Source: an uncultured Candidatus Saccharibacteria bacterium (lineage in GTDB: Bacteria; Patescibacteriota; Minisyncoccia; UBA6257; JACOXY01). Taken from it: a stretch of 64,000 nt of DNA. The notes under the pieces are model-generated. The model did not search any database and had not been told where the DNA came from. It saw nothing but the letters and a program-made list of their open reading frames with translations. The stretch is taken from positions 24,064 through 88,063 of the forward strand of contig CAYHMC010000005.1 in the NCBI GenBank assembly GCA_964357615.1, read 5' to 3'. Positions 1 to 64,000 of the stretch are shown one piece after another. Position 1 is the stretch's first letter. The number at the start of each line of letters is the position of its first letter. Made by a program: the position numbers and the translations under genes.

Positions 1-887
1 GTAAAAATACCTTTATCAAAGGCATGTTGACGTTGTTTTAATCCACAATACCAAATCAAAGATATTTCACCGATTTCTCTTGCTATTTTATTTTTGATAT
101 CGTTCCATTGACCAGAATCAATTTTCATATTTGGATAAAGAAAAGAATTTGAAGGTGGATTTACAGACCAATTATTACCTTCTTTTCTAACTTTTCTAAT
201 CCAATTAATAGCTTGTGTTGTCATATGTTCGTATTTGTTGTCTTTGTTTTCAAAATTTATTATTCCAACCTTCTCAAAAGGTGAATCGTATTTAATATCT
301 TTAGAATCACAAGATGATCTTCGCCCTAGAATCAAACCTATTTTAGGCTCGTAATTCTGCATTTCGAAAAGACATTTGTTGTAAATATTGATTTGCCCTT
401 TATAAGCAGGTATATTTCCAGAATTAACAAGATGAGTCTGATCCGCTGTCAGTTTCAATGTTGACCATTTTATATCTAGAACAACATAGTGATAAGGTTG
501 ATTACAAGAATGTTTATATTCGTAGTTTACGAATTGGTTTAGATAATCATTTCTAATTAGAAGATCGGCGATGCCTTTTAATTTTAATTTTTCGTTTTTG
601 ATTGGCGCTGAATGAATGAGAGGAATACCTTCTTTCATTAATTTAAGAGTTTGAAGCACGTTTTCATCGCTAAAAATCGAAGATACCGAGACAACTTTAA
701 TCATGCTATTAATAGTATTGATAATTTTACTTTCAAAATCGTTTCCTTTCTGAAGAATATGTTTGACAAAGTCTGTTTCGGTTTCCTTATAATCTTTTTT
801 AAAATATAATTTAAGCCAATCAACAAGTGTGTCATTAAGCATAAAATTTCTTACATCTGTTCCGGATACATATTCATTTGAATTCAT
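1..887 (-). CDS. Hypothetical protein, N-terminal ~295 aa (gene runs off the window start); possible PD-(D/E)xK-like nuclease motifs (GIADLLI ... VVLDIKW)
   Basis: Open frame on minus strand from ATG at ~885-887 (MNSNEYVSGTDV...) to position 1 without stops, by manual reverse-complement. Upstream AT-rich spacer is shared with the divergent gene at 933. Not in the supplied ORF track, probably because it is truncated. Confidence 0.4.
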   Translation of the reverse strand, partial: MNSNEYVSGTDVRNFMLNDTLVDWLKLYFKKDYKETETDFVKHILQKGNDFESKIINTINSMIKVVSVSSIFSDENVLQTLKLMKEGIPLIHSAPIKNEKLKLKGIADLLIRNDYLNQFVNYEYKHSCNQPYHYVVLDIKWSTLKLTADQTHLVNSGNIPAYKGQINIYNKCLFEMQNYEPKIGLILGRRSSCDSKDIKYDSPFEKVGIINFENKDNKYEHMTTQAINWIRKVRKEGNNWSVNPPSNSFLYPNMKIDSGQWNDIKNKIAREIGEISLIWYCGLKQRQHAFDKGIF

Positions 888-932
888 TTAAATTATTTTT
901 CAAAACTATAAATATTTTATTTTTAAAATAAA

Positions 933-1520
933 ATGAATATCAATATTGTTATAATTGTTATTTGTCTTATAGTGATCCTACCTTTTCTGATCGCTATAGT
1001 TTCTAAAAAAAGAAAGGGAAAAACTGGGTTTTCATGCAAATCATCTTGTAAAGACCCTGCGATATGCTTTCAATCACAATGCTTAACCAACACATCGTGT
1101 CTTATCAAGAATGTCCAAACTGGATTGTATTTAGACATAGCACAAACTCAAAATGTCAACTTTTTGTGTAGTCAACTTGCTAATATGTCACCTACTGTTC
1201 CAGCTCAATCTCAATGTTTTATTAATGCTATAAATGATGATGGATCTGTGTTTTATATTTTTATTGCATATATGAGTTCTGATGGAAAAAATGAATTTGA
1301 TTTTACGTTAACAAACACAGGATTTTGGAATAATTTCGATCCTTACAATGATGGATTTTATTATAAAGATGGAAAGATCTATTCGGTTAACAACAACGGA
1401 AAATTAGTTGTAACTCAATATGGTTCTGATATGGTAGCAATTGTTCAGTCACCAACATATGTCGGTCAATCGAATGATCAATGGGAAATTCAATTTGTTC
1501 CAAATATTTTAAAAAAATAA
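933..1520 (+). CDS. Membrane-anchored Cys-rich protein, possibly ricin-B/beta-trefoil-like (QxW motif)
   Basis: N-terminal hydrophobic segment MNINIVIIVICLIVILPFLIAIV followed by KKRKGK. Multiple Cys. C-terminal NDQWEIQFV resembles a QxW lectin repeat. Start context aaaataaaATG. Confidence 0.4.
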   Translation: MNINIVIIVICLIVILPFLIAIVSKKRKGKTGFSCKSSCKDPAICFQSQCLTNTSCLIKNVQTGLYLDIAQTQNVNFLCSQLANMSPTVPAQSQCFINAINDDGSVFYIFIAYMSSDGKNEFDFTLTNTGFWNNFDPYNDGFYYKDGKIYSVNNNGKLVVTQYGSDMVAIVQSPTYVGQSNDQWEIQFVPNILKK

Positions 1521-1528
1521 ATTAATAA

Positions 1529-3100
1529 ATGTCTTCTCTTCAAAACATAAAAAATTTATTTATAGAAGGAATGGCTTATGCCAGAAAAAAATATAAAAGT
1601 ATATTATACGATCCTTGTCACGATCTTTGTGATTATCAAATTAAACTTGTCAATCAAGCAACCGATATTAATACTGTTATGAACGCTATTTGGTTAGGAA
1701 ACTTGAATTACGTTTGGTCTTCTTCTTTCAATGCGCCTCAACCCATTTGTTCAGGATGTGAACTTGCTCATACACAAATTCAATTTGGTGTTGGGCCAGT
1801 TGAATGGTATTTTTTATATGGAACTCATGGAAATCTTTGTTATAATCTCACTTTTTTCAAGCTCGAGATTGCACCACCAAAAGTGATTAAGAAACACATT
1901 AACGACGGTTCCCTTTCTCTAGAAAATAGTGTTATGTGGAATGTTCTTGGCGGATTTGGAACCATACCCAGTTCTGGTCAGGCTCCTGTTTGGAACAGTA
2001 TTCAATCGGAGTGGATCAGTATGATATATGAGACAAAAAGTTATTCCACATTTGTTCTTCAAGGTTCTGGTCAAAATATCAATGTCACTCTTCAAAGTAT
2101 AACACCAATGACTTTTGATGTTGTTTTAACTTTTAAGGATACTGCAGGTATTAATCATGAATTCAACACATCGATGTCTGCCTTAACACCGCCTTTACCA
2201 AATGTTGCAAACTCGTGTGAATGCGGTTATGGGCTAGGTTCATTTTATTATTCTTATCCAAGTATGTCTTGTGTCATTAAAGCGGATGGAAATACGTCAC
2301 CAAACTCAGGTTTTGGATGGATTGATCATCAACTTATTAAAAATGGAATTGCAAATTCTTTGTATGGGCAATCCCTTCAAACTCTTTCAAGTATTATAAA
2401 TAAAAATGTATCTGGCGGATGGCTTTGGACAACAATTCAAGACAATGAAACCAGTATTCAATACATGTTTACACATTTCTTTGCAAAAAAGTTTTATCAA
2501 GACGATATAATGCTTAATAATAACATTTCAGCATCAATGGTAAATGTATATAAAAAGGGTGTTGCTAATTTTAATTCGAACGATTCTGAAATAGATACCA
2601 GTGATTTCAGTATGACAATGACAAAAACCGTTTTATCACCATACACGAATATGAATATGCCCGCATCTTATAATATTATTCTTCCAGGTGGAAAGAAAGT
2701 TGTTCTTTCTATTTCAACTGCTCCAAATGTATATCCGACCGCTTTTGCACCTTATGAAACACCAGCTTTACTTTATGATGAAAATGGACATGTCATAGGT
2801 CAAGGTTTAATTGAAGCTAATTTCTACTTTGACAATAATACTATGGTTTCAAGATTGATCGATTTTGCTGGTGGAAACTCAAAAAATAGTTCTGAAGTCA
2901 ATACAGTCATGAATGCATTAAATAGAAGACAGAGTATGTTTCAGAAATTTCTTGGTCTTATAATTGTTTTAATGCCTTTAATTGTGCTTTTAGGTTGTCT
3001 TTTATTTATTTTCAAGTTTCGAAAAGAAAAGATAACAAAAACGACTAAAACTTTATTTGTAGTTGCGGTGTGTCTTCTTTTATACTTTTTGTTGTTTTGA
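1529..3100 (+). CDS. Putative type-I membrane glycoprotein (523 aa)
   Basis: Many N-x-S/T sequons. Single C-terminal TM helix (GLIIVLMPLIVLLGCLLFIF) then a basic tail. No recognisable enzymatic motif. Confidence 0.45.
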   Translation: MSSLQNIKNLFIEGMAYARKKYKSILYDPCHDLCDYQIKLVNQATDINTVMNAIWLGNLNYVWSSSFNAPQPICSGCELAHTQIQFGVGPVEWYFLYGTHGNLCYNLTFFKLEIAPPKVIKKHINDGSLSLENSVMWNVLGGFGTIPSSGQAPVWNSIQSEWISMIYETKSYSTFVLQGSGQNINVTLQSITPMTFDVVLTFKDTAGINHEFNTSMSALTPPLPNVANSCECGYGLGSFYYSYPSMSCVIKADGNTSPNSGFGWIDHQLIKNGIANSLYGQSLQTLSSIINKNVSGGWLWTTIQDNETSIQYMFTHFFAKKFYQDDIMLNNNISASMVNVYKKGVANFNSNDSEIDTSDFSMTMTKTVLSPYTNMNMPASYNIILPGGKKVVLSISTAPNVYPTAFAPYETPALLYDENGHVIGQGLIEANFYFDNNTMVSRLIDFAGGNSKNSSEVNTVMNALNRRQSMFQKFLGLIIVLMPLIVLLGCLLFIFKFRKEKITKTTKTLFVVAVCLLLYFLLF

Positions 3101-3150
3101 ATCTTTTTGTGGAATAAAATAAATTCCAAAGATAAAGATCACTTAGATTT

Positions 3151-3185
3151 AAAAAATGATTTTCAAAAAAATTTTTTGAAAAAAC
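3151..3185 (+). promoter_or_regulatory. Class-1 upstream motif AAAAATGATTTTCAAAAAAATTTTTTGAAAAA
   Basis: Instance of the window-wide oriented motif, ~5 nt upstream of the ATG at 3189. Confidence 0.5.
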
Positions 3186-3188
3186 AAA

Positions 3189-4541
3189 ATGAGTTATCTC
3201 GATAAATGCGTTGTCAAAACCGATATTATGTTAAGGAAATTGAGACCATCTAGAAACCTTATTATCTTTGTTTACAATCAGAATACTTACATCCCTGTTT
3301 CAAGGGAAGACATGAATACTATTATGAAATCACCCTTCATTAGAAGCAATGAAACCACAAATAAGAACGAAAATTTCTACAAAATTCCAAACGAAATTCA
3401 TGTTGACTCGTCGCTTGAAGAATGTTATCAAGACAGAAATAATACAATGAAGTTAGAACTCAAAGGCAAGTTTAAATACGATGGAAACTCATTCACTTTC
3501 TTTGGTGTTACTCCAATGAAAAGAAAGGAAATAAACGAGTTGAAAGAGAAAGATTTCTTTATCAATCATTTAGCAGACGAAGTAGAAAATGAAGAATCTG
3601 ATGACGATGAAAAGCAGTGGAATAAAATTTCGAAAAAGACAAGAAAAACGGGAGCATTTGTTGATTATTTCAATTTCAATGTAAAACGTATTCAGGTTTA
3701 TGATAATCATGTTTTGAAAGAAGAAAAATGGTTCGAAAATGATGTTTTACACAGGAATGATGACGAAGACGATCTTCCAGCTTATATTGAGTATTATGAT
3801 AATGGTAAAATTAGCGTTGAAAAATGGTATAAGAAAGGAAAACTTCACAGAATGAATAAACCGGCTTGGTTAGAATGGTATGAAAGTGGTGAAAAGAAAG
3901 CGGAAGGATGGTATCAAGAAGGTGTTCATCATACATTGGGTGATAATTGTGATGATCTTCCATGCGCAACTTACTATTATAAAAATGGAAATAAACAAAA
4001 AGATTTTTGGTTTCAAAATGGAAAATTGAATCGAGAAAATGATCTTCCTTCTTGTATTATATACTTTGAAAATGGAAAAAAGAAACAAGAAACATGGTAT
4101 CAGAATGATAAATTACATAGAGATCATGCTCTTCCAGCTGTAATTACTTGCCATGAAAATGGAAATAAGAAAGAAGAAAAATGGTTTAATAATGGTAGAT
4201 TACATAATGACAAAAAACCGGCTTGGATTACATACTTTGAAAATGGAAACAAGGAAGCAGAAGAATGGTGTCAAAATGATAAAATACATAATCATGAAAA
4301 CCCAGCTATTATTATATATTTTGCAAACGGAAATAAGAAAGAAGAAGCATGGTATCAAAATGGAATATTGGAAAGTCCGACGCATGTCACAGAAAATAAG
4401 CTGGTTTTTGAACCAGCTTATTTTCTGTATTTTGAAAATGGAAAAATTCATCTTGAGAAATACTTTGAAAATAATTGTGAAGTGAAAACTATTCATTATA
4501 ATAAACCAAATTGTGGATGTAGTATTCAATATATAAAATAA
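3189..4541 (+). CDS. MORN-repeat protein (450 aa)
   Basis: More than 10 tandem ~23-aa repeats of the form W(Y/F)xNGK(L/I)HRxxDLPAxIxYYENGNKKxE. N-terminal 95 aa is paralogous to the N-terminus of the gene at 39818..41119 (MSY..KC.V.TD...IPNEI..DSSLE.C...NNTMKLELKG). Confidence 0.8.
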   Translation: MSYLDKCVVKTDIMLRKLRPSRNLIIFVYNQNTYIPVSREDMNTIMKSPFIRSNETTNKNENFYKIPNEIHVDSSLEECYQDRNNTMKLELKGKFKYDGNSFTFFGVTPMKRKEINELKEKDFFINHLADEVENEESDDDEKQWNKISKKTRKTGAFVDYFNFNVKRIQVYDNHVLKEEKWFENDVLHRNDDEDDLPAYIEYYDNGKISVEKWYKKGKLHRMNKPAWLEWYESGEKKAEGWYQEGVHHTLGDNCDDLPCATYYYKNGNKQKDFWFQNGKLNRENDLPSCIIYFENGKKKQETWYQNDKLHRDHALPAVITCHENGNKKEEKWFNNGRLHNDKKPAWITYFENGNKEAEEWCQNDKIHNHENPAIIIYFANGNKKEEAWYQNGILESPTHVTENKLVFEPAYFLYFENGKIHLEKYFENNCEVKTIHYNKPNCGCSIQYIK

Positions 4542-4543
4542 TT

Positions 4544-4573
4544 TTTCAAAAAATGATTTTAAAAAAAAATCAT
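4544..4573 (+). promoter_or_regulatory. Class-1 upstream motif TTTCAAAAAATGATTTTAAAAAAAAATCAT
   Basis: Motif instance ~20 nt upstream of ATG 4592; explains the spurious N-terminal extension MILKKNHIKIKIK in the ORF track. Confidence 0.5.
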
Positions 4574-4591
4574 ATCAAAATCAAAATAAAG

Positions 4592-5362
4592 ATGGAAAAA
4601 CGTAGAATTGAATTTCTGAATGAAACACGTGTTAAAATGTCACAAATTAAAACATTTATTAAAAGAGAGACAGCCAACCTGCATAACGTCAAAAATTTTC
4701 TAACACATGCAGAAGACATTGAGAAGAGACGAGAAAGCATTCTCGAAAAACTAAATCAAAAACAGGAAGAACTGGAAGAACTCGAAGAAAAGGAAACAGG
4801 TATTTTGAATGGTGATTACGATGATGAAATTAAGAAAAATATTATTTCCAACCCAAGAAAACCGACTGAAACAGCAAAAAAAGAAGTTAAACCCAATTTG
4901 AAACCAACTTTAATTATCAAAAATAATTCATCATTTAGAGATGAAATTAAACCAGTTTTCTCTAAAACTGAATCGAAAACAGAAGTTAAAGTAGGAAACA
5001 AAAAAGAAAGAAGAAGAGACAAGAAGGAACAAGAAAAAATTGACAAAAAGGAATATGCGAAAAAGTTTGATCATGAGAACTATTATAGAAACTTTTGTCA
5101 TGCTATTGATTCGCTTCCAAAATATATTTCTAAAAATCTTGCAACAATGCCAAACAACAAGGGTTATATCTTCAAAGGTTGTTGGTTTTTTGGTAATAAA
5201 CCAACGGAACCAAATGAACCTATGGTTATGTTTGAAAAACTTTATAATCATGTTCTTAAAATCTACGTTATATCACATAACGAAATTAATATTTTTGAAA
5301 AGAAGGGTGATGAAGGCAAAAAATGGGTTCAAACAAAAAGAAGAAACGAATCTATTTACTAA
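4592..5362 (+). CDS. Hypothetical K/E-rich charged protein
   Basis: Track ORF 4553..5362 begins at the ATG inside the upstream motif (aaaaATGATTTTaaaa). The likely real start is ATG 4592 (MEKRRIEF). Coiled-coil-like charged composition. Confidence 0.45.
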   Translation: MEKRRIEFLNETRVKMSQIKTFIKRETANLHNVKNFLTHAEDIEKRRESILEKLNQKQEELEELEEKETGILNGDYDDEIKKNIISNPRKPTETAKKEVKPNLKPTLIIKNNSSFRDEIKPVFSKTESKTEVKVGNKKERRRDKKEQEKIDKKEYAKKFDHENYYRNFCHAIDSLPKYISKNLATMPNNKGYIFKGCWFFGNKPTEPNEPMVMFEKLYNHVLKIYVISHNEINIFEKKGDEGKKWVQTKRRNESIY

Positions 5363-5942
5363 TACCAGATATCATTCGAAAACGTTTTATTAAATCTTCT
5401 CTTTTTTGATCATCGAAAGCACCATGTTCTGTTAACCATACAATAGCAAGTTTTGAGTTGGGTTTCTCTTCGTATAAAGAATTATAAAATCTGAAAAGTG
5501 GATCTGTTATATTTAATGCTGGCTTCTTTTGATACGGTTTTGCAAAAACAGTTTTTTGAATAGGAGTCATCGGATCGATTCCCTTAACCCATCTTTGTGC
5601 AAAATCAAGATGTTCTTTTCTGATATCGAATCTATTTAAAATATTATGAACTTCTTGTTTCAGTTTTATTGCCGGATTTTTAAATAAAGTATAAAGCCGT
5701 TTTCCTGCTATGAAAGCAGAATCAGAAATTCTTGTGTCACCTTGCATCTTACCTTTGAGAATATAAGAACAGTAGTAAGCGAACAAACATTGAACATATA
5801 TCGGAAGGTTAAGAAAGGCTTCAACATATTCTTTAGGTTTGTTCGATCTAAATTTCGAACAAAACAATTGCATATCTCTGCTAAGTTTCTCTTTGTCGAT
5901 TCCATCTATATCAATTGGATATTGCATACATTGTTCAGACAT
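5352..5942 (-). CDS. Hypothetical protein (196 aa)
   Basis: Long ORF on minus strand, convergent with 4592..5362 with an 11-nt overlap. No recognisable motif. Confidence 0.4.
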   Translation of the reverse strand: MSEQCMQYPIDIDGIDKEKLSRDMQLFCSKFRSNKPKEYVEAFLNLPIYVQCLFAYYCSYILKGKMQGDTRISDSAFIAGKRLYTLFKNPAIKLKQEVHNILNRFDIRKEHLDFAQRWVKGIDPMTPIQKTVFAKPYQKKPALNITDPLFRFYNSLYEEKPNSKLAIVWLTEHGAFDDQKREDLIKRFRMISGISK

Positions 5943-5963
5943 TTTATTTTATAAAAAATAAAA

Positions 5964-7595
5964 TTAAAATTTCCATGACGATCTCGTTTCTACAGCCCAT
6001 CTAAATTTCAATAAATTAGAACTATTGTAAATTTTTTCAATAGGAACTTCAACTGTTTTTGCCCATGCAACAACTATTCTTGGGTCTATGTAATTAACTT
6101 TACTTGTAATGGTGCTTAGATTTTCATTTTTTTCTATTAATTTTATTTTGTAGTCTTCGATCTTCTTTAAAGAAGATTCTTTTTGTTTGTCGGTTTGAGC
6201 TTGGTTTAAATTTATTGTTTCTTTTTCGATTTTCAATTCGAGTTCTTTTATCGTTTGTTCATTGTCTTGATTTAATTTTTTATGATTCAAGGCTCTTGCA
6301 GTTTCTATATTGGCTTTTTTAAAAGCTTGTAATTTTACAGCATCACTATCGTTTACATCGATCTTTATTTCACTCAATTTATTTTGAAGAATCGAAGACG
6401 CTTTCCATGTTCTAAAAACTTTTGCTGTCAATCCTGGAACTATCGATTTTAAGTAATCGTTAAGAGAAACTGCATTGATGGTATCAAACACAAGATCATC
6501 TTCTTTTTTATTTTTAAGAAAAGAAGAAATTCGTTCGTAAAGAATAGGTGCAAAATTATATTGTTTATTGAATTCAATTGAACTTTTTCCGAAAAAGTTA
6601 ATTTGAATTTGATTATTTGGAAGCAATTTTATGTTTGAAACTTTTAAAGTTGTTAAACCAACTGTATCATTGTCTACAGTTTCATCTTTTTCTGTTCCAG
6701 GTCTTATAGCCATTTTATCGAGAAAGAACACAGCCATACCAAACTGTTGATTTCTGATATAAGGTGATTTTATATCAGCAGAATATCGGTTAATGATAAG
6801 GGGTAAATTCTCTTTTAGAGATCTTGCTTTATCAAATTTTACTGTATCGGATTCTTCAACATAAGGCGATGTGTTTCTATCAAGTGAGATGTAAACATAC
6901 GAGTTTGTGACATTATTTTTATATTTGGCGAGGTATGTTACGCTTGGTATAACTTCTTTTTTATACCAATCATTTCCGTGAACATTCGTTCCATTCACAG
7001 TAATTTCATTTGGTTTAAATCTTTTTTTGATTTTACCTCGAAGTTTGGAATCATGACCGATAAATAAACTTGGTGGTTGAACTCTGAAATTTCCAATTTT
7101 CATTGTCTGACCATCGATAATAGCCAACCCGAAATCTTCCTTTATTTGTTCTTTTTCTTCTTTTTCTTGTTTCTTTTCAGTGGGAAGCATCATACCTCTA
7201 ATTTCAGCTTTTTCTGTTTTGAAGGCGGAAACATAGTTCAACATATTCGAAAAATCTATTTTATTAAAATCAACTATTTCAGGGTGATGTTTCATTAGAA
7301 TAGGTTGCCAATCGTTCCAAAAATTTGCGTTGAATAAAGCATCAACCGTTTTTTTTCTTTTTGAAGATCTTGAACTTGATGACAGCCTTTCATCTTGCTC
7401 TTTAACAAGACAATATAAATAAGCACATTCTTCTGCAGATAGATTAAGATTGTTTTCTTTACTGTTCGCATTCAATTTGACTGGTTGACCATCATATGTT
7501 ATAAAAGCACCGTCAGGAAGGGGAACATACTCTTCTGGAAAAAGCGGACCACTATGTTCAAGTGTCTGCCAACGTATTTTTCCGCGTTTACTCAT
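5964..7595 (-). CDS. TOP1: DNA topoisomerase IB, eukaryotic (TOP1) type
   Basis: Blocks align with human TOP1 core and C-terminal domains: [35 protein letters not shown] vs [52 protein letters not shown] vs [17 protein letters not shown]; C-terminal [27 protein letters not shown] vs [27 protein letters not shown], including the catalytic Tyr. Confidence 0.85.
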   Translation of the reverse strand: [543 protein letters not shown]

Positions 7596-7634
7596 TTATT
7601 ACATATTTTTTTACTTTAATAAAAGAACAAAAAA

Positions 7635-8069
7635 ATGCAAATTATTAATTATATCGGATATATGTTACTTTGTGTGGTTCTTGTCATACTATCGTGTGTC
7701 GTCGTCAAACAAATAAGAGAATACCATCTTCAAAATGATCCGATTTTAACAACTTTAAAAGAAGTTTTAAAGCCAATTACATTTGGTGGTAGATCTATAA
7801 CAGATGGAATGAAACTGTATAAAGCCGATAAAAGTTACACAATAAATAAGAGTCAAACCTTCATGTGTTTGTATGATAAACAAGGCCAGTATTACCCATT
7901 AAATCAACTTATTTACGTTCTTCTTCATGAACGTGCACATTCATTAAATCAAGCAGATATAGGTCATACACCAGCTTTCTATCAGATTTTTGACAATCTT
8001 CTTGATCAAGCAACAAAATTGGGTATTTACAATCCAAACATTTCAATCATACAAGATTATTGTGAGTGA
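7635..8069 (+). CDS. Small membrane protein with HExxH motif (possible mini zinc-metallopeptidase)
   Basis: N-terminal TM (YMLLCVVLVILSCVVV). LLHERAHSL contains HExxH. Function call is weak. Confidence 0.3.
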   Translation: MQIINYIGYMLLCVVLVILSCVVVKQIREYHLQNDPILTTLKEVLKPITFGGRSITDGMKLYKADKSYTINKSQTFMCLYDKQGQYYPLNQLIYVLLHERAHSLNQADIGHTPAFYQIFDNLLDQATKLGIYNPNISIIQDYCE

Positions 8070-8083
8070 ATGAGTAAACAAAA

Positions 8084-8797
8084 TTAACTTTCAACAAAGT
8101 GAAGATACTTGAAAGCCTGACACATAAGAAAAGTATCTGCAAGATCATCTTTTTTAATTTTTTTATTTTTCTTGCCTTTTACTTCTGGTTCATTCAATTT
8201 GTTTTTTTCTTTTCTAAGTTCAAGTATCTCAATTGCTTTTGTAACAGCCCATTTTTTTCTAGCTGTCTTTGTCATCGCTTTATATCGGTTTGATTTGTTG
8301 CTTTCAACCTTGTAAGCACCTAGAACTTGTGTTTTGTGATAAGATGGAAAATCTATGATTGTCTTTGCCTTTCCAAATTTAAAAATAAAATATGAAAAGC
8401 AATGTTGAGCTAATTTAATTGCCATAAAATTAATTTTACTTCCAAAGTGCATTTGCTCTTCAATTAAAATAAAATCACAAAGAGACCATAGTTCAAGATT
8501 AGATTCTAAAAGTTCATACATATTAATAAGAATTTTAACATCAAGTTGTTTAATTGCTTCTTCTTTTGACAATGTTTTTGTCAAATCAACGTTTTCGTGA
8601 CTAATAACACGACCTACATTATAAATCTTTGTAAGAATATTTTCCATAGACACAGTTGTAGTTCCATTTTTATTATATCGCTTCTCTTTTTCTATATCTG
8701 AAATACAGCTTAATTGTTTCTTATCAAATTCTTCAATACACCAAGAAAAATTCTTTTTTCCTATATCAAATGATGCAACCCATATTCCGTTTTTCAT
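8084..8797 (-). CDS. Holliday-junction resolvase, poxvirus A22/RuvC-like
   Basis: N-terminal GIWVASFDIGKKNFSWCI matches the A22 motif (I)CAFDIGAKNPART. ILIEEQ matches A22 VLLERQ (catalytic Glu). KDDLADTFLMCQAFKYL matches LDDVADSFNLAMRYV (catalytic Asp). Size 237 aa is appropriate. Start context AAATAAATAAATG. Confidence 0.7.
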   Translation of the reverse strand: MKNGIWVASFDIGKKNFSWCIEEFDKKQLSCISDIEKEKRYNKNGTTTVSMENILTKIYNVGRVISHENVDLTKTLSKEEAIKQLDVKILINMYELLESNLELWSLCDFILIEEQMHFGSKINFMAIKLAQHCFSYFIFKFGKAKTIIDFPSYHKTQVLGAYKVESNKSNRYKAMTKTARKKWAVTKAIEILELRKEKNKLNEPEVKGKKNKKIKKDDLADTFLMCQAFKYLHFVES

Positions 8798-8836
8798 TTA
8801 TTTATTTTTAATTTTATTTTTAAAATTAAAAATTAT

Positions 8837-10570
8837 TCAATCGAAAAAAGGATGCTTCAAAGCTTCACTTGCGCTGATTCTAAGTTTCGGTTCTACCTCG
8901 AGCATTCGTTCAAGAAGATTGATAAAAAGATTTTTATCGGTTTCATTTTCGAACTTGGAATTCAAGACAATTTTATTTTTTGAAAATCTTGGAAACCAAA
9001 CATCTGTATTGGAAGAACACCAATCAACATCAAAAAAGTTATTTTTAATATACTCAAGACTGGGTGAACCATATTTTTGAAAAATTTCAAAAAGTATATG
9101 TATGTTACTTTTCTTTTCAAAAAGAGGAATCTTTTCAATCATTTCATAAAAAACACAACCAACACTCCAGATATCAATCTTATTATCGAAACGCGTGCAT
9201 TCAAGACACAGTTCTGGTGCTCTATACCATTTTGTGGTAAGTTCATTGTATCTTTCGATTGAATCGAAAGGATTATCAATGGAACTACCAAAATCTATGA
9301 TCTTAATCACATCATCGTTCGAAACAAGCATGTTAGACGGTTTCAGATCTGTATGAATTATATCTAAACTATGAAGATATTCTACACCCGATAATATCTG
9401 CTTAAAATATTTTTTAAGATCTGAAACAGAAAACTTTTTAGAAAGATAAAAGTCTCTCAAACATCTCTTATATAAAGGCATATAAAAACAAGTATTTATA
9501 TCGTTTACTTGAATATTTTTAATAGAAATAATATTTTCGTGGTTCATTCTGTTTAGAAAAGCAATTTCTCTTATAGCAGACGGGCAAACACCAGAATTAT
9601 TTTCAATGACTTTCACGGCTACATCATGGTTTGCTAATCGAAAAACATTAGAAAAAGCCCCGTTACCAATTTCTTTCTTTTTTGAATCAAAATCAAAAAC
9701 TAAAACGGATTCCATATTTTTAAGATTTGTTTCATACTTTACTTTACTTTTTTTAGAAACGATTTTAAAAGAACTAACAACATTGTTATTAATATTGTTT
9801 ATCAAAGATAAACATTTTGAAGACAGGATAGAGACATCTTTCTGATCTTTCAATTTCAGAAAAACCAGGCATGCATCAGCTTGTGTTTTTAGAGAAAAAA
9901 AATTAAACTCGCTTTGACTTAGAACAATACTTAAACAAGTTTCAAGGTTTGATGCTAGTTCTTTATCATAAAAATTATTTAATCGAAAAAAAGACATAAT
10001 CGAAGTGTATTCAAAGTCGACTTTAAGATTATCCAAAATAAACGTTTCAAAATGAAAAATAACATCCTTTTCTGTTTCCGAATATTTATTAAATAATTGT
10101 TTTCGAATATCAAAGTATATAAATTTACTTGCAATAACAAAACAAGCCATTAATTCTAGTTCATTTACATTCTTGCATTGTCTAACGTGAATGAACTTAT
10201 CAAAAATAGTTATTGTCAAACAAAGAATCAAAAAATTCATTTCATCATGGTTGAAAGTAGATTTATATTTTTCAATAAATTTTTTGACAACCGCGTTTCT
10301 GTTTGAACAAAAGCTGTTTTCAAAAGAAAAAACATCTTTTGCATTCGATTCTTTAAAACAACAATTCGGTTTCTTTTTTTCTTTATTTAAGATAACTTTT
10401 TGAGCTTTATATGTGTCTTTCTTTTTTCTTAAAACAAAACAAAAATCATCACTATTATAACTGCGAATTTCTTTTTTTTCATATGAATCTGATTCTGGTA
10501 TTTTGTCAAGTTCAGATTTATCAAAACACAAAATATAGTTGTAAAAATCATCTTCATATCTAACTTCCAT
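8837..10570 (-). CDS. Ser/Thr protein kinase, CDK-like, with N-terminal cyclin-box-like domain (577 aa)
   Basis: C-terminal kinase motifs: GNGAFSNVF (Gly loop), AVKVI (beta-3 Lys), HTDLKPSNMLV (catalytic loop), DFGSS, WYRAPE, DIWSVGCV. N-terminal ~250 aa shows cyclin-box-like blocks (LELMACFVIASKFIYFDI vs cyclin LQLVGTAAMLIASKFEEI; EKDVIFHFETFILDNLKVDF). Confidence 0.8.
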   Translation of the reverse strand: MEVRYEDDFYNYILCFDKSELDKIPESDSYEKKEIRSYNSDDFCFVLRKKKDTYKAQKVILNKEKKKPNCCFKESNAKDVFSFENSFCSNRNAVVKKFIEKYKSTFNHDEMNFLILCLTITIFDKFIHVRQCKNVNELELMACFVIASKFIYFDIRKQLFNKYSETEKDVIFHFETFILDNLKVDFEYTSIMSFFRLNNFYDKELASNLETCLSIVLSQSEFNFFSLKTQADACLVFLKLKDQKDVSILSSKCLSLINNINNNVVSSFKIVSKKSKVKYETNLKNMESVLVFDFDSKKKEIGNGAFSNVFRLANHDVAVKVIENNSGVCPSAIREIAFLNRMNHENIISIKNIQVNDINTCFYMPLYKRCLRDFYLSKKFSVSDLKKYFKQILSGVEYLHSLDIIHTDLKPSNMLVSNDDVIKIIDFGSSIDNPFDSIERYNELTTKWYRAPELCLECTRFDNKIDIWSVGCVFYEMIEKIPLFEKKSNIHILFEIFQKYGSPSLEYIKNNFFDVDWCSSNTDVWFPRFSKNKIVLNSKFENETDKNLFINLLERMLEVEPKLRISASEALKHPFFD

Positions 10571-10580
10571 CTTGCCTTTC

Positions 10581-10620
10581 TTTTAAAATTTTTCAAAAAA
10601 ATTTTAAAATCATTTTTTAA
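10581..10620 (-). promoter_or_regulatory. Class-1 upstream motif (minus-strand orientation) for kinase gene 8837..10570
   Basis: In gene orientation reads AAAAAATGATTTTAAAATTTTTTTGAAAAATTTTAAAAGAAAGGCAAG then ATG. Confidence 0.5.
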
Positions 10621-10645
10621 TAATGAAAAAATAAGAATTAATTAT

Positions 10646-12397
10646 TTACTCGAACAACGGATGTTTCAACGCTTCTGAAGCGCTGATTCGTTTTTCTGGG
10701 ATCACTTGAAGCAACTTTGAAAGAAGATCTAGAAAATTCGTTCTGTCGTTTTCAATCTCAAATTTATATCGGATTGTCAATGGTTTAACGATAGGATTTG
10801 GAAACCATGAAAAGGGAAGATCTCGTTCCATATAATATGTATTATCAGACAAGGCGTATTCTTCCTTTGTTGGTTTTCCAATTTTTGAGAAAATTTTTAA
10901 CAATGTTTCGAAGTTGCTTTTGGCTGAAAACAATGGAATTTTTTCAACCATATCATAAAAAACACAACCGATACTCCACATGTCAATTTTATTGTCGAAA
11001 GTAAGACATTCAAGACATAATTCAGGTGCACGATACCATAAAGTTGTAAATTCGTCACCGTAACGATGACTCATTCCATTCAAGTTACACACTGAATTTC
11101 CAAAATCAATTATCTTTACAATTCCATCTTTTGAAACCATGATGTTACTTGGTTTGAGATCGGTATGAATTATACCTAGTTTGTGAAAATATTCTACGCC
11201 TCTCAAAATCTGTTTGAAAAGATTTTTAATTGTTGAAAAGTTAAGCTTATTATCGTTAACAAAATCACGTAAATTACGAGGATGATAATCCATGAAAAAG
11301 CAAACATCACTTTCGTTTACACTTATATTTTTAATAAAAATAATATTTTCATGTTCTAGTTTAGGTAGAAAAGCCATTTCACGAATGGCAGACGGACATA
11401 CGCCATCATGGTCAGATTTAATAACTTTGACAGCCAATTCATTTTCGATTTTAAAAACACAACCGTAAGAACCAGCTTCTAAACGTGTTTTTTTGTTCAT
11501 ATCGAATGAAGAAGAACAATTTGTTTTGTTTTCAATCTTATTGTTGGTTTGTTTAGTTTTTTTGGAAATAATTTTGAAAGAAAACAATTTACCATCATGA
11601 ATTTGCTTCAATAAATCAGAACATTTTTTAACACTTTCTGTCTGCGTGATAGCAATTCTTTTGAAATTGATCAAAGAAAGGCATGCATCAGCTTGAGTTT
11701 TATATGAGAAAAAACTAAACTCTGTATTCGTCAGCAAAATTTTGAGATATGGTTCGATTTCATTGATTTCAGACACAGTCAAAATGTAATAATCGATAAA
11801 TGAAAAAACTGACATGTGATCAAAGTTGTATTTAATCGATTCCAAAATATAACTTTCATAATGAATGATAGTATCTCTATCGGCTTCAGAAAAAGTTTCA
11901 AATCTTTCAGATATCTCACGTTGATATGTGACAAAATAATTAAACTTGTGTGCAATGAGAATACAAGCCATGAATTGTAGTTCATTAATGTTTTTAATTT
12001 TTTTGATATAAATAAAATTATCAAAGATGCGAGAAGCTAGAAAAAGATTTTTTAGATTTCTACAACCAATAACTTCTGTTTTTGGTTGAAAAAACAATTT
12101 GATAAATTTCAACATTATGCTGTGCCTGTTTCTTTTATGATTAATTACATTAGGAATGACATCTTTGAGATCGGTTGTGTTAACGATTTTTTTACCATCC
12201 ATTAAAAATTTTTCGTTAGAAATAAAATCGTCTTTTTTAACTTTATCATCGCTTTCATTTTTTCTTTTTCTATAGAAAAACGATTCTCGATTATAACTGA
12301 TAACGTTTTTATATTCATAATTTTTTTTAAGTAGAGAATCGTTTAATTTAGAACAGACAACATAATCATAAACATCATCTTCATAATTCACTTCCAT
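10646..12397 (-). CDS. Ser/Thr protein kinase, CDK-like, with N-terminal cyclin-box-like domain (583 aa); tandem paralog of 8837..10570
   Basis: Same architecture and motifs: GSYGCVFK, AVKVI, HTDLKPSNIMV, DFGNS, WYRAPE; N-terminal LQFMACILIAHKFNYF block. Both paralogs start MEV.YEDD.Y.Y and end SASEALKHP.F. Confidence 0.8.
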   Translation of the reverse strand: MEVNYEDDVYDYVVCSKLNDSLLKKNYEYKNVISYNRESFFYRKRKNESDDKVKKDDFISNEKFLMDGKKIVNTTDLKDVIPNVINHKRNRHSIMLKFIKLFFQPKTEVIGCRNLKNLFLASRIFDNFIYIKKIKNINELQFMACILIAHKFNYFVTYQREISERFETFSEADRDTIIHYESYILESIKYNFDHMSVFSFIDYYILTVSEINEIEPYLKILLTNTEFSFFSYKTQADACLSLINFKRIAITQTESVKKCSDLLKQIHDGKLFSFKIISKKTKQTNNKIENKTNCSSSFDMNKKTRLEAGSYGCVFKIENELAVKVIKSDHDGVCPSAIREMAFLPKLEHENIIFIKNISVNESDVCFFMDYHPRNLRDFVNDNKLNFSTIKNLFKQILRGVEYFHKLGIIHTDLKPSNIMVSKDGIVKIIDFGNSVCNLNGMSHRYGDEFTTLWYRAPELCLECLTFDNKIDMWSIGCVFYDMVEKIPLFSAKSNFETLLKIFSKIGKPTKEEYALSDNTYYMERDLPFSWFPNPIVKPLTIRYKFEIENDRTNFLDLLSKLLQVIPEKRISASEALKHPLFE

Positions 12398-12406
12398 ATT
12401 GTCTTC

Positions 12407-12445
12407 TTTTTAAAATTTTTTAAAAATTTTAAAAATCATTTTTTA
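12407..12445 (-). promoter_or_regulatory. Class-1 upstream motif for kinase gene 10646..12397
   Basis: In gene orientation reads ATAAAAAATGATTTTTAAAATTTTTAAAAAATTTTAAAAGAAG then ATG. Confidence 0.5.
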
Positions 12446-12448
12446 TAA

Positions 12449-12787
12449 ATGAAAATAATTGATGCTGTGATTATCGTTATGGTTCTTATAACCATTATAA
12501 TATCAATCGTTTCTTTATCCAGATTAAACTCTTCAAAAGAAAAGTATATGTCAGCTTTGTTAACAGCTGATGGTCCTGTTCTAGAAAATTCAATTTCGAA
12601 ACAATGTAATTCAGCCATTCAATTCAGGCACACTCCAGAAGAACAAATTGACAATCAAGGAATGAAGGTTGGAAACATTCTTAAAAACTGTAATGAATCG
12701 TGCACATGTAATGGTGGAAAATCTTGTATAGGAAAAAACGATCCATCAAGTGTAGCTGGATCAACGTATGATAGTGGCTCGTGTTAA
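12449..12787 (+). CDS. Small secreted/membrane Cys-rich protein (112 aa)
   Basis: N-terminal hydrophobic segment IIVMVLITIIISIVSL. C-terminal Cys cluster NCNESCTCNGGKSCIGKND. Start context ttttataaATG. Confidence 0.3.
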   Translation: MKIIDAVIIVMVLITIIISIVSLSRLNSSKEKYMSALLTADGPVLENSISKQCNSAIQFRHTPEEQIDNQGMKVGNILKNCNESCTCNGGKSCIGKNDPSSVAGSTYDSGSC

Positions 12788-12812
12788 TCGTGCTAAATCG
12801 TGCTTCATTCAT

Positions 12813-13340
12813 TCAATGCACAATTCTATACGAGATATAATCGTTCTCTCTTTTCACTTCGATTATCCTTCCAACTTGAAAATTAAAAAACTTCGAAATA
12901 GGATCGTTTCGAAGAATAACAGGGATATTGTCACCCCATTTTTTCTTAAATTCATAAGATTCTTTTGCTGAAAGTTGTCTATGAGGGTAATACAACGAAT
13001 GTTTAGTTATGTTGAATTGAAGATTATCAATTGGAAAAGTTTCAATCTTAATACCGATGGTTTTATTTTGAGAAATTGTTTTACTAGCGCAATTTGTCGG
13101 TTCATTCTCGATAATGATCAATCCGTGATTGATCTTCTTGTCATTCAGAATTTTAATGATCTCTTTAACCTCGTTTGTATCTGGTTTGACAATAATCTTT
13201 TTGAAGACACAAATGAAACCTGTGTTTTTGCCTTCATCAGTCATATTTGAATAAAGAAAATCATCGTCTTCTGTTACGTTTGTATAGTTACGTTGGGAAA
13301 ACATTTCTTTTACGGTTTGCAAAGCTTTTGATAATTTCAT
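12813..13340 (-). CDS. RPB5: DNA-directed RNA polymerase subunit Rpb5 (RPABC1) homolog
   Basis: C-terminal block HSLYYPHRQLSAKE...NIPVILRNDPISKFFNFQVGRIIEVKRENDYISYRIV aligns with eukaryotic Rpb5 HELVPEHVVL...[40 protein letters not shown]. Size 175 aa. Class-1 motif upstream at 13341..13380. Confidence 0.75.
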   Translation of the reverse strand: MKLSKALQTVKEMFSQRNYTNVTEDDDFLYSNMTDEGKNTGFICVFKKIIVKPDTNEVKEIIKILNDKKINHGLIIIENEPTNCASKTISQNKTIGIKIETFPIDNLQFNITKHSLYYPHRQLSAKESYEFKKKWGDNIPVILRNDPISKFFNFQVGRIIEVKRENDYISYRIVH

Positions 13341-13383
13341 TTTAATTTGAAATGAAATTTTTTTTTGAAATCATTTTTTTGAT

Positions 13384-13998
13384 TTAATCGAAAGTAAGAA
13401 TCGCTGATTCTACTTTCGTTTTACAAAGTGGACAATCGTTATTACAAGCGATCTGCTGTGTTTGTTTTAGACAAGAGTTACAATAACAGACATGACCACA
13501 TGGAATAAGAACAATAACTTTTTTATTGTCGCAACAAAAAATACATTGTTCATCCTGTTTGTCTGTTTTGGTATCTTTGAAATTTTTAGTTTCATTAAGC
13601 ACTTTAATTGGCTTCTTTTTTTGTCTCTCTTTATTCTCTTTATTTTCACTGTTGATCATCATCATATATTCCTTGAAGCTGTTTTTGATGTATTCATTTT
13701 CCATCTGTTGCAACATCTCGTTTTTATCTTGTTTGTTTTCTGTTTCAGGATCAGGTTGAAAACCATATTGTTGACATAGATCTTGTGTAACCCAATCGTA
13801 AGGAACAAAAGTTTTTTTGGAAATTCTTCCAATCACTCTTTTATCCAGCTTAGACTTAAAAACAAGTTTGGAGCGAAAATCATAATACATTTTCAATGAT
13901 CGATTAAAAGAAACTTTTGAAAGGTCATTGAAAGCAGGAACAATCAAAATTTGATTGTTTACTTCGTTTACTTCATTTAACTTGTTTTCAACTTGCAT
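13384..13998 (-). CDS. RING-finger (C3HC4, IAP-type) protein, putative E3 ubiquitin ligase
   Basis: C-terminus CIFCCDNKKVIVLIPCGHVCYCNSCLKQTQQIACNNDCPLCKTKV matches the RING-HC spacing with the CGH signature. Class-1 motif upstream at 14007..14042. Confidence 0.7.
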   Translation of the reverse strand: MQVENKLNEVNEVNNQILIVPAFNDLSKVSFNRSLKMYYDFRSKLVFKSKLDKRVIGRISKKTFVPYDWVTQDLCQQYGFQPDPETENKQDKNEMLQQMENEYIKNSFKEYMMMINSENKENKERQKKKPIKVLNETKNFKDTKTDKQDEQCIFCCDNKKVIVLIPCGHVCYCNSCLKQTQQIACNNDCPLCKTKVESAILTFD

Positions 13999-14067
13999 TT
14001 TTGTTTTGCAAAAAAAATTTTTTTAAAATCATTTTTAAAAAATCAAACGACAATGATGCCTATAAAA

Positions 14068-14787
14068 TTAACGATACATTTGAGACCAAACAATCTTTTG
14101 AAAAGCTGGCGTATTAAAAAAGCTGTGAATTCTGGTTCCTTTCAAATTATCAAAAGTTCCTTCTGCTTTTGATGTATTATGAATGTTCACAAGAATATCC
14201 ATGGCAATCCAAGGTTCATCAAGAATTTTATGCATCACTGGATCTCTATCAATAGTTTTTGCATCGACACCATAAACAGGAATACATTTACCAGATGCAT
14301 TACAGTTTCCAGAGCTCATACACGATTGATCACCTCCTGGTCTCCATCTAGAAATTAGAGGCGAATCTGCGACAGTTGGATCAAAAGGTTCGTGATGACG
14401 AACACAATTTGAACTCATTGCTTTCAAATATTTTTCTTGTGCAGTGTTTCTAATTAACACTTGTCCTTTTGTTAAAGCATTTCCAAGACCAGAACTGAAA
14501 CAACTTCCATTGGGTCCATCACAAGCTTGAACTGTGTTTGGATAACCACCTCTCTTTGTATCTTGAGAAAGGTATTCACAAACACCATCCCAGCCGTTTG
14601 GATTAAAAGCACAATATTGAGCCATGAAAAGTTGGCATTGAGAACTATCTGGTCCAAGTAGATCTGAACCAGACCCAAGTGAATGCATAAAACCAGAATC
14701 TAAACCTGATAAAGCACAATAACTAATAGGATTCGATTGACCTAATGGTTTGTTAGGTCCAAAATTACCAATTGAAACGTAACTCAT
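14068..14787 (-). CDS. Hypothetical Cys/Gly-rich protein (239 aa)
   Basis: Long ORF with no recognisable motif; about 14 Cys. Confidence 0.4.
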   Translation of the reverse strand: MSYVSIGNFGPNKPLGQSNPISYCALSGLDSGFMHSLGSGSDLLGPDSSQCQLFMAQYCAFNPNGWDGVCEYLSQDTKRGGYPNTVQACDGPNGSCFSSGLGNALTKGQVLIRNTAQEKYLKAMSSNCVRHHEPFDPTVADSPLISRWRPGGDQSCMSSGNCNASGKCIPVYGVDAKTIDRDPVMHKILDEPWIAMDILVNIHNTSKAEGTFDNLKGTRIHSFFNTPAFQKIVWSQMYR

Positions 14788-14834
14788 TTTTATTTTTATA
14801 AGTTTTTTTTTTAAAAAAAAAATCTGACAAAAAG

Positions 14835-14862
14835 GAATGAAGATATGATAATATCTTCATTC
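14835..14862. terminator. Perfect hairpin GAATGAAGATAT-gata-ATATCTTCATTC (12-bp stem) just after the 3' end of gene 14880..15236
   Basis: Inverted repeat read directly from the sequence, located about 18 nt beyond the minus-strand gene's stop. Position is consistent with a 3'-end/termination hairpin. Confidence 0.5.
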
Positions 14863-14879
14863 TAAATTCAATCACTTTT

Positions 14880-15236
14880 TTAATTTCTCGTTTTCAAAGA
14901 AAAAGTGTTGTTCCAAAATAACATTTTATTATTCTTATCTAGTTTTCCAAGCGCGATTGAGATTGCAGTTCTTGAATCATAACAATTAAATGCGTTGTAA
15001 ATTTGATCGATTGTCAACCATCTATGAAGCAGTAATCCAGAAATTCTTTGACACAGATCTTCCATATAAACTCTTTCATTTGGAAATGAATCACCAGTGT
15101 GTTCATTTTCCGCATCAAAATCAACAACATGAATTCTATCGAAATGCTGACCGACATCGTTTTCATGATTGATTTCAACGTCGTATTCGTATTCATTAAC
15201 TTCTTCGGTTTTAGTAGCTTTAATAACTTTACTCAT
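14880..15236 (-). CDS. Hypothetical protein (118 aa)
   Basis: ORF with class-1 motif upstream (15251..15290) and a hairpin downstream. Confidence 0.4.
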   Translation of the reverse strand: MSKVIKATKTEEVNEYEYDVEINHENDVGQHFDRIHVVDFDAENEHTGDSFPNERVYMEDLCQRISGLLLHRWLTIDQIYNAFNCYDSRTAISIALGKLDKNNKMLFWNNTFSLKTRN

Positions 15237-15308
15237 TTTAATTTCGAATGAAAAATTTTTTAAAAATCATTTTTAAAAAATTTTTTTGAAAACATCTTTC
15301 AGTTTTAT

Positions 15309-15989
15309 TTATTTTCGAATATATTTCAATGCAGATGGATTCTTTTTAGCAACTTCTAATATTTTTTCAGTTTGATTTTCAACATATTTCAGAATATATC
15401 CATTTTCTTTTATTGCTTCTAAACAGATTTCTTCGGTTTGATTTTTAACAAATTGTAATGCATAACTATTACATTTTACAGCTTCGAAACAGATTTCTTC
15501 GGTTTGATTTTTAACAAACTTTAATGCCAATCCGCACGTTCTAACAGCTTCTAAACAGATTTTTTCCGTTTGTTTTTTAACATTAACTAACGAATAACCA
15601 TCTCGTTTTACTGCTTCTAAACAGATTTTTTCAGTTTGATTCTTGACAAATAATAAAGAACATCTATTCTTCTTTACAGCTTCAAGACAGAAGTTTTCAT
15701 TTTCCCACTCATTCCAATCCTTCAAATCGATAATTTTTTCGATGAAGATGGAATCCGCTTTACTTTTATTTTTATTTTGGAAATGACAAACTTTTGCTGT
15801 TTCGGGAATAGAAACAAAAGCCAGTTTTGTACCAAAACTTAACCATTCAGGAACATCTTCTTTCCTACAGAAATGAAGACCATTCTCACATTCTTCATCG
15901 TTGAAGACAGAAGTATCGATATTCAACCCTAATTTGTATTGAAACCTATGATGATTCATTTTATCATTCAAAACCTTATAATATTGCAT
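15309..15989 (-). CDS. DUF4116-like 22-aa tandem-repeat protein with conserved MQYYKVLN N-terminal domain (226 aa)
   Basis: N-terminal ~110 aa MQYYKVLNDKMNHHRFQYKLGLNIDTS...GLHFCRKEDV...KLAFVSIPETAKVCHF, then about 5 repeats of VKNQTEKICLEAVK.NGY.L.YV. The repeat resembles Pfam DUF4116, from memory. Class-1 motif upstream (15990..16026) overlaps the stop of the next gene. Confidence 0.65.
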   Translation of the reverse strand: MQYYKVLNDKMNHHRFQYKLGLNIDTSVFNDEECENGLHFCRKEDVPEWLSFGTKLAFVSIPETAKVCHFQNKNKSKADSIFIEKIIDLKDWNEWENENFCLEAVKKNRCSLLFVKNQTEKICLEAVKRDGYSLVNVKKQTEKICLEAVRTCGLALKFVKNQTEEICFEAVKCNSYALQFVKNQTEEICLEAIKENGYILKYVENQTEKILEVAKKNPSALKYIRK

Positions 15990-16025
15990 TTAAAAATTTT
16001 TTCAAAAAATTTTTAAATTCATTTT

Positions 16026-16847
16026 TCAGAAACTGATGTCGATATATTTTGATGCTAATGGGTTTTGTTTAACCGCTTCTAACAATATCTTTTCAGTTTT
16101 TTTTTTAACATATCGTAATGCATATCCATTTCGTTTTACAGCTTCTAAACAGATTTCTTCAGTTTGATTTTTGACGTATTCTAGAGCACTTTCATTCTGT
16201 TTTACTGCTTCAAAACAGATTTCTTTTGTTTGTTTTTTGACGTATTGTAATGCCGAACCATTCTGTTTTACAGCTTTTAAACAGATTTCTTCCGTTTGAT
16301 TTTTGACGTATTGTAATGATTCACCATGTCGTTTTACTGCTTCTAAACAGATTTCTTCAGTTTGATTTTTTACGTATTTTAAAGCATAACCAGACCGCTT
16401 TACTGCTTCTAAACAGATTTTTTCAGTTTGATTTTTAACAAAATACAAAGAATAAGCGTTCAGTTTTACAGCTTCTAAACAGATTTCTTCAGTTTGATTT
16501 TTGACGTATTGTAATGAATTACCATGTCGTTTAACAGCTTCAAGACAGAAGTTTTCATTTTCCCACTCATTCCAATCCTTCAAATCGATAATTTTTTCGA
16601 TGAAGATGGAATCCGCTTTACTTTTATTTTTATTTTGGAAATGACAAACTTTTGCTGTTTCGGGAATAGAAACAAAAGCCAGTTTTGTACCAAAACTTAA
16701 CCATGATAGAACATCTTCTTTTCTACAGAAATGAAGGCCGTTTTCACACGTTTCATCATTGAAAGCCGACGTATCGATATTCAACCCTAATTTGTATTGA
16801 AACCTATGGTGATTCATCTCCTCATTCAAAACCTTGTAGTATTGCAT
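16026..16847 (-). CDS. DUF4116-like repeat protein, paralog (273 aa)
   Basis: Same N-terminal domain; about 8 repeats of VKNQTEEICLEAVK(R/Q)(N/H)G.AL(Q/K)YV. Confidence 0.65.
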   Translation of the reverse strand: MQYYKVLNEEMNHHRFQYKLGLNIDTSAFNDETCENGLHFCRKEDVLSWLSFGTKLAFVSIPETAKVCHFQNKNKSKADSIFIEKIIDLKDWNEWENENFCLEAVKRHGNSLQYVKNQTEEICLEAVKLNAYSLYFVKNQTEKICLEAVKRSGYALKYVKNQTEEICLEAVKRHGESLQYVKNQTEEICLKAVKQNGSALQYVKKQTKEICFEAVKQNESALEYVKNQTEEICLEAVKRNGYALRYVKKKTEKILLEAVKQNPLASKYIDISF

Positions 16848-16882
16848 TTAAAAATTTTCAAATAAAATTTTTAAATTCATTT

Positions 16883-17824
16883 TTAGTTTCGAATATATCT
16901 AGAAGCATCTTTGTCCTCTTTTAAAGCTTCAAAACAGATTTCTTCGGTTTGATTTTTAACAAATTGCAACGCTAAACCGTTCTGTTTTACTGCCTCTAAA
17001 CAGATTTCTTCAGTTTGATTTTTAACATATTCTAATGCATAACCACGTTGTTTTACTGCTTCAAGACATATCTCATTTGTTTGATTTCCAATATACATCA
17101 ATGCTGAACCCTCCTTTTTAATAGCTTCTAAACAGATTTCTTCAGTTTGATTTTTAACATATGCTAATGCGTAACCATCCCGTTTTACAGCTTCAAAACA
17201 TATTTCTTCAGTTTGATTTTTAACAAACTTTAATGCCAATCCGCACGTTCTAACAGCTTCTAAACAGATTTTTTCAGTTTGGTTTTTGACATAATCTAAT
17301 GCAAAACCAAGATTCTTCACAGCTTCTAAACAGATTTTTTCAGTTTGGTTTTTGACAAATTTTAGGGAATAACCATCGTGTTTTACAGCTTCAAGACATA
17401 TTTCTTCGGTTTGGTTTTGAACATCTTGAAGAGCATATCCACGTTGTTTTACAGCCTCTAAACATATTTTTTCAGTCTGATTTTTAACATATACTAAAGA
17501 GTATTCATTCTTCTTTACAGCTTCTAAACAGAAGTTTTCATTTTCCCACTCACACCAATCCTTCAAATCGATAATTTTTTCGATGAAGATGGAATCAGCT
17601 TTGCTTTCATTAATTTCGTGACAAACTTTCGCTGTTTCGGGAATAGTAATAAAAGCCAGTTTGTTTCCATATTCTAACCATAAAGGAACATTTTCTTTTT
17701 TATAGAAAATGATACCAAAATAATAGTCTTTAATATCAGAAATTGAAGTTTTAACATTCAACCCTAATTTGTATCGAGATTCTGAATCTCTCATTTTATC
17801 ATTCAAAACCTTGTAGTATTGCAT
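16883..17824 (-). CDS. DUF4116-like repeat protein, paralog (313 aa)
   Basis: More divergent N-terminal domain (MQYYKVLNDKMRDSESRYKLGLNV); about 10 repeats. Confidence 0.65.
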   Translation of the reverse strand: MQYYKVLNDKMRDSESRYKLGLNVKTSISDIKDYYFGIIFYKKENVPLWLEYGNKLAFITIPETAKVCHEINESKADSIFIEKIIDLKDWCEWENENFCLEAVKKNEYSLVYVKNQTEKICLEAVKQRGYALQDVQNQTEEICLEAVKHDGYSLKFVKNQTEKICLEAVKNLGFALDYVKNQTEKICLEAVRTCGLALKFVKNQTEEICFEAVKRDGYALAYVKNQTEEICLEAIKKEGSALMYIGNQTNEICLEAVKQRGYALEYVKNQTEEICLEAVKQNGLALQFVKNQTEEICFEALKEDKDASRYIRN

Positions 17825-17859
17825 TTAAAAATTTTTAAAAAAATTTTTAAATTCATTTT

Positions 17860-20800
17860 TTATTTAATATTCAACTTCAAAAGAAGTGTGTTTAATTCTG
17901 TAAAAAGGAGTTTACTTGCATAAGGTATCGTTACCCATTTAATATCATTTTCTTTGCAACTTTGACAACTAGTCTCATTGGCAACCATAATTTCACATTT
18001 TTTACAAACTGGAATTTTAAAAGGATCAGAAACTTTAAATAATCTTTCATTAATAACAGAAGCGACACCATGGGCAACTAATGCATCTCTTTCCATTTCA
18101 CCAAGTTTTAGACCACCGTCTCTACTTCTGCCTTCGAGTGGTTGTCTTGTTAAATTAGTGAGACTTCCTCTTGCACGTGCATGCATTTTATCAGAAACCA
18201 TGTGTTTCAATCTCTGGTAATAAGTTGGTCCCATGAAGATTTTCGATTGAAATCTTTCTCCTGTGATACCACAATACATAGTTGTCCATCCGTATGGATC
18301 TATATACGATCCAGTCTTTGAATTGAATCCATTCTTTTTCAATCTTTCAACCAACTTATCAGCTACATTAACACTCGATTCTGTGAATGGTGTTGCATCT
18401 GCAAATGAACCTGTTTCTAAACATTCTTTTCCAAGAACACATTCAATAAGTTGATTGATTGTCATACGTCCTGGAATACAACATGGATTAATAATGATAT
18501 CTGGAACCATTCCATCTGCTGTTCTAGGCATATCGATCTCTGGAATAATAGCACCAACCGTAGCTTTCTGAGAAGATCTCGCTGCGAACTTATCTCCTAA
18601 AGTTGGTTGTCTCCATTCTCTAATTACAATTTTAATTACTTTGTAACCATTCGGATTGATTGAAACATGAACCCTATCAATGGTTCCTTCTTGATCTTGA
18701 TGAATGATGATACTTTCGTCTGTCTTTGTGTATTCACTATTTTTATTTCCAGAACAGATCACTTTTCCAATGATGACATCACCTTTTTTAACAAAGGTGC
18801 ATTCACCGTAGTATTCACCTTTTTCATTTCTGAATTTTCTAGGTCTAACAATTCCGTTTTCATCGAGCAGTGCATAGTTTGCATTTTTTCTTTTAAAAAA
18901 CTTTGTATCTGTATCTTTAATTCCAACTGTTGAAGCAGGTGGTAAACAAATTTCTTCGTAACTATAAGTATCTCTCTTTTTCTCACAGTATTCAATGGTG
19001 TAATAAGAAGTAATAGCGAATAACCCACGTTCAACAGAGGCTTTATTTAGCATACAAGAATCTTCTTGATTGTAACCCGAAAGCGCAGCGATCGCAACTA
19101 TCGCATTTAGACCAGAAGGCATTTCGTGTAGTTTTAGATACTTTGCGAGTTTGGTCGAGACAAGAGGTTTTTGTGGATAATGAAGAACATATAGATTTGT
19201 ATCTGTTCTAATGTTGTATGATTGAAGAGGAATTCCTAAAGCTTGCTTACCCATACTCGATTGGTAGCAGTTTCGTGGAGATTGGCTATGATCTGGAAAC
19301 GGAATACAACCAGCCATAATTCCAAGCATAACAAATGGATGAATCTCACAGTAATCATTCTGTTGAATCGCAAGATCTTTTTGAGTCATAGCAAGAACTT
19401 TGAATTCGATTTCAGATGGATCTAGAAATTCAACAAGTGAATTTTTAACAAGATCATTCCAATCATACTTTTCTTTGCGTTCAATAATCATTTTATTATT
19501 TTCAAGTCGCAATAAAGGTCTAATTAATCTTCCTTCATCACAGAAAATTCTTATTTCTTTGTCAACAGGATCGTAACTTATAGAAACTTCATAATTGATT
19601 ACCTGTGCACGTCTGAGTTTTAAAAATTTTGAAATTAATTTAACATGATCGTTTGTAAATCCAACAATACAACCATTCAAAAGAACGGGAATGAATACAA
19701 AATCGTATTTACAATCGTTTTCAACATCGAAGTTGTCGATTTGAATAATTTCTGGTAACTTATCAAGCACATTTCTAACTACAATTTTTTGTGTCTTTTT
19801 AGTGATATTTGCAGTCATTGATAGATTGAGAACTGTTCCAACTTTTTGACCTTCTGGAGTTTCACATGGACAAATGAAACCGTAACTAGACCCATGAATC
19901 TGTCTGATAGCAACGTTTTTTCCTTCTTTCTTACCAACAGGAATAATGATTCTTCTAAGATGTGAAAGAGACGATGCATATGTCATTCTATCAAGAACCT
20001 GTGAAACCCCCATTTTAACATACGAACCATTTTTCTGAACATTCCATGTTCCAGTGGCCATGCATTGATGAAGACCTTTTGTGATGATATTATTATTTTT
20101 GATGATGAGTGAAAGTATATCTGGTTTTTGTTTAAGTGTTGTAATACGGGATGAAATGGTGTTAATAAATTTTTTAAAAAGATTACAAAAAATTTCCGAA
20201 AAAAGCATTCCAGTGCTTTCAATTCTTTTGTTAATATAATTATCTTTACTATCTTCAGCTCTGTCTTTCTTCAAGGTTCTAAAAAGTTTATTGATCATCA
20301 TTCCAAAAAATAAAGATTGTTCCTTAATTGTGCCTGAAATTCCGAAATGAGGAAGAGATTCATTTTGAATTACTTGCCATGCATACTTGGTTTTTTCGTT
20401 ACTTGGAATTTCGTGAATGGCGTGATTAGCAATAAATTTCAAAGCTTCTTCTTGAGTTTCACAAATCAACGAATCTCTATAAATATAAAGAATTAGTTTT
20501 TCATACTTCGGATCTGGCTTGATTCTAATCAAATTACGAATATCTTTTTCTGATGGAAAACCAAACGCTTTAAAAAGAATTCCGGCTAAGATAGGTTTTC
20601 CGATATGAGGAAGAATAAATGAAATAGTTCTTTCATCGGTCTCAATAATTGCTTTAATCGAAACCGAATGATTGGTTTCATTTGACATTGAACGAACTTC
20701 AGCCGAATATTTGATCTTCTTTTCACCTTTTTGTTTGAAGACACAAATTTGATTATAAATTCCTCTCATCTGAGATACAACAGCTCTTTCTTTTCCTTTA

Positions 20801-21273
20801 ATAATAAAGTAACCACCAGAATCGTTTCTACATTCACCTTTTTCTATTCTTTGTTCTGGTGACAAAGAATAGAGATTGCAAATACACGATCGAAGCATAA
20901 TTGGCAATCTACCAATCATGATTTTATTGTGTTCTTTAACGGTTTCATTTTTATTTTCCGAATTTGAATTAGTTTCAATAATATTACAAAAGATAGGGCA
21001 ATCATAAGTCAGAATTCTTCTTCTTGCATCAAAGGGAAATAAAGGATGCAGTTCCCTGTTTGTCTCACAGATAAAAGATTGACCCAAACAAACGTTTTCA
21101 AATTTAATCGAATATCCTTGTGATGAAATCACAGAATTCTGTTCAATGATCTCTTGAAGACCGTATGTTACAAAATCATTAAAGGATGATATTTGACAAT
21201 CAACCAAAGAAACTGCACGAAAATACGAATCGAGTATATTCCAAATATATTTTTCTTCAAGATGAGTTTCCAT
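17860..21273 (-). CDS. RPB2: DNA-directed RNA polymerase second-largest subunit (RPB2)
   Basis: Conserved Rpb2 blocks: GDKFAARSSQKATVG, GMVPDIIINPCCIPGRMTINQLIE, GITGERFQSKIFMGPTYYQRLKHMVSDKMHARARG, PLEGRSRDGGLKLGEMERDALVAHG. Track ORF start 21309 is an artefact of the ATG inside the upstream motif; the likely start is ATG ~21273 (METHLEEK). About 1137 aa, no intein. Confidence 0.9.
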   Translation of the reverse strand: METHLEEKYIWNILDSYFRAVSLVDCQISSFNDFVTYGLQEIIEQNSVISSQGYSIKFENVCLGQSFICETNRELHPLFPFDARRRILTYDCPIFCNIIETNSNSENKNETVKEHNKIMIGRLPIMLRSCICNLYSLSPEQRIEKGECRNDSGGYFIIKGKERAVVSQMRGIYNQICVFKQKGEKKIKYSAEVRSMSNETNHSVSIKAIIETDERTISFILPHIGKPILAGILFKAFGFPSEKDIRNLIRIKPDPKYEKLILYIYRDSLICETQEEALKFIANHAIHEIPSNEKTKYAWQVIQNESLPHFGISGTIKEQSLFFGMMINKLFRTLKKDRAEDSKDNYINKRIESTGMLFSEIFCNLFKKFINTISSRITTLKQKPDILSLIIKNNNIITKGLHQCMATGTWNVQKNGSYVKMGVSQVLDRMTYASSLSHLRRIIIPVGKKEGKNVAIRQIHGSSYGFICPCETPEGQKVGTVLNLSMTANITKKTQKIVVRNVLDKLPEIIQIDNFDVENDCKYDFVFIPVLLNGCIVGFTNDHVKLISKFLKLRRAQVINYEVSISYDPVDKEIRIFCDEGRLIRPLLRLENNKMIIERKEKYDWNDLVKNSLVEFLDPSEIEFKVLAMTQKDLAIQQNDYCEIHPFVMLGIMAGCIPFPDHSQSPRNCYQSSMGKQALGIPLQSYNIRTDTNLYVLHYPQKPLVSTKLAKYLKLHEMPSGLNAIVAIAALSGYNQEDSCMLNKASVERGLFAITSYYTIEYCEKKRDTYSYEEICLPPASTVGIKDTDTKFFKRKNANYALLDENGIVRPRKFRNEKGEYYGECTFVKKGDVIIGKVICSGNKNSEYTKTDESIIIHQDQEGTIDRVHVSINPNGYKVIKIVIREWRQPTLGDKFAARSSQKATVGAIIPEIDMPRTADGMVPDIIINPCCIPGRMTINQLIECVLGKECLETGSFADATPFTESSVNVADKLVERLKKNGFNSKTGSYIDPYGWTTMYCGITGERFQSKIFMGPTYYQRLKHMVSDKMHARARGSLTNLTRQPLEGRSRDGGLKLGEMERDALVAHGVASVINERLFKVSDPFKIPVCKKCEIMVANETSCQSCKENDIKWVTIPYASKLLFTELNTLLLKLNIK

Positions 21274-21276
21274 TTT

Positions 21277-21322
21277 TAATTTTTTTTTCGAAAAAAAAAT
21301 TAAAATCATTTTTAAAAATTTT
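21277..21322 (-). promoter_or_regulatory. Class-1 upstream motif for RPB2
   Basis: In gene orientation reads TTTTTAAAAATGATTTTAATTTTTTTTTCGAAAAAAAAATTAAAA then ATG. Confidence 0.5.
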
Positions 21323-21330
21323 TATTGAGT

Positions 21331-22272
21331 TTACTTTTTAACATATTTCAAAGCATCTCTGTCCTGTTTTACAGCTTCTAAACAGATTCCTTCTGTTTGG
21401 TTTTTAACATAGCATAAAACACACCCATTCTTTTTTACAGCTTCTAAACACATCTCTTCAGTTTGGTTTTTAACATACTCTAAAGCCATTCCATCCTGTT
21501 TTACAGCTTCTAAACACACTTTTTCAGTTTGGTTTTTAACAAAATACAAAGCATGTCCATCCTGTTTTACAGCTTCTAAACACACTTTTTCAGTTTGGTT
21601 TTCGACATACTGTAAAGCCCATCCATAATTTCTAACAGCTTCTAAACAGATTTCTTCAGTTTGGTTTTTAACAGAAAACAAAGCATTTCCATCCTGTTTT
21701 ACAGCTTCTAAACATATTTTTTCAGTTTGGTTTTTAACAAAAGACAAAGCATTTACATCCTGTTTTACAGCTTCTAAACAAATTCCTTCAGTTTGATTTT
21801 TAACAAACAGTAAAGCATATCCATCCTGTTTTACAGCTTCTAAACAGATTTCTTCAGTTTGGTTTTTAACATACTGTAAAGCATATCCATTCTTTTTTAC
21901 AGCTTCTAAACAGATTTTTTCAGTTTGGTTTTTAACATACTTCAAAACCAATCCATCCCGTTTTACAGCTTCCAAACAGAATTCTTTATTTTCCCATTCA
22001 TTCCAATCTTGCAAATCGACAACTTTTTCAATAAAGATAGAACTAGCTTTGCTTTTATTTTCAAAATAACAAACTTTTGCCGTTTCAGGAATAGTAATAA
22101 AAGCTAATTTAGAACCGTAACTCAGCCATGATCCAATGTCTTCTTTTTTACAGAAATGAAGACCTTTTTCGCATTCTTTATCGTTGAATTCAGATGTATC
22201 AATATTCAACCCTAGTTGATATTGAAAACCATTGTGTTTCATTTCATTGTTTAAAACTTTGTAGTATTGCAT
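21331..22272 (-). CDS. DUF4116-like repeat protein, paralog (~314 aa)
   Basis: MQYYKVLNNEMKHNGFQYQLGLNIDTS N-terminal domain plus about 10 repeats. Track ORF (to 22353) is extended through the promoter ATG; the real start is ATG ~22272. Confidence 0.65.
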   Translation of the reverse strand: MQYYKVLNNEMKHNGFQYQLGLNIDTSEFNDKECEKGLHFCKKEDIGSWLSYGSKLAFITIPETAKVCYFENKSKASSIFIEKVVDLQDWNEWENKEFCLEAVKRDGLVLKYVKNQTEKICLEAVKKNGYALQYVKNQTEEICLEAVKQDGYALLFVKNQTEGICLEAVKQDVNALSFVKNQTEKICLEAVKQDGNALFSVKNQTEEICLEAVRNYGWALQYVENQTEKVCLEAVKQDGHALYFVKNQTEKVCLEAVKQDGMALEYVKNQTEEMCLEAVKKNGCVLCYVKNQTEGICLEAVKQDRDALKYVKK

Positions 22273-22325
22273 TTTAATTTTTTTTTGAAAAAAATTAAAA
22301 ATCATTTTTTTATTTTTAAAAATAA

Positions 22326-22664
22326 ATGAAACTGGGATGGATTTTGTTTTCAATTGTTATTTTAATACTTTTAATTGTTTTGATTCTGGTTTTGATCTAT
22401 AAAAAGAAAGAAAAGTTTCTTTCGACAACAGACCAAACCCAAAACGAAAGTGATCGAAGTGATCGAAGTGACGGAGACGATTGGAACGATTGGAGCGATG
22501 ATTCTAGTATTTACAATGGTTTCGTCTTGATCGATTCGAAAACAAATCGTGTCAGAAACGATTTGATACCATCACTTCCAAAATCATCTAAATGGAGTAA
22601 AAGACGATATTTAGAAAGTAATAGAAGAAAACTTCCAATTGGGTTGCAACAAAACAATCTTTAA
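22326..22664 (+). CDS. Small membrane protein with acidic SDRSD/DDW-rich tail (112 aa)
   Basis: N-terminal TM ILFSIVILILLIVLILVLI; short direct repeats (SDRSDRSDGDDWNDWSDD). Start context aaaaataaATG. Confidence 0.35.
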   Translation: MKLGWILFSIVILILLIVLILVLIYKKKEKFLSTTDQTQNESDRSDRSDGDDWNDWSDDSSIYNGFVLIDSKTNRVRNDLIPSLPKSSKWSKRRYLESNRRKLPIGLQQNNL

Positions 22665-22691
22665 TTTTTTTAATTTTTGAAATTAAAAAAA

Positions 22692-23477
22692 TTATTTCGG
22701 TTTAGGAAAATTATTATTTCCACTCATCATCATGCTTGACACCATACTCATCATACTACCTAAATTTGGCTGTTCACCGTTGTTCATACTACCGACCATT
22801 GTATCAATTAATGATACAGCTTGCTTAGCATCTGGGTCGTCACCCACTTGATCTTTCAATGAACCAACCATTTTTTGAACAGACCCAAGTAATTTACTCA
22901 TATCCAATTGACCATTTTTAAGACCGCTTTCCATGCTTCCAAGTATATCTGTCATTAAACCAGATTTCATAAGCGACGAAATGGCTTCTGTTGGAGATGC
23001 ATTTGGATCGATATTTTTTCCTACTTTGTCAATCATATCGCTAAGAAAGTCTGTTTCACCAACTTTTTCGTCTTCATTTTTGTTTTCTGAAATATTTTTA
23101 AGAATGTTTTTAGCGTTTCCTGCAGGATCGAGAATAGCACTTATAGTTAGAAGATGTCTCCAGATAATAGGCTTCGTATCCGGATCTGCAATATCAAAAA
23201 CATGCGAGAAATTAATATAGACTTTATTAGAATAAGTAACTGTGTTTGTCTTGATTTTTGAAGAATTGTTTTCGTAGATTGCATCACGGTTCTGAACACA
23301 AAAATCACGAAAAATTGAAACATGTTTATCAATTGCTTCTACATGACCAATCTGGGTTTGATTAATTAATCTGTGATACAATCTAAGTGGTTTGTATTTG
23401 GAACCATAAACAGATGTGAGATCATTGACAAAATTACAAATAGTTCTAAATGCTAGAAAAGTAACTTCGTTATTCAT
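22692..23477 (-). CDS. Hypothetical protein (261 aa)
   Basis: ORF with Met/Ser-rich C-terminus; no recognisable motif. Confidence 0.4.
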   Translation of the reverse strand: MNNEVTFLAFRTICNFVNDLTSVYGSKYKPLRLYHRLINQTQIGHVEAIDKHVSIFRDFCVQNRDAIYENNSSKIKTNTVTYSNKVYINFSHVFDIADPDTKPIIWRHLLTISAILDPAGNAKNILKNISENKNEDEKVGETDFLSDMIDKVGKNIDPNASPTEAISSLMKSGLMTDILGSMESGLKNGQLDMSKLLGSVQKMVGSLKDQVGDDPDAKQAVSLIDTMVGSMNNGEQPNLGSMMSMVSSMMMSGNNNFPKPK

Positions 23478-23497
23478 TTTAAAAACATTTTTTATCT

Positions 23498-24145
23498 TTA
23501 ATTATTTTTTGAATTCGCAACAAATAAAAAAAAGTCACCAAGAATGTTCAAATATTTTATAATTTCTTCTTCTGGAATTAAACCCAGATTTTGATTCTTT
23601 GAAGCGATAATCTGCCTTTCAGATCTTCTTATTAATGTTCTTATATATAAAAGGTGACTTTGAACTACGGATTGGCCTGGAAGAATCATTAAATAATCTT
23701 TCTTTTCAAGGCATTTGTTTTCTTCATTTGAGGAGTTTGTTGAACTTGACGCGTTCGTAATCTTATTAATTTCTTCCTGTATTTCAGCTACATTTTTTTC
23801 GTATATTCTAGAAAATCTTGTCTTTTCATATTGAGCAAGATTCTTTTTGCTAGTTGACAATGAACCTATTATATATAAAATAGTTTCTTGAATCTGAGTT
23901 AGTCTTGCAAATAAAAATATTTTATAAGATTGTTGAGAGTTATAAAATTGGGCTTTAACCAATCCTATATAAGCATTTAATTCTTCTAAAGTTCCAATTG
24001 AAGCGAAAATCTTGTCTGCTTTAGAAAGTTTTTCACCATTGGCTAAAATCCCTTCATTAACAGATTTTTTATTTTTCTTTAAATCATAATTTTCTTCCGA
24101 ATGCATGCTTTCAGAATATGAATCTTTTTTTTTGAATTTAGACAT
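23498..24145 (-). CDS. Hypothetical protein (215 aa)
   Basis: ORF; no motif recognised. Confidence 0.4.
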   Translation of the reverse strand: MSKFKKKDSYSESMHSEENYDLKKNKKSVNEGILANGEKLSKADKIFASIGTLEELNAYIGLVKAQFYNSQQSYKIFLFARLTQIQETILYIIGSLSTSKKNLAQYEKTRFSRIYEKNVAEIQEEINKITNASSSTNSSNEENKCLEKKDYLMILPGQSVVQSHLLYIRTLIRRSERQIIASKNQNLGLIPEEEIIKYLNILGDFFLFVANSKNN

Positions 24146-24192
24146 CTTTTATAATTTTGAAAATTATTTTAAAGATTAATTGAAAATTATAA

Positions 24193-24708
24193 ATGCCAAG
24201 AAGTGAATCAGAAAGTAGTTATTCTGAAAGTAGTTATTCTGAAAGTGAATCTGAAACTGAGTCAGAGTATGAGAGTGAATATGAAAGGGGGTATGAAAGC
24301 CACTCAGAGAGCGACGAATCATTTGAATCCGATGAATCAGACTATTCTGAATATTCATCTTCTGACGAAGAAGATCACGATGAAGACGACGATGATGAAG
24401 ACGATGAAGACGACGATGAAGATACTACTGAAACGGATGAAAGTAAACCTGCAACACCTGTTGTTCATTGTTGTCAAAAAGATCTCTTCGTTATTGAAGA
24501 GGACGACAATGAAGAAAAAAAACAAAGAAAAAAGAAAACTAAATCTGGTTACGATATCTTTTGTTCAATCGAAAGACAAAAAATTAAAGAGGAACACAGC
24601 GATTGGAGACTTCCACAAGTTTCGAAAGAACTTGGATTGCGATGGAGATCTCTTTCACAACCAGAAAGAGACAAATACAACACAGAAGCATCTCAACTAA
24701 AAAACTGA
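24193..24708 (+). CDS. Acidic HMG-box protein (171 aa)
   Basis: N-terminal ~90 aa poly-acidic Ser/Glu/Asp tract. C-terminal KSGYDIFCSIERQKIKEEHSDWRLPQVSKELGLRWRSLSQPERDKYNTEA fits the HMG-box consensus (compare SOX/HMGB box ...SQIERRKI...ISKRLGKRWK.LSE.EK.P...EA). Confidence 0.6.
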   Translation: MPRSESESSYSESSYSESESETESEYESEYERGYESHSESDESFESDESDYSEYSSSDEEDHDEDDDDEDDEDDDEDTTETDESKPATPVVHCCQKDLFVIEEDDNEEKKQRKKKTKSGYDIFCSIERQKIKEEHSDWRLPQVSKELGLRWRSLSQPERDKYNTEASQLKN

Positions 24709-24745
24709 TTTTTAAAAATGAATTTTAACATTTTTAAAAAATAAA
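24706..24745 (+). promoter_or_regulatory. Class-1-like upstream motif (CTGATTTTTAAAAATGAATTTTAACATTTTTAAAAAATAAAATAA) for gene 24750
   Basis: Motif instance immediately upstream of ATG 24750. Confidence 0.45.
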
Positions 24746-24749
24746 ATAA

Positions 24750-26270
24750 ATGCTTGGTGTTTCCCTTTCTAATCTTGTTTCAAAATTAGAATTGAAACAA
24801 AAAGAAAGTTTGTTTACAATTAAAACTCTTGAAAAAAATATAATAAACCTGAAAAACATGTATAGAAAAGAAATGTTAAAAAATAATATTTTAACATTTC
24901 TTCTCGAGAAGAATACTAACATTTCGGTTTCAAAATTATTTGATGAAACTGAAAGTAACAAAAAGATTCTTCTTAATATTCATGACGATATTGATCTATC
25001 TTTTCTGGTTCAAAATAAAAATCAACTTTTCGAAATAGATGTCAATGGTAATTTAACAGAAAAGATAGACGAAAAAGATGAAAAAGAAAAAGAAGAGGTA
25101 TCATCCGAAAGTAATGAATCGGAAAAAGAAATCAAAACAGAAAAAGAAGACAAGGATGAATCGAAAAAAATAACATTTAGATGTATTAAGAAAGCGGAAA
25201 ATGAAAAGACAGTAGAAGAAACCGAAGAAAAGATTAAGAAAATCGATGAAACTTTTAATACTATTAAAAGCGAACACACTGATGTTTCTTATAAGGAAAC
25301 TGTAAATATGATTGAAAATATATTCTCAACCATCTCAAAAGCAAGAGTTCATAAAAAAGATTTAGATTCTCTAAAGTTAACCAGATTTAAACTTTTAGGA
25401 AAACTAAATATCGATGCTTACATTAGTCTTCTCAATGATAATATTAGTAAACTCAAGGCTACTTTCGTTTCTAAAAAATACGATGAGAAAAGAATAACAG
25501 AACTTATTCAAAGATCTTTGAATGGTCTTGAAAGCCGTTTAATTTACTTTGATTCGTATTATAACACAGAAATAACACCAGATGAACAATTCAAACTGAA
25601 ATCCGTCTTAAAAATCCATATGGATTATTCTAAGCGATATATTCCTTTCAATATCGAAGATATTTGTAAAAAGTTTTACAATTACGGAATCGTTATATTT
25701 ACTCTCAAAGAAAATATGTTAAGAATCCTTAACAATCCTTACAAATTTTTCAATATTATTTATATAAAACCTGAGAAAACAAACACAGAAGATCCCTATA
25801 GTTTTTATTATTTGGAAAAGATAAATTCAGACGGAAAGCGATTCTGGAAAATGGATTGTAGATTGGAAGAAATAAGTAAAAACATATCTTTTGCTTTGAA
25901 GACATATTGTGTCAATCTTTTTCGAAAAATCTATTTCGATATTTTTCAAGATAACTTGTATAGAAGGGATTACACAGAAAAAGCCATTATTGCTAGAGAA
26001 GACCTTGAACAACTGCTTCAAAATATTCTAAAACTTGTAAGAAAAAAAGAGTTTTGTCTTGGCCTTCAAGATATGATTATTTCTAATTGCACCATATCTC
26101 CAACTATTTTAGACAAGTTTAATCTTATGAGCGATGACAAAGTTTCTAAAAAGAACTTTTCAACAGAGACTGATAAAAAAGAGGATTCGGAAGATGTCTT
26201 AAGACATCTTTTTGACAAACTTTCTAAAGACGATTTAGATTTTTTAATTGCAACCAAATGCGATTTTTAA
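24750..26270 (+). CDS. Hypothetical K/E-rich protein (506 aa)
   Basis: Long ORF; central acidic/Lys-rich tract; no enzymatic motif recognised. Confidence 0.45.
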   Translation: MLGVSLSNLVSKLELKQKESLFTIKTLEKNIINLKNMYRKEMLKNNILTFLLEKNTNISVSKLFDETESNKKILLNIHDDIDLSFLVQNKNQLFEIDVNGNLTEKIDEKDEKEKEEVSSESNESEKEIKTEKEDKDESKKITFRCIKKAENEKTVEETEEKIKKIDETFNTIKSEHTDVSYKETVNMIENIFSTISKARVHKKDLDSLKLTRFKLLGKLNIDAYISLLNDNISKLKATFVSKKYDEKRITELIQRSLNGLESRLIYFDSYYNTEITPDEQFKLKSVLKIHMDYSKRYIPFNIEDICKKFYNYGIVIFTLKENMLRILNNPYKFFNIIYIKPEKTNTEDPYSFYYLEKINSDGKRFWKMDCRLEEISKNISFALKTYCVNLFRKIYFDIFQDNLYRRDYTEKAIIAREDLEQLLQNILKLVRKKEFCLGLQDMIISNCTISPTILDKFNLMSDDKVSKKNFSTETDKKEDSEDVLRHLFDKLSKDDLDFLIATKCDF

Positions 26271-26295
26271 ATTTTTTTTAAAATTTAAAAATAAA

Positions 26296-27648
26296 ATGAA
26301 ATTGAGTGCTTCTTTACAATTTAAAATCGATTCTCATCCGACCCTTACGACATTGAGATCTTTTTCATATTCAACTAATAACCGATTTGAAAGTTTGTCA
26401 AAAAATCTGTCATCAAAAATAAAATTTGGTGGTTCTGCTTCTATTCCAATTCCGAGATTTTTTGATGGAAGCAAGGTTTGGAAAGATTACTTAAGCCCAA
26501 TAAGAAATCAACAAAGATGTGGTTCATGTTGGGCTTTCGCAAGCACAAGCACACTTGCAGATCGATTTAATATTCAATCGAAAGGAAAAATGAAAATAGA
26601 GCTATCACCAACCAAACTTATACTTTGTGATTTTCTTAAAGATGAAATATTAAATCAATCTTCTTTAGAAGAGAAAAACGATCTTAATATAAAAAGTATT
26701 AAAAATGGGGCTTGTCAAGGCAATAGTTTGATCGATGCTTGGAAATATTTATATATTATAGGAACCAATTCTGAAGCATGTGTTCCATATGATAAATCAC
26801 TTGGAAATAAACTCGATTTTACAAGCCTATCCAAGTTTGAAAAAGACGAACAACTTCCTCTATGTGATATCACAGGACCACTTGGTGATATGTGTGTCGA
26901 TGTCAGCATGGATAAATATTCTGGCTTTGAATATGGAACACCAGCTAGATTTTATAGATGTTTTCATTACTACAGTATACCTGGTGTTTCAAAAGATGGT
27001 GGAAGTGACATAAATATATGTTCAGATATATATCATTGGGGGCCTGTTTCAACTGGTATGATGATATATCCAGATTTCTATACTTTCGATGCTAAAAATG
27101 AAATATACGAATGGAATGGCAAAGATGGACCAATTGGCGGACACGCAATAGAAATAGTTGGATGGGGTGAGAAAGGCGATAAAAAATACTGGATAATAAA
27201 AAATTCTTGGGGTGATAATTGGGGTAGAAATGGTTATTTTTATATGATTCGAGGAAAGAACAATTGTCAGATCGAAGAGAATGTAATCAGTGGTCTTCCA
27301 GATTTCTTTTATTCAAAAACTTACACACTGGGCAATATCGGTTCGAATTGGTCTGAATCTGAAACCGATATTAAAAGTAGACAAAAGATAACAAATGATT
27401 ATTCTGTTTTTGCAGGTGGTATAGATCCAGAAACAGGGTTCACAAGAAGAACTATGATAACTAAACCGTGGTATAATTTCTCAACCCCAATATCTGTTTC
27501 AGAATTACCTAATTGGAAAACATTTATTGCAGGCAAAGATGTAGTTTCTAAAAAAAGAAAAAAAACTTATGTTTTACTGTTTACTTTTATAATTTTTTTG
27601 ATTATTGTAACGATGATTGTGAAAATCGTGTATTGTGTTAAAAAATAA
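26296..27648 (+). CDS. Papain-family (C1) cysteine protease, cathepsin-B-like, with C-terminal membrane anchor
   Basis: QQRCGSCWAFAST (Gln oxyanion plus catalytic Cys); GGHAIEIVGWG (catalytic His); IIKNSWGDNWGRNGYFYMIRG...NNCQIE (Asn/Trp block). C-terminal hydrophobic TYVLLFTFIIFLIIVTMIVKIVY. Real start probably ATG 26296 (MKLSASLQ); start context AAAAATAAAATG. Confidence 0.8.
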   Translation: MKLSASLQFKIDSHPTLTTLRSFSYSTNNRFESLSKNLSSKIKFGGSASIPIPRFFDGSKVWKDYLSPIRNQQRCGSCWAFASTSTLADRFNIQSKGKMKIELSPTKLILCDFLKDEILNQSSLEEKNDLNIKSIKNGACQGNSLIDAWKYLYIIGTNSEACVPYDKSLGNKLDFTSLSKFEKDEQLPLCDITGPLGDMCVDVSMDKYSGFEYGTPARFYRCFHYYSIPGVSKDGGSDINICSDIYHWGPVSTGMMIYPDFYTFDAKNEIYEWNGKDGPIGGHAIEIVGWGEKGDKKYWIIKNSWGDNWGRNGYFYMIRGKNNCQIEENVISGLPDFFYSKTYTLGNIGSNWSESETDIKSRQKITNDYSVFAGGIDPETGFTRRTMITKPWYNFSTPISVSELPNWKTFIAGKDVVSKKRKKTYVLLFTFIIFLIIVTMIVKIVYCVKK

Positions 27649-27670
27649 ATTTCAAAAAACTTTTTTGAAA

Positions 27671-28021
27671 TTAATAAGTGAAATAAGTTGGATTATAAGT
27701 TGAAATCAACGCGACAAAATCATCATCTGTAAGTTGATGTGTTAATTCAGCATTGTTGGTTGCTAAATTAATAATATTTTTCATAACCTGTATATTCTTA
27801 TCAAACATAACTTTATGTTTTTTAGCAAAAGAAGAAATTACTTCTGGATCATAAGTTAAAAGAGTTTCATTGCTTGGTTCTTCAATATTATAATTCCAAA
27901 AGGTAATGTGGTCTATCTCAAATGTAAAAGATGTTTCACGACAGCATGTTCTTGGTATGGTTTGATTATTTTGAGAAAGATAATAACAAACATAATAGAA
28001 AAAGTTTCCAGCAAATGACAT
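27671..28021 (-). CDS. Hypothetical protein (116 aa)
   Basis: ORF. A class-1-like motif lies upstream of a 32-codon ORF at 28031..28130 rather than directly at this start, so the start may be mis-set or the gene frameshifted. Confidence 0.3.
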   Translation of the reverse strand: MSFAGNFFYYVCYYLSQNNQTIPRTCCRETSFTFEIDHITFWNYNIEEPSNETLLTYDPEVISSFAKKHKVMFDKNIQVMKNIINLATNNAELTHQLTDDDFVALISTYNPTYFTY

Positions 28022-28158
28022 TTATTATTAATGAAATTTTTTTAAATCAACTCCATTTTGTAACTCAAAGGTGTATCGATTGTAACTGGTATTCAATTGA
28101 TCAAAAACTTTAAAATCATTATTGTTACTCATTTAACTTTATCTTTTCAAAATTATTT

Positions 28159-28743
28159 TTAAAGTTTTTTAGAAGAAGAATAGATTTTAGGGGTAACTAA
28201 ACCTGAACCAGGTGGGGTTATTTTAGATTTTGTTTGAGCAATTGGATTTGATTTTTTTAAAACAGCGGATGCAGATGCCTTTGGAATACTTTTTGTTTTA
28301 ATTTCCGGTATTACAATTTTACTCAAACTCGGTTGTTTATTTGTCTTGAACATGGGATTAGAAACTGGTTCATCAATAAGTTTGTCATCTTCAATATCTT
28401 TGAAAAGTTGACTTAGTGAAATATGTTTGATTTCAAGATTATTGGAATTGATTGAAGAATCTGAAAGAATGCTTTGATTTTTATCTATAGAAATAAATGT
28501 TTTGTAGATTTCACGTCTTTCTTTCAGCTTCTTAAGTTGAAGTTTTAATTCTCTCATTTTGTCGAGAACATTCTTGATACTTTCAAATTCTTTTATGATT
28601 TCTATTTTCAAATCTTTCATTACTGAATCACATTCATCCTTTAAAAATTCGAGTTCTTCAGTTGGAATTTCAAGCATTCTTTCGTAGTTCAAAGGTTCGT
28701 TTAAAAAAATGTTTATCATGTGTTTTGTAGACATTCTTTTCAT
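28159..28743 (-). CDS. Hypothetical coiled-coil protein (194 aa)
   Basis: ORF; heptad-like K/E/L-rich region (LKLQLKKLKERREIYK). Confidence 0.4.
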   Translation of the reverse strand: MKRMSTKHMINIFLNEPLNYERMLEIPTEELEFLKDECDSVMKDLKIEIIKEFESIKNVLDKMRELKLQLKKLKERREIYKTFISIDKNQSILSDSSINSNNLEIKHISLSQLFKDIEDDKLIDEPVSNPMFKTNKQPSLSKIVIPEIKTKSIPKASASAVLKKSNPIAQTKSKITPPGSGLVTPKIYSSSKKL

Positions 28744-28779
28744 ATTTATTTTAAGTTAATTTAACTTAAAATTTAATTT

Positions 28780-29790
28780 TTATGTTTGCTTTTGAACAAC
28801 ACGTCGAGCTTGTGGTTTGGACTTTGGTTTCTCTTTTTCTGGTTCAGGCTTGGTTTCAAGTTTTGTATTCAAAACTAAGGTTGGTTGATCTTCATCTTCA
28901 GAATTCTCGACACTTCCATTTCCTTCTTCACTTGAATTTTTGGTTTCACTTTCGTTTTCGTTTTCATCAACTGTATCAGTATCGTTAAGATTTTTTCCAT
29001 TAGAAGCCATAACCATCTTAGTTTTAATTGGTTTGATGAAAGCAGTTCTTGGGCCAGATTCTACAAGTTCTACATTTGCTACTTCTGTAACCTTAATTTG
29101 AAGAATAATTTTTCCAGAACCAATATAGAGAGATTCAATCTTCAAAACACATTGAACGTAACAATATCGTTTAAGTAGTGATAACGGTTCAATATCAGCA
29201 CCATAAACATCTCTGAAAACGGTTGAAATAGAATTCGTTTTCTTAGATTCTAATAACTTTGCATACAAAGTTGGACCCTTGCTTTTATCAATCACTTCAT
29301 TGGTAACATCATCTTTCTTTTGAAAGAGTGGATTATATTTTTCTTGAAGCGATTGACCTCTTGGAACCCCAAAATCTTGTGGCTTGGTATCAACACAAGA
29401 TTTGACATATTTACACAGGTCTTCGAAAGAACTAATCCAATTCTTTTCTTCTTCTGTTGGTCCATCTCTACTCCACAAACACAAAGGAAGAGTATATCCA
29501 CTGCGTTGAGTAGGATCATTAAAACTTTTATTTTCAGATACACCGAATGAGAATACACGAGGAGTTAAAATAAGAAGATCACCATAAGTATTATCACTAT
29601 TTTTAGTAGCAATATTAACACGTTTATAACTAATTGTGCTGTTTGGAACTTTGTTCACGCTTACATCTGAGAATAACATATTTTTAGTTTTAAATTTTTC
29701 GAATGTAGTTAATTGATTTACTTTCTTCATTCCATCTACGCCTTTGAAAACAATTTTAGCATAACCTGAAGTATTGACTGATTTTGACAT
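28780..29790 (-). CDS. Hypothetical protein with acidic then basic C-terminal tail (336 aa)
   Basis: ORF; class-1 motif upstream (29808..29843). C-terminus reads ENENESETKNSSEEGNGSVENSEDED then KPEPEKEKPKSKPQARR. Confidence 0.45.
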   Translation of the reverse strand: MSKSVNTSGYAKIVFKGVDGMKKVNQLTTFEKFKTKNMLFSDVSVNKVPNSTISYKRVNIATKNSDNTYGDLLILTPRVFSFGVSENKSFNDPTQRSGYTLPLCLWSRDGPTEEEKNWISSFEDLCKYVKSCVDTKPQDFGVPRGQSLQEKYNPLFQKKDDVTNEVIDKSKGPTLYAKLLESKKTNSISTVFRDVYGADIEPLSLLKRYCYVQCVLKIESLYIGSGKIILQIKVTEVANVELVESGPRTAFIKPIKTKMVMASNGKNLNDTDTVDENENESETKNSSEEGNGSVENSEDEDQPTLVLNTKLETKPEPEKEKPKSKPQARRVVQKQT

Positions 29791-29843
29791 TTTTTATAGT
29801 AAATGGCTATTTTTTAAAATCATTTTTAAAAAATTTTTTTGTC

Positions 29844-30872
29844 TTAATTTTTATTTTTAAAAAAGTTTTCTAATCTAGGGAAGAATTGAAGTTCATTTAA
29901 GATTTTTTGTTTCATTTGTCTAATGTAAGGCAATCTCTCCTCATAAAGATTATTGTTGATAGCGTGTATAATTATGTTAATGTCTTTTTCAAAGTTAGAC
30001 AATTCAAGGTAGATAAAAGCTTTGTCATCGATATAATTTTTAATATTTGGACAACCACAATAGAAAACCAAACATTCGCTTAGTATACCATCTATTAGTT
30101 TTTCAGTAAAGTAATTAGGTAGAAAATGGTTTTCGCAATTAAAAGTATATTTGTAGGGGATGAGTGCGTTATCTTTTTGATGATAAGGAAGTGAACCTTT
30201 ATAATTCTTGTAATTCCATTTATTGTCACCGTAAACATGAACAACTATATGCTTTTCGATGAATCTGACAAAATTGATTCTTTTAACGTGCCCTATATCT
30301 GAATACTTAGAACTCAAAACTGTTGACAGTTCCTTGTTATAAATTTTTCTAAAAGTAAAATTTGAAAGCTGATTATACGTTAAAGAAATATGCCATTCAC
30401 AATTGTTAAATTCATTCTTGTTTTCATGTTTGAAAACTTTTAAAAAATCTGAAGGGTTTGGATCAGCCCATTCTTTCCAGATATTGATATTGTCTTTCAT
30501 TTTCGGTTCCATTCTAAATACAATAGTTTTTTTTCTGTCATATTTTTCATTTGGGTCGAAAACACCATTGATGATAACCCAATAATCTGGTTCTTCATTG
30601 ACAACTAAAACGATATTATTCCAAGTATAGTTACCTTTACTCATCTTATTCCACAAAGAAGTTAGTTTATCGCTTGAACACCAGTTGCAGAGAAGTTTAA
30701 TTTTGATTTGTTTGAAATCTGGCTTAATTATCTCTTTGTTAACAACGTTCTTATTTGAGGATTCCTTGAGAAAATTATAAAGCGTTTCAAACTTGTTGTT
30801 CAAACAGATTTTGTATACTTCATCAAAATTTTTTTTTAGTATTTCATCATTCAATTTGTTTTCGATTGACAT
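29844..30872 (-). CDS. Glycosyltransferase family 10 (alpha-1,3-fucosyltransferase)-like protein
   Basis: C-terminal KYTFNCENHFLPNYFTEKLIDGILSECLVFYCGCPNIKNYIDDKAFIYLELSNF matches the FucT signature FxxENSxxxDYxTEKxxxxLxxGxVPVVxGP...P.AFI.VDDF. Confidence 0.55.
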   Translation of the reverse strand: MSIENKLNDEILKKNFDEVYKICLNNKFETLYNFLKESSNKNVVNKEIIKPDFKQIKIKLLCNWCSSDKLTSLWNKMSKGNYTWNNIVLVVNEEPDYWVIINGVFDPNEKYDRKKTIVFRMEPKMKDNINIWKEWADPNPSDFLKVFKHENKNEFNNCEWHISLTYNQLSNFTFRKIYNKELSTVLSSKYSDIGHVKRINFVRFIEKHIVVHVYGDNKWNYKNYKGSLPYHQKDNALIPYKYTFNCENHFLPNYFTEKLIDGILSECLVFYCGCPNIKNYIDDKAFIYLELSNFEKDINIIIHAINNNLYEERLPYIRQMKQKILNELQFFPRLENFFKNKN

Positions 30873-30916
30873 TTCTAATTTAATTTTTTTTTTTAATTCA
30901 TATTGTCATTAAAAAA

Positions 30917-31648
30917 ATGCCTGTATATGGTGGAGGTAAAGCTCGTCTTGGAAAAGAGATTCATAACGTAATTAAGCTTATTGAAGCAGAATTAAACTGG
31001 GGGACAAATCATGTTTATTTCGAACCATTTTGTGGTTTGCTAGGAGTTCAAATTCATTTTGCAAAAGAAAATAGAAAATGTGTTGCATGTGATGCAAACG
31101 CTAATATAATAAAATTATTTTCTGCTTTAAAAGAAGGTTGGATTCCACCTGAAAAATGCGATGAAAAAACATTTGATAAACTCAAGAAATCAGATGAAAG
31201 TTCGGCCTTAAAAGGTTTTGTCGGCGTTGCATGTAGTTATTCTGGAATATATTTTTCTGGATATAGAACAAAGGCTGGAACACGTGATTATATTCAAAAT
31301 TCGAAAAATGGATTTTTAAAGATGGTTCCGTATTTGCAATCCATCAAATTTATGAAAGCTAGAGATTACAGAAAATTTAAACCGGTTGGTATGACTATTT
31401 ATTGTGATCCACCTTATAAGGGTAATGGATTTCATTCTGAATATTTTGTCAACTTTGATTCTAAAAGTTTCTGGGATACGATGCGTGAATGGTCAAAAAA
31501 TAATCTCGTTATAATTTCTGAATACGAAGCACCGAAAGATTTCATTTGTGTTTGGAGAAAACAAATGAAATCGAATTATAATATTTCTGTGATACATAGA
31601 ACTGAAAAACTTTTTATTTATAGCGACAGTCTGTCAGAAACCGATTAA
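30917..31648 (+). CDS. N6-adenine DNA methyltransferase, Dam (D12 class) family
   Basis: Ordered motifs MPVYGGGKARLGKEI (Dam GGK), FEPFCGLLGV (FxGxG AdoMet motif I), TIYCDPPY (DPPY catalytic motif IV). Size 243 aa is similar to E. coli and T4 Dam. Confidence 0.75.
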   Translation: MPVYGGGKARLGKEIHNVIKLIEAELNWGTNHVYFEPFCGLLGVQIHFAKENRKCVACDANANIIKLFSALKEGWIPPEKCDEKTFDKLKKSDESSALKGFVGVACSYSGIYFSGYRTKAGTRDYIQNSKNGFLKMVPYLQSIKFMKARDYRKFKPVGMTIYCDPPYKGNGFHSEYFVNFDSKSFWDTMREWSKNNLVIISEYEAPKDFICVWRKQMKSNYNISVIHRTEKLFIYSDSLSETD

Positions 31649-33807
31649 GATAATCTAATGTAGAAGTGATCATTCTCTTTGGAAATTCCAATAGATCGTT
31701 CTTTGAGGGTGAATTCGCTTTTAGCTTTTTCATAAAAATGCCATAGATTTTGTCTATCTTTTTTGCCTTCACGATAGAATTTAGATGCAATAAACCAGTC
31801 ATCTTTGTCTTGGTTTTCAAGTTCATCATAAAGATATGAAAAGAGCTCTTTTCCAACTTCACCAAGATCTTTTTCATAAATAAATTTAGATTCTTTACTG
31901 TCAAGTTTGATTTGTAGTTTTTCTTTTGAAACTGGAATATCGTTTTGAATTCCTTTTCTGATTTGTTCAATTTCTTCTTTCGCCTTAGATTTTTTAAGAG
32001 AACTTTTTCTATTTTCGAAATCTGCTTCTTCCAATTCGATTTTTCTATCTTCAGCTTCCCAATCCCAACCACCGTAAATCGAATCATCATCAACTTTTGA
32101 AATTTTACAACTGACTTTTGGGTTAGTAAATCGTCTTTTACTACATTTCTCTCTTGAAATTGGAATTCGTATAATAACTTCTTTAATAGCAATGTCTTTC
32201 TGTTCATTTTCGAGACTTCTCTCAAGTAATTCTTCCTGTGCATGGTAAGCTTTGATAATATCTTCATTAACGTTACTGTAAACAGTTAGAGGAATTGTAT
32301 CATAGTAGATACCACACAAACGACCAACAACCTGCAGTATACTTGCTTGATTGGAAGATTGAGAAACCATCAAAAACATTTCTGTGAGATGCCATGGAAT
32401 CTGTTTTTTGGAAATCATTTTATCATATGTTGAAGTAAACGTGATACCACGATCTGCTTTCTTACCTGCAATAATCATGATATGTTTGTGATTTTCAATT
32501 CCTCTTTCTTGAAGAAAATCGAAAATTTTTGAAATGTGACAATCAAGAAAAGTATGAATTCCGTTTTTGAACTCGTATTTCTTAGCATCTTCAATTTTGA
32601 TTTTTTCATTTAGAGAAGAATGATAAAGACCTATTCCGTGGTTACCGCCATTATAAGTAATAACAGTGATATCTTTGTGTTTGGCCTTGATATAATTTCC
32701 AAGCCACAATATGGTTTCAACAATACCTGTTACTCTAACAAGAGAAATAACAGGGTGATACTGTGATCCATAACTGTATATTTTTGACTTTGAAAAGGTA
32801 TCAATGTAGTTTTGTAAACTTGGAATAAGAATAAATGGATCGTGATCCCTTAAAGAACAAAAATTTCCGATAACACTTTGAAAGTGAATCTCTGAGATAG
32901 ATTTGTAATGCTTCGGTTTGGGCATTAAATAAACATTAGCAACACCGATTTCTTCTTTCATAAGAGAAGAAATCGGTGTTGCTGTTACGTTCCAAATTAC
33001 GCTTGTTGCTAATTTCAACTTGATCAAACTTTCCTGAGAAATGTTTTTAGCTCCAGAATCAACAAAATCAGATTCGTCAAAAATAGATACGATACGCTTT
33101 GATTGTGTTTTTTCAATAGCGATAATTAATGGTTCAATATCGCTTTCACTTCTCAATGAAACAAAAATATAAGATCTGTTTGTTGTTACAGCGTTCGAAA
33201 TCTCTTTTTCAATAGTGTTTCGTCCTCTATCGAAATTGATCAACGCAACGCGTGTTTCTAACGTCTTCAATTTTTTCTCATATTTTTTTCTAGTATTTTC
33301 AAGTCTATCAAAAAACTGTTTCATTGCATCGATAGAATTTTGAATGAGAATGATGCTTGAAATTCTATAAACAAGATAGTAATACAAACAAATAGAAATG
33401 ATTAACCATGTTTTTCCAGACTGCATATGCCCTTTAATCAATTTATTTGCGTTTGCAGATTCTAGAAAGCCGAAAAGAAACATTCCATTTATCCTTGTGA
33501 AAACGATATCGTTATCAATATCGTTTACAAGTGTTGAAAAGAATGGACAAGACTTACAAATAAGCTCTAAAACATTTTTTCTGAAATTTAGAGTTTCGAT
33601 GTATTCAACAAGTTCAAATCTGGAAACTTGAAACAGTTTTTTGCTTTGTTTTTGCCTAATATAAAATGAAGATTTGACGTTGTCATCGTCTTCTTTATCA
33701 CGTGTTCTAATCACAAAAAAATTAAACATATCATCATTCTTTAGTTTATATGAACATTTATACGTCTTGTTATCAACTGGTATTTTAGACACATCGATTT
33801 TAATCAT
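31645..33807 (-). CDS. SF2 helicase, poxvirus D6 / early-transcription-factor small-subunit (VETF-S)-like
   Basis: Walker A KGHMQSGKTWLII (compare vaccinia D6 FHIMGSGKTII); Walker B IVSIFDESDF (D6 IFIVDEAHN); motif III NVTATP; motif VI LQVVGRLCG (D6 QILGRSIRK). 720 aa. Class-1 motif upstream (33820..33860). Confidence 0.55.
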   Translation of the reverse strand: MIKIDVSKIPVDNKTYKCSYKLKNDDMFNFFVIRTRDKEDDDNVKSSFYIRQKQSKKLFQVSRFELVEYIETLNFRKNVLELICKSCPFFSTLVNDIDNDIVFTRINGMFLFGFLESANANKLIKGHMQSGKTWLIISICLYYYLVYRISSIILIQNSIDAMKQFFDRLENTRKKYEKKLKTLETRVALINFDRGRNTIEKEISNAVTTNRSYIFVSLRSESDIEPLIIAIEKTQSKRIVSIFDESDFVDSGAKNISQESLIKLKLATSVIWNVTATPISSLMKEEIGVANVYLMPKPKHYKSISEIHFQSVIGNFCSLRDHDPFILIPSLQNYIDTFSKSKIYSYGSQYHPVISLVRVTGIVETILWLGNYIKAKHKDITVITYNGGNHGIGLYHSSLNEKIKIEDAKKYEFKNGIHTFLDCHISKIFDFLQERGIENHKHIMIIAGKKADRGITFTSTYDKMISKKQIPWHLTEMFLMVSQSSNQASILQVVGRLCGIYYDTIPLTVYSNVNEDIIKAYHAQEELLERSLENEQKDIAIKEVIIRIPISREKCSKRRFTNPKVSCKISKVDDDSIYGGWDWEAEDRKIELEEADFENRKSSLKKSKAKEEIEQIRKGIQNDIPVSKEKLQIKLDSKESKFIYEKDLGEVGKELFSYLYDELENQDKDDWFIASKFYREGKKDRQNLWHFYEKAKSEFTLKERSIGISKENDHFYIRLS

Positions 33808-33884
33808 TTGTGATTTCAGAAAAAAAAAAATTTAAAATCATTTTTAAAATTTAAAAACAAGCTGATTTTGATAAGAGAAACTGA

Positions 33885-34154
33885 ATGAAAACATGCTTCG
33901 AAATCGCTAAAAACATAACGAGTGAAAGCGTTGAAAATATACTTTTTCTAAAACAAAAAATTAAAGAGGTATTAAAACTAGAAACATTAAATTTCAAAGT
34001 ATCAAGTTTCAACTTTGGTTGGGCATCCAAAACCATCGATTTAATAATTGAAAACGAAAGCAGATTGTATCATATAAACATTTTGAGTAACGATCTATTC
34101 GTCCTTCCTCCAGATTGCAAAACTCCAATGAATTGCAAGTGTTATCAAGCCTAA
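33885..34154 (+). CDS. Small hypothetical protein (89 aa)
   Basis: ORF only. Confidence 0.25.
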   Translation: MKTCFEIAKNITSESVENILFLKQKIKEVLKLETLNFKVSSFNFGWASKTIDLIIENESRLYHINILSNDLFVLPPDCKTPMNCKCYQA

Positions 34155-34466
34155 TTATTTTTTAGGCCAACCAGATTTGAAGGTTACATTAAACCGAGAA
34201 GAAATGTTTCTTTTCGAACCTGCTAAAGTTGGTTTATTCCAGAGTAACCATTTACTCCAAAAACCAGCCGTTTTAATACCGCTTTTATTCCAGTTTTCAT
34301 TTTTTTTGTGTCGTGTTGTATATCGTTTCATTCTTTCTTTATCCTTATGTTTAGTGTAATCACTCATACCTTTAGCACCGAAATGAATAGTTTTTCCATT
34401 TACACGAACCATAAACTTTTTTCCAGGCTTATTGGATTTTTTAAGATAAACGATTGTTCGAGTCAT
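34155..34466 (-). CDS. Small highly basic protein (103 aa, K/R-rich), possible nucleic-acid-binding
   Basis: ORF; roughly 30% Lys/Arg, no Cys. No homology recognised. Confidence 0.35.
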   Translation of the reverse strand: MTRTIVYLKKSNKPGKKFMVRVNGKTIHFGAKGMSDYTKHKDKERMKRYTTRHKKNENWNKSGIKTAGFWSKWLLWNKPTLAGSKRNISSRFNVTFKSGWPKK

Positions 34467-34505
34467 TTTCTTTTATTTAAAAAAATCTAAATAAAAAAGA
34501 AAAGA

Positions 34506-34823
34506 ATGTCAACGAATGTATTTAAACTTGGATTTTTTGATTACGAAAATAATATTTTGTGCTCAGAAAAATTTGAAAAGAAAGTGAAAAGTATCATTAA
34601 AAAGAATATAACAATTATTCCAAGTGAGAAACTCAAAGAAATTTATTACAAGCTTGACAAGTATACTGAAAAATGTATCAACGAAATTGAGAGATCAAAA
34701 ACGGAAGATACAATTGGAAATTTAAGAGATGAAATAACGAATTTAAAAGACGAAATGAACCTGGCTTTTATGATTTCAACAATAATGATTAACATCAGCC
34801 TTTTTATGCATTTATTACATTGA
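34506..34823 (+). CDS. Hypothetical protein (105 aa)
   Basis: ORF followed immediately by a perfect hairpin. Confidence 0.35.
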   Translation: MSTNVFKLGFFDYENNILCSEKFEKKVKSIIKKNITIIPSEKLKEIYYKLDKYTEKCINEIERSKTEDTIGNLRDEITNLKDEMNLAFMISTIMINISLFMHLLH

Positions 34824-34850
34824 CAACTTTAACTTTTGGTTAAAGTTGTC
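34822..34850. terminator. Perfect hairpin GACAACTTTAAC-ttttg-GTTAAAGTTGTC (12-bp stem) overlapping the stop codon of 34506..34823
   Basis: Inverted repeat read from the sequence; its first bases are the GA of the TGA stop. Confidence 0.5.
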
Positions 34851-35084
34851 TATACCTGGTGTCAACAGCAAAGAAACACTACATCGAAGTTTGTAGCACC
34901 TAGAGACAACCGAATTATGATATTTCATAATATCGTAATATAGAAAAAAGTATTCAAAACAAGTCGTAATTTCATAATTACATTTCGAACTATTTTACAA
35001 CCCTAATTAATTTTTTTATATCAATACCATTAAAACGAATTTACTTTTCGTTTGAATTAAAAAAGAAATATTATAAACAAAAGA

Positions 35085-35786
35085 ATGCCTGTCAAACGCG
35101 AAATCATATATCCTTTTTTTCTCGAATGCTGTGAATATGCAAATGATACCTTCTGGGAAGCTGTGTTTGAAAAACTAGCTTATGGAAGATCACCTCAAGG
35201 CACATACATATGTAAAGATTATTTGTGCTGTGGATACAAGGGCAAAGAATTTACTTATAAAATAGAACGAAAGAATATAGAAGAATTATATTCTGAAATT
35301 TATACTTTATTAACAGACAAACTCGGTTTATTTTCTCGTAAAGAAAAAGATAAAAAGAAGACGCTTTTCTACGAGGTGGAAAAAAATAACAATTATTCTA
35401 AACAAAACTGGAAAGACATAAGAAAGAAAAATATTAAAGATTCTTTATACGAACATTATGTTTTAAGAATGAAAACTATACACGATTTAGACTATAAACA
35501 ATGTAGATATTTACTAGCTTTAGTTCTGCTTGCTGTTTCATTTAAAATTTTAACATCAAAAGAAATTGTTTATGAAAATGGAAAAATCAAAGACATAATC
35601 ATATTTGATTTTGTTAAGAACGAAAAAAAGAATAATCAAACCGAAATTATTGTTAATAAAAACTTTTACGATTTTGAAATCAGAAACAAGGCTGATGAAA
35701 TTGAAGAAGACGAAAAGAAATATTTTGAAGACAATTGGAACCGATATTTAATGCACATCGAAAATTTAATTAAATTTTGTGATTAA
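35085..35786 (+). CDS. Hypothetical protein (233 aa)
   Basis: ORF; N-terminal Cys pairs (ECCEY...CKDYLCCGY); no confident motif. Confidence 0.4.
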   Translation: MPVKREIIYPFFLECCEYANDTFWEAVFEKLAYGRSPQGTYICKDYLCCGYKGKEFTYKIERKNIEELYSEIYTLLTDKLGLFSRKEKDKKKTLFYEVEKNNNYSKQNWKDIRKKNIKDSLYEHYVLRMKTIHDLDYKQCRYLLALVLLAVSFKILTSKEIVYENGKIKDIIIFDFVKNEKKNNQTEIIVNKNFYDFEIRNKADEIEEDEKKYFEDNWNRYLMHIENLIKFCD

Positions 35787-36232
35787 TCAACGATTTCCAT
35801 AGTTGATAGATTACCGTTTAATGTCATCCAAAAACGCATGTATCTAACAACATCGGGTCTCGTAATTTCTGAAGTTTTGAATTTGTCAAGCATACCAAAA
35901 ACACGTTCAACATTTCTTTTTGAAATTAGATTTGAACCACCATTAGTAGCTATAAATCCTAAAACAAACACTGCAGGGTTTCGATAAGCTATGTGATTTA
36001 TTCTATGTTCTTCGACAACACTCAACATTTTTCTGATATCTCTCTGATCTAATTTAAGATCAGCAGAAATAGCATTGACAAACACCATAAATCGATCTTC
36101 TGGTGAAGCTGATCTAGTCAGCTTTTCATCCATTTTCACATCTGTTAAAAATTCATGAAGTGGGCCACCCTGATTGGCTCTTTCAAAAGCAGAAAATTCT
36201 TGACTATATTCATATTCTCCATACTCTTCCAT
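35783..36232 (-). CDS. Hypothetical protein (149 aa)
   Basis: ORF divergent from the patatin gene; shares a 32-bp palindromic spacer with it. Confidence 0.4.
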   Translation of the reverse strand: MEEYGEYEYSQEFSAFERANQGGPLHEFLTDVKMDEKLTRSASPEDRFMVFVNAISADLKLDQRDIRKMLSVVEEHRINHIAYRNPAVFVLGFIATNGGSNLISKRNVERVFGMLDKFKTSEITRPDVVRYMRFWMTLNGNLSTMEIVD

Positions 36233-36264
36233 TTTCTTTTAAAAGAAAAATTTTTTAAAAGAAA

Positions 36265-37122
36265 ATGGAAGAGAAGAAAAAAGAAGAATACGATACATTG
36301 GTTTTGAGTGGTGGCGGAATAAAAGGATTTTATTTGTTAGGTGCAATTCAAGCTTTACTTGATTCTGAAAAAATAAATCAAATTAAAACATACATCGGCA
36401 CGTCTATCGGTTCCATTATTTGTTATCTTTTGATTATAGGTTACACACCTATCGAAATTGTCATTTCTTTATTCAAAAATAAATGGCTAGAAAATGCAAG
36501 TGGAATCAATGTTATAAATATAGTAAATGGATTTGGAGCCACGTCTTTCACTCATATTAATGAGGCTTTAGAAAAAATGACAATTTCAAAAATCGGTAAA
36601 TTCATAACCTTGCAACAGCTTTACGATATGTTTAAAAAAAAACTTGTTTGTGTTACCTACAATATGACTACTTGTATGACAGAATATTTGAATATAGAAA
36701 ACTACCCGGATATGCCCTGTTTAGTTGCTCTTAGAATGTCAGCAAACATACCTATTGTCTTCGATAGATTTCAATATATGGATTGCTTTTATATCGATGG
36801 TGGAATAGCAGATAATTTCCCCATATTAAAAGGTGAAGAATTGGGAACCAAAGTTATCGGTTTATTTCTCGATGTTAATGAAAAGAATCTTCAAGACGAG
36901 CCAACTGAAGGTATATTAAATTATTTTACAAAACTACTTCAGATTCCTATGACACAGGCTGTCAAACATAAAATATCACAAGCAACTGGCAAATCGTCTA
37001 TAATTAAGATTAAAACTGTTTTGTCAAGAAATGTTATTGATTTCAACGTCAAATCGAGAATGAAATTGGAAATGTTTTCAGAAGGTTATATAAGTGTAAA
37101 AAATTTTTTTAATATTTTATAA
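36265..37122 (+). CDS. Patatin-like phospholipase
   Basis: LVLSGGGIKGFYLLGAIQAL (GGGxK/RG oxyanion motif), GTSIGSI (GxSxG nucleophile), YIDGGIADNFP (catalytic Asp DGG). Confidence 0.85.
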   Translation: MEEKKKEEYDTLVLSGGGIKGFYLLGAIQALLDSEKINQIKTYIGTSIGSIICYLLIIGYTPIEIVISLFKNKWLENASGINVINIVNGFGATSFTHINEALEKMTISKIGKFITLQQLYDMFKKKLVCVTYNMTTCMTEYLNIENYPDMPCLVALRMSANIPIVFDRFQYMDCFYIDGGIADNFPILKGEELGTKVIGLFLDVNEKNLQDEPTEGILNYFTKLLQIPMTQAVKHKISQATGKSSIIKIKTVLSRNVIDFNVKSRMKLEMFSEGYISVKNFFNIL

Positions 37123-37138
37123 ATTTTCTAAAATAAAA

Positions 37139-37627
37139 ATGAGTTATGGAAATGTTACACCATTAAATGAGTTACCCGATCTTGAAGATTTAGAAAGAGG
37201 AGGTCATAACCCAAATCATAATCCTAATATGAATTTCAGAAATCAAGGTGACAGACCTAGCGATGAAGAAAAGTTTCAAAAATATTTAAGAAATCCGCAT
37301 AAACCACAAATTGAGGCGGGAATGAGTAATAATGGTTCGATTGGTATGATGACAGATATGATACCTTCTAATATGAATCAAGCAGAATATTATGCTAGAC
37401 AAGGCGGTAATCAGGTTCAGCAGATGCAATCACAGATGCAGATGCCAACTCATCAAGTAGAAAGGTTCACTCAGCCTTTCGGTAACTGTATTGATATTGC
37501 AAGGCATATTCAAGACTGCCCAATCTGTTCAAAGTTTTATAGTAGTGACAAAACAATTTATATTATTGTAATCGTAATTCTAGCCATAGTTACTTTACTT
37601 TTATTGAAAAGGGTTTTGAATGTTTAA
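37139..37627 (+). CDS. Q/N/M-rich protein with C-terminal TM anchor (162 aa)
   Basis: Low-complexity Gln/Met-rich centre (QVQQMQSQMQMP); C-terminal IYIIVIVILAIVTLLLL. Confidence 0.35.
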   Translation: MSYGNVTPLNELPDLEDLERGGHNPNHNPNMNFRNQGDRPSDEEKFQKYLRNPHKPQIEAGMSNNGSIGMMTDMIPSNMNQAEYYARQGGNQVQQMQSQMQMPTHQVERFTQPFGNCIDIARHIQDCPICSKFYSSDKTIYIIVIVILAIVTLLLLKRVLNV

Positions 37628-37665
37628 AAATAATTTTTTTAATAAAATTATTTTAAAAAAAGATA

Positions 37666-38937
37666 TTAATTTTCTTTTTCAATCTCAGAATAATTTCTAA
37701 TCAACCCACCGTGCTGAACATACACATACTGTCTCGATTTATAATGTTTTTGAAGTAATCCAAAGTTATCAACAAGATCGAATATGATCGGTTCTGTATC
37801 CTCTCTTCTGAAAACTCTTCCAAGAAATTGAACGAAATATTGTTCTACATCGGAAGCAAGAATCATTGCGTTTAATCTTGGATGATCAAAGCCTGTTCCA
37901 GCTTTCTGAACGGTTCCAATAAGTATTCTACTTTTTTGTTCGTAAGTTTGATTTTTACCTATCAAAGAAGTTACATCTTCCTTTTCTTCTTTCAATCTAG
38001 AAAGAAGAAAATTAGCTTGTTCAACCCGTTTACAAAGAACTAAAAAAACTTTGTCAGAAAACTTTTTAATTATATTAATAATCATCTCATTTCGTTCTGG
38101 ATTATTACATTGAGAATCAAGAACCGAACCCCAATCTATCTTTCCCATTTTATTCAATTTAAATTCTGGAACGAAACCAGTGTTCACCTTGTATACAGTG
38201 TGTTTTTTAAAAAGTTTAATTTCGATCTTCTTTTTGCCAAAATAAAAATCGAAAAGATCATTCAATCCATCATGCCTATATGGTGTTGCTGAAAGACCAA
38301 TAAGATAACGCGGAAAGATGGATCTCATACATTCGGAAAGTTTTTCAGCCATAATGAGGTGACATTCATCCACAATGAGAACTCCAATATCCTTGTAGAA
38401 AGAATTTGAATGTTTAGGGACATTGGATGCATTGATGATATAAAAATCTGCATCTTTAAGTTTAATAGTAGAATCTAGAACTTGTATTCTAGCTGTTGGA
38501 GCAAATTTTCTTATCGACTCTTCCCACTGCTTGATAAGAACAATTCTATTACAAATGATAAGTGAAGGCATTTTAAGCTTACAAGCAATATAAATAGAAA
38601 GACAAGTTTTTCCAAATCCAGGAAAACAAGCTATGATAACAGAACCGTGATTGTTAAGACTTGTTATAGCTTCAGATTTAACTTTTTTTTGTTGTTCTCT
38701 AAGTTCACCTACAAAATCGATTTTTGTTTCTGGAAAATCGCCTCGTGATGGTCTATCAAGTTTTTCATCGTAAGAAAAAGGAACTTTTAATGTATCATTA
38801 TCTAGTTCGAAAAGTTTAATATATTTTGGAGGTTGAAAGAAAGCGTATTTAGACGGTTCTTGTTTAATCATAAGATCTTGAGAAATTGTTTGTAATTCTT
38901 TTTCAGATAACGAATTGATGTTAACTTTTCTAGACAT
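37666..38937 (-). CDS. SF2 DExH-box helicase, poxvirus A18 / XPB-ERCC3-like (423 aa)
   Basis: Q-motif-like LREQQ; Walker A CFPGFGKTCLSI; Walker B LIVDECH; motif III GLSATP; motif V/VI GTVQKAGTGFDHPRLNAMILASDV and QFLGRVFRR. Class-1 motif upstream (38951..38990). Confidence 0.6.
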   Translation of the reverse strand: MSRKVNINSLSEKELQTISQDLMIKQEPSKYAFFQPPKYIKLFELDNDTLKVPFSYDEKLDRPSRGDFPETKIDFVGELREQQKKVKSEAITSLNNHGSVIIACFPGFGKTCLSIYIACKLKMPSLIICNRIVLIKQWEESIRKFAPTARIQVLDSTIKLKDADFYIINASNVPKHSNSFYKDIGVLIVDECHLIMAEKLSECMRSIFPRYLIGLSATPYRHDGLNDLFDFYFGKKKIEIKLFKKHTVYKVNTGFVPEFKLNKMGKIDWGSVLDSQCNNPERNEMIINIIKKFSDKVFLVLCKRVEQANFLLSRLKEEKEDVTSLIGKNQTYEQKSRILIGTVQKAGTGFDHPRLNAMILASDVEQYFVQFLGRVFRREDTEPIIFDLVDNFGLLQKHYKSRQYVYVQHGGLIRNYSEIEKEN

Positions 38938-38996
38938 TTTTTTATAATACTTTTCAAAATTTAAAAATCATTTTGAAAAATTATTTTGAAAAATAA

Positions 38997-39284
38997 ATGA
39001 AAACAGAGACAGTGATTCTATTAGTTTTGTTACTTGTTGTTATATGTATTTTTGTTGTATATGTATTACTTCATAAAAAAGATAACCAAACAAAAGCTCT
39101 ACATGACAAGGTTGATAAACAACAAAATGAAATAAATAATCTTAGCAATAAAAACCAAGAGAAAGTTGTGGTTGAACAAGATCCAGTTTATGTTCCTGTT
39201 ATTTACGGTGGATATGGATGGGGTAATGGTAGAAATTGGACTCACGGACCTTATTGGAGAGGAGGACGACGATGGAGACGGTAA
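38997..39284 (+). CDS. Small membrane protein with Gly/Arg/Trp-rich tail (95 aa)
   Basis: TM VILLVLLLVVICIFVVYVLL; tail YGGYGWGNGRNWTHGPYWRGGRRWRR. Start context AAAAATAAATG. Confidence 0.35.
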   Translation: MKTETVILLVLLLVVICIFVVYVLLHKKDNQTKALHDKVDKQQNEINNLSNKNQEKVVVEQDPVYVPVIYGGYGWGNGRNWTHGPYWRGGRRWRR

Positions 39285-39764
39285 TTATTTGAAAAAAAGA
39301 CAACAAATAGACAAGTTAAGGCAGAGATCAGAAGTATTTTTTAAAGATTCGTTTTGCGGTGATTCAATCCCTTTTGTATGATAACCATGAATATACCATG
39401 CTTCAGCTTTCACTTTACCATTTTTAAAATATTCGATTAAAGCCGGTTTATTTGACGATTCGTTATGCTCTCTATGCCTTACATCATCAATGAACCATTC
39501 TTCTCGTTTCACTTGTCTTTTATTATTTTCGTATTCATAATATTCGACTATAGCTGGACCATTTTCTCTACTCACTTTTCCGTTTCTAAACCAAATAACT
39601 TTTTTTAGATTTTGAATCTGAGTATTATTTTTGTTATCGAAAAAATGAATTTCAGCTGGAAGATCGTTTTCTCGATGAAGTCTGTGATTTGTTTCAGAAA
39701 CCATCCATCGTATTGTCTTGATTCTTGATTTATCATAATCAAAAAATTCTTTCTCACAATACAT
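39285..39764 (-). CDS. MORN-repeat protein (short, ~159 aa)
   Basis: WF.NGK.HR..D.PA.I.Y repeats. The track start (39821) is a TTG codon; the likely real start is ATG ~39764 (MYCEKEFF), preceded by the motif variant AAAATTGATTTCAAAAAAAAATTTTTTGAAAAA. Confidence 0.7.
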   Translation of the reverse strand: MYCEKEFFDYDKSRIKTIRWMVSETNHRLHRENDLPAEIHFFDNKNNTQIQNLKKVIWFRNGKVSRENGPAIVEYYEYENNKRQVKREEWFIDDVRHREHNESSNKPALIEYFKNGKVKAEAWYIHGYHTKGIESPQNESLKNTSDLCLNLSICCLFFK

Positions 39765-39767
39765 TTT

Positions 39768-39810
39768 GTTTTTCAAAAAATTTTTTTTTGAAATCAATTT
39801 TGAATTTAAG
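39768..39810 (-). promoter_or_regulatory. Class-1 motif variant containing AAAATTGA (identical to the mimivirus early-promoter octamer)
   Basis: In gene orientation reads CTTAAATTCAAAATTGATTTCAAAAAAAAATTTTTTGAAAAACAAA then ATG. Confidence 0.45.
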
Positions 39811-39817
39811 TATTCAT

Positions 39818-41119
39818 TCAATTATGACTAAGAATATCTTGATTTTGGTACCATCCACGATGTACAATTCCATTTTCATAATATTTTATCCAAGGTGCTA
39901 ATCCGTTTTCACGATAAAATTTATGAAATCTGCACCATCTTTCAATAAGAATTTTTCCATTTTCATAATATTGAATAATCCCAGGTAGATCACTTTCACG
40001 ATGGAATTCTCCATTTTTACACCATCTTTGATCTTTCATATTTCCATTTTCATAATAAGAAATTACAGCTGGTAAATCATAATTTCTATTAGTTTTGCCG
40101 TTCTGAAACCACATTTCCATTTTCTTATTTCCATTTTCATAATAAATAATATCGGCTTGAAGATCATCATCTCTATGTAATTTATCATTTTGAAACCATT
40201 TCTCTTCCTTTTTATTTCCGTTTTGAAAATAGGAAATCAAGCACGGATATCTATTATCATAATTTTTCACTTCATCAATCATATTAAATCGATTTTTTTT
40301 ATTGTTTTGCCACCATTCTTCTTGTTTTACAACACCGTTTTCATAATATTCGATATAAGCTGGAAGATTTTTAATCTCACTAGTCTTGTTGACCTTGTTT
40401 ACGTTACGATGTTGTTTACCATTGTTATACCACGCATCACTCTTTTTATTTCCATTTTCATAACAAGTAATTACAGCTGGAAGATCATGATCTCTATGTA
40501 ATTTATCATTTTGAAACCATTTTTCATCTATCAAAATACAATTTTTATATTCTTTCATACATTTGGTATTGTTTTCAAAAAATTTCTCTTCGATATAATC
40601 TCTAAATATTTTTTCCTCGGCTGTTGAACTTACAGGATTTTGCATTTTAATTTCTTCATTTGAAAGCATTTTAATGTCTTGTTTCTCAACACTACTTTTT
40701 TCGTCTTCAGAATCACTTGAAATTTCATATTCATAATCGAAAACAGATTTCTCGTCAGAATTAATATCTTTTCTTTTAAGCGGTGTTACAGTGTAATAAC
40801 AAAATGTTCTTTCGCTAGGTTTTGAAACAACTTTAAACCTACCTTTGAGTTCCAATTTCATTGTATTATTTTTATTTTTGAAACAATTTTCAAGGGAAGA
40901 ATCAATATAAATTTCATTTGGAATTCTATAGAATGATTGATTAATGTTTGTGCTTTCTTCAGTATGAGTTTGTTTCAATTCCATAATTTTTTTGAAATCT
41001 TTTCTTGAAACCGGAATGTAAACATCATCTGATAAAACAAAAATAATCAAATCAGAACAAGGTTTCAATTCCGAAAGATAAAAATCCGTCATGACAGCGC
41101 ATTTGACCATATAACTCAT
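39818..41119 (-). CDS. MORN-repeat protein (433 aa); N-terminus paralogous to 3189..4541
   Basis: About 9 MORN-like repeats (WFQNDKLHRDHDLPAVITCYENGNKK...); conserved N-terminal 95-aa domain. Class-1 motif upstream (41122..41160). Confidence 0.8.
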   Translation of the reverse strand: MSYMVKCAVMTDFYLSELKPCSDLIIFVLSDDVYIPVSRKDFKKIMELKQTHTEESTNINQSFYRIPNEIYIDSSLENCFKNKNNTMKLELKGRFKVVSKPSERTFCYYTVTPLKRKDINSDEKSVFDYEYEISSDSEDEKSSVEKQDIKMLSNEEIKMQNPVSSTAEEKIFRDYIEEKFFENNTKCMKEYKNCILIDEKWFQNDKLHRDHDLPAVITCYENGNKKSDAWYNNGKQHRNVNKVNKTSEIKNLPAYIEYYENGVVKQEEWWQNNKKNRFNMIDEVKNYDNRYPCLISYFQNGNKKEEKWFQNDKLHRDDDLQADIIYYENGNKKMEMWFQNGKTNRNYDLPAVISYYENGNMKDQRWCKNGEFHRESDLPGIIQYYENGKILIERWCRFHKFYRENGLAPWIKYYENGIVHRGWYQNQDILSHN

Positions 41120-41161
41120 TTCTGTTGTTTTTAAAAAATTTTTTTAAAAATCATTTTTTGG

Positions 41162-41878
41162 TTAACTTCGGTATTCAGATTTTTCAATAAACGATTTGAA
41201 ACTTGTGTTTCCTTTCTTATCATAAGAAATTTCAAAAATAGGTTTAGCTTTCTGATACCACCTTTCGTATTTCTTACCTGTAATATCATCATATTTATAA
41301 TTGAAAAGCCTTGTTACACCGCCAAATTTCGTATTTTTATAATAACCAATAACACTAGGTAAACCATTCTCTCTATCCAATTTATTGTTAATAAACCATC
41401 TTTCTTCCTTTATATCTCCATTTTTATAGTATATTATGCACCCAGGATTAATTGGAAAATCATCTTCTGAATTGGTGACAATGTTTCCATTTTCAAACCA
41501 GCATTCACTTCGAATCTCACCGCTATCATAAAAACCGATAACAGCAGGATAAAAGATTCTGTGACGTTTTCCGTTTCTGAACCAGATTTTCGTTTGTGGA
41601 TTGCCATTTTCATAGTAATGAATCACAGTTGGTAACATATTTTCCGCAATTTCAATTTGATATTCATCGTCATCCTTATTATCATCTTCACCTTGTGGTC
41701 TACTTAAAACACCATTGAGATACCATTTTTCGATTCTTTTATTTCCATTTGCATAATATTGAATCCAAGCTGGAAGAGCATCTCCTTTCTCATCCTTTGT
41801 TTCTCTATGCAATTTATAATCTTTAAAATATTTCTTTGTCACAAAACCATTTTCAACTTCGTTAATATTATTTTCCAT
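41162..41878 (-). CDS. MORN-repeat protein (238 aa)
   Basis: Repeats W(Y/F).NG...R...LP.VI.YY.NG; class-1 motif upstream (41895..41930). Confidence 0.75.
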   Translation of the reverse strand: MENNINEVENGFVTKKYFKDYKLHRETKDEKGDALPAWIQYYANGNKRIEKWYLNGVLSRPQGEDDNKDDDEYQIEIAENMLPTVIHYYENGNPQTKIWFRNGKRHRIFYPAVIGFYDSGEIRSECWFENGNIVTNSEDDFPINPGCIIYYKNGDIKEERWFINNKLDRENGLPSVIGYYKNTKFGGVTRLFNYKYDDITGKKYERWYQKAKPIFEISYDKKGNTSFKSFIEKSEYRS

Positions 41879-41915
41879 TTTTACTTTTATTTTTCGAAAA
41901 AATATTTTTTAAAAA

Positions 41916-42149
41916 TCATTTTTCTTTCAACTTGTCAACAACTTCTTTTTGCAATTCAAACAATCTATTTCTAAAAATGTTTTTCATAATCTTAATAGTT
42001 TCATCACGCTTTTCAATAGGAATTATGTTAATATAATTAAAAAATTCTGTTCGACATGAACACAAACATCTAGTTCTCTTTTCATTTTCATTCGAATTAT
42101 TTCTATTAACCACATCAATAGCTATATCAATCAATTCTTTGTCATCCAT
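41916..42149 (-). CDS. Small hypothetical protein (77 aa)
   Basis: ORF only; CxC...C pattern (RCLCSCR). Confidence 0.25.
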   Translation of the reverse strand: MDDKELIDIAIDVVNRNNSNENEKRTRCLCSCRTEFFNYINIIPIEKRDETIKIMKNIFRNRLFELQKEVVDKLKEK

Positions 42150-42243
42150 TTTCTCAACCTGTCTTTTCCATTCTTTTATAATCGAAAAAGATTCAACTAT
42201 AAAAGATAGTTCTTCATTTATTTTAAAATTTTTAATTTTAAAA

Positions 42244-42429
42244 TTATTTATTCGTTACGCAACCGAAAGAACAGTCTGAATTACAAGGTGATTGATATCC
42301 GCCTGTAATATCGGCGCAATATTTCTCTTTCTTATTGTCTCTATTGATTTTAATCAGAATCAATGCATTCAATATCAATAGGATTAAACAGAGAACGCAT
42401 ACCAAAATCTTTATGTTAAACTCATTCAT
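42244..42429 (-). CDS. Small membrane Cys-rich protein (61 aa)
   Basis: TM ILVCVLCLILLILNALILI, then 6 Cys. Confidence 0.3.
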   Translation of the reverse strand: MNEFNIKILVCVLCLILLILNALILIKINRDNKKEKYCADITGGYQSPCNSDCSFGCVTNK

Positions 42430-42987
42430 TTATTGAGATAAACATTTTTGAATTTTTTCGTAAAGAATAACATTGAACCACACTGAACAACTGATAATCC
42501 AACCAAGTAGAACATCAACTGTATAATGATTTTTAGAAATAATAATGAAAAACTGTGAAAAAAAGTTATAAAAAATTAGAAAAGGCAAAGAATAGTTCAT
42601 TCTTAAGAGCATCATAAAGCAAATCGCTGAATAAGATGCATGACCGCTAAAAATATATTCTGTTCCTGACCCATTAATTCCCCATAATCTTATTTTATCA
42701 GAATATCTTTTTAAAGGCGGTAATACAGTTGATGATGAACAGATCATTTTTAGAAATTGAATTATTGACATTACATAACAGAACTCATAAAGCTCTTCGA
42801 TACTTTCAAGAAAGACTAATGTATAAACAAGCTGAAACAAAACCATAATATCACCTAAATAATCTAATTCAAAAGTTTGAAATCGAATATGAAGACAGTC
42901 TCTAATTTCGTATACAGAATTTTTAATATTTCTACCTACAGCCATACATAGAAATGATGAAATTAAATACATTAATACCGAAAGCAT
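42430..42987 (-). CDS. PAP2/LPP-superfamily membrane protein, sphingomyelin-synthase-like
   Basis: Multi-TM. FSGHASYS (SMS D3 / PAP2 SGH motif) and KNHYTVDVLLGWI (SMS D4 signature HYT.DV; PAP2 SRxxxxxHxxxD equivalent). Confidence 0.5.
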   Translation of the reverse strand: MLSVLMYLISSFLCMAVGRNIKNSVYEIRDCLHIRFQTFELDYLGDIMVLFQLVYTLVFLESIEELYEFCYVMSIIQFLKMICSSSTVLPPLKRYSDKIRLWGINGSGTEYIFSGHASYSAICFMMLLRMNYSLPFLIFYNFFSQFFIIISKNHYTVDVLLGWIISCSVWFNVILYEKIQKCLSQ

Positions 42988-43025
42988 TTTTTGTATTTAA
43001 TTTTATTTTTTTAAGTTTAAAAAAT

Positions 43026-43991
43026 TTAGATATCGTTATCTAGCTTGTAAACTGTGCAATTTCGATTAGAGACACCACATGGAATGATTTTAATATTTCC
43101 ATTTTTAACGTTTTCCATTCTGACTTGAAGGTTCTGACCCCATGGATGATCTCTTGAAACAACCAACCATCTTTTGCCTTCCGAATTTTTAACTATGTCA
43201 AATTCAAACTTGTCGTTATAAACACTGTTCCAAGGTGAAATTTTATAAACATCATAATCACATCTAACAATTCTTTCATAGAATGGGTAAGTATATAGAT
43301 ACAGTTCTTGATTATGGAGAGTATTTTTCATATCGTAACTTGTAGGAAATTCCTCATTACTAAATTCTATTTTATTGAAACATCTCTTATTGAGTAGAGT
43401 GATCTCAAATACATTAAAAAAATGACAACCATCCGGTTCAGGTGTGCTAAACCAACAACAGTTATTACCATGAATATGAATCGCATAAAAATATTCGAAC
43501 AATAACTTTAAAAGGCTTTTTGCCAGTTCATTTTTAACATTTAAACTATGAATTTCGAGAACTATTTGAGTGACATTGTCAAGTAGATTTCTTGTTGATT
43601 CATCTTGATCTAAGAATCTAAACCAATCGTATTCACCGCCTTCAATATCCATTTTTAAAAAAATACTTCTATATTCTTTCATGTAATCACCAAGATTGGT
43701 CGTAAAATCGGTTTCTTTTTCACCAATATTCTTTTTAATAAAAGTAAACTCTTCCCTTTTTACAGGGATATTTTCAATAGTTCCATCGAATAAATAACAA
43801 GGCACTTTTCCAATTCGATTTAGAAGATCGTTTTCAAAAGAAACATCATCACTGATACCACATCCTAAAACACAATCGTATTTAAAATCTGGACAAATAA
43901 CATATCCACCATCAAATTCCTTTCCAATTCTAATTTTCGAAAAAGGACTTTTAACAAGATTATTTTTAATCAAGCACGCTGTAGTTAACAT
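43026..43991 (-). CDS. Hypothetical protein (321 aa); weak SAM-methyltransferase/glycosyltransferase-like motif
   Basis: DGGYVICPDFKYDCVLGCGISDDVSFE could be a Rossmann motif-I-like element; not confident. Confidence 0.35.
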   Translation of the reverse strand: MLTTACLIKNNLVKSPFSKIRIGKEFDGGYVICPDFKYDCVLGCGISDDVSFENDLLNRIGKVPCYLFDGTIENIPVKREEFTFIKKNIGEKETDFTTNLGDYMKEYRSIFLKMDIEGGEYDWFRFLDQDESTRNLLDNVTQIVLEIHSLNVKNELAKSLLKLLFEYFYAIHIHGNNCCWFSTPEPDGCHFFNVFEITLLNKRCFNKIEFSNEEFPTSYDMKNTLHNQELYLYTYPFYERIVRCDYDVYKISPWNSVYNDKFEFDIVKNSEGKRWLVVSRDHPWGQNLQVRMENVKNGNIKIIPCGVSNRNCTVYKLDNDI

Positions 43992-44023
43992 TTATATTTA
44001 AAGTGAAATATTTAAATTAAAAA

Positions 44024-45838
44024 ATGTTTCAATCTAATAATCTCAATCCAGAAAACAACATCACAATCATAGGTATAGGTAAGCTTGGTTTATGCACTGC
44101 TTTATGTTTCGAAGCAAGAGGTTACAATGTTCTTGGAGTCGACGTCTCAGAAAATTATGTGAACAATTTAAACGATAAGACATTTACGTCTTCAGAACCA
44201 TTTGTTAATGCGTATTTAAAACAATCGACAAACTTTCAAGCTACAACAGACCTTGAAAGAGGTTTACGACATTCATCAAATCTTATTTTTATTGTTGTTC
44301 CAACACCCACACAAAAAGGTTCTAATACATACGATCATAATATTCTTATTAATCTTTTATCAAGTATAAATGAGCACAAAGTTAAGAATAAACACATTGT
44401 TATTTGTTGCACCGTAATGCCTGGTTTCATTACAAAGATCGCAAAATTTCTGATTAAAGACTGTGAAAATACCTTTCTCGCTTATAATCCAGAATTCATA
44501 GCACAAGGAAGTATCATTCATGATTTTGTCAACGCAAGTATGGTTCTAATTGGTGCAGAAAAAAAAGAAACTAGTGACGTGCTTCGAAAAATATATGAGA
44601 AAGTAGCCGATAATGCACGAATCTGTGTAATGAGTATCGAATCTGCAGAAATCGCAAAAATAGCTTTGAACTGTTTCATCACGACCAAAATTGCTTTTGC
44701 AAATATGATTGGTGATATTGCAGATAACACAGAAAATGCAAACAAAAATGATATTCTATTTGCAATAGGTTCTGATCCCAGAATTGGAAATAAATGTTTG
44801 AAGGCTGGATTTGGGTTTGGTGGCCCTTGTTTTCCAAGAGACAATCGAGCTTTAGCACACTATGCTCATTCTGTCAAAGTTTTTCCTTTTATTCCACTTG
44901 CAACAGACGAATCTAATAAGTTTCATACAGAAATCCAGTTTGAAGAATATGACAGAAAAAAAGATCCGATAGTTCTTGAAAATGTTGGATATAAGAACCC
45001 ATGTCCAGTTCCGATTATTGAAGAATCGCAAAAGTTAATTATAGCAGACAAACTAGCTTCAAACAATCACAAAGTTATTATCGTAGATCATGATCATATT
45101 CTAAACGAGGTTAAAAAGGTTTACAATGACAAGTTTACTTATGTTTCAAAAGACAAACTTCTTCATAAAATATATATTTCTCACTATTCAAAACTCAAAG
45201 ATAGAAGGGAATTTATGGATCAGCAATTGAAAAATCATAAAATAATAGATCTTGCACCTATTGATTGGATCGATTTTTACGATAGAGAAGACATAACAGA
45301 AGATCAGATTCGAAAAAATTTTAAATACAATCCACAGATTTGTCCAAGACATCTTACGATGGCTGAAATAGCTAATTTTATGGGTCATGCCCACGCCATA
45401 GAAGAAATTGCAAATAATGAAAGTGTATTGACAGGAATGATCATCGAAGATGATATGATTTTTAAACAAAACTACGTTAAGCACCTTGAATATGCTTTCA
45501 AAATAGTTCCTTCAAACTGGGATATCATTGTTGTTGGTGGTGCTTTTCATGGTGGTAAAGATTGCACTTTGAAAGACCAATACGACGATCCGAAAAAATT
45601 TCATATTTACAGACCATCTTCACCGTTTGTTTGCACAGGAAATTATATTATGCATAAAGAATCTGCTAAAAAAATAGTTTCATCGCCTTTTTTCAAACCA
45701 TTTTCAGCGCCTATCGACGACACTCTTTGTAAAATTGCTTCATCCCTTCATTTTAATGTTTATTGGTGTCGACCTTGGTTTTCTCTTGAAGGAAGTAAAA
45801 CTGGTAAATATGAAAGTGTAGCTGGAAGAGGTTTTTAA
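44024..45838 (+). CDS. Bifunctional UDP-glucose/GDP-mannose 6-dehydrogenase (N-terminal) fused to a glycosyltransferase family 25-like domain (C-terminal)
   Basis: N-terminal IIGIGKLGLCTALCF (NAD Rossmann GxGxxG) and GFGFGGPCFPRD (UGDH catalytic Cys motif GFGGSCFxKD). C-terminal ~200 aa KIYISHYSKLKDRREFMDQQLKNH...LTMAEIANFMGHAHAIEEIAN resembles GT25 (LPS glycosyltransferase) N-terminal motifs. Confidence 0.65.
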   Translation: MFQSNNLNPENNITIIGIGKLGLCTALCFEARGYNVLGVDVSENYVNNLNDKTFTSSEPFVNAYLKQSTNFQATTDLERGLRHSSNLIFIVVPTPTQKGSNTYDHNILINLLSSINEHKVKNKHIVICCTVMPGFITKIAKFLIKDCENTFLAYNPEFIAQGSIIHDFVNASMVLIGAEKKETSDVLRKIYEKVADNARICVMSIESAEIAKIALNCFITTKIAFANMIGDIADNTENANKNDILFAIGSDPRIGNKCLKAGFGFGGPCFPRDNRALAHYAHSVKVFPFIPLATDESNKFHTEIQFEEYDRKKDPIVLENVGYKNPCPVPIIEESQKLIIADKLASNNHKVIIVDHDHILNEVKKVYNDKFTYVSKDKLLHKIYISHYSKLKDRREFMDQQLKNHKIIDLAPIDWIDFYDREDITEDQIRKNFKYNPQICPRHLTMAEIANFMGHAHAIEEIANNESVLTGMIIEDDMIFKQNYVKHLEYAFKIVPSNWDIIVVGGAFHGGKDCTLKDQYDDPKKFHIYRPSSPFVCTGNYIMHKESAKKIVSSPFFKPFSAPIDDTLCKIASSLHFNVYWCRPWFSLEGSKTGKYESVAGRGF

Positions 45839-45875
45839 AAAATGATTTTAAAAATTTTTTTTAAAAAAAATAAAA

Positions 45876-46620
45876 ATGCAATACTACAAGATTTTAAACG
45901 ATGAAATGAAACATCATGAGTTTCAATACAAATTAGGGTTGAACATCGATACGTCTGATTTCGATGATAAAGAATGTGGAAAGGGTCTTCATTTTTGTAA
46001 GAAAGAAGATGTTGGATTGTGGCTGAGTTACGGTTCTAAATTAGCTTTTATTACTATTCCTGAAACAGCAAAAGTTTGTCATTTTAAGAATAAAAGTAAA
46101 GCAAATTCTATCTTTATCGAAAAAGTTATTAATTTGAAAGATTGGAATGAATGGGAAAATGAAAATTTCTGTTTAGAAGCTGTGAAACAAAATGGAAAAG
46201 CTTTATATTACGTCGAAAACCAAACTGAAGAAATCTGTTTAGAAGCTGTAAAACAGAATGGAAATGCTTTACAGTTTGTTAAAAATCAAACTGAAGAGAT
46301 GTGTTTGAAAGCTGTAAAACAGTATGGAAACGCTTTAGAGTATGTCAAAAACCAAACTGAAGAAATCTGTTTGAAAGCTGTAAAACAGAATGGAAATGCT
46401 TTACAGTTTGTTAAAAATCAAACTGAAGAAATCTGTTTAGAAGCTGTAAAACAGAATGGAAATGCTTTTTACAGTTTGTCAAAATTCAAACCGAAGAAAT
46501 ATGTTTAGAAGCTGTAAAACAGAATGGATGTGCTTTACAGTTTGTTAAAAATCAAACTGAAGAAATGTGTTTAGAAGCTGTAAAAAGGAATGGATACGCA
46601 TCAAAGTTTGTTAAAAACTA
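45876..46620 (+). pseudogene. DUF4116-like repeat gene with an apparent +2 frameshift (~46467); probable pseudogene or homopolymer sequencing error
   Basis: MQYYKILNDEMKHHEFQYKLGLNIDTS N-terminal domain and repeats are in frame to 46508 (stop after ...KPKKYV). Repeat-coding sequence continues in another frame to TAA ~46620. Indel at gcTTTTTa versus consensus gcTTTa. Confidence 0.55.
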
Positions 46621-46681
46621 AATTGAAAAGAAGCCATAAAATAATTTAATACACGCGAAAAATACATTTCAATCTTTATCG

Positions 46682-46713
46682 ATTTACGATACCAGAATTC
46701 TGGTATCGTAAAT
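46682..46713. terminator. Perfect 32-nt palindrome ATTTACGATACCAGAATTCTGGTATCGTAAAT (16-bp stem, EcoRI site at centre)
   Basis: Located ~60 nt downstream of the stop of the 45876 gene and immediately before the promoter motif of the next gene. Identical copy at 47761..47792. Confidence 0.55.
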
Positions 46714-46757
46714 TACTTTTTAAAAATGATTTTTAAAATTTTTTTTAAAAAATTAAA

Positions 46758-47699
46758 ATGCAATACTACAAGGTTTTAAACGATGAAATGAAATACAATG
46801 AGTTTCAATACAAATTAGGGTTGAATATTGATACTTCTGAATTCAACGATAAAGAAATGTGGAAATGCCCTTCATTTCTGTAAAAAAGAGGATGTTCCAA
46901 TATGGCTGAGTTACGGTTCTAAATTAGCTTTTATTACTATTCCTGAAACAGCGAAAGTTTGTCATTTTGGAAATAAAAGTAAAGCAAATTCTATCTTCAT
47001 TGAAAAAGTTATCGATTTAAAAGATTGGACTGAGTGGGAAAATAAAGAGTTTTGTTTAGAAGCTGTAAAGCAGGATGGATTGGCTTTAGAGTTTGTTAAA
47101 AGCCAAACTGAAGAAATGTGTTTAGAAGCCGTAAAACAGAATGGAAACGCTTTGTATTTTGTTAAAAATCAAACTGAAGAAATCTGTTTAGAAGCCGTAA
47201 AGCGGGATGGATGTGCTTTGTATTATGTTAAAAACAAAACTGAAGAAATATGTTTAGAAGCTGTAAAAAAGAATGTGTGTGCTTTGTATTTTGTCAAAAA
47301 CCAAACTGAAGAGATGTGTTTGGAAGCTGTAAAACAGTATGGAATAGCATTAGAGTTTGTCGAAAACCAAACTGAAGAGATGTGTTTGAAAGCTGTAAAA
47401 CTGGATGGATTGGCATTAGAGTTTGTTAAAAGCCAAACTGAAGAAATCTGTTTAGAAGCTGTAAAAAATAATGGATGTGCTTTGGAATTTGTTAAAAATC
47501 AAACCGAAGAAATGTGTTTAGAAGCTGTAAAAAGGAATGGATATGCTTTACAGTATGTTAAAAATCAAACTGAAAAGATCTGTTTAGAAGCTGTAAAACA
47601 GAATGGAAATGCTTTAGAGTTTGTTTTTTAACAAACTGAAGGAATTTGTTTAGAAGCCGTAAAACAGGACAGAAATGCTTCAAAGTTTGTTAAAAACTA
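46758..47699 (+). pseudogene. DUF4116-like repeat gene, tandem copy, disrupted by a +1 frameshift (~46855) and a premature TAA (47629-47631)
   Basis: ATG 46758 encodes MQYYKVLNDEMKYNEFQYKLGLNIDTSEFNDKE, then an extra A (gataaagaAAtgtgg versus gataaagaatgtgg in the 45876 copy) shifts frame, giving TAA at 46881. Repeats resume in the track ORF 46828..47631. AAAAAT changes to TTTTAA creating a stop, and coding-like sequence continues to ~47699. Confidence 0.55.
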
Positions 47700-47760
47700 A
47701 ATTGAAAAGAAGCCATAAAATAATTTAATACACGCGAAAAATACATTTCAATCTTTATCG

Positions 47761-47792
47761 ATTTACGATACCAGAATTCTGGTATCGTAAAT
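47761..47792. terminator. Second copy of the perfect 32-nt palindrome ATTTACGATACCAGAATTCTGGTATCGTAAAT
   Basis: Part of a ~200-bp direct repeat (about 46560..46757 and 47640..47837) comprising the gene 3' end, hairpin and following promoter motif. Confidence 0.55.
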
Positions 47793-47794
47793 TA

Positions 47795-47837
47795 CTTTTT
47801 AAAAATGATTTTTAAATTTTTTTTTAAAAAATTAAAA
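47795..47837 (+). promoter_or_regulatory. Class-1 upstream motif TTTTTAAAAATGATTTTTAAATTTTTTTTTAAAAAATTAAAA
   Basis: Immediately upstream of ATG 47838. Nearly identical copies upstream of 45876 (45841..45875) and 46758 (46722..46757). Confidence 0.55.
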
Positions 47838-48389
47838 ATGGAAAGTCAAAATAAGCTTAGCTCGAATCAAATTAATAAACTCAAACAAACGAAAATGCTT
47901 CTTCTCAAGCAAGAAGAAGACAGAAAAGAAATTGTAAGAAAAGAGAAAGAAAAACTTAGAGTTCTTTTTACGGATGATTTACTTGAAAAATTTAATGAAA
48001 CTCTTTTATCGTCTCAAGATAATTTTTTCTATATCGATTTGAATAAATTCAATAAATGCGATAAAAAGGAAACACCGTCTTCAATTTTCGAAAGACACTT
48101 TACCCGTAATTTGTCATACGACACGAACTCAATGGGAATTAAAGTTTCAAATTCAAATGTATCAATTCTGGTTTCTTATGAAGACGCATTTAAACTTTTT
48201 GCAAAGTTTTGCTACCATCTTAACTTCACTTTTCATGTTGTCATCAGTGAACAACAGCAAAGATTTTTAATCGATACAGAAAGACCTTTCAAATCAAGTT
48301 CTTGGAATTACGTCTCAATCGGAATTGAAAACGAAAAAGTAATTGTAAAATGTTTCAATCAAGATCAGGTTCTGTTCAGTTTGAATTAA
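47838..48389 (+). CDS. Hypothetical protein (~183 aa)
   Basis: Track ORF from 47805 starts at the motif ATG (MIFKFFFKKLK); the likely real start is ATG 47838 (MESQNKLS). Confidence 0.45.
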   Translation: MESQNKLSSNQINKLKQTKMLLLKQEEDRKEIVRKEKEKLRVLFTDDLLEKFNETLLSSQDNFFYIDLNKFNKCDKKETPSSIFERHFTRNLSYDTNSMGIKVSNSNVSILVSYEDAFKLFAKFCYHLNFTFHVVISEQQQRFLIDTERPFKSSSWNYVSIGIENEKVIVKCFNQDQVLFSLN

Positions 48390-48432
48390 TTATTTAAGAT
48401 TTTTTTAATTTTTTAAAAAATTAAAAATTAGA

Positions 48433-48792
48433 TTAAGGTGGTTGAATGAATTCGTAGCATGGACAATCCTTTTTCGCTTTCCAGTTGGCGTTTGGATCTA
48501 ACTCGTTAACTGGATAAAGAACCTTGTCATTGCATTGGTTCGCCGATTTATATACTGGCATCGGAATTCTGCCTATATTAAATATTTCCGGTTCAATGTA
48601 ATTATAAGGTTGAATATCATTTGCCTTTTCATTTACTTTTTCTTTTATTTTTTCTTTCATCGAATTTACAACTTTCTTAACCTTGTCTTCGTCCTTCTTT
48701 CCCTTTTTTAAAAGAAGGATAACAACAAGTAGAATAGCCAATATCAGAATTGAAACAATGATAATTATCATTTTATTTAAAGAAGCAAACAA
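48433..48792 (-). CDS. Small type-II-like membrane protein (119 aa)
   Basis: N-terminal TM IIIIVSILILAILLVVILLL; K/E-rich linker; C-terminal Cys pair (CNDK...CPCYEF). Confidence 0.35.
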   Translation of the reverse strand: MFASLNKMIIIIVSILILAILLVVILLLKKGKKDEDKVKKVVNSMKEKIKEKVNEKANDIQPYNYIEPEIFNIGRIPMPVYKSANQCNDKVLYPVNELDPNANWKAKKDCPCYEFIQPP

Positions 48793-48807
48793 AAAAACAA
48801 AACAAAA

Positions 48808-49311
48808 ATGACAAAGTATATCGGTGAAGTTTTTTTCGATCCTGTTAAAGAAAATTTATATCAGATTTTTTCACAATATTTCGGCAATCCACCTATGACG
48901 AAGATCAAAAACATTGATGATACTTATAGTATGTATGTTGTCAAGATAAACGCGTCATTGGCCATAGAATATCGGTATATTATTGCTTTTGTAAATAAAA
49001 ATAAAGATGAAATTGGAAGCAAAAAATTGCTTCACGAATTGAATTGGATTTCATTACAAACAAGAACTTTACAAGACGAACATAAGGTAGACGTTCATTC
49101 TTATATTTCAAGAATGTTTCAACCTTTGAACAAACCAATATTTTTAATTAAAAAAGACAGTAATCAGTATGTATATTCTGTAAACGATTATCCGGTTTCA
49201 GTTGTCATTCTTCCAAAAAAGAATATTGAAAATGAATATAGTGATAAAGGAAGCTTGATTAATGCTTTAGAAACATATCAAACAATTGTTACAATGAAAC
49301 GCGTTAACTAA
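48808..49311 (+). CDS. Hypothetical protein (167 aa)
   Basis: ORF only. Confidence 0.4.
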   Translation: MTKYIGEVFFDPVKENLYQIFSQYFGNPPMTKIKNIDDTYSMYVVKINASLAIEYRYIIAFVNKNKDEIGSKKLLHELNWISLQTRTLQDEHKVDVHSYISRMFQPLNKPIFLIKKDSNQYVYSVNDYPVSVVILPKKNIENEYSDKGSLINALETYQTIVTMKRVN

Positions 49312-50720
49312 ATAGGTTTTTTATTATGATTTTCCCACATTATATTTGCCCTTTCAAATAAATTTTTATGATTTGTTCTCGGAAATTTAGTTGTGAGTTC
49401 ATTCATGGCGCCATTAATGAATATATTTTTTTTCTTTTCCATTTCTTCCTTTATTTTGTTTTCAATTTCTATCTTTTTTTCTTCTATTTTCTTTTCTACT
49501 TCTAAGTATCTATCTATGTTATTTTTGTCAATAGGAGATTTCAAATTTTCATAAGCTTTCATACAGCCTTCTTTTCCTCTTTTAAGTTCTCCAGAATAAA
49601 ATCCTATGATTCCAAGTAGATGCCACCTTTGATAATCATAAACATGTTTGTCAACAAAAAGAATTGAAGAATGAGGATACTCTAATTTACAAGCCATATC
49701 TATATACATAAAAGCTATTTTCCAGTTGTGAGTGCAAGACCCTTTTTTCGCCTTCATTTCCGCATCTGCAACATTTTTGTAGTATTCTGCTATTTTGACA
49801 AATGGTTCAGCTCTTTGACTGTGTTGAAACGCCTTCATATACCAAGGCATGACATCATCCCATGAATGAGCCAAAGCACCAGCACTAAGACCGCATCTAT
49901 AATATGCATGATAAACTTCTTCTTCGAAATTACCCATGGTTGTTCTTTCTCTGTTGTAGAAAAGGGCTTCATCGTGTAAACCTAAGCATTGACATGTTTG
50001 ACCCAAATAAAAAACTGTTCTTGGATCTTGAGGATTTTTTATATAATCTTTTAGAAGGCATTCTCTGTCTCTAACAAACCGTTTATAAGATTTATCATCA
50101 TCCTTAGTTCTGTCTTGATAGATTATGATTTCTTCATCTGCTATTCTACCAAAAATATCATTTTCATTTTTTTCGTCTTTGTTCGGATTCACTAAATATT
50201 CATGAACCGAGCCTTTATAACGCCATCCAATTTTATTTTTAATAAATCTCGTGTTGTAGTATTTATCTAGTTTTTCTATGTTTCTATCCATAGATTTCCA
50301 TTGTTGACAAACTAAAAAGACAATATTACTTTTGGTTTCAAAATTTTTAGCGATTTTAATAAGGTTGCTGTCGCCTTTCAATTCGTCATTTGAATCCAAG
50401 AGTAAAAGATACTTAACATCTATTGTTTCCGCGAAATCTAATGAGACATTTCTCGATGTAGAAAAATCTTCGAAAACACCTTGAATGAGATATAAGTTTA
50501 TTTTATATTTTTTAGCAAATTCAACGCATATATTCACTGTGTTATCTGTGCTTCCAGTGTCATATATGACGATAGCACTTGCAACGTTCTTAACACTTTC
50601 AAGAGACACATGAAGCCTTTTTTCTTCATTTTTAACCATCATTAACAAACCTATTGTCGGGGATTTTTTATTAAGCTCATTAAGATTATTGAATTCAATC
50701 TTATGAAGTAGGTTAAACAT
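49308..50720 (-). CDS. Glycosyltransferase family 2 protein with C-terminal TPR-like region (470 aa)
   Basis: N-terminal IGLLMMVKNEEKRLHVSLESVKNVASAIVIYDTGSTDNTVNI matches the GT2 signature (hhhh.NEe..l...L.S......EiivvDdgStD.T). C-terminal helical repeats (YYRCGLSAGALAHSWDDVMPWYMKAF...). Confidence 0.65.
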   Translation of the reverse strand: MFNLLHKIEFNNLNELNKKSPTIGLLMMVKNEEKRLHVSLESVKNVASAIVIYDTGSTDNTVNICVEFAKKYKINLYLIQGVFEDFSTSRNVSLDFAETIDVKYLLLLDSNDELKGDSNLIKIAKNFETKSNIVFLVCQQWKSMDRNIEKLDKYYNTRFIKNKIGWRYKGSVHEYLVNPNKDEKNENDIFGRIADEEIIIYQDRTKDDDKSYKRFVRDRECLLKDYIKNPQDPRTVFYLGQTCQCLGLHDEALFYNRERTTMGNFEEEVYHAYYRCGLSAGALAHSWDDVMPWYMKAFQHSQRAEPFVKIAEYYKNVADAEMKAKKGSCTHNWKIAFMYIDMACKLEYPHSSILFVDKHVYDYQRWHLLGIIGFYSGELKRGKEGCMKAYENLKSPIDKNNIDRYLEVEKKIEEKKIEIENKIKEEMEKKKNIFINGAMNELTTKFPRTNHKNLFERANIMWENHNKKPI

Positions 50721-50754
50721 TTTTAAAAAAATATTTTGATTTTAAATAGAAAGG

Positions 50755-51789
50755 ATGAACAATTTTCTAAAAATTAGAAACGAGGAAAGTATGATTCAAG
50801 GTATAAATATGCTTCGATTTCCTGAAGATTACAAAAATAAAATCTATCTGTTTCCTGTCGCTTTGAATTATATTTTTTCTTATAGAAAGCAGACAAAGAA
50901 CACAATCAAAAATACAGAAATTTTCTTTCTTTCAAAAAATTTTTTAAATATAATCAAAAGAGAAGAAAGGTATTATCGTGATTGTATAGATATTCTAGAC
51001 AGAAACATCCCAGAATTTGACTTTTTAGACATTGTGAGAAAGTATGATGAAAGGAAAGAAGAAAGGAAGCAAAGGGTTGAAAGGGTTGAAAGAAAAGATG
51101 AAACAAAGAGTAAAGAAAAAATAAAATTAGTCTATGATGACAGTCAGAATTCACACAATTCTTCAATAAATAAAAGTGTCGTTCGAATCGCTTGTTTCCT
51201 TTGTGATAAATATAAACATATAAATCAGAGTGATGATGTGTTTGAAAACATTATCAATATACTTTTAGTTAAGTTTCCTAATGAAACCGAAACTATAGTT
51301 GAAAACATAGATTTTATAAAGACAAACACTTCATACTTTGACGAAAGCAAAAAAGTAACTCTTAAAAAAGTTTTTATTTCGGTTTGGTTGTGGATGACAG
51401 AGAATATTCATTTTTTAGAACTTCAAAATAGGTTGATAGAAGAGATGAAAGAAATGAATGGATATTGCACCACTGGTCATCTTGCGCGTTTAATAAATGT
51501 AATTCAGGGATATGAACAAGACGAAAATCTTAAAATTAAAATTTCACTTCAGAATCAATGTGATGCTGTCGTCAGTCAATATATCACATCTGAATTATCA
51601 AGACAATGTGATAACGAAGAAATTCAAGACGGAATGATTAGAGGAAATGAAGTTTTTATAAAGTTTATTAAAAAGATAATTAAAGCGAAAATACAAGAAT
51701 GGATTAAATTTTACGGAAAAGAAGCATTTCCATATCTAACAAAGAGCATTAACACTTTTTGTAATGTCGAAGTTTTTAAAGTAACTTAA
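50755..51789 (+). CDS. Hypothetical protein (344 aa)
   Basis: ORF; no recognisable motif. Confidence 0.4.
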   Translation: MNNFLKIRNEESMIQGINMLRFPEDYKNKIYLFPVALNYIFSYRKQTKNTIKNTEIFFLSKNFLNIIKREERYYRDCIDILDRNIPEFDFLDIVRKYDERKEERKQRVERVERKDETKSKEKIKLVYDDSQNSHNSSINKSVVRIACFLCDKYKHINQSDDVFENIINILLVKFPNETETIVENIDFIKTNTSYFDESKKVTLKKVFISVWLWMTENIHFLELQNRLIEEMKEMNGYCTTGHLARLINVIQGYEQDENLKIKISLQNQCDAVVSQYITSELSRQCDNEEIQDGMIRGNEVFIKFIKKIIKAKIQEWIKFYGKEAFPYLTKSINTFCNVEVFKVT

Positions 51790-51809
51790 AAAAAAATTAA
51801 AATATATAA

Positions 51810-52163
51810 ATGCCACGTGAATCAAGAAAGAAAAAAGAAGAAATTAAATCAAATCAAGTAGAAGAAACAGAAGAAGAGAAGGAAATTCGTATTCAAAAAG
51901 AAAAGAAACAGGTTCAAGATAAGCTTAAGTTATTTCTTAGAGAAAAGAAGTTTGAAAGAAACTCAAAACAAGCTAGAAATCATATTATAGATAAAATTGA
52001 AACCAAGCTTGAAACATCGACTAATTCAAAAGAAAGAAAAGTTTTAAAGAAAGACCTTAAGATGCTTGAAAAGATAGCTGAAAAGGACGACAGACAAGCA
52101 TCCGAGTTTCCGGATTACACAGACAACGCAAGTTATGGAGGTGGATTGGAACACCCAGAATAA
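51810..52163 (+). CDS. K/E-rich hypothetical protein (117 aa)
   Basis: ORF; start context TATATAAATG. Confidence 0.35.
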   Translation: MPRESRKKKEEIKSNQVEETEEEKEIRIQKEKKQVQDKLKLFLREKKFERNSKQARNHIIDKIETKLETSTNSKERKVLKKDLKMLEKIAEKDDRQASEFPDYTDNASYGGGLEHPE

Positions 52164-52193
52164 TTTTAATTTTTAAAATTAAATTAAAATAAA

Positions 52194-54533
52194 ATGAACA
52201 ACTGTAATGAAAGAGATGTGCTAATATCGCTCGGTAATTCTTCACACTGCTTTAACCCTGAAGAAGTTAAGGAGTGGTTCAAAGTATCTTACGCGGATCA
52301 AAAAGAATTTGTTATTTTTACTCAAAACAGAAAGATTGTCTTTGAAAAATGGAAGAAAGATATTCCACATTTTCTTATTCCTCAACTAAATGGTATGGTT
52401 GATTTTAGTTTCAAAGACGCAATTAAGCATGAAAATAAAAAGTTTGAATTTAAAGCTTCAAAAGATAACCGTGTTTACTATTTATCGGAAAGTGAACACT
52501 CTTTACCTTATCGTTTTTTTTCCTTTACTATTATTCAAGGTGATGAAATAAAAGAGGTAATTCCCTCTAATCCTATTCTTGCAAAATGTGTTGATAAACA
52601 AGATTTTTTAAAAAACGATCTCGTCTTCAATAAAGATATTATTATTTTTTTCGTTACAAGTGTAAATCGAAAAGCTTTAGATGCTATTGAAAAGTTATTT
52701 AACGATGAATTCAAAAATACAGACCGTGCAATCCCTATACAAAAATTAAATTTAAATGTTAAGTTTATAAATGGTGTCACTCAGATCGTTAAAAAATATT
52801 TTAAAGATTACCCTGAAAGGGTATCAACTATAATTAAAAACATAAAATTTTTTATGGAAGATAAATCAACCCAACAAAGCGGAGTAACTTTTGGAAAATT
52901 TTTAGATATGAAACATATCGTTTCATTGTCTTCAAATGGGCTTCAAACAGTAAATACAGAATCGTATATGTGTGCAACAAAATCGAATATTAAAGAGCTG
53001 ATGAAAAGTAATTATTCATACGCCGTGAGAAAAGGGTCATTTAGATTGAATAGATACAAAAACTTACGACAAAACCCAGAAATACAAAACATGATTCTAC
53101 ATCCAGAACAGCAGGATCCTAACAATCCATTATTCGCAGAATATCAAGCTTTGGAAAATCAATACCAAGTCTTACTTAATAATCTTGACAACGCTGATCA
53201 TTGTCTTTATAAAGTTATTTATCACTACTGGATAGATGGGTTTGCAAAACTTATTGACGATTTCAATGTAATCAACCTGATCGAAATGCCATTACCAACT
53301 TTATTGATAAACAAGCACGATGTGTCTGTTATAACAACATATTATAAAGCTTTACCAAGTTCATTCATGGTCATCAGTGACACATACGAAGAAAGTAATG
53401 AAAACGGAATACAAGTTTTCTTAGAGACGAAAGAAAGGGAGCAGAAAGAAGAAGAAAAATTTGTTATGGTTGAAGATGAAAAAGAACGGAAGGAAAACGA
53501 AAGAACTTTTATATTGATAAATCCATTAACATATGCTCGAGCTAATATGAGTGATATTGGACCCGGAACGGTGTTTCAGATTAACGTAAAGAATTACAAT
53601 GGTGTTGAAAAGCAAGACGAGTTTATTAAAACTATTTTTGGTATAGGAATGAAAACGAAAATAAACAATACACTTATATATGAGAACGACAACAGTGTTA
53701 TACACTTCGAAAGTTTTGGTCAGGAATATAATCAAGACACATTCAACCCAGCTATATATTTGTATAAATTCAACCCTAATAATACGTTTGAATTTAATTT
53801 ATATAAAATTGCAAATTTTTATGAAGATGTTCGTGATATTGACGAAAAAGAAAATTATTACAAGTATCGTAATAAATTGGCATCTACCGATTTTATGATA
53901 GATTTTTTACAATCTGTAAGTGATGAAAGAGCAGAAAAAGATATTTTTATAAGACATTATTTGAAACAATCCACTGGTATCAAACTTAAAGATACACCAT
54001 CGAAAATTATTGTTATTGAAGATTATAAAAATAAGATCAACCTAGCAAGAGGAATTTACATATACACAACAGATGAAAAGGAAGTTAATGGTTACTTATC
54101 TAACGGGAACATAGAAGAGAAGGCGGAAACAGATGGGTATGATGATGATAAAATGATACTTTACAGAAACATGGATTTCAAGACTGATGATGGGGTTACA
54201 AGCATTCCATTTAAAATAGGAAATCATTGTTTATTGCCTGGGTTAACATTAATCATTTGTGATGATTTAATTCAAGGCAGAATTATACTTAATAAAAACA
54301 AAATTATTCCTTTATTTATTTTTTATGAAATAGAAGATGTTCAAGACGGAATTAACGATGGTGATGTTGAAAATGAAGATGCAGATGTTGATATAGAAGA
54401 GGATGAAAATGAAAGTAATGAAGGCAATGAAGGCGATGAAAGTAATGAAGGAGACGAAGGTGATGAAAGCGGAAATGAGTATGAAGGCGATGAAGGAGAC
54501 GGAAATGATGATCAGTTAATGTCAGATTTATAA
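52194..54533 (+). CDS. Paralog family A member 1 (779 aa), unknown function, poly-acidic C-terminal tail
   Basis: Conserved with the next two genes: N-terminus M..CNDKDV.IS..N.S.CF.PEEVK.WF...YADQ; ...QLNGMVDF.FKDAIKH.N.KFEFKAS; internal HYLKQSTGIKLKDTPSKIIV; C-terminal DE/GNE repeats. Start context AAAATAAAATG. Confidence 0.6.
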   Translation: MNNCNERDVLISLGNSSHCFNPEEVKEWFKVSYADQKEFVIFTQNRKIVFEKWKKDIPHFLIPQLNGMVDFSFKDAIKHENKKFEFKASKDNRVYYLSESEHSLPYRFFSFTIIQGDEIKEVIPSNPILAKCVDKQDFLKNDLVFNKDIIIFFVTSVNRKALDAIEKLFNDEFKNTDRAIPIQKLNLNVKFINGVTQIVKKYFKDYPERVSTIIKNIKFFMEDKSTQQSGVTFGKFLDMKHIVSLSSNGLQTVNTESYMCATKSNIKELMKSNYSYAVRKGSFRLNRYKNLRQNPEIQNMILHPEQQDPNNPLFAEYQALENQYQVLLNNLDNADHCLYKVIYHYWIDGFAKLIDDFNVINLIEMPLPTLLINKHDVSVITTYYKALPSSFMVISDTYEESNENGIQVFLETKEREQKEEEKFVMVEDEKERKENERTFILINPLTYARANMSDIGPGTVFQINVKNYNGVEKQDEFIKTIFGIGMKTKINNTLIYENDNSVIHFESFGQEYNQDTFNPAIYLYKFNPNNTFEFNLYKIANFYEDVRDIDEKENYYKYRNKLASTDFMIDFLQSVSDERAEKDIFIRHYLKQSTGIKLKDTPSKIIVIEDYKNKINLARGIYIYTTDEKEVNGYLSNGNIEEKAETDGYDDDKMILYRNMDFKTDDGVTSIPFKIGNHCLLPGLTLIICDDLIQGRIILNKNKIIPLFIFYEIEDVQDGINDGDVENEDADVDIEEDENESNEGNEGDESNEGDEGDESGNEYEGDEGDGNDDQLMSDL

Positions 54534-54559
54534 ATTTTTTAAAAAAATTTATAAATAAA

Positions 54560-56848
54560 ATGAGTTGCAACGACAAAGATATCTATGTTCTATACAATAA
54601 TTCTTCATACTGTTTTTCACCTGAAGAAGTGAAAATGTGGTTTGAGATACCTTATGCCAAACAAGAGAGTGGTGCTATTACTGAAAATATTAAAAAAGCT
54701 TACGAAATGTGGAAGAAAACACAACCGAGATTTCTTATTTCCCAGCTTAATGGTATGGTTGATTTTAATTTCAAAGACGCTATTAAACATGGAAATAATA
54801 AGTTTGAATTTAAAGCTTCTAACCAAGTCGAAAATTATTATTTATCTAAAGAGAAATATAACTTACCTTACCATTCCCTTTCTTTTAAAATTCTCGAAGA
54901 ACAACTTGGTCTTGAAATTAAAGAAGTTGTTCCGTCTTCTTCAATGCTTCAAAGATGCTACAGTAAAAAAGATTTATCGGGAACAACCGATATAGTATTT
55001 GACAATAACACGATTGTTTTTTATACAACGACAATCAATAAACCTGCTTGGAACGAGATTCTTGGATTTTGTGAAAATTGGTTCCAGAATCCTGGTTTAT
55101 TACTAAATATGGCTATAGAACCAGAATTTATGGGTCAACTTACAAAAATCGTTAAAAAATATTATAGCAATTATGCAAATATAGTTTGTAACATACTGAA
55201 AAATCTCAAAGTAAATATGGGCAAATACCCGAAAGATTTTACGTTTGTAAAATTTATGAGAGGAACGGATTTTAGATTTTCTTTTGTAAATGAATTACAA
55301 ACTGCTAATACGGATTCTTACAATTGTTTTTCGAAAACAGATCTTGTTAACATGATAATCAATAAATATGCGGTTAATCAAGAGTCGTTTAAATATAACA
55401 GATATATTGAACTTGAAAATAAACTACAACATCAAATCGGACTTTATCAAGCCAATCCAAACCAGGGTCATGCTTTTATTAATCATCCTTTGTTTCAAGA
55501 GTATCTCAAACTAGCTAACGAATACAGAATTTTAATTGATAAGTTGAAAGAGCATGACAAATGCTTTCACAACATTCTTTATCTTTGGATCGATGAAAGC
55601 CTAATTGAAGTTCTTAAAAATAATTTCAACACGATCAATTTAGTTGAAATGCCTTATGATGTCACGCTTTTAACAAAAGACAATTCCAATGTGAAAACTT
55701 CATTTTACAAGGCATGTCCAAGTTCACGTTATATACTTGAAAAAAATGATAACGATGTTGATAATTTAAATTTTGAAACTAATATGGTAGGTGAATATAT
55801 TTTCTTTCAAATGATGGAAGATGAAAAAGAAAGAAAACCAAACGAAAGAAAGTTTAGATTGATTAATGTTTTAACGAATAAATTTGTGGATATAAACGAT
55901 ATTGAAAACAAAACTATTTTGGAAAGTATTGTAAAAACCTTTGATTTCGGTATTGAAAAGAAAATTGAATATTATGTGCAAAGTGGAGAGATAATTGAAA
56001 CTAAAGTATTTGTCAATAACAACATGATTTGTCAGCAAGAATATGAAGATAACGAATGTGTTTTTTTTGTTTTTGGTCAAGAGTATACCATCGGGTGTTC
56101 GATTGGTATGTTTGTATACTCGTTTGACTTCAATAATATAATCAGTATGAAAAGTTTTAAGAATGGTGGAGAAGAACGTTATCGTAATATACTTGCAAAA
56201 GAAGGATTTTTTGCGGAATATGTAGACGCTGAAGAAGGCGAAGCGAGGTTGAATAAAGATATCTTTATAAAACATTATTTGACGCATTCTACTGGTATCA
56301 AACTTAAAGATACACCATCAAGAATTATAGTGTTCGATAACATGGAAAACAAAAAAAGAATTCAAAGGGGTGCGTATGTTCTTATCAGCACTTTTCTTGG
56401 AGATGATCAAGATAATTTGGAAGAATTTAAAAATCAAGATTTCGAAGATGAAATTACAAGAATTTTTTGTTCTGGGGATGAAGATATGCTTATACTCTAT
56501 AAAAATATGAATTTCAAGGGTGATGGTGGAAGCTTAGATATTCCAGTTAAAATAGGTCAACACACCATGGCAGAAGGCTTAACTTTTATAATTTGCGATG
56601 ACTTAGTTGAAGCCAAAATTCTATTTGCAACATATAAAACGCAACCAAAGTTTTTATTTTTTGAAATTGAAGAAATTCAAGACAGTATTAGGGATGAAGA
56701 TGTCGAAAATGAAGGAGAATTTATAGATGAGCACATTAATATTGGAGGCGGAGAAAATGAGAATGTAGTATTCGTTGATGACAACGAAGAACAGATTGAG
56801 GGCAACGATGAAGACGAAGAAGACGAAGACGAAGATGAAAACAATTAA
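54560..56848 (+). CDS. Paralog family A member 2 (762 aa)
   Basis: Same conserved blocks (HYLTHSTGIKLKDTPSRIIV; acidic tail DEDEEDEDEDEN). Preceded by palindrome TAAATTTTTTAAAAAAATTTA and ATAAATAAAATG. Confidence 0.6.
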   Translation: MSCNDKDIYVLYNNSSYCFSPEEVKMWFEIPYAKQESGAITENIKKAYEMWKKTQPRFLISQLNGMVDFNFKDAIKHGNNKFEFKASNQVENYYLSKEKYNLPYHSLSFKILEEQLGLEIKEVVPSSSMLQRCYSKKDLSGTTDIVFDNNTIVFYTTTINKPAWNEILGFCENWFQNPGLLLNMAIEPEFMGQLTKIVKKYYSNYANIVCNILKNLKVNMGKYPKDFTFVKFMRGTDFRFSFVNELQTANTDSYNCFSKTDLVNMIINKYAVNQESFKYNRYIELENKLQHQIGLYQANPNQGHAFINHPLFQEYLKLANEYRILIDKLKEHDKCFHNILYLWIDESLIEVLKNNFNTINLVEMPYDVTLLTKDNSNVKTSFYKACPSSRYILEKNDNDVDNLNFETNMVGEYIFFQMMEDEKERKPNERKFRLINVLTNKFVDINDIENKTILESIVKTFDFGIEKKIEYYVQSGEIIETKVFVNNNMICQQEYEDNECVFFVFGQEYTIGCSIGMFVYSFDFNNIISMKSFKNGGEERYRNILAKEGFFAEYVDAEEGEARLNKDIFIKHYLTHSTGIKLKDTPSRIIVFDNMENKKRIQRGAYVLISTFLGDDQDNLEEFKNQDFEDEITRIFCSGDEDMLILYKNMNFKGDGGSLDIPVKIGQHTMAEGLTFIICDDLVEAKILFATYKTQPKFLFFEIEEIQDSIRDEDVENEGEFIDEHINIGGGENENVVFVDDNEEQIEGNDEDEEDEDEDENN

Positions 56849-56883
56849 TTTTTCAAATTATTCTAAAAAATTTTTTAGAATAA

Positions 56884-59118
56884 ATGAGCAAGTGTAACGA
56901 TAAAGATGTTATGATATCTTACGAAAATAAGACTTATTGTTTTTCACCAGAAGACGTGAAAGAGTGGTTTGAGATACCTTATGCCGATCAGAAAGGTGAA
57001 ATAAGTTCACTTTCGGAAAATAAAAAAAATGTTTTTGAGACATGGAAGAAAACACAACCAAAATTTCTTATTTCCCAGCTTGATGGTATGGTTGATTTTA
57101 ATTTCAAAGATATGATCAAAAATGGTGTGAACAAATTTGTTATTAACCGGTCTTCAAAGTCATATTTCTACTTGAACGAAAGTCAATATAACATACCGTA
57201 TCTCATGTTTGATTTTGATGAGATTAAAAATAACGAAGAAAAAGAAAAAGAAATAAAAGAAAGAATTCCGTCTTTCTCAATGCTTGAGAAATGTTATAAC
57301 AAAAAAGATTTATTAGAAAACGATATTGTGTTTGACAATAACACGATTGTTTTCTTTATTACGAAAATCCATCGTCAAGCTTTACGTGAGGTTGAAAATT
57401 TATTGGAAGAATGGATTAATAAAAATATGTTTTTTTATTTATATTTAGAAGAACTTGAATTTAAACCTATGATTACGAGTGAACTTTCTCTTATTGTTAA
57501 AAAATATTTCAAAGATTACGTTACAAGAGCATCAGCTATAATCAGAAATTTTAAGATGTTAACGAGTAACTCCAACTTTGTAAAGAAGACACTAACTGTC
57601 TCAAATTTTTTAAAATCTGGTGATATGAAATCTTTAATCGCAACTGAGCTTCAGATTGTAGATATCGATTCCTACAACTGTATTACAATATCAGATATCA
57701 ATAGAATAATGAAAGAAGAATATAGGGTAAATCAAGGTTCGTTTAATTATTATAGATATTTGCATCTTGAAAATACGTTGCAAGATGAAATTAAAAATTA
57801 CAATGATGGTGTAAATATTTTTCAATTTGATGATAATCCTTTATTCAAGGAGTATGTGGAATTACTGGAAGAATATAGAAGACTTGAAAGTATGTTAACT
57901 GATAAAAAAAGTGTTCGTTTCTGTAAACTTTTATATTATTGGATTGAAGACTTGGACAGTGTCATTAGAAATAAATTTAATACAATCAACCTTGTTGAGA
58001 TGCCTAATAACGTGATTTTATTTGGTAAGCAAAAAACCGATTTCAAAACGATATATTACAAAGCATGTCCAAGTTCACGTCTTATGATTTCAAACGAAAA
58101 TGATAATTTTCAAATGAAAGATACGTTTAATATCTTTGTTTTGATTGAAGATGAAAAACAAAGAAACGAAGATGAAAAGATGTTTAGATTATTTAACACA
58201 TCTACAAATCAGTTTGTAAAATATAGAGAAGAGGAAGATAATATTGAAGGTGGTATGATGGTAGAAATGAAAATAAAATATTTTAATTTCGGTATTGAAA
58301 AGAAAGATGAATTCTTTAAAATTCCAGATCCTAAAAATGATCGCCTAGGATTTGGAATGAAAACATTAGTAAATAATAAAATGATATATGAAAACAGTCG
58401 TAAACCCGTATTTTCTGTTTTTGGAAAGGAATATATTATTGACACTTACAAGGCCATATATGTGTATTCGTTCGATGCAAATAATATCATTGATCTGAAA
58501 GTTTTCAAAACCGAAAACGACTATTACGATCGTGAAAATTATGATAGAGATCACAATGAGTTGGCTGGCGAAGATGAATTTATGGCTGAATATTTAGAAT
58601 CTGAAGGCAAAGAAAGAGTTGAAAAAGATCTTTATATAAGAAATTATCTAAACGATATCACTGGTGTAAAACTCAAAGATACACCAACCAAATTGTTGAC
58701 TGGGCTTTTTGAAGATGGAATGACTGTACCAAAAGGTGTTTATATATACGTGAATGGCAACGATATGGAAGATGAAAGTCACATAACATCTGATATTGAA
58801 CGTGATGTAGAAACAAATGGATCTGACAATGATATACTATTACTTTATAGAAATATGGATTTTCAAGGTGATGGTGGGATTGTGAGTATTCCTGTTAAAA
58901 TAGGAAATCACAACCTCGAAAGCGGGGTAACTTTAATTATTTGTGATGACTTAGTTGAATTCAAATTTGCATTCAGTGCTGGAGGTAATTTAATGCCAAA
59001 ATTTGTCTATTATGAAATAGAAGATGTTCAAGACAGTCTTAAAGACGAAAGCGAGGACGAAGACAGAAGTGAAAATGAAGACGAAGACAGAAGTGAAAAT
59101 GAAGACAATGATATTTAA
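56884..59118 (+). CDS. Paralog family A member 3 (744 aa)
   Basis: Same conserved blocks (NYLNDITGVKLKDTPTKLL; acidic tail with 24-bp direct repeats). Preceded by perfect palindrome ATTCTAAAAAATTTTTTAGAAT and TAAATG. Confidence 0.6.
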   Translation: MSKCNDKDVMISYENKTYCFSPEDVKEWFEIPYADQKGEISSLSENKKNVFETWKKTQPKFLISQLDGMVDFNFKDMIKNGVNKFVINRSSKSYFYLNESQYNIPYLMFDFDEIKNNEEKEKEIKERIPSFSMLEKCYNKKDLLENDIVFDNNTIVFFITKIHRQALREVENLLEEWINKNMFFYLYLEELEFKPMITSELSLIVKKYFKDYVTRASAIIRNFKMLTSNSNFVKKTLTVSNFLKSGDMKSLIATELQIVDIDSYNCITISDINRIMKEEYRVNQGSFNYYRYLHLENTLQDEIKNYNDGVNIFQFDDNPLFKEYVELLEEYRRLESMLTDKKSVRFCKLLYYWIEDLDSVIRNKFNTINLVEMPNNVILFGKQKTDFKTIYYKACPSSRLMISNENDNFQMKDTFNIFVLIEDEKQRNEDEKMFRLFNTSTNQFVKYREEEDNIEGGMMVEMKIKYFNFGIEKKDEFFKIPDPKNDRLGFGMKTLVNNKMIYENSRKPVFSVFGKEYIIDTYKAIYVYSFDANNIIDLKVFKTENDYYDRENYDRDHNELAGEDEFMAEYLESEGKERVEKDLYIRNYLNDITGVKLKDTPTKLLTGLFEDGMTVPKGVYIYVNGNDMEDESHITSDIERDVETNGSDNDILLLYRNMDFQGDGGIVSIPVKIGNHNLESGVTLIICDDLVEFKFAFSAGGNLMPKFVYYEIEDVQDSLKDESEDEDRSENEDEDRSENEDNDI

Positions 59119-59143
59119 ATTTAAATCGGGTAGATTTAAATTT
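59117..59143. terminator. Hairpin AAATTTAAATC-gggta-GATTTAAATTT (11-bp stem) starting at the stop codon of 56884..59118
   Basis: Inverted repeat read from the sequence; first of two consecutive hairpins between convergent genes. Confidence 0.5.
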
Positions 59144-59147
59144 TAAA

Positions 59148-59185
59148 AAATGTAAAGCACGTTCAATTGAACGTGCTTTACATTT
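59148..59185. terminator. Perfect 38-nt palindrome AAATGTAAAGCACGTTCAATTGAACGTGCTTTACATTT (19-bp stem)
   Basis: Sits between convergent genes 56884..59118 (+) and 59199..60044 (-), 13 nt from the latter's stop. Candidate bidirectional terminator. Confidence 0.55.
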
Positions 59186-59198
59186 TTAATTAGTTTTT

Positions 59199-60044
59199 TT
59201 ATTCAAAAATCATATCCACTTCAACACCATTCAAAAAAATCTCTTTATTGAAGATAGTTCCATCCGCGTTATAATTAATACAAGCTGGATTTGTATCACC
59301 ATTTTCATTCCTTGTTTCTCTGTGACATTTGTCGTTTTGCCACCATTCTTCACGCTTCTTATTGCCGTTTTTAAAATAATACTCCATTGTAGGTAAATCA
59401 TCGTTTCTATACAATTTTCCATTCAAATACCACATTTTTAATACTTCACCATCATCGCTACGATGTATCATGGCCGGCCCATTCCGTGGGTCTCTGTGAT
59501 TTTTATTGTTTTTACACCATTTTTCCTGTTTCACATCTCCGTTTTCTTCGAAATACACAAACACTGGAAGATCGGCATCTCTGTGGCATTCACCGTTTTG
59601 ATACCAACTTTCATATTGTTTGTTACCGTTCTTGTAATATGCTTTACAAGCCGGCGAAGCATCCCTGTGCATTTTTCCATTTTGATACCATACTTCACGT
59701 TCGATTCTTCCGTTTTTATAAAACTCAGTTACAGCTGGAAGATCGCCGTCTCTATGCATTTTTTTATTTTTGTAGAAAACTTCACGTTCCTTATTTCCAT
59801 TTTTATAATACACGATCAAATCAGGAAGCTTTTCATCATCGTGCTTTTCGTGCTTCGCTTTGTATTTGGTCCAATTTTCATACTTTTTTCCGTTTTTGTA
59901 AAAGACGATAACGTCTTTTTTCTCATTCTTAATTTCTTTCGGTTCTTCTCGTTTTCGTTTACGATTACAACGGTTCACTTCAGTAATCTCATTATTAGGC
60001 ATAACACCTCGTTTAACTTCAGTCATTCCATTCAAATTCATCAT
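59199..60044 (-). CDS. MORN-repeat protein (~281 aa)
   Basis: Repeats (V/F)(Y/F)YKNG..ERE.WYQNGK.HRD.DLPA. Track start 60059 is a TTG; the likely ATG is ~60044 (MMNLNGMTEV). Class-1 motif upstream (60050..60090). Confidence 0.75.
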   Translation of the reverse strand: MMNLNGMTEVKRGVMPNNEITEVNRCNRKRKREEPKEIKNEKKDVIVFYKNGKKYENWTKYKAKHEKHDDEKLPDLIVYYKNGNKEREVFYKNKKMHRDGDLPAVTEFYKNGRIEREVWYQNGKMHRDASPACKAYYKNGNKQYESWYQNGECHRDADLPVFVYFEENGDVKQEKWCKNNKNHRDPRNGPAMIHRSDDGEVLKMWYLNGKLYRNDDLPTMEYYFKNGNKKREEWWQNDKCHRETRNENGDTNPACINYNADGTIFNKEIFLNGVEVDMIFE

Positions 60045-60083
60045 TTTGATTTTTTTCAAAAAAATTTTTTAAAATCATTTTTT

Positions 60084-61472
60084 TTACAAGTAAATTTTAA
60101 TGACGTTTTTGTTTTCTTTTCTACATTTTGGACAAGTAAGATTGTTTATACTTGTATAACATTCATTGCAATAAACGAGATGACCACAATTTATAAGGGC
60201 AATTGATGGTTGATTAATAAGACAAATAACACATGTTGGTATACTTTTAGCTTCTTGAATAATTGGTTGTTCATACTCAAAACCATGTTGTTTACAAAGA
60301 TTAATACAGTCTTTATCGATAGGTTGAACAAAACCGTTTTTTAAAAATCCTTTTACAGTCAAATTATCCCTTGATTTAAATACCATAAATGTTGGATTGT
60401 GATAGTATACATTGTTCTTTTTCGAATACATAATTCCTTCGAAGAATGGACAATTCGAAATTGACTTTTCGATGTTGATAGGCAGATCATTTTCTGAAAA
60501 TTTAAGCACCAAACAGCCATCGCATTCAATTGCCATTAAGTTTCCGGGAATCTTAGGAAACCTACTTAACATACAATCACGGACGACCAGCGATTCAAGA
60601 CTCAAAGGAAGTTTTGGAATTTCAAGTAGTTTATCGTTTAAATTCATGATCAAATTGACAAGATTTTTTGGAAAGCTTTCAATGTGTTCAAGATCGCAAC
60701 AATTAGCCAAGTCTAAAGTTATCAAATCTCCCAAATGACTTAGTTTTCCTAGTTTTTTGATTGGTGTTTGGACGATGGTTAATTCTTGTAAAATTACAGG
60801 AAGATTTGGTAAATAAGTAATTTGAGTTCCACTACAGTTCAATACCAATAAACTTTTTGGAAGTTGTGGTAACGTTTTAATTGCTGTTTGTTCACAATGT
60901 AAATACAATAAATGTTCTGGTAGCTTTGGTAACTCTTTTATTTCGGTTGAAGAGCAATCCAATTCTGTCAACCCATTCGGAAGTTCAGGTAACCTTTCGA
61001 CTGGAGTGATTGAACATTTTAGACATTCAAGGGTTTTTGGAAGGTGCTTTATTTCTTTTACGTTTGTGTAACAAAAATTTAGATAAACCAGGTTTTCAGG
61101 AAGAATTGGAAGTTCTTCAATTTGTTCACAGTGATGTATGTCTAAACGAGTTAGACTTTTCGGTAATTTTGGAAGTTTTTTAAGAGATTGTGACTCGGTA
61201 AAACTTAAAAAAATTAATTGGTCTGGTAACTCTGGGATACGTTCAACTTCTGTTTTGTTGCATTCAAGATACACCAACGATTTTGGAATGGTTGGAAAAT
61301 TTCCAAGAGTTACTTTGTTGAACAACAATCGTTCAAGTGTATCTGGTAATTTTGGAAGATTTTTCAGTTCACAGTTTTCGAGATGTAAAGTTTTAAGTGT
61401 TTTCGGAAATACGAAAGGAATCTCGTTTCTGAACAAGTATAATTCAACGATTTCTTTGCTTTCAGTTGTCAT
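60084..61472 (-). CDS. LPX-type leucine-rich-repeat protein with C-terminal RING finger (462 aa), putative E3 ubiquitin ligase
   Basis: About 13 repeats of ~20-22 aa of the form LP(K/E)LP..L..L.C..T.I.., as in bacterial IpaH/SspH LPX-LRRs. C-terminal CVICLINQPSIALINCGHLVYCNECYTSINNLTCPKCRK is RING-HC. Class-1 motif upstream (61480..61520). Confidence 0.7.
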   Translation of the reverse strand: MTTESKEIVELYLFRNEIPFVFPKTLKTLHLENCELKNLPKLPDTLERLLFNKVTLGNFPTIPKSLVYLECNKTEVERIPELPDQLIFLSFTESQSLKKLPKLPKSLTRLDIHHCEQIEELPILPENLVYLNFCYTNVKEIKHLPKTLECLKCSITPVERLPELPNGLTELDCSSTEIKELPKLPEHLLYLHCEQTAIKTLPQLPKSLLVLNCSGTQITYLPNLPVILQELTIVQTPIKKLGKLSHLGDLITLDLANCCDLEHIESFPKNLVNLIMNLNDKLLEIPKLPLSLESLVVRDCMLSRFPKIPGNLMAIECDGCLVLKFSENDLPINIEKSISNCPFFEGIMYSKKNNVYYHNPTFMVFKSRDNLTVKGFLKNGFVQPIDKDCINLCKQHGFEYEQPIIQEAKSIPTCVICLINQPSIALINCGHLVYCNECYTSINNLTCPKCRKENKNVIKIYL

Positions 61473-61531
61473 TTTAAATTTTAAAAATTTAAAAAATTTT
61501 TAAAATCATTTTTATTTTTTTGTTAACACAA

Positions 61532-64000: not shown

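What the first reader, a model, noticed from the sequence alone, without database searches (positions are those of the whole stretch)
8837..12397. Tandem pair of apparent cyclin-box + CDK-like kinase fusion proteins
Both ~580-aa proteins have a C-terminal kinase with CDK/MAPK-like features: WYRAPE activation segment, HTDLKPSN catalytic loop (Thr replaces the usual Arg), DFG(S/N)S. Their ~280-aa N-terminal regions contain blocks resembling the cyclin box: LELMACFVIASKFIYFDI and LQFMACILIAHKFNYF versus cyclin A/B LQLVGTAAMLIASKFEEI, followed by a second helical block similar to cyclin KKQVLRMEHLVLKVLTFDL. A single polypeptide carrying both the regulatory cyclin fold and the CDK would be an unusual, constitutively self-activated kinase aimed at the host cell cycle. 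The two copies are about 40% identical, so the duplication is old. I am not aware of a characterised viral cyclin-CDK fusion. The N-terminal homology is my pattern match only.
Basis: inference. Interest (0 to 1): 0.75.

Follow-up and report, generated by a model that had tools for sequence, protein, structure and literature searches.

The report
Tandem giant-virus cyclin–CDK fusion genes
Two neighbouring genes of an uncultured giant virus each encode one protein that joins a highly diverged cyclin to a CDK-type kinase, a natural single-chain version of the cell-cycle engine that probably switches itself on without the host's usual controls.

Summary
Two minus-strand ORFs (8837-10570, 577 aa; 10646-12397, 583 aa) are 43% identical paralogs in a giant-virus (NCLDV) contig from groundwater.

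The C-terminal halves are CDK-family kinases. Their best solved relatives are CDK16, CDK1 and CDK2 (E ~1e-41 to 1e-43), and they carry a PSTAIRE-like CPSAIRE helix.

The kinase lacks the HRD arginine, Arg150 and Thr160, so activation-loop phosphorylation is probably not needed. Intramolecular self-activation and the host cell cycle as target are inferences.

The architecture is not unique. Pfam-detectable kinase/cyclin fusions, in both domain orders and sometimes in tandem, occur in other giant-virus contigs, including one of Orpheovirus genome size. I found no paper describing them. I rate this a new variant of a known kind, of moderately high interest.

The parts
10646..12397 (-). Gene K2, 583 aa: cyclin-like domain followed by a CDK-family kinase
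   Evidence: ORF. Pkinase 302-582, E 4.8e-52. Best PDB relatives CDK16/CDK1/CDK2, E ~1e-41 to 1e-43. The exact sequence is in NCBI/ENA/MGnify/Logan without a name.
12140..12397 (-). K2 residues 1-86: family-specific N-terminal region with the conserved MEVxYEDDxYxY motif and a basic cluster (RKRK)
   Evidence: Conserved in K1, K2 and P0003. MAFFT aligns the motif with the N-terminal helix of cyclin A/B (DYxEDIxxY). AlphaFold confidence here is below 50 and the prediction is strands, so the role is unknown. Basic cluster.
11582..12139 (-). K2 residues 87-272: diverged cyclin domain with two cyclin folds; D126, K151 and E181 correspond to cyclin A D240, K266 and E295
11495..11581 (-). K2 residues 273-301: low-confidence, Lys/Asn-rich linker between the cyclin-like domain and the kinase
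   Evidence: pLDDT below 50 from residue 273. Poorly conserved between the paralogs.
10649..11494 (-). K2 residues 302-583: CDK-family kinase domain with a CPSAIRE helix, HTD catalytic loop, DFGNS and WYRAPE
   Evidence: The equivalents of K33, E51, D127, N132 and D145 are conserved. R126 is replaced by T and R150 by V, and no Thr stands at the T160 position (the alignment is ambiguous between Tyr and Gly).
8837..10570 (-). Gene K1, 577 aa: paralog of K2 with the same architecture
   Evidence: ORF. 43% identity to K2 over the full length. Pkinase 297-576, E 2.9e-54. Identical in two independent assemblies.
9773..10315 (-). K1 residues 86-266: diverged cyclin domain (D124, K149, E175)
   Evidence: Aligned with K2 87-272. 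Part of profiles A1/A2, which hit cyclins.
8840..9682 (-). K1 residues 297-577: CDK-family kinase domain; its glycine loop reads GNGAFS, so Ala-Phe replace CDK Thr14-Tyr15
10596..10617 (-). Promoter-like motif AAAAATGATTTTAAAATTTTTT; its 5' end lies 47 nt upstream of the K1 ATG
   Evidence: The motif occurs 25 times in the window against 0.59 expected, mostly just upstream of genes.
12422..12443 (-). The same promoter-like motif (AAAAATGATTTTTAAAATTTTT); its 5' end lies 46 nt upstream of the K2 ATG
   Evidence: The ortholog in L004 has the motif too.

Best explanation
K1 and K2 are paralogous giant-virus genes. Each encodes a natural single-chain cyclin-CDK.

Layout, from N to C terminus: a family-specific N-terminal region (~85 aa); a strongly diverged cell-cycle-type (A/B/E-like) cyclin domain with two cyclin folds (~185 aa); a ~30-aa flexible linker; and a catalytically intact CDK-family kinase.

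Shown here: the domain architecture, its conservation in three related viruses, the intact catalytic residues, the PSTAIRE-like helix, the conserved cyclin Lys/Glu pair, and the absence of the Thr160/Arg126/Arg150 phospho-switch.

Inferred mechanism: the cyclin domain docks on the CPSAIRE helix of its own kinase, as cyclin A does on CDK2. This would hold the kinase in the active conformation without CDK-activating-kinase phosphorylation and without dependence on host cyclin levels. No conserved D-box or KEN degron is present. K1 additionally has Ala-Phe at the Wee1/Myt1 sites.

Inferred function: the product would be a constitutively active, probably proline-directed kinase, expressed from the virus's common promoter motif. 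It would phosphorylate CDK-type substrates of the host, of the virus, or of both, to create a replication-permissive state.
For: Kinase identity:
- Pfam Pkinase E ~1e-52 to 1e-54.
- The best 60 PDB hits are all CDKs, led by CDK16 (7.6e-43), CDK1 and CDK2.
- GVCPSAIRE aligns with CDK2 GVPSTAIRE, and the catalytic K33/E51/D127/N132/D145 equivalents are kept.

Cyclin identity, from profiles that contain no cyclin sequence:
- In an exhaustive HMMER search of 1.84e9 proteins, every hit is a family member except a repeat artefact (P0004) and one B-type cyclin, P0005 (E 4.8e-4, profile 114-257 against its cyclin box).
- All 11 PDB hits with E<10 are cyclins E1 or A2.
- hhalign gives 91.3% probability against P0005.
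- hhalign gives 91.35% over 159 columns against a 120-cyclin alignment, spanning both cyclin folds.

Controls:
- Real cyclins score a median of 12.1 bits (maximum 33.9). Shuffled cyclins reach 3.25 bits at the 99th percentile (maximum 9.9).
- Column-shuffled profiles reach at most 8.5 bits, and the reversed profile gives 0.1% probability.
- In the other direction, a cyclin-only HMM hits only K2 among the 106 window ORFs (E 0.0039).

Conserved residues and structure:
- D126, K151 and E181 align with cyclin A D240, K266 and E295 and are at least 90% conserved across the family plus cyclins.
- The family-only model predicts the same helices, with pLDDT 64-84 over residues 90-190, and cyclin/TFIIB folds dominate its non-significant Foldseek list.

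Loss of the phospho-switch:
- HTD replaces HRD in all four family members, Arg150 is absent, and no Thr stands at the T160 position.
- The role of R50/R126/R150 in binding pT160, and the precedent of a viral cyclin activating CDK6 without T-loop phosphorylation, are taken from PMC6170502.

Feasibility and conservation:
- Engineered cyclin-CDK fusions are reported as functional (search listing; Coudreuse and Nurse 2010 from my own knowledge).
- The fusion is conserved with the same gene neighbours in relatives whose topoisomerase IB is 60-72% identical.
- Each paralog has its own copy of the virus-wide promoter-like motif.
Against: - Pfam Cyclin_N/Cyclin_C do not hit K1 or K2 even at E<=10.
- The 2-sequence profile found nothing in the PDB, and the best 4-sequence PDB E-value is only 0.047.
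- The unbiased AlphaFold model is poor (mean pLDDT 47.9) and has no significant Foldseek hit.
- The register of helix alpha1 (MRAIL patch, Arg211) differs between alignments.
- No model or measurement of the cyclin-kinase interface was possible, so intramolecular docking, constitutive activity, substrate specificity and the host as target are all untested.
- The family is tiny (four divergent sequences), so conservation arguments are weak.
Confidence: 0.6

Rival explanations
1. The architecture is the same, but activation works in trans. The cyclin domain of one chain binds the kinase of another, as K1-K2 heterodimers or homodimers, so the tandem pair forms a reciprocal two-subunit enzyme rather than two self-contained ones.
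For: Two diverged paralogs are kept side by side, each with its own copy of the same promoter-like motif, which suggests co-expression. Nothing I could run distinguishes cis from trans docking.
Against: The more distant relative L004 has a single copy in the same position, so a heterodimer cannot be obligatory for the family. The ~30-residue linker is longer than the 15-residue linkers I recall for engineered cyclin-CDK fusions (own knowledge; the existence of such fusions appears in the listing).
Confidence: 0.2
2. The N-terminal domain descends from a cyclin but no longer activates the kinase. It serves as a substrate-recruiting or localisation module, or binds a host CDK or CKI. The kinase is an autonomous non-RD CMGC kinase.
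For: The HRD arginine and the T-loop phosphosite are lost, as in kinases that need no activation-loop phosphorylation. The cyclin domain is so diverged that Pfam misses it. The MRAIL/alpha1 register is unclear.
Against: The elements that mediate cyclin-CDK contact are among the best-conserved parts. These are the PSTAIRE-like helix CPSAI(R/K)E and the cyclin Lys266/Glu295 equivalents (interface roles from my own knowledge of the CDK2-cyclin A structure). The fusion is maintained in all known family members.
Confidence: 0.15
3. The N-terminal region is an unrelated all-helical domain, and its resemblance to the cyclin box is chance or composition (an AT-rich genome giving a Lys/Asn/Ile/Phe-rich protein).
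For: There is no Pfam hit. There is no significant Foldseek hit for the unbiased model. The PDB E-values are marginal.
Against: - A whole-library E of 4.8e-4 to a true cyclin, in the correct register.
- The only PDB hits are cyclins.
- hhalign gives 91% probability, against 0.1% for the reversed profile.
- Real cyclins far outscore shuffled targets and shuffled profiles.
- The D/K/E signature residues are conserved.
- The same helix boundaries are predicted with and without cyclins in the alignment.
Confidence: 0.05
4. Artefact: two separate genes merged by a sequencing or assembly error, or a eukaryotic contaminant contig.
For: None found.
Against: - Identical ORFs in independent assemblies.
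- Orthologous full-length ORFs in L004 and a partial one in L003.
- Near-identical copies in further runs.
- The flanking genes are NCLDV core genes: topoisomerase IB, Rpb5 and Rpb2.
- Genes are densely packed and share a promoter-like motif.
Confidence: 0.02

Closest known systems
Cellular cell-cycle cyclin-CDK holoenzymes (cyclin A/B/E with CDK1/CDK2)
   Same: The kinase is closest to CDK16/CDK1/CDK2 and has a PSTAIRE-like helix and WYRAPE. The N-terminal domain is closest to B-, E- and A-type cyclins, has two cyclin folds, and keeps the D240/K266/E295 equivalents.
   Different: - One polypeptide instead of two subunits.
- HTD instead of HRD, with no Arg150 and no Thr160, so no CAK switch.
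- No conserved D-box or KEN.
- The GDSEID (Cks-binding) segment is not conserved (its role is from my own knowledge).
- The cyclin part is too diverged for Pfam.
Engineered single-chain cyclin-CDK fusions (fission-yeast Cdc13-Cdc2 'minimal CDK network'; cyclin D1-CDK4/CDK2 fusions)
   Same: The same idea and the same domain order, cyclin then linker then CDK. These constructs show that such a fusion can be an active kinase (listing, e.g. PMC4319789; details from my own knowledge).
   Different: Those are laboratory constructs of unmodified cellular proteins and remain subject to CAK, Wee1 and APC/C. K1 and K2 are natural, viral and highly diverged, and they lack the T-loop phospho-switch.
Other giant-virus kinase/cyclin fusions in public contigs
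   Same: One ORF combines Pfam Pkinase and Cyclin_N in giant-virus contigs.
- Cyclin then kinase: L047 (596 aa) and three tandem genes in L122.
- Kinase then cyclin: L046, L055, L053, L051/L052, L061 and L115.
- BFVD also matched long Orpheovirus and Pithovirus 'cyclin-dependent kinase' proteins.
- Some of these are also non-RD: HCD in L053 and L051.
   Different: The window family shows no specific similarity to any of those cyclin domains (hhalign probability <5%), and its kinase is only ~35% identical to the nearest one. Its cyclin domain is below Pfam detection. It looks like a separate, possibly independent, fusion lineage.
Gammaherpesvirus v-cyclins (KSHV K-cyclin, HVS cyclin, MHV-68 M-cyclin)
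   Different: They are stand-alone cyclins that hijack host CDK6/CDK2. Here the virus supplies the kinase as well, on the same chain.
Herpesvirus conserved protein kinases (HCMV UL97 'v-CDK')
   Same: The functional analogy is a viral kinase that phosphorylates CDK substrates outside normal cellular CDK control (titles and abstracts listed).
   Different: UL97-type kinases are not CDK-family by sequence and carry no cyclin domain. K1 and K2 are true CDK-family kinases.
Stand-alone giant-virus cyclins (Medusavirus cyclin B-like, Clandestinovirus cyclin A2-like)
   Same: They are giant-virus cyclin homologs proposed to manipulate the host cell cycle (PMC10583209 and PMC8383183). The Medusavirus cyclin is a BFVD hit.
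   Different: In those reports the cyclins are described as separate genes, with no mention of a kinase on the same chain.

Membership tests
Cyclin (cyclin-box fold; Pfam Cyclin_N PF00134 / Cyclin_C PF02984) | Score above the Pfam gathering threshold for Cyclin_N | tested here: not met
   There is no Cyclin_N or Cyclin_C hit for K1, K2 or their isolated N-terminal regions, even at E<=10.
Cyclin (cyclin-box fold; Pfam Cyclin_N PF00134 / Cyclin_C PF02984) | Significant profile-level similarity to bona fide cyclins, in the cyclin-box register | tested here: met
   - E 4.8e-4 in 1.84e9 proteins to P0005. P0005 itself matches Cyclin_N at 3.9e-49.
- hhalign 91% probability.
- PDB hits are cyclins only.
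- Controls are negative.
- The reverse search with a cyclin-only HMM hits K2 at E 0.0039.
Cyclin (cyclin-box fold; Pfam Cyclin_N PF00134 / Cyclin_C PF02984) | Two tandem five-helix cyclin folds | tested here: met
Cyclin (cyclin-box fold; Pfam Cyclin_N PF00134 / Cyclin_C PF02984) | Signature residues of the cyclin box (cyclin A Arg211, Asp240, Lys266, Glu295) | tested here: inconclusive
   The Asp, Lys and Glu equivalents (K2 D126, K151, E181) are conserved in the family and aligned in every alignment. The Arg211 equivalent is ambiguous because the alpha1 register differs between alignments.
Cyclin (cyclin-box fold; Pfam Cyclin_N PF00134 / Cyclin_C PF02984) | Binds and activates a CDK | not testable with these tools
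   This needs biochemistry or a full-length or complex structure.
Cyclin (cyclin-box fold; Pfam Cyclin_N PF00134 / Cyclin_C PF02984) | APC/C degron (D-box or KEN) upstream of the cyclin box, as in mitotic cyclins | tested here: not met
   K1 and K2 have no RxxLxxxxN and no KEN. The KEN motifs in P0003 are not conserved.
Cyclin-dependent kinase (CMGC group, CDK family) | Protein kinase domain with intact catalytic residues, with CDKs as the closest relatives | tested here: met
   Pkinase E ~1e-52 to 1e-54. The top 60 PDB hits are all CDKs, E 7.6e-43 to ~3e-39. The K33/E51/D127/N132/D145 equivalents are present.
Cyclin-dependent kinase (CMGC group, CDK family) | PSTAIRE-type C-helix (the cyclin-binding helix) | tested here: met
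   GVCPSAIRE (K1, K2), GICPSAIRE (P0001) and GMCPSAIKE (P0003) align with CDK2 GVPSTAIRE.
Cyclin-dependent kinase (CMGC group, CDK family) | Activating T-loop threonine (CDK2 T160) with its Arg50/Arg126/Arg150 pocket | tested here: not met
   HTD replaces HRD in all four members. The DFG+3 Arg is replaced by V, I or M. No Thr stands at the T160 position (Tyr, Gly or Asn in the alignment). Only the Arg50 position is kept (Arg in three members, Lys in P0003). The role of the pocket is taken from PMC6170502.
Cyclin-dependent kinase (CMGC group, CDK family) | Inhibitory Thr14/Tyr15 in the glycine loop | tested here: inconclusive
   K2 and P0001 have Ser-Tyr, P0003 has Ala-Tyr, and K1 has Ala-Phe, which cannot be phosphorylated.
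Cyclin-dependent kinase (CMGC group, CDK family) | Activity depends on a cyclin partner | not testable with these tools
   This requires kinase assays with and without the N-terminal domain.
Giant-virus Pfam-detectable Pkinase/Cyclin_N fusion proteins (IMG/VR loci L046, L047, L051-L053, L055, L061, L115, L122) | Specific sequence relationship beyond shared domain types | tested here: not met
   hhalign of the family's N-terminal profile against each viral cyclin domain gives probability <5%. The nearest kinase (L047) is 35% identical, no closer than cellular CDK2 at 30-34%. Family-specific peptide patterns find nothing in IMG/VR or JGI metagenomes.

The most novel reading that the evidence does not exclude
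Single-chain cyclin-CDK enzymes are a recurrent, so far undescribed giant-virus invention that arose several times, in both domain orders and often as tandem arrays. The K1/K2 family would be its most derived form: a self-activating CDK that has shed CAK control, APC/C control and, in K1, Wee1 control. With it the virus could impose a CDK-high state on its host regardless of the host's own cyclin oscillator.
Probability: 0.35. Interest if true: 0.8.

Novelty: new variant of a known kind. Interest (0 to 1): 0.6.

Why it matters
Cyclin-CDK pairs are the central oscillator of the eukaryotic cell cycle, and their defining property is that kinase activity depends on a separate, periodically made and destroyed subunit. 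A natural protein that hard-wires the two together, and that has also lost the activating-phosphorylation switch, would show how a virus can bypass that logic completely.

It would also be a natural counterpart to the synthetic cyclin-CDK fusions used to study minimal cell-cycle control.

The survey done here suggests such fusions are widespread in giant viruses yet annotated only as 'protein kinase' or 'cyclin-dependent kinase'. This family shows that some are invisible to Pfam. Giant-virus potential for cell-cycle manipulation is therefore probably under-counted.

Tried and rejected
- **Pfam on the N-terminal regions:** no cyclin hit at E<=1 on the full proteins or at E<=10 on the isolated N-terminal regions.
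- **2-sequence N-terminal profile against the PDB:** only noise.
- **Word-indexed homolog searches with the N-terminal region:** both returned only one partial ortholog, P0001.
- **P0004 in the exhaustive search (E 4.7e-9, 13 stretches):** a 727-aa tandem-repeat protein. I rejected it as a repeat-summed artefact.
- **Family-specific peptide-pattern scans of IMG/VR (twice) and JGI metagenomes:** no relatives.
- **39 IMG/VR kinase loci found with kinase-motif patterns:** none carries a cyclin domain in or near the kinase gene.
- **Family-only AlphaFold model:** mean pLDDT 47.9, and Foldseek against the PDB gave no hit with E<0.1.
- **Cyclin Arg211 and the MRAIL patch:** three alignments gave three registers, so I left this open.
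- **Equating the N-terminal MEVxYEDDxYxY motif with the cyclin A/B N-terminal helix:** MAFFT aligns them, but AlphaFold predicts low-confidence strands. I kept this as a lead only.
- **D-box/KEN search:** nothing conserved.
- **Mimivirus early-promoter motif AAAATTGA:** depleted, 14 against 34.75 expected.
- **Relationship to the other viral cyclin/kinase fusions:** no specific similarity.
- **Literature searches for a described natural or viral cyclin-CDK fusion:** nothing found. The library covers only open-access papers and preprints, so this is absence of evidence.

Full report
**1. Observation**

They align over their whole length at 43% identity (E 3e-142). The N-terminal ~290 residues alone are 40% identical. 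All quoted motifs are present.

The surroundings are those of a nucleocytoplasmic large DNA virus:
- GC content is about 30%.
- Neighbouring genes include eukaryote-type topoisomerase IB (5964-7595), Rpb5 (12813-13340), a RING protein, Rpb2 (17860-21309), DUF4116-repeat proteins, RNase III, a papain-like protease and patatin.

The exact K1 protein is encoded on an 81-kb ENA contig named Hain_H41_01um (sample ERZ1292624) and in an independent Logan assembly. Both proteins are present, unnamed, in NCBI/ENA/MGnify.

Two related viruses have the same neighbourhood: RING, Rpb5, a small ORF, the kinase gene, a 237-aa ORF, a 144-aa ORF, topoisomerase IB.
- L004 has a single 575-aa ortholog, P0003.
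- L003 has a K2-like gene, P0001, cut by the contig end.

The long ORFs are therefore real and conserved.

**2. The kinase half**

Pfam Pkinase covers K1 297-576 and K2 302-582 (E 2.9e-54 and 4.8e-52). Against all PDB sequences the best 60 hits are all CDKs: CDK16 at 7.6e-43, then CDK1, CDK2, a parasite Cdc2-like kinase and CDK11.

- **Catalytic residues.** The equivalents of Lys33, Glu51, Asp127, Asn132, Asp145 and the WYRAPE segment are intact.
- **Cyclin-binding helix.** It reads GVCPSAIRE, against GVPSTAIRE in CDK2.
- **T-loop switch.** The catalytic loop is HTD, not HRD, in all four family members. The arginine after DFG (CDK2 Arg150) is replaced by V, I or M. No threonine stands at the Thr160 position.
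- **What that means.** According to the CDK structural review PMC6170502, Arg50, Arg126 and Arg150 form the pocket that binds phospho-Thr160. Two of the three arginines and the threonine itself are missing here. The kinase very probably does not use CAK-type activation-loop phosphorylation (inference).
- **Glycine loop.** K2 and P0001 keep Ser-Tyr at the Thr14/Tyr15 positions, and P0003 has Ala-Tyr. K1 has Ala-Phe, the same substitution as the classical Wee1-resistant 'AF' CDK mutants (own knowledge).

**3. The N-terminal half**

Pfam finds nothing there, and a 2-sequence profile finds nothing in the PDB.

An exhaustive HMMER search of 1.84 billion representative proteins with that 2-sequence profile returned only five proteins:
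- K1 itself (P0002);
- P0001;
- P0003;
- a tandem-repeat artefact (P0004);
- P0005 at E 4.8e-4, with profile positions 114-257 matching its residues 257-404.

P0005 is a textbook B-type cyclin (Cyclin_N E 3.9e-49, Cyclin_C 6.4e-19), and the match falls on its cyclin box.

With the 4-sequence family profile (A2), further tests gave:
- all eleven PDB sequences with E<10 are cyclin E1 or cyclin A2 (best 0.047);
- hhalign against P0005 gives 91.3% probability;
- hhalign against an alignment of 120 B-type cyclins gives 91.35% over 159 columns (K2 117-282), running through both cyclin folds.

Controls:
- The family HMM scores the 120 real cyclins at a median of 12.1 bits (maximum 33.9). Shuffled cyclins reach 3.25 bits at the 99th percentile (maximum 9.9).
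- Forty column-shuffled family profiles never exceed 8.5 bits, and the reversed profile gives 0.1% hhalign probability.
- In the other direction, an HMM built from cyclins alone hits exactly one of the 106 window ORFs, K2 residues 118-233, at E 0.0039.

K2 D126, K151 and E181 align with cyclin A Asp240, Lys266 and Glu295, and these columns are at least 90% conserved across the family plus cyclins. Lys266 and Glu295 are CDK-contacting residues in the CDK2-cyclin A structure (own knowledge). The register of helix alpha1, and hence Arg211 and the MRAIL patch, is not settled.

**4. Structure**

With only the four family sequences, AlphaFold2 gave a poor model: mean pLDDT 47.9, rising to 64-84 for residues 90-190. 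Foldseek against the PDB gave no significant hit, although cyclins H, A and B and TFIIB-type cyclin folds fill most of the top of the list.

Adding 22 B-type cyclin boxes to the alignment (A3) is what an iterative search would do anyway, given the E 4.8e-4 hit. It raised pLDDT to 75-94 over residues 87-272 with the same helix boundaries.

This result is not independent of the sequence evidence. It does show that the sequence is fully compatible with a two-repeat cyclin fold of the cell-cycle class.

Residues 1-86 and about 273-301 remain of low confidence. The former carries a conserved MEVxYEDDxYxY motif that MAFFT aligns with the N-terminal helix of cyclin A/B. It also carries a basic cluster (RKRK/RKKK) that could be a nuclear localisation signal. 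Both readings are speculative.

**5. How it most likely works**

Shown:
- a conserved single ORF joins a cyclin-type domain to a CDK-type kinase through a linker of about 30 residues;
- both halves of the canonical interface (the PSTAIRE-like helix and the cyclin Lys/Glu pair) are conserved;
- the T-loop phospho-switch is absent;
- no conserved D-box or KEN is present.

Inferred: the cyclin domain docks on its own kinase and keeps it active, independent of host cyclin supply, CAK and APC/C. The product would then be a constitutive, probably proline-directed kinase acting on CDK-type substrates of host or virus.

Precedents:
- a herpesvirus cyclin activates CDK6 without T-loop phosphorylation (PMC6170502);
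- engineered cyclin-CDK fusions are functional (listing; own knowledge).

Alternatives I cannot exclude are activation in trans between K1 and K2 or between identical chains, and a cyclin-derived domain that now serves only targeting.

**6. Expression signals and history**

The upstream regions of K1 and K2 are nearly identical over about 50 nt despite 43% protein identity. They contain the motif AAAAATGATTTTWAAAATTTTT, which occurs 25 times in the window against 0.59 expected, almost always just upstream of a gene. The ortholog in L004 has it too. Each paralog therefore has its own copy of the virus's common promoter-like element.

Protein identities:

| Pair | Identity |
|---|---|
| K2 vs P0001 | 73% |
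| K1 vs K2 | 43% |
| K1 vs P0001 | 46% |
| K1 or K2 vs P0003 | 37% |
| Topoisomerase IB, window vs L003 | 72% |
| Topoisomerase IB, window vs L004 | 60% |

The simplest history is a duplication after the split from the L004 lineage. K1 is then either older than the window/L003 split or fast-evolving. L003 is truncated, so whether it has a K1 is unknown.

**7. Comparison with what is known**

Reviews of giant-virus 'virologs' list stand-alone cyclins (Medusavirus, Clandestinovirus) but no cyclin-kinase fusion. Eight full-text searches found no description of a natural or viral cyclin-CDK fusion.

The architecture is nevertheless not unique.
- Foldseek of the N-terminal model against BFVD matched, besides herpesvirus and Medusavirus cyclins, long 'cyclin-dependent kinase' or 'protein kinase' entries of Pithovirus LCPAC302 (506 aa) and Orpheovirus (476 and 640 aa).
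- A cedratvirus virion proteome lists a 52-kDa 'cyclin dependent kinase 2' (PMC12724359).
- I scanned IMG/VR for DNA encoding TLWYRAPE and HRDLKPQN and ran Pfam on the kinase ORFs. This gave clear fusions in both domain orders, listed below.

| Locus | Domain order | Length | Pfam Cyclin_N E-value | Note |
|---|---|---|---|---|
| L046 | kinase then cyclin | 528 aa | 1.7e-36 | |
| L055 | kinase then cyclin | 560 aa | 2.8e-31 | weak Cyclin_C match too (E 0.0013, below the Pfam threshold) |
| L053 | kinase then cyclin | 598 aa | 1.9e-19 | |
| L051/L052 | kinase then cyclin | 546 aa | 9.8e-11 | |
| L061 | kinase then cyclin | 880 aa | 2.4e-19 | |
| L047 | cyclin then kinase | 596 aa | 4.3e-5 | |
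| L122 | cyclin then kinase | 497, 389 and 484 aa | 4.8e-14, 3.1e-6, 1.2e-10 | three tandem genes |

Some of these are also non-RD: L053 and L051 have HCD.

None is specifically related to K1/K2. hhalign probability is below 5% for every viral cyclin domain, and the nearest kinase is 35% identical, no closer than cellular CDK2. Family-specific patterns find nothing in IMG/VR or JGI metagenomes. K1/K2 thus represent a separate and rare lineage of cyclin-kinase fusion, known from only four viruses, whose cyclin half has diverged beyond routine annotation.

**8. Verdict**

The functional reading, a self-activated kinase aimed at the host cell cycle, is reasonable but untested.

Novelty: a new variant of a known kind. 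It is a natural single-chain cyclin-CDK without the T-loop switch, within a broader and apparently undescribed set of giant-virus cyclin/kinase fusions.

Interest: 0.6.

Noticed in passing
window, 25 sites, e.g. 10596-10617(-), 12422-12443(-), 14015-14036(-), 17839-17860(-), 45838-45859(+), 46722-46743(+), 61492-61513(-): A promoter-like motif, AAAAATGATTTTWAAAATTTTT, occurs 25 times against 0.59 expected. It almost always lies in the short spacers upstream of genes; for K1 and K2 its 5' end is 46-47 nt before the ATG. The motif is also present upstream of the ortholog in L004. Its first half resembles A-rich early-promoter cores of other NCLDVs (own knowledge). The Mimivirus motif AAAATTGA is depleted, 14 against 34.75 expected.
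   Followed up: partly
L004 1670-1708; window 21292-21313, 47801-47822, 62414-62435: The motif contains an ATG that gene callers can take as a start codon. P0003 is called as MIFKKFFKILKEMQIQYED..., but its true start is almost certainly MQIQYED. Several window ORF starts overlap the motif in the same way and may be a few codons too long: Rpb2 at 21309, the ORF at 47805, and the ORF ending at 62431.
   Followed up: partly
IMG/VR loci L046, L055, L053, L051/L052, L061, L115 (kinase then cyclin); L047 and L122 (cyclin then kinase): Pfam-detectable Pkinase+Cyclin_N fusions occur in one ORF in many giant-virus contigs, in both domain orders. L122 carries three such genes in tandem. L115 lies on a 1,473,573-bp contig, which is the Orpheovirus genome size. 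Six of the 17 viral loci with a TLWYRAPE-coding match carry a kinase ORF that also contains a cyclin domain above the Pfam threshold (L045 falls just below it).
   Followed up: partly
BFVD entries A0A481Z6Z1, A0A2I2L419, A0A2I2L647; PMC12724359: Pithovirus and Orpheovirus proteins annotated only as 'cyclin-dependent kinase' or 'protein kinase' (476-640 aa) match the cyclin-like model at Foldseek probability 0.99-1.0. A 52-kDa 'cyclin dependent kinase 2' is reported in cedratvirus virions. I could not fetch their sequences, so their domain order was not checked.
   Followed up: no
window 52194-54533, 54560-56848, 56884-59118 (+): Three tandem paralogous ORFs of 744-779 aa, 40-42% identical to one another, have no Pfam match.
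   Followed up: partly
window 15309-17824 and 21331-22353 (-): A cluster of DUF4116-repeat / DUF7666 proteins flanks the Rpb2 gene.
   Followed up: no
window 44024-45838 (+): One ORF combines a UDP-glucose/GDP-mannose dehydrogenase with a family-25 glycosyltransferase domain. A GT2 glycosyltransferase (49308-50720) and an FkbM-type methyltransferase (43026-43991) lie nearby. This may be a glycan-synthesis cluster.
   Followed up: no
window 13384-13998 (-) and 60084-61472 (-): There are two C3HC4 RING-finger proteins, the second with leucine-rich repeats. The first sits in the conserved block next to Rpb5 and the kinase genes, but it is only 31.5% identical to its L004 counterpart, against 77% for Rpb5.
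   Followed up: no
L003 1-1273; L004 1670-3397: Copy number differs between relatives. L004 has one cyclin-kinase gene. In L003 the gene next to the 235-aa ORF is K2-like (73% identical) rather than K1-like, but the contig ends inside it. Whether K1 was lost there, or arose later and diverged fast, is open.
   Followed up: partly
protein P0004: A 727-aa protein made of 13 near-identical ~52-aa repeats scored E 4.7e-9 against the N-terminal profile by summing weak repeat matches. It is a reminder that this library's E-values can be inflated by tandem repeats.
   Followed up: yes

What the first reader, a model, noticed from the sequence alone, without database searches (positions are those of the whole stretch)
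14835..59185. Perfect hairpin palindromes placed exactly at gene 3' ends (hairpin-rule style termination signals)
Long perfect inverted repeats are improbable by chance even in AT-rich DNA because several contain G/C. Five were found. (1) 14835-14862 GAATGAAGATAT/ATATCTTCATTC after gene 14880-15236. (2) 34822-34850 GACAACTTTAAC/GTTAAAGTTGTC overlapping the TGA of gene 34506-34823. (3 and 4) 46682-46713 and 47761-47792, the identical 32-nt palindrome ATTTACGATACCAGAATTCTGGTATCGTAAAT after the two tandem DUF4116-like genes. (5) A double hairpin 59117-59143 plus a 38-nt perfect palindrome at 59148-59185 between convergent genes 56884-59118 and 59199-60044. Positioning matches the mimivirus/megavirus hairpin rule, in which transcripts end at palindromes just past the stop. 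This strengthens the Imitervirales-like interpretation and gives precise predictions for mRNA 3' ends.
Basis: seen in the sequence. Interest (0 to 1): 0.6.

Follow-up and report, generated by a model that had tools for sequence, protein, structure and literature searches.

The report
Terminator-like hairpins between giant-virus genes
In this very compact, uncultivated giant-virus genome, short DNA palindromes that would fold into RNA hairpins sit mainly in the gaps that follow genes, which fits the transcript-ending "hairpin rule" already known from Mimivirus and several other giant viruses; it is a new example of a known signal, not a new kind.

Summary
All five palindromes exist and are far beyond chance. 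RNA-fold z-scores run from -3.7 to -11.7, and the window holds 30 perfect stems of at least 12 bp against 0.35 expected. They are the G/C-containing tip of a wider pattern.

- **Where palindromes lie:** in about 83 kb of the same virus, a perfect palindrome of at least 11 bp occurs in 30 of 55 tandem spacers, 8 of 11 convergent spacers and 3 of 15 divergent spacers.
- **A confound:** many A/T-only palindromes belong to a palindromic promoter-like motif, AAAAATGATTTT, placed 30-41 nt before the ATG. These are not evidence for termination.
- **After removing it:** among motif-free spacers the contrast holds, 22 of 38 against 1 of 10.
- **Supporting evidence:** orthologous spacers in relatives are palindromic with unrelated sequences, and the window encodes an RNase III with intact catalytic motifs.

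Corrections to the finding:
- Hairpins 3 and 4 lie 130-174 nt after the ORF stops. They are one duplicated element.
- The "38-nt" palindrome is 42 nt long. It belongs to a sequence-conserved family of 8 copies.
- Only 28-56% of genes comply with published hairpin criteria.
- Canonical AAAATTGA is not enriched, and the rule is not specific to Imitervirales.

There are no transcript data. Verdict: a hairpin-rule-type 3'-end signal is likely (about 0.6), as a new member of a known kind.

The parts
14835..14862 (-). Hairpin 1: stem 12, loop 4, G/C-containing. It lies 17 nt after the stop of gene 14880-15236(-) and about 61 nt before the next ATG.
   Evidence: -13.3 kcal/mol, z = -3.7. The orthologous spacer in relative L004 is 44 nt long and lacks it.
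34822..34850 (+). Hairpin 2: stem 12-13, overlapping the TGA of gene 34506-34823(+). A 261-nt non-coding spacer follows it.
   Evidence: -15.5 kcal/mol, z = -4.6. Identical in 4 assemblies.
46682..46713 (+). Hairpin 3: 32-nt perfect palindrome centred on GAATTC, in the 3' tail of DUF4116 gene 45876-46508. It lies 174 nt after the ORF stop and about 60 nt after the ancestral stop. Its centre is 30.5 nt upstream of the next promoter-like motif.
   Evidence: (-20.8 kcal/mol, z = -9.0).
47761..47792 (+). Hairpin 4: an identical copy of hairpin 3 in the duplicated tail of the second DUF4116 gene (ORF stop at 47631).
   Evidence: It is not an independent observation.
59117..59143 (+). Hairpin 5a: stem 11, loop 5, overlapping the TAA of gene 56884-59118(+), in a convergent spacer.
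59146..59187 (-). Hairpin 5b: 42-nt perfect palindrome, 11 nt after the stop of gene 59199-60044(-). It is a member of the conserved-core family ACGTTCAATTGAACGT.
   Evidence: (z = -9.9 and -11.7 for the two strands).
22662..22694 (.). Convergent spacer that is palindromic from stop codon to stop codon (stem 15, loop 3, A/T-only).
   Evidence: run-shuffle p = 0.033; z = -3.8.
27648..27672 (.). Convergent spacer palindrome (stem 12, loop 1) at the 3' end of the peptidase C1 gene. The orthologous spacer in L004 is also palindromic, with a different sequence.
   Evidence: z = -2.9.
48402..48427 (.). Convergent spacer palindrome (stem 13, loop 0, A/T-only). It is weak energetically.
   Evidence: z = -0.1.
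37627..37654 (.). Convergent spacer palindrome (stem 11, loop 6, A/T-only).
   Evidence: not significant on its own.
54526..54556 (+). Tandem spacer without the promoter-like motif. The palindrome (stem 15, loop 1) starts 5 nt before the stop codon, includes it, and ends 3 nt before the next ATG.
   Evidence: z = -3.4.
56858..56883 (+). Tandem spacer without the promoter-like motif. The palindrome (stem 13, loop 0) ends at the base before the next ATG.
   Evidence: run-shuffle p = 0.013; z = -4.1.
8804..8833 (-). Motif-free tandem spacer palindrome (stem 13, loop 4).
28748..28772 (-). Motif-free tandem spacer palindrome (stem 12, loop 1).
   Evidence: run-shuffle p = 0.033.
62440..63741 (-). 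Gene for a 433-aa RNase III-like protein. It has the ExxExxGD and DxxE catalytic motifs, a segment read by eye as a dsRNA-binding motif, and a C-terminal ankyrin-like region. It is the candidate enzyme for cutting the hairpins.
   Evidence: (PF00636, E = 7e-10).

Best explanation
**What it is.** The window comes from an uncultivated, A/T-rich giant virus (30% GC) from groundwater. It encodes its own RNA polymerase subunits, and its genes are packed 20-45 nt apart.

**Proposed mechanism.** The palindromes that follow stop codons act as transcript 3'-end signals of the Mimivirus 'hairpin rule' type. This covers the five in the finding and about twenty A/T-only ones in promoter-motif-free and convergent spacers.
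1. The viral polymerase reads through the stop codon.
2. The nascent RNA folds into a hairpin.
3. A virus-encoded RNase III (gene 62440-63741) recognises and cuts the hairpin.
4. A poly(A) polymerase extends the cut end.

Between convergent genes, one palindrome or a pair serves both transcripts.

**Shown here:** the palindromes, their excess over chance, their bias towards spacers with a 3' end, their positional conservation without sequence conservation, and the RNase III gene.

**Inferred only:** that they act as RNA, that RNase III cuts them, and that poly(A) is added there.

**A separate class.** Many A/T-only palindromes in tandem and divergent spacers are part of a promoter-like module. 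Its consensus is T-rich, A6, TGA, T4, A5, T8, then an A-run up to the ATG. These should not be counted as terminators.
For: **Excess over chance.**
- 30 perfect stems of at least 12 bp against 0.35 expected.
- significant folding z-scores for the five palindromes and for several A/T-only spacer hairpins.
- best stems exceed even run-length-preserving shuffles in tandem spacers (combined p = 2.5e-6) and convergent spacers (p = 0.007), but not in divergent spacers (p = 0.11; combined).

**Location.**
- density per kb is 0.2 in coding, 11.2 in tandem and 24.1 in convergent spacers (intergenic against coding, Fisher p = 3e-41).
- sliding-window fold z-scores dip at +10 to +30 after stops. Convergent spacers are more structured than divergent ones (p = 0.001), though the windows overlap.
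- (83 kb of the same virus): a palindrome of at least 11 bp in 30 of 55 tandem, 8 of 11 convergent and 3 of 15 divergent spacers. Tandem plus convergent against divergent gives p = 0.0086; convergent against divergent gives p = 0.010.
- in spacers without the promoter-like motif, 22 of 38 against 1 of 10 (p = 0.0077).
- pooled over six sequence sets, convergent 13 of 21 against divergent 8 of 32 (p = 0.008).
- the same trend in relatives sharing only 52-56% RPB2 identity.

**Conservation of structure, not sequence.**
- three syntenic spacers (HMG to 506-aa gene, 506-aa gene to peptidase C1, peptidase 3' end) are palindromic in the window, in L002 and in L004, with unrelated sequences.
- copies of the conserved-core palindrome extend their pairing 2-13 bp beyond the 16-nt core, using different flank sequences.
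- all 8 copies lie 11-95 nt after a stop. Two are in convergent spacers and none in a divergent one.

**Enzyme and precedent.**
- an RNase III domain with intact catalytic motifs, encoded in the window.
- PMC4402537: Mimivirus R343, an RNase III-like protein, cleaves such hairpins.
- PMC5413956 and PMC5871332: the rule extends to Marseilleviridae and a klosneuvirus.
Against: - There are no transcript data, so no 3' end has been mapped.
- Per kilobase, perfect palindromes of at least 10 bp are about as frequent in divergent spacers (9.2 per kb) as in tandem ones (11.2 per kb). The promoter-like motif explains this.
- Only 28% of genes meet the criterion of stem at least 13 bp and loop at most 5 nt. 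Only 53-56% meet stem at least 10 bp and loop at most 10 nt. Moumouvirus reaches 78% (PMC3542560), though my criterion required perfect stems.
- Sense and antisense strands fold equally well and carry equal numbers of G:U pairs. Nothing therefore shows that selection acts on RNA rather than on DNA symmetry.
- The 42-nt palindrome and its 7 siblings share an invariant core, unlike the classical sequence-free signal. In four tandem cases they end only 10-13 nt before the next ATG, where a promoter would be expected.
- No poly(A) polymerase was seen in the 83 kb examined.
- The RNase III has one catalytic domain plus an ankyrin-like tail. R343 has tandem RNase III-like domains (PMC4402537).
- Hairpin 1 is absent from the orthologous spacer of L004.
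- Six G/C-containing palindromes of at least 12 bp lie inside coding sequence and remain unexplained.
Confidence: 0.62

Rival explanations
1. **Promoter or composition by-product.** The spacers are made of alternating A-runs and T-runs because of a palindromic promoter module (A6-TGA-T4-A5-T8-A-run). Palindromes arise as a side effect and have no role in 3'-end formation.
For: -: AAAATGAWTTT occurs 27 times against 3.75 expected.
- 24 intergenic copies are phased 30-41 nt before the ATG, with an alternating A/T-tract consensus.
- many best palindromes centre on the motif or directly follow it, for example 15251-15285 and 21274-21305. The same architecture appears in divergent spacers (12398-12448, 22273-22325).
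- per-kb density is similar in divergent and tandem spacers.
- under a run-length-preserving shuffle, only 8 of 34 tandem spacers remain individually significant.
Against: - None of the five palindromes in the finding contains the motif, and each has 6 or more G/C.
- Among motif-free spacers, 22 of 38 with a 3' end are palindromic against 1 of 10 without one.
- Convergent spacers need no promoter, yet 8 of 11 are palindromic, often from stop codon to stop codon.
- In long tandem spacers the G/C hairpins lie upstream of the motif and separate from it.
Confidence: 0.1
2. **DNA-level elements.** The G/C-containing, loop-free palindromes are recognised as double-stranded or cruciform DNA. This applies above all to the conserved-core family ACGTTCAATTGAACGT and the 32-nt GAATTC-centred family. 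They could be binding or crossover sites for a dimeric protein, such as the serine recombinase encoded beside the cluster. They could also be small palindromic repeats that spread between genes, like bacterial REP elements or integron attC sites.
For: -: 8 exact copies of a 16-nt core within about 14.5 kb, with only 1 in the 64-kb window.
- a resolvase-family gene (L007 314-1468) lies 43 nt upstream of the first copy.
- the genes flanking the copies are partly unrelated, so co-duplication with genes does not explain every copy.
- spacers with G/C palindromes are longer (median 82 nt against 38.5 nt), as if sequence had been inserted.
- hairpin 1 is absent from the orthologous spacer of a relative.
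- no G:U strand asymmetry.
- the palindromes are perfect, have no loop, and centre on AATT.
Against: - All 8 copies lie after a stop codon and none is in a divergent spacer or in coding sequence.
- Pairing extends beyond the conserved core with different sequences. A structural hairpin predicts this; a fixed binding site does not.
- Sequence-unrelated palindromes occupy the same kind of position genome-wide and in relatives.
- No target-site duplications or longer shared element borders appear in the alignment.
- The core is not multicopy in any IMG/VR contig.
Confidence: 0.15
3. **Intrinsic termination.** Hairpin plus U-tract makes the viral polymerase stop and release, as at bacterial rho-independent terminators. 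There would be no RNase III cleavage and no polyadenylation inside the hairpin.
For: -: the three strongest terminator-like hits in 44-64 kb are exactly the finding's palindromes 59146, 46681 and 47760, each followed by a T-rich tail.
- the sequences after these hairpins read ACTTTTT and AATTAGTTTTTTT.
Against: -: the total count is not significant (13 against 6.8 +/- 3.3 expected), and T-rich tails are expected anywhere in a 30% GC spacer.
- Hairpins 1, 2 and 5a lack a clean U-run directly after the stem.
- Most A/T-only stems are weak, at -5 to -8 kcal/mol.
- The virus encodes an RNase III, and in Mimivirus the experimentally tested mechanism is cleavage (PMC4402537).
Confidence: 0.1

Closest known systems
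Mimivirus/Megavirus 'hairpin rule' (Byrne et al. 2009; machinery in PMC4402537)
   Same: - A/T-rich giant virus with its own transcription machinery.
- Hairpin-forming palindromes after stop codons.
- Sequences not conserved between orthologous spacers, while palindromy is.
- A virus-encoded RNase III.
   Different: - Spacers here are 20-45 nt, so a hairpin often runs from the stop codon to the next ATG and overlaps the next promoter.
- Only 28% of genes meet the Mimivirus criterion of stem at least 13 bp and loop at most 5 nt.
- The RNase III has one catalytic domain plus an ankyrin-like tail, not tandem RNase III-like domains.
- No adjacent poly(A) polymerase was found.
- The AAAATTGA promoter is replaced by AAAATGAWTTT.
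- Polyadenylation was not tested.
Marseilleviridae partial hairpin rule (Noumeavirus, PMC5413956)
   Same: - Palindromes are enriched between ORFs.
- The enrichment tracks upstream stop codons whatever the orientation of the downstream gene.
- Compliance is partial.
- An RNase III homologue is present.
   Different: It is a different virus family, and one polyadenylation site was confirmed experimentally there. Nothing has been confirmed here.
Medusavirus palindromic immediate-early promoter motif (PMC8557863)
   Same: A sequence-conserved palindrome in spacers close to start codons. This resembles the ACGTTCAATTGAACGT family, which ends 10-13 nt before four ATGs.
   Different: The Medusavirus motif is found in divergent spacers and never in convergent ones (22 of 115 against 0 of 88). 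Here the pattern is the opposite: 2 copies in convergent spacers and 0 in divergent ones. Overall, convergent spacers are palindromic in 8 of 11 cases and divergent in 3 of 15.
Bacterial intrinsic terminators and REP/attC-type extragenic palindromes
   Same: Hairpins after ORFs, some followed by T-rich tails. One family is repeated with a conserved core beside a recombinase gene.
   Different: This is a eukaryote-infecting virus and most stems are A/T-only. The elements show no element borders or target duplications, and the terminator-like count is not significant.

Membership tests
Giant-virus 'hairpin rule' 3'-end signal | Hairpin-forming palindromes concentrated between ORFs rather than inside them | tested here: met
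   0.2 per kb in coding against 9-24 per kb in spacers (Fisher p = 3e-41); 30 observed against 0.35 expected from shuffles.
Giant-virus 'hairpin rule' 3'-end signal | Association with an upstream stop codon whatever the orientation of the downstream gene; rare where only 5' ends meet | tested here: met
   tandem 30 of 55, convergent 8 of 11, divergent 3 of 15 (p = 0.009 and 0.010); motif-free spacers 22 of 38 against 1 of 10; pooled 13 of 21 against 8 of 32. Caveat: per-kb density of stems of at least 10 bp does not differ between tandem and divergent spacers, because of promoter-linked A/T palindromes.
Giant-virus 'hairpin rule' 3'-end signal | Signal defined by structure, not by conserved sequence | tested here: inconclusive
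   Met for orthologous spacers in three viruses. Not met for the 42-nt palindrome, which shares an invariant 16-nt core with 7 other copies.
Giant-virus 'hairpin rule' 3'-end signal | High ('stringent') prevalence, e.g. 78% of Moumouvirus genes (PMC3542560); published criteria are stem at least 13 bp with loop at most 5 nt (Mimivirus) or stem at least 10 bp with loop at most 10 nt (Pithovirus) (PMC8557863) | tested here: not met
   28% of 64 genes by the Mimivirus criterion and 53-56% by the Pithovirus criterion. Only perfect stems were counted, so this is a lower bound. Random coding windows score 1% or less.
Giant-virus 'hairpin rule' 3'-end signal | Poly(A) is added within the hairpin of the mature transcript | not testable with these tools
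   No transcript data are available for this metagenomic virus.
Giant-virus 'hairpin rule' 3'-end signal | Virus encodes an RNase III-like enzyme able to cut the hairpin | tested here: met
   PF00636, E = 7e-10. ExxExxGD and DxxE motifs present; homologues and the RNase III fold. Activity was not tested, and the domain architecture differs from R343.
Giant-virus 'hairpin rule' 3'-end signal | Poly(A) polymerase in a conserved cluster with the RNase III (Mimivirus R341-R343) | tested here: not met
   No poly(A) polymerase domain among the window's proteins or the flanking 20 kb. The rest of the genome is unavailable.
Mimiviridae early promoter AAAATTGA | Octamer AAAATTGA over-represented upstream of genes | tested here: not met
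   14 copies against 34.8 expected, mostly in coding sequence. The variant AAAATGAWTTT, one base shorter, is enriched instead (27 against 3.75) and phased 30-41 nt before the ATG.
Palindromic promoter motif (Medusavirus type) | Present in divergent spacers and absent from convergent ones | tested here: not met
   Searches show the opposite distribution.
Bacterial-type intrinsic terminator | G/C-containing stem followed directly by a U-run, in excess over chance | tested here: inconclusive
   13 hits against 6.8 +/- 3.3 expected. The top three hits are the finding's palindromes.
Mobile or recombination-site palindromic repeats (REP/attC-like) | Multicopy conserved element with defined borders, presence/absence polymorphism, and an associated recombinase | tested here: inconclusive
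   Multicopy core and an adjacent resolvase-family gene. However, there are no shared borders and no multicopy occurrence elsewhere. Polymorphism was not tested.

The most novel reading that the evidence does not exclude
In this ultra-compact virus, termination and initiation may be fused into one palindromic module. A single 20-45-nt spacer would fold as the 3' hairpin of the upstream mRNA and also serve as the promoter of the next gene. The promoter would be either the palindromic AAAAATGATTTT motif or the core family. In addition, the family of hairpins with an invariant apex (C-AAUU-G on an ACGUUC/GAACGU stem) may be a sequence-specific substrate for the unusual RNase III-ankyrin protein. 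The precedent would be yeast Rnt1p recognising AGNN tetraloops. Alternatively, that family marks an integron-like array of small gene cassettes serviced by the neighbouring serine recombinase.
Probability: 0.12. Interest if true: 0.6.

Novelty: new member of a known kind. Interest (0 to 1): 0.33.

Why it matters
- **Reach of the hairpin rule.** If confirmed, hairpin-based 3'-end formation would extend to an uncultivated groundwater lineage. That lineage shares at most about 57% RPB2 identity with anything outside its own small clade.
- **Annotation.** The signals would give base-level predictions of mRNA ends for annotating giant-virus metagenome assemblies.
- **A caution for future screens.** The work shows how a palindromic promoter motif can mimic the terminator signal. 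Comparing convergent with divergent spacers, and setting aside motif-bearing spacers, separates the two. Screens of giant-virus MAGs for the hairpin rule should use the same control.
- **Overall.** For a specialist the result is expected rather than surprising.

Tried and rejected
- **Close relatives in IMG/VR.** A scan with RPB2 peptide patterns found none. Relatives were obtained instead through the protein search and contig look-ups.
- **Core palindrome in IMG/VR.** A scan for ACGTTCAATTGAACGT gave 15 single-copy hits. That number looks like the chance level for a 16-mer, which is my own estimate and was not computed.
- **RNA versus DNA selection.** The G:U and strand-asymmetry test showed no difference, with sense more stable in 38 spacers and antisense in 33 (p = 0.41). 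It is uninformative because the stems are nearly perfect.
- **Covariation in the AATT-centred palindromes.** The counts are high but largely circular, because the sequences were chosen for being palindromes. Only the flank extensions beyond the searched core are unbiased.
- **Literature.** A search for the motif string AAAATGATTTT found nothing relevant. Byrne et al. 2009 is not in the held library, so criteria were taken from papers that quote it.
- **Known RNAs.** tRNA and Rfam scans of the window found nothing.
- **Taxon names.** Cluster look-ups gave no names, so 'Imitervirales' could not be verified by name.
- **Bacterial-type terminator scan.** Not significant overall.
- **Rejected explanations.** Assembly artefact is rejected because of identical independent assemblies. 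Pure composition is rejected because of the run-length-preserving shuffles and the motif-free contrast.

Full report
**Context.** The window is 30% GC and densely coding.
- It has 64 ATG-ORFs of at least 50 aa. Most spacers are only 20-45 nt.
- Pfam identifies RNA polymerase subunits RPB2 (17860-21309, minus strand) and Rpb5, a eukaryotic-type topoisomerase IB, two protein kinases and a papain-like protease. It also finds a D12 DNA methyltransferase, helicases, sugar enzymes, five or more DUF4116 repeat genes and several virus-associated DUFs.
- The exact RPB2 sequence is carried on contigs from the Hainich groundwater metagenomes. The next relatives share 79-81% RPB2 identity (L001/L002, L004), and everything else is at or below about 57%.
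- This is therefore an uncultivated giant virus of the nucleocytoplasmic large DNA virus type. Assignment to a named order could not be verified.

**The observation.** All five palindromes are present.
- Folding as RNA gives -13.3 kcal/mol (z = -3.7), -15.5 (z = -4.6) and -20.8 (z = -9.0). The double hairpin gives -34.1 and -33.2 kcal/mol on its two strands (z = -9.9 and -11.7).
- Whole-window dinucleotide shuffles yield 0.35 perfect stems of at least 12 bp. The window has 30. For stems with at least 2 G/C per arm, the figures are 0.22 and 12.
- Palindrome 2 and the 261 nt after it are identical in four assemblies from three studies. The 42-nt palindrome recurs in another replicate assembly.

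Corrections to the finding:
- The long palindrome in item 5 spans 59146-59187 (42 nt).
- Items 3 and 4 are one element in a roughly 125-nt tail that is identical between two tandem DUF4116 genes.
- The first of those genes carries a 2-nt insertion that creates an early stop at 46508. The second has an N-terminal frameshift and an in-frame stop at 47631.
- These palindromes lie about 60 nt after the apparent ancestral stop. Their centres are 30.5 nt upstream of the next promoter-like motif.

**The pattern is much wider than five.** A scan for perfect stems of at least 9 bp found 89.
- Almost every tandem or convergent spacer contains an A/T-only palindrome of 10-17 bp.
- In convergent spacers the palindrome often runs from one stop codon to the other, for example 22662-22694 and 27648-27672.
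- Per spacer, the best stem exceeds dinucleotide shuffles in 20 of 34 tandem, 4 of 7 convergent and 4 of 12 divergent spacers.
- With a stricter null that keeps every homopolymer run, the numbers are 8, 3 and 1. Combined p-values are 2.5e-6, 0.007 and 0.11.
- A sliding RNA-fold z-score shows a dip at +10 to +30 after stop codons. Convergent and tandem spacers are more structured than coding sequence, while divergent spacers are not. The windows overlap, so those p-values are generous.

Upstream regions aligned at the ATG reveal a recurrent motif, AAAAATGATTTT.
- AAAATGAWTTT occurs 27 times against 3.75 expected, almost always in a spacer and oriented towards the downstream gene.
- In 24 intergenic copies the motif's G lies 30-41 nt before the ATG, with a mode of 31-32 nt.
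- The consensus around it is a phased series of tracts: T-rich, A6, TGA, T4, A5, T8, then an A-run up to the ATG.
- The motif is itself a palindrome with a 1-nt loop, and the tracts that follow it create more.
- Several of the longest A/T palindromes centre on the motif or directly follow it (15251-15285, 21274-21305). The same architecture is present in divergent spacers (12398-12448, 22273-22325).
- With gene starts corrected for ATGs that are really part of the motif, perfect palindromes of at least 10 bp number 0.2 per kb in coding, 11.2 in tandem, 24.1 in convergent and 9.2 in divergent spacers.
- The canonical Mimiviridae octamer AAAATTGA is not enriched (14 against 34.8 expected). One relative does use AAAAATTGATTTTT at an orthologous promoter.

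**Separating terminator-like from promoter-linked palindromes.** I added 20 kb of flanking sequence from the same virus (L007 1-10000 and L025 1-9990). I then counted spacers rather than bases.
- A perfect palindrome of at least 11 bp is present in 30 of 55 tandem, 8 of 11 convergent and 3 of 15 divergent spacers. Tandem plus convergent against divergent gives p = 0.0086. Convergent against divergent gives p = 0.010.
- Restricting to spacers without the promoter-like motif gives 22 of 38 against 1 of 10 (p = 0.0077).
- The single divergent exception (36224-36273) is a mirrored pair of promoters whose two genes both begin ATGGAAGAG.
- G/C-containing palindromes occur in 24 of 95 spacers with a 3' end against 1 of 22 without one, pooled with close relatives (p = 0.024).
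- Pooling six sequence sets, including relatives with only 52-56% RPB2 identity, gives convergent 13 of 21 against divergent 8 of 32 (p = 0.008).
- This is the same convergent-against-divergent test that showed a Medusavirus palindrome to be a promoter (PMC8557863). Here it points the other way.

**Comparative evidence.** Three syntenic spacers are palindromic in the window, in L002 and in L004 with unrelated sequences.
- These are HMG-box gene to 506-aa gene, 506-aa gene to peptidase C1, and the peptidase 3' end.
- For example, TTTTTAAAAATGAATTTTAACATTTTTAAAAA, ATTTGATAAGTTTCTTATCAAAT and TTCATTTGTTTTGTTTCAAAACAAATGAA occupy the same spacer.
- In contrast, hairpin 1 is missing from the shorter orthologous spacer of L004.
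- In long tandem spacers, G/C hairpins lie between the stop and the promoter-like motif.

**An unexpected family.** The 42-nt palindrome shares an exact 16-nt core, ACGTTCAATTGAACGT, with seven further copies in the 10 kb just beyond the window's end.
- All eight lie 11-95 nt after a stop codon. Two are in convergent spacers and none is in a divergent one.
- Pairing extends 2-13 bp beyond the core with different flank sequences: GC/AAAA, GCC/TAA, AT/CAAAAT and GC/TTTACATTTTT.
- Four copies end only 10-13 nt before the next ATG, in spacers lacking the early motif.
- The first copy follows a resolvase-family recombinase gene.
- The upstream genes are only partly paralogous.
- The 32-nt palindrome has a third copy with one mismatch (L007 near 8170), and a homologous position is occupied by a core-type palindrome (L007 9148-9179). 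All are followed by TTACTTTTTAAAAATGATTTT.
- Nearly all loop-free palindromes centre on AATT. A formal pair count shows strong covariation but is largely circular.
- This family departs from the 'no sequence conservation' feature of the classical rule. It keeps a DNA-level explanation alive.

**Machinery.** Gene 62440-63741 (minus strand) encodes a 433-aa protein with an RNase III domain (PF00636, E = 7e-10).
- It carries the ExxExxGD and DxxE catalytic signatures. A segment that I read by eye as a dsRNA-binding motif is not supported by any tool hit. It also has a C-terminal ankyrin-like region.
- Homologues are widespread in metagenomic giant viruses.
- In Mimivirus, the RNase III-like R343 cuts the 3' hairpins and sits in a cluster with the poly(A) polymerase (PMC4402537).
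- Here no poly(A) polymerase was found in the 83 kb examined. The enzyme has one catalytic domain, not two.

**Limits.**
- Compliance is partial. Using perfect stems only, 28% of 64 genes have a stem of at least 13 bp with a loop of at most 5 nt after the stop. By the looser criterion of stem at least 10 bp and loop at most 10 nt, 53-56% do. Moumouvirus is reported at 78% (PMC3542560).
- Genes whose convergent partners overlap have no spacer at all.
- There is no strand asymmetry in folding or in G:U use, so RNA-level selection is not demonstrated.
- Six G/C-containing palindromes of at least 12 bp lie inside genes. One is a 19-bp stem at 32938-32983 encoding the conserved helicase peptide TATPISSLMKEEIGVA.
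- A bacterial-type terminator scan ranks the finding's palindromes first but is not significant overall.

**Verdict.**
- The best-supported reading is a hairpin-rule-type 3'-end signal, with confidence about 0.6. It is layered over a separate, promoter-linked class of A/T palindromes.
- The phenomenon is already known from Mimivirus, Megavirus, a klosneuvirus, Pithovirus and Marseilleviridae (PMC4402537, PMC5871332, PMC5413956). This is therefore a new member of a known kind.
- It does not by itself argue for Imitervirales.

Noticed in passing
window, e.g. 3153-3163, 15263-15273(-), 45839-45849, 60071-60081(-); 27 copies in all: A promoter-like motif, AAAATGAWTTT, occurs 27 times against 3.75 expected. 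Its extended consensus is T-rich, A6, TGA, T4, A5, T8, then an A-run. In 24 spacer copies its G lies 30-41 nt before the ATG (mode 31-32 nt). The canonical Mimiviridae AAAATTGA is not enriched (14 against 34.8 expected). Relative L004 uses AAAAATTGATTTTT at one orthologous promoter.
   Followed up: partly
L007 1512-9179 (same contig, just beyond window position 64000) and window 59146-59187: Eight palindromes share the exact core ACGTTCAATTGAACGT, with variable but complementary flanks. All lie after stop codons. They are clustered next to a resolvase-family serine recombinase gene (L007 314-1468) and among small MORN-like repeat genes. IMG/VR holds only single-copy matches.
   Followed up: partly
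window 36224-36273: A 21-bp-arm inverted repeat spans a divergent spacer and the first codons of both genes. DUF5770 35783-36232(-) and patatin 36265-37122(+) both start ATGGAAGAG. This is a mirrored promoter pair, not a 3'-end element.
   Followed up: no
window 32938-32983 and 4389-4428: Long perfect palindromes lie inside coding sequence. A 19-bp stem encodes the conserved helicase peptide TATPISSLMKEEIGVA and is still 16 of 18 palindromic in relative L002. An 18-bp stem lies 113 nt before the stop of ORF 3189-4541. With four others of at least 12 bp, they far exceed the shuffle expectation.
   Followed up: partly
window 45876-47631: Two tandem DUF4116 genes built of 66-nt (22-aa) repeats look damaged. 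Copy 1 has a 2-nt insertion giving an early stop. Copy 2 has an N-terminal frameshift (46758-46883 against 46828-47631) and an in-frame stop. Their 3' tails are 100% identical, although the coding parts are only 60-91% identical. I did not check whether these are true pseudogenes or assembly errors.
   Followed up: no
window 34851-35084: An unusually long non-coding spacer (261 nt in total) with higher G+C contains several small hairpins. The fold of 34815-35084 has z = -3.4, largely due to hairpin 2. There is no ORF, tRNA or Rfam match. It is 100% identical in four assemblies from three studies.
   Followed up: partly
window 62440-63741(-): The RNase III has an uncommon architecture: a catalytic domain, a possible dsRNA-binding segment and a C-terminal ankyrin-like region. 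Most metagenomic homologues are about 280 aa and lack the tail. Some of 550-566 aa carry a Pfam dsRBD.
   Followed up: partly
window 4553, 21309(-), 22305(-), 47805, 62431(-): Five longest-ORF start codons are really the ATG inside the promoter-like motif AAAATGATTTT. The true starts are probably the next in-frame ATG, 33-39 nt downstream. This agrees with the public gene calls where available, and with the shorter RPB2 of relatives.
   Followed up: yes
L002 14545-14574 and 15980-16109: Two hairpins in a relative follow neighbouring genes and differ by a mirrored T-A to C-G change. They are TTTTTGAAACTACAATTGTAGTTTCAAAAA and TTTTTGAAACCACAATCGTGGTTTCAAAAA. Whether the neighbouring genes are paralogues was not checked.
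   Followed up: no
L029 (SRR25018355) and L030 (ERZ2272721) against window 34506-35090: The same virus genotype, 100% identical over about 300 nt including non-coding DNA, turns up in samples from studies other than the Hainich set.
   Followed up: no

Follow-up and report, generated by a model that had tools for sequence, protein, structure and literature searches.

Clustered DUF7666-DUF4116 repeat proteins flanking RPB2 in a Mimiviridae-like giant virus, and their putative role as adaptors

The stretch of DNA analysed in our study (64,000 nucleotides, the window) carries four related genes on the minus strand, located on both sides of RPB2. The g1 gene (15309..15989) codes for a protein of 226 aa having a DUF7666 head followed by 6 DUF4116 units, g2 (16026..16847) for 273 aa with a head and 8 units, g3 (16883..17824) for 313 aa with 10 units and a diverged head, and g4 (21331..22272) for 313 aa with a head and 10 units; all four genes are intact. 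The original prediction had placed four minus-strand ORFs with a shared N-terminal head around RPB2, and this layout was confirmed with exact ORF ends, each of the four proteins starting with MQYYKVLN and having the quoted head. RPB2 itself, the context gene between g3 and g4, is also on the minus strand and shows Pfam RPB2 domains 1-7. Its listed ORF covers 17860-21309, and as this ORF start falls within the promoter motif, translation probably begins from the ATG at 21273 (METHLEEK), giving a probable gene at 17860..21273. The family is interleaved with the core genes RPB2, RPB5 and RNase III, and core transcription genes adjoin it. The DNA belongs to a giant virus of the Hainich groundwater metagenomes, here called "Mimiviridae-like" on account of its promoter motif, of the DUFs nearby and of the viruses in which the head is shared; metatranscriptomes have been reported for Hainich H41 (PMC12960796).

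The repeats have a period of exactly 22 aa (6, 8, 10 and 10 units in g1, g2, g3 and g4, respectively), and their DNA was detected by TRF as 66-nt arrays. Their resemblance to DUF4116, suggested in the original prediction, was found to be genuine in the Pfam whole-protein HMM comparison, where PF13475 scored 77.1 bits for g1, 147.2 for g2, 143.4 for g3 and 220.3 for g4 (E-values from 7e-22 to 1e-66), all far above the curated gathering cut-off of 24.9 bits. PF13475 was also recorded for the g5 and g7 copies described below. DUF4116 proteins are tandem helical repeats predicted to form an alpha-solenoid (PMC8078820), and the full-length AlphaFold2 model of g2 (pLDDT 97.8, pTM 0.90) is of this kind, with the head at residues 1-90 followed by 8 helix-turn-helix units of 22 aa, each a hairpin in which a helix of 10 residues is paired with one of 6. 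The variation among units is clustered: positions 15, 16, 18 and 21, which are located at the turn and the short helix, are hypervariable (entropy 2.3-3.2 bits), positions 2, 7, 17, 19 and 22 are intermediate (1.2-1.6 bits), and most of the others stay below 0.8 bits with nearly fixed framework residues. The solenoid has a weak similarity to armadillo repeats (E 0.02). Additional Pfam matches on g4 (FAF, HATPase_c_5, WSC and others) had no significant individual stretch and were set aside as repeat-driven noise, as were the sub-threshold, repeat-caused NCBIfam matches. In the literature searches, DUF4116 was mentioned only in passing.

The head is a compact, beta-rich module of about 90-95 aa as predicted, and the head-only model has a pLDDT of 91.2. 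It had been described as a novel domain, and this has to be withdrawn: it corresponds to the Pfam family DUF7666 (PF24703), with 32.9 bits for g1, 36.7 for g2 and 37.3 for g4 against a curated cut-off of 27 bits in the whole-protein search, and it is also matched by the PHROG 14105 profile (E 4e-7). The g3 protein stayed below this cut-off, with no Pfam match to DUF7666 at E<=0.01, and 52 of the 56 aligned heads match the family. A total of 2,033 relatives of the head were found at E<=1e-3 among 1.84 billion protein representatives, while a word-index homolog search returned few matches, to metagenomic proteins, and a tblastn search of 50,697 phage genomes returned nothing. In the scan of 150 sequences (g2 and its 149 top head relatives) the head together with DUF4116 is the commonest architecture, DUF4116 being carried by 94 sequences and ankyrin repeats by 13. 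The head starts in the first 40 residues in 135 of 165 heads from the collected proteins, including those of the window. By structure, 76 viral proteins matched it at E<=1e-3 (Foldseek against BFVD, TM 0.75-0.83), and no resembling solved structure was found in the PDB, where the best Foldseek E-value is 0.26. Sequence and profile matches in the PDB to IQGAP1 (E 0.017) and mS42 (E 0.07) are at chance level and were discarded. Ntox19 was likewise rejected as an identity for the head, its motifs (D, H, DxxxR, E, HxxF) being absent with no Pfam match. Literature searches on DUF7666 and DUF5758 found no papers.

Across 129-150 relatives, conserved polar residues of the head are K5 (95%), H13 (87%), Y18 (92%), N23 (99%), D25 (91%), C34 (82%) and K77 (94%). 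The suggestion that a Cys/His pattern in the head binds metal does not hold against this alignment. Among C34, H39, C41, C68 and H69 only C34 is well conserved across 129 relatives; the H39 position is Tyr in 77% of them, the C41 position is Cys in 50%, and C68 and H69 show no conservation. The g3 paralog is devoid of C34, H39 and C41, and no zinc-finger family of Pfam matched g1-g4 or the aligned heads. The heads of g1, g2, g4 and g5 are clearly under purifying selection, with dN/dS of 0.09-0.14 at dS up to 1.5. The g3 head has a dN/dS of 0.5, and its first 43 residues are diverged (47% identical to g2).

At least eight family members are present in about 70 kb, of which five are intact, two truncated and one disrupted. 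The earlier count of seven copies in 64 kb was correct, and the eighth (g8, 272 aa) is found immediately past the end of the window. On the plus strand, g5 (45876..46620) has a head and 5 units followed by a +2 frameshift, so that its 210-aa product ends at 46508 while two more units follow in another frame as far as 46620; a replicate assembly has the very same frameshift. The adjacent g6 (46758..47699, plus strand) is a tandem duplicate of g5, with a 3' flank common to both; it has 10 units and is disrupted by a +1 A insertion at codon ~33, with a premature stop at 47629. A perfect 16+16 palindrome lies downstream of g5 (46682..46713, plus strand; RNA hairpin of -20.8 kcal/mol, z -8.3), and it is repeated at 47761-47792, downstream of g6. 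Only the 3' part of g7 (63803..64000, minus strand) is in the window, as the gene runs off its end; it measures 214 aa in L006 and is cut short by a nonsense codon at 63873-63875, beyond which a decayed unit follows. In the paralog comparison, g4 is nearer to g5 than to g1-g3.

Comparison of the sibling assemblies revealed differences confined to the family genes, namely three additional repeat units and a parallel 5-SNP block. In assembly L002, g2 has 11 units (339 aa), and the extra 198 nt duplicate the sequence exactly and in frame, between two units of 88% identity. The 5-SNP block is present in both g1 and g2, and unit g1.3 is 98% identical to g3.5. Both kinds of variants, in repeat number and in SNPs, were seen in metagenomes assembled from short reads at 5-11x coverage and could be assembly artefacts. 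An artefact formed across near-identical paralogs is a serious, if somewhat improbable, explanation for the three added units and the SNP block: over nt 150-300 the heads of g1 and g2 do not differ at all (100% identity) and an assembler therefore cannot phase variants there, L002 has a coverage of about 5x, and in other assemblies the contigs break off at g5 and g6. On the other hand, the added segment is exact, in frame and placed between 88%-identical units, as would result from unequal crossing-over, and the g5 frameshift is reproduced exactly by the replicate assembly. This question bears on the turnover evidence only and not on the identity of the genes. The view of the family as expanding and contracting is borne out by the tandem duplicates, the two truncated and one disrupted copies, the repeat-number variant and the signs of gene conversion. 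The family evolves through the duplication of genes in tandem, through unequal crossing-over among repeat units, and through gene conversion and pseudogenisation.

The "class-1 promoter" of the original prediction corresponds to a real genome-wide motif, AAAATGAWTTT, which is enriched in the window (27 found, 3.75 expected; 27 reached in 0 of 100 shuffles). It sits at -35 to -37 from the ATG in all family members and at -35 to -46 upstream of about two fifths of the window ORFs. In the array, all on the minus strand, AAAATGAATTT precedes g1 by 36 nt and follows immediately on the g2 stop (16015..16025), precedes g2 with a 1-nt overlap with the g3 stop codon (16873..16883) and precedes g3 immediately behind the stop codon of RPB2 (17849..17859), whereas AAAATGATTTT is located upstream of RPB2 (21302..21312) and of g4 (22298..22308). 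The claim that each stop codon is embedded in the promoter of its neighbour thus stands approximately for three junctions, where spacers of 35-36 nt are found and the stop codon either borders the motif or shares one base with it, but fails at the g4/RPB2 junction and at the junction downstream of g1; the compactness of the array is supported. In Mimivirus, early genes are marked by AAAATTGA (PMC5294985). The present motif is similar in being A/T-rich and octamer-like and in preceding, at a fixed distance from the ATG, roughly 40-45% of genes as the Mimivirus promoter does (PMC5294985), but its core is AAAATGA(A/T)TTT and only 14 occurrences of the canonical AAAATTGA were counted in the window. 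It is this motif resemblance which suggests that the family genes may be expressed early.

Among known systems, the DUF4116 proteins of giant viruses share the predicted head fold (Foldseek E 4e-9 to 2e-7, TM 0.69-0.81), the annotated examples being Bodo saltans virus A0A2H4UTM7, Gaeavirus, Dasosvirus, Fadolivirus and Marseillevirus LCMAC201; the fold also occurs in DUF4116 proteins of klosneuvirus-like MAGs. Their head identity to the present family is just 21-28%, and it is the present family that is amplified to at least eight copies in about 70 kb among core genes. IMG/VR gave one related locus, with a single copy. The same fold is present as a non-ankyrin module in the ankyrin repeat proteins of Mimiviridae (E 1e-10 to 5e-7, TM up to 0.8), including Mimivirus L26, R267 and L696 and homologs in Megavirus, Moumouvirus and Tupanvirus. 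For L26 the match in BFVD reached E 1.3e-9, TMq 0.75 and TMt 0.80 with an rmsd of 2.0 over 99 columns, the structures being predicted on both sides. These proteins likewise form large paralogous families in giant viruses, whereas their repeats are ankyrin (33 aa) and those of our family are DUF4116 (22-aa, two-helix). Poxvirus ankyrin/PRANC (F-box-like) host-range proteins are comparable in combining a small constant domain with a variable solenoid, and in tandem amplification and copy decay; a poxvirus "genomic accordion" model has been discussed for BsV (PMC5871332). They differ in having neither sequence nor fold relation to the present proteins, which have their constant domain at the N-terminus and gene copies that are not limited to genome ends. 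Signatures of F-box, PRANC, BTB, SOCS and RING were absent from g1-g4 and from the 150 scanned sequences in Pfam, and a link to the degradation machinery is therefore an analogy only.

Since proteins of Mimivirus, Megavirus and Tupanvirus combine this head with ankyrin repeats, the head looks like a constant module on which the solenoid is swappable and tunable. The most likely function, which we put forward tentatively, is that of early-made cytoplasmic adaptors consisting of a constant head and a variable alpha-solenoid binding surface. Such adaptors would be made early in infection and remain cytoplasmic, the solenoid would bind a varying set of proteins from host or virus, and the task of the head would be to link these bound proteins to one conserved partner or activity. 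This design resembles the poxvirus ankyrin/PRANC, F-box and BTB repeat proteins by analogy and not by homology. The domain identities, the architecture, the predicted fold, the distribution, the pattern of selection, the motif enrichment and the turnover of genes are established by the analysis; that the proteins are made early, bind others or take part in manipulating the host is an inference, and the host-range or defence-evasion role proposed earlier may be regarded only as a reasonable analogy.

The head may instead be an enzyme or a toxin-like effector, such as a Cys/His-dependent hydrolase or a metal-dependent activity, with the solenoid targeting substrates. The many conserved polar residues named above (K5 to K77) would fit such an activity, the head is under strong purifying selection, and there is a precedent in Mimivirus, which fuses the toxin domain Ntox19 to ankyrin repeats (PMC3482391). 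However, H13 and C34 are missing in 13-18% of the relatives and in g3, the ligand set H39, C41, C68 and H69 is not conserved, and no fold or profile match to hydrolase, toxin or zinc-binding families was seen in PDB and Pfam; an enzymatic head is considered unlikely. It is more doubtful still that the expansion is largely neutral, with recombination-prone repeats that duplicate and decay and most copies having little or no function. Three of the eight copies are truncated or disrupted, the g3 head has its raised dN/dS and other assemblies are broken by repeats at the family loci, but the g1, g2, g4 and g5 heads hold a dN/dS of about 0.1 despite the high dS, open frames of 226-313 aa have been retained, the 66-nt variant preserves the frame, each copy keeps the promoter motif and the architecture is conserved among distant giant viruses. 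About as improbable, or marginally more so, is a role as structural or scaffolding parts of the virion, the fibrils or the viral factory with the solenoid as a variable-length spacer, for which one may cite the ability of alpha-solenoids to serve as scaffolds, the range of 6 to 11 repeats and the high copy number next to core transcription genes. Morphogenesis genes of Mimivirus are without the early motif (PMC5294985), whereas the family genes carry an early-type motif; moreover, truncated and disrupted copies are tolerated, and the clustered hypervariable positions are those expected of a recognition surface and not of a spacer.

Our study describes a family which is real and tidy but not new, because its head and repeats both belong to catalogued, uncharacterised families, and the locus reveals no new kind of system. 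A more far-reaching reading of the adaptor function, which is rather unlikely though not as unlikely as an enzymatic head, is that DUF7666 is a hitherto unrecognised constant module uniting the ankyrin proteins of Mimiviridae with the DUF4116 proteins and docking variable solenoids onto one conserved machine of the host or the virus, with arrays changing in the population. If so, these two families would form a programmable targeting system, a fold with no solved relative would be common to two of the largest multigene families of giant viruses, and repeat arrays would be changing measurably in one natural groundwater population. Multigene families of repeat proteins occupy a large share of giant-virus genomes and a function is known for almost none of them. 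By way of a common head domain, the locus connects the DUF4116 arrays with the ankyrin family of Mimivirus; it also supplies a confident structural model with a map of hypervariable positions, and offers a compact natural case of the birth, conversion and death of gene copies. Structural and interaction studies are thereby given a concrete target in the head.

The window (G+C 28-34%) encodes RPB2, RPB5, protein kinases, RING fingers, RNase III and Mimiviridae-associated DUFs and is therefore giant-virus DNA; indirect grounds point to a Mimiviridae-like virus. Its matching contigs come from Hainich groundwater metagenomes (ENA ERZ1292619, ERZ1292624 and ERZ1292625, 'Hain_H41_01um'). Four intact minus-strand genes, g1 (15309-15989), g2 (16026-16847), g3 (16883-17824) and g4 (21331-22272), surround the RPB2 gene exactly at the coordinates of the original prediction, and this RPB2 carries all seven Pfam RPB2 domains. 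They encode proteins of 226, 273, 313 and 313 aa, in which a common N-terminal head of about 95 aa starting MQYYKVLN precedes 6, 8, 10 and 10 units, respectively, whose period is exactly 22 aa (66 nt in the DNA-level arrays). Three more copies were found within the window by tblastn. In g5 (45876-46508) a +2 frameshift follows five units and two further units continue out of frame to 46620; g6 (46758-47699) carries an extra A (+1) at codon ~33 as well as a premature stop at 47629. Only part of the g7 copy (63803-64000) falls within the window, and a nonsense codon at 63873-63875 truncates it (214 aa in L006, a contig reaching past the window end). An intact copy of 272 aa, g8, lies just outside the window; g7 and g8 stand in tandem at L006 8234-9869, upstream of an RNase III gene just past the window end.

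The likeness of the units to DUF4116 in the original prediction was borne out, since they score 77-220 bits with this Pfam family, whose cut-off is 24.9 bits. In the AlphaFold2 model of g2 (pLDDT 97.8, pTM 0.90), a turn in each unit joins a 10-residue helix to one of 6 residues, and the eight units stack as an alpha-solenoid, in agreement with the contact-based structure prediction published for the DUF4116 family (PMC8078820). Among solved structures none was significantly similar to the solenoid, the best being armadillo-repeat proteins (E 0.02-0.06). Across 44 units, V1, N3, Q4, T5, E6, C9, L10, E11, A12, K14 and L20 are near-fixed framework positions, while the entropy at positions 15, 16, 18 and 21 is 2.3-3.2 bits. 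These variable positions map to the long-helix end, the turn and the short helix, as would be expected of a recognition ridge.

The head had been taken as novel, and was found to be Pfam DUF7666 (32.9-37.3 bits in g1, g2 and g4; cut-off 27 bits); it also matches PHROG 14105 (E 4e-7). Both domain families are known but uncharacterised, and the genes here are new members of them; our literature search found no experimental study of DUF4116 or DUF7666. A profile built from the window copies and two metagenomic relatives retrieved 2,033 cluster representatives at E<=1e-3 (374 at E<=1e-10) from 1.84 billion proteins, with the head N-terminal in most relatives. When g2 and the 149 best representatives were scanned, DUF4116 was present in 94 of the 150 sequences and ankyrin repeats in 13, and 66 passed the DUF7666 cut-off. 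Seven strands and a single helix make up the head-only model (pLDDT 91.2). Neither Foldseek (best E 0.26) nor a sequence profile found a PDB neighbour for the head, but predicted viral structures gave 76 matches at E<=1e-3. The predicted fold is common to Mimivirus L26 (TM 0.75/0.80), R267 and L696, to Megavirus, Moumouvirus and Tupanvirus proteins labelled 'ankyrin repeat protein', and to proteins labelled 'DUF4116 domain-containing' in Bodo saltans virus, Gaeavirus, Dasosvirus, Fadolivirus and Marseillevirus LCMAC201. In giant viruses, therefore, the head serves as a constant module joined to either kind of solenoid.

Metal binding through Cys and His residues of the head had also been suggested. 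Of these residues, good conservation across 129 relatives is seen only at H13 (87%) and C34 (82%). Tyr takes the place of H39 in 77%, C41 is kept in 50%, C68 and H69 show no conservation, and g3 lacks C34, H39 and C41. A family-wide Cys/His metal site is therefore unsupported. The near-invariant residues are K5, Y18, G21, N23, D25, G37, F40, G53, P62 and K77, and a polar functional site of another kind is possible.

The head dN/dS among g1, g2, g4 and g5 is 0.09-0.14 (dS 0.34 to 1.47), and that of g3 against g1 and g2 is 0.5; g3 and g2 heads are 47% identical over the first 43 residues and 89% over the last 27. The g5 and g6 copies are tandem duplicates (84% identity, same 3' flank); the g5 frameshift recurs identically in an independent replicate assembly, and breaks of other assemblies fall at g5 and g6. 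Between an 81-kb sibling contig and the window there are only 10 differences in 23 kb; they are one five-substitution block that occurs in both the g1 and the g2 head at paralogous positions (15741-15769 and 16599-16627), reflecting either concerted evolution or assembler collapse of paralogs. An 11-kb sibling contig shares 10.5 kb with the window and departs from it there only by two g3 SNPs and by three further g2 units, duplicated exactly and in frame (339 aa versus 273 aa) between two units of 88% identity. Units g1.3 and g3.5 are 98% identical, against ~80% for neighbouring units. The duplication, SNP and unit-identity patterns fit unequal crossing-over together with gene conversion. The five-substitution block and the g2 duplication are also possible assembly artefacts, given the low coverage and a stretch of 150 nt in which the heads of g1 and g2 do not differ.

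The predicted class-1 promoter, AAAATGAWTTT, was confirmed as a motif upstream of every family member; it has 27 sites in the window against 3.75 expected, and lies 35-46 nt 5' of the ATG in about two fifths of the ORFs, RPB2 included. It is similar to the early motif of Mimivirus, AAAATTGA (PMC5294985), and from sequence we infer that the family genes would be expressed early. Gene 39285-39764 has the canonical AAAATTGA upstream instead (14 such sites in the window), so both forms occur in one genome. The ATG within AAAATGA was miscalled as start codon in five mechanical ORF calls, those of RPB2 (21309), 4553, 22305, 47805 and 61532; RPB2 probably starts at 21273, 36 nt downstream (METHLEEK).

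Spacers between g1, g2, g3 and RPB2 are 35-36 nt. Each stop codon was originally said to be embedded in its neighbour's promoter, which nearly holds at these three junctions, where the stop either lies directly next to the motif or shares one base with it, but not at the other two. The minus-strand spacers (15975-16032, 16838-16890 and 17815-17866) are almost purely AU palindromes in which the promoter motif pairs with the next gene's start-codon region, forming RNA hairpins with 13-14 bp stems (dG -7.4 to -7.8 kcal/mol; z -1.5, -4.0 and -3.2). Under the Mimivirus 'hairpin rule', a hairpin marks the transcript 3' end, and by analogy these might double as the 3'-end signal of the upstream gene. 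Perfect 16+16 nt palindromes, ATTTACGATACCAGAA/TTCTGGTATCGTAAAT, lie ~60 nt 3' of g5 (46682-46713) and g6 (47761-47792) in the duplicated 3' flank (dG -20.8, z -8.3), and a similar 12+12 hairpin follows gene 14880-15236 (14835-14862, z -3.3); all are candidate transcript-end signals.

Elsewhere in the window, in-gene tandem repeats occur at 4051-4362 (period 84 nt, 3.7 copies) and 40034-40198 (period 87 nt, 1.9 copies), in ORFs without a Pfam match (3189-4541 and 39818-41119). Three successive plus-strand ORFs of like size at 52194-59118 (779, 762 and 744 aa) have neither the promoter motif nor, in the precomputed records for the locus, a Pfam match; they may be another paralogous set. Two proteins have C-terminal RING fingers (13384-13998 and 60084-61472), the second also with leucine-rich repeats, so the virus has candidate E3 ligases of its own, with a recognition part built of repeats.

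The original prediction was accurate as an observation and right only in part as an interpretation. The family may alternatively be read as enzymes acting through the head or as a structural scaffold, and its expansion as neutral. The best-supported reading, by analogy, is that of early cytoplasmic adaptors, in which the constant head and the tunable solenoid binding surface would act together. This design parallels that of poxvirus ankyrin/PRANC proteins, although the adaptor domains are not homologous; F-box, BTB and RING gave no match in g1-g4 or the 150 scanned sequences. The family evolves through birth and death of its copies, much as in the 'genomic accordion' that has been considered for ankyrin genes in Bodo saltans virus (PMC5871332), with the copies here, unlike in that virus, lying amid core genes.
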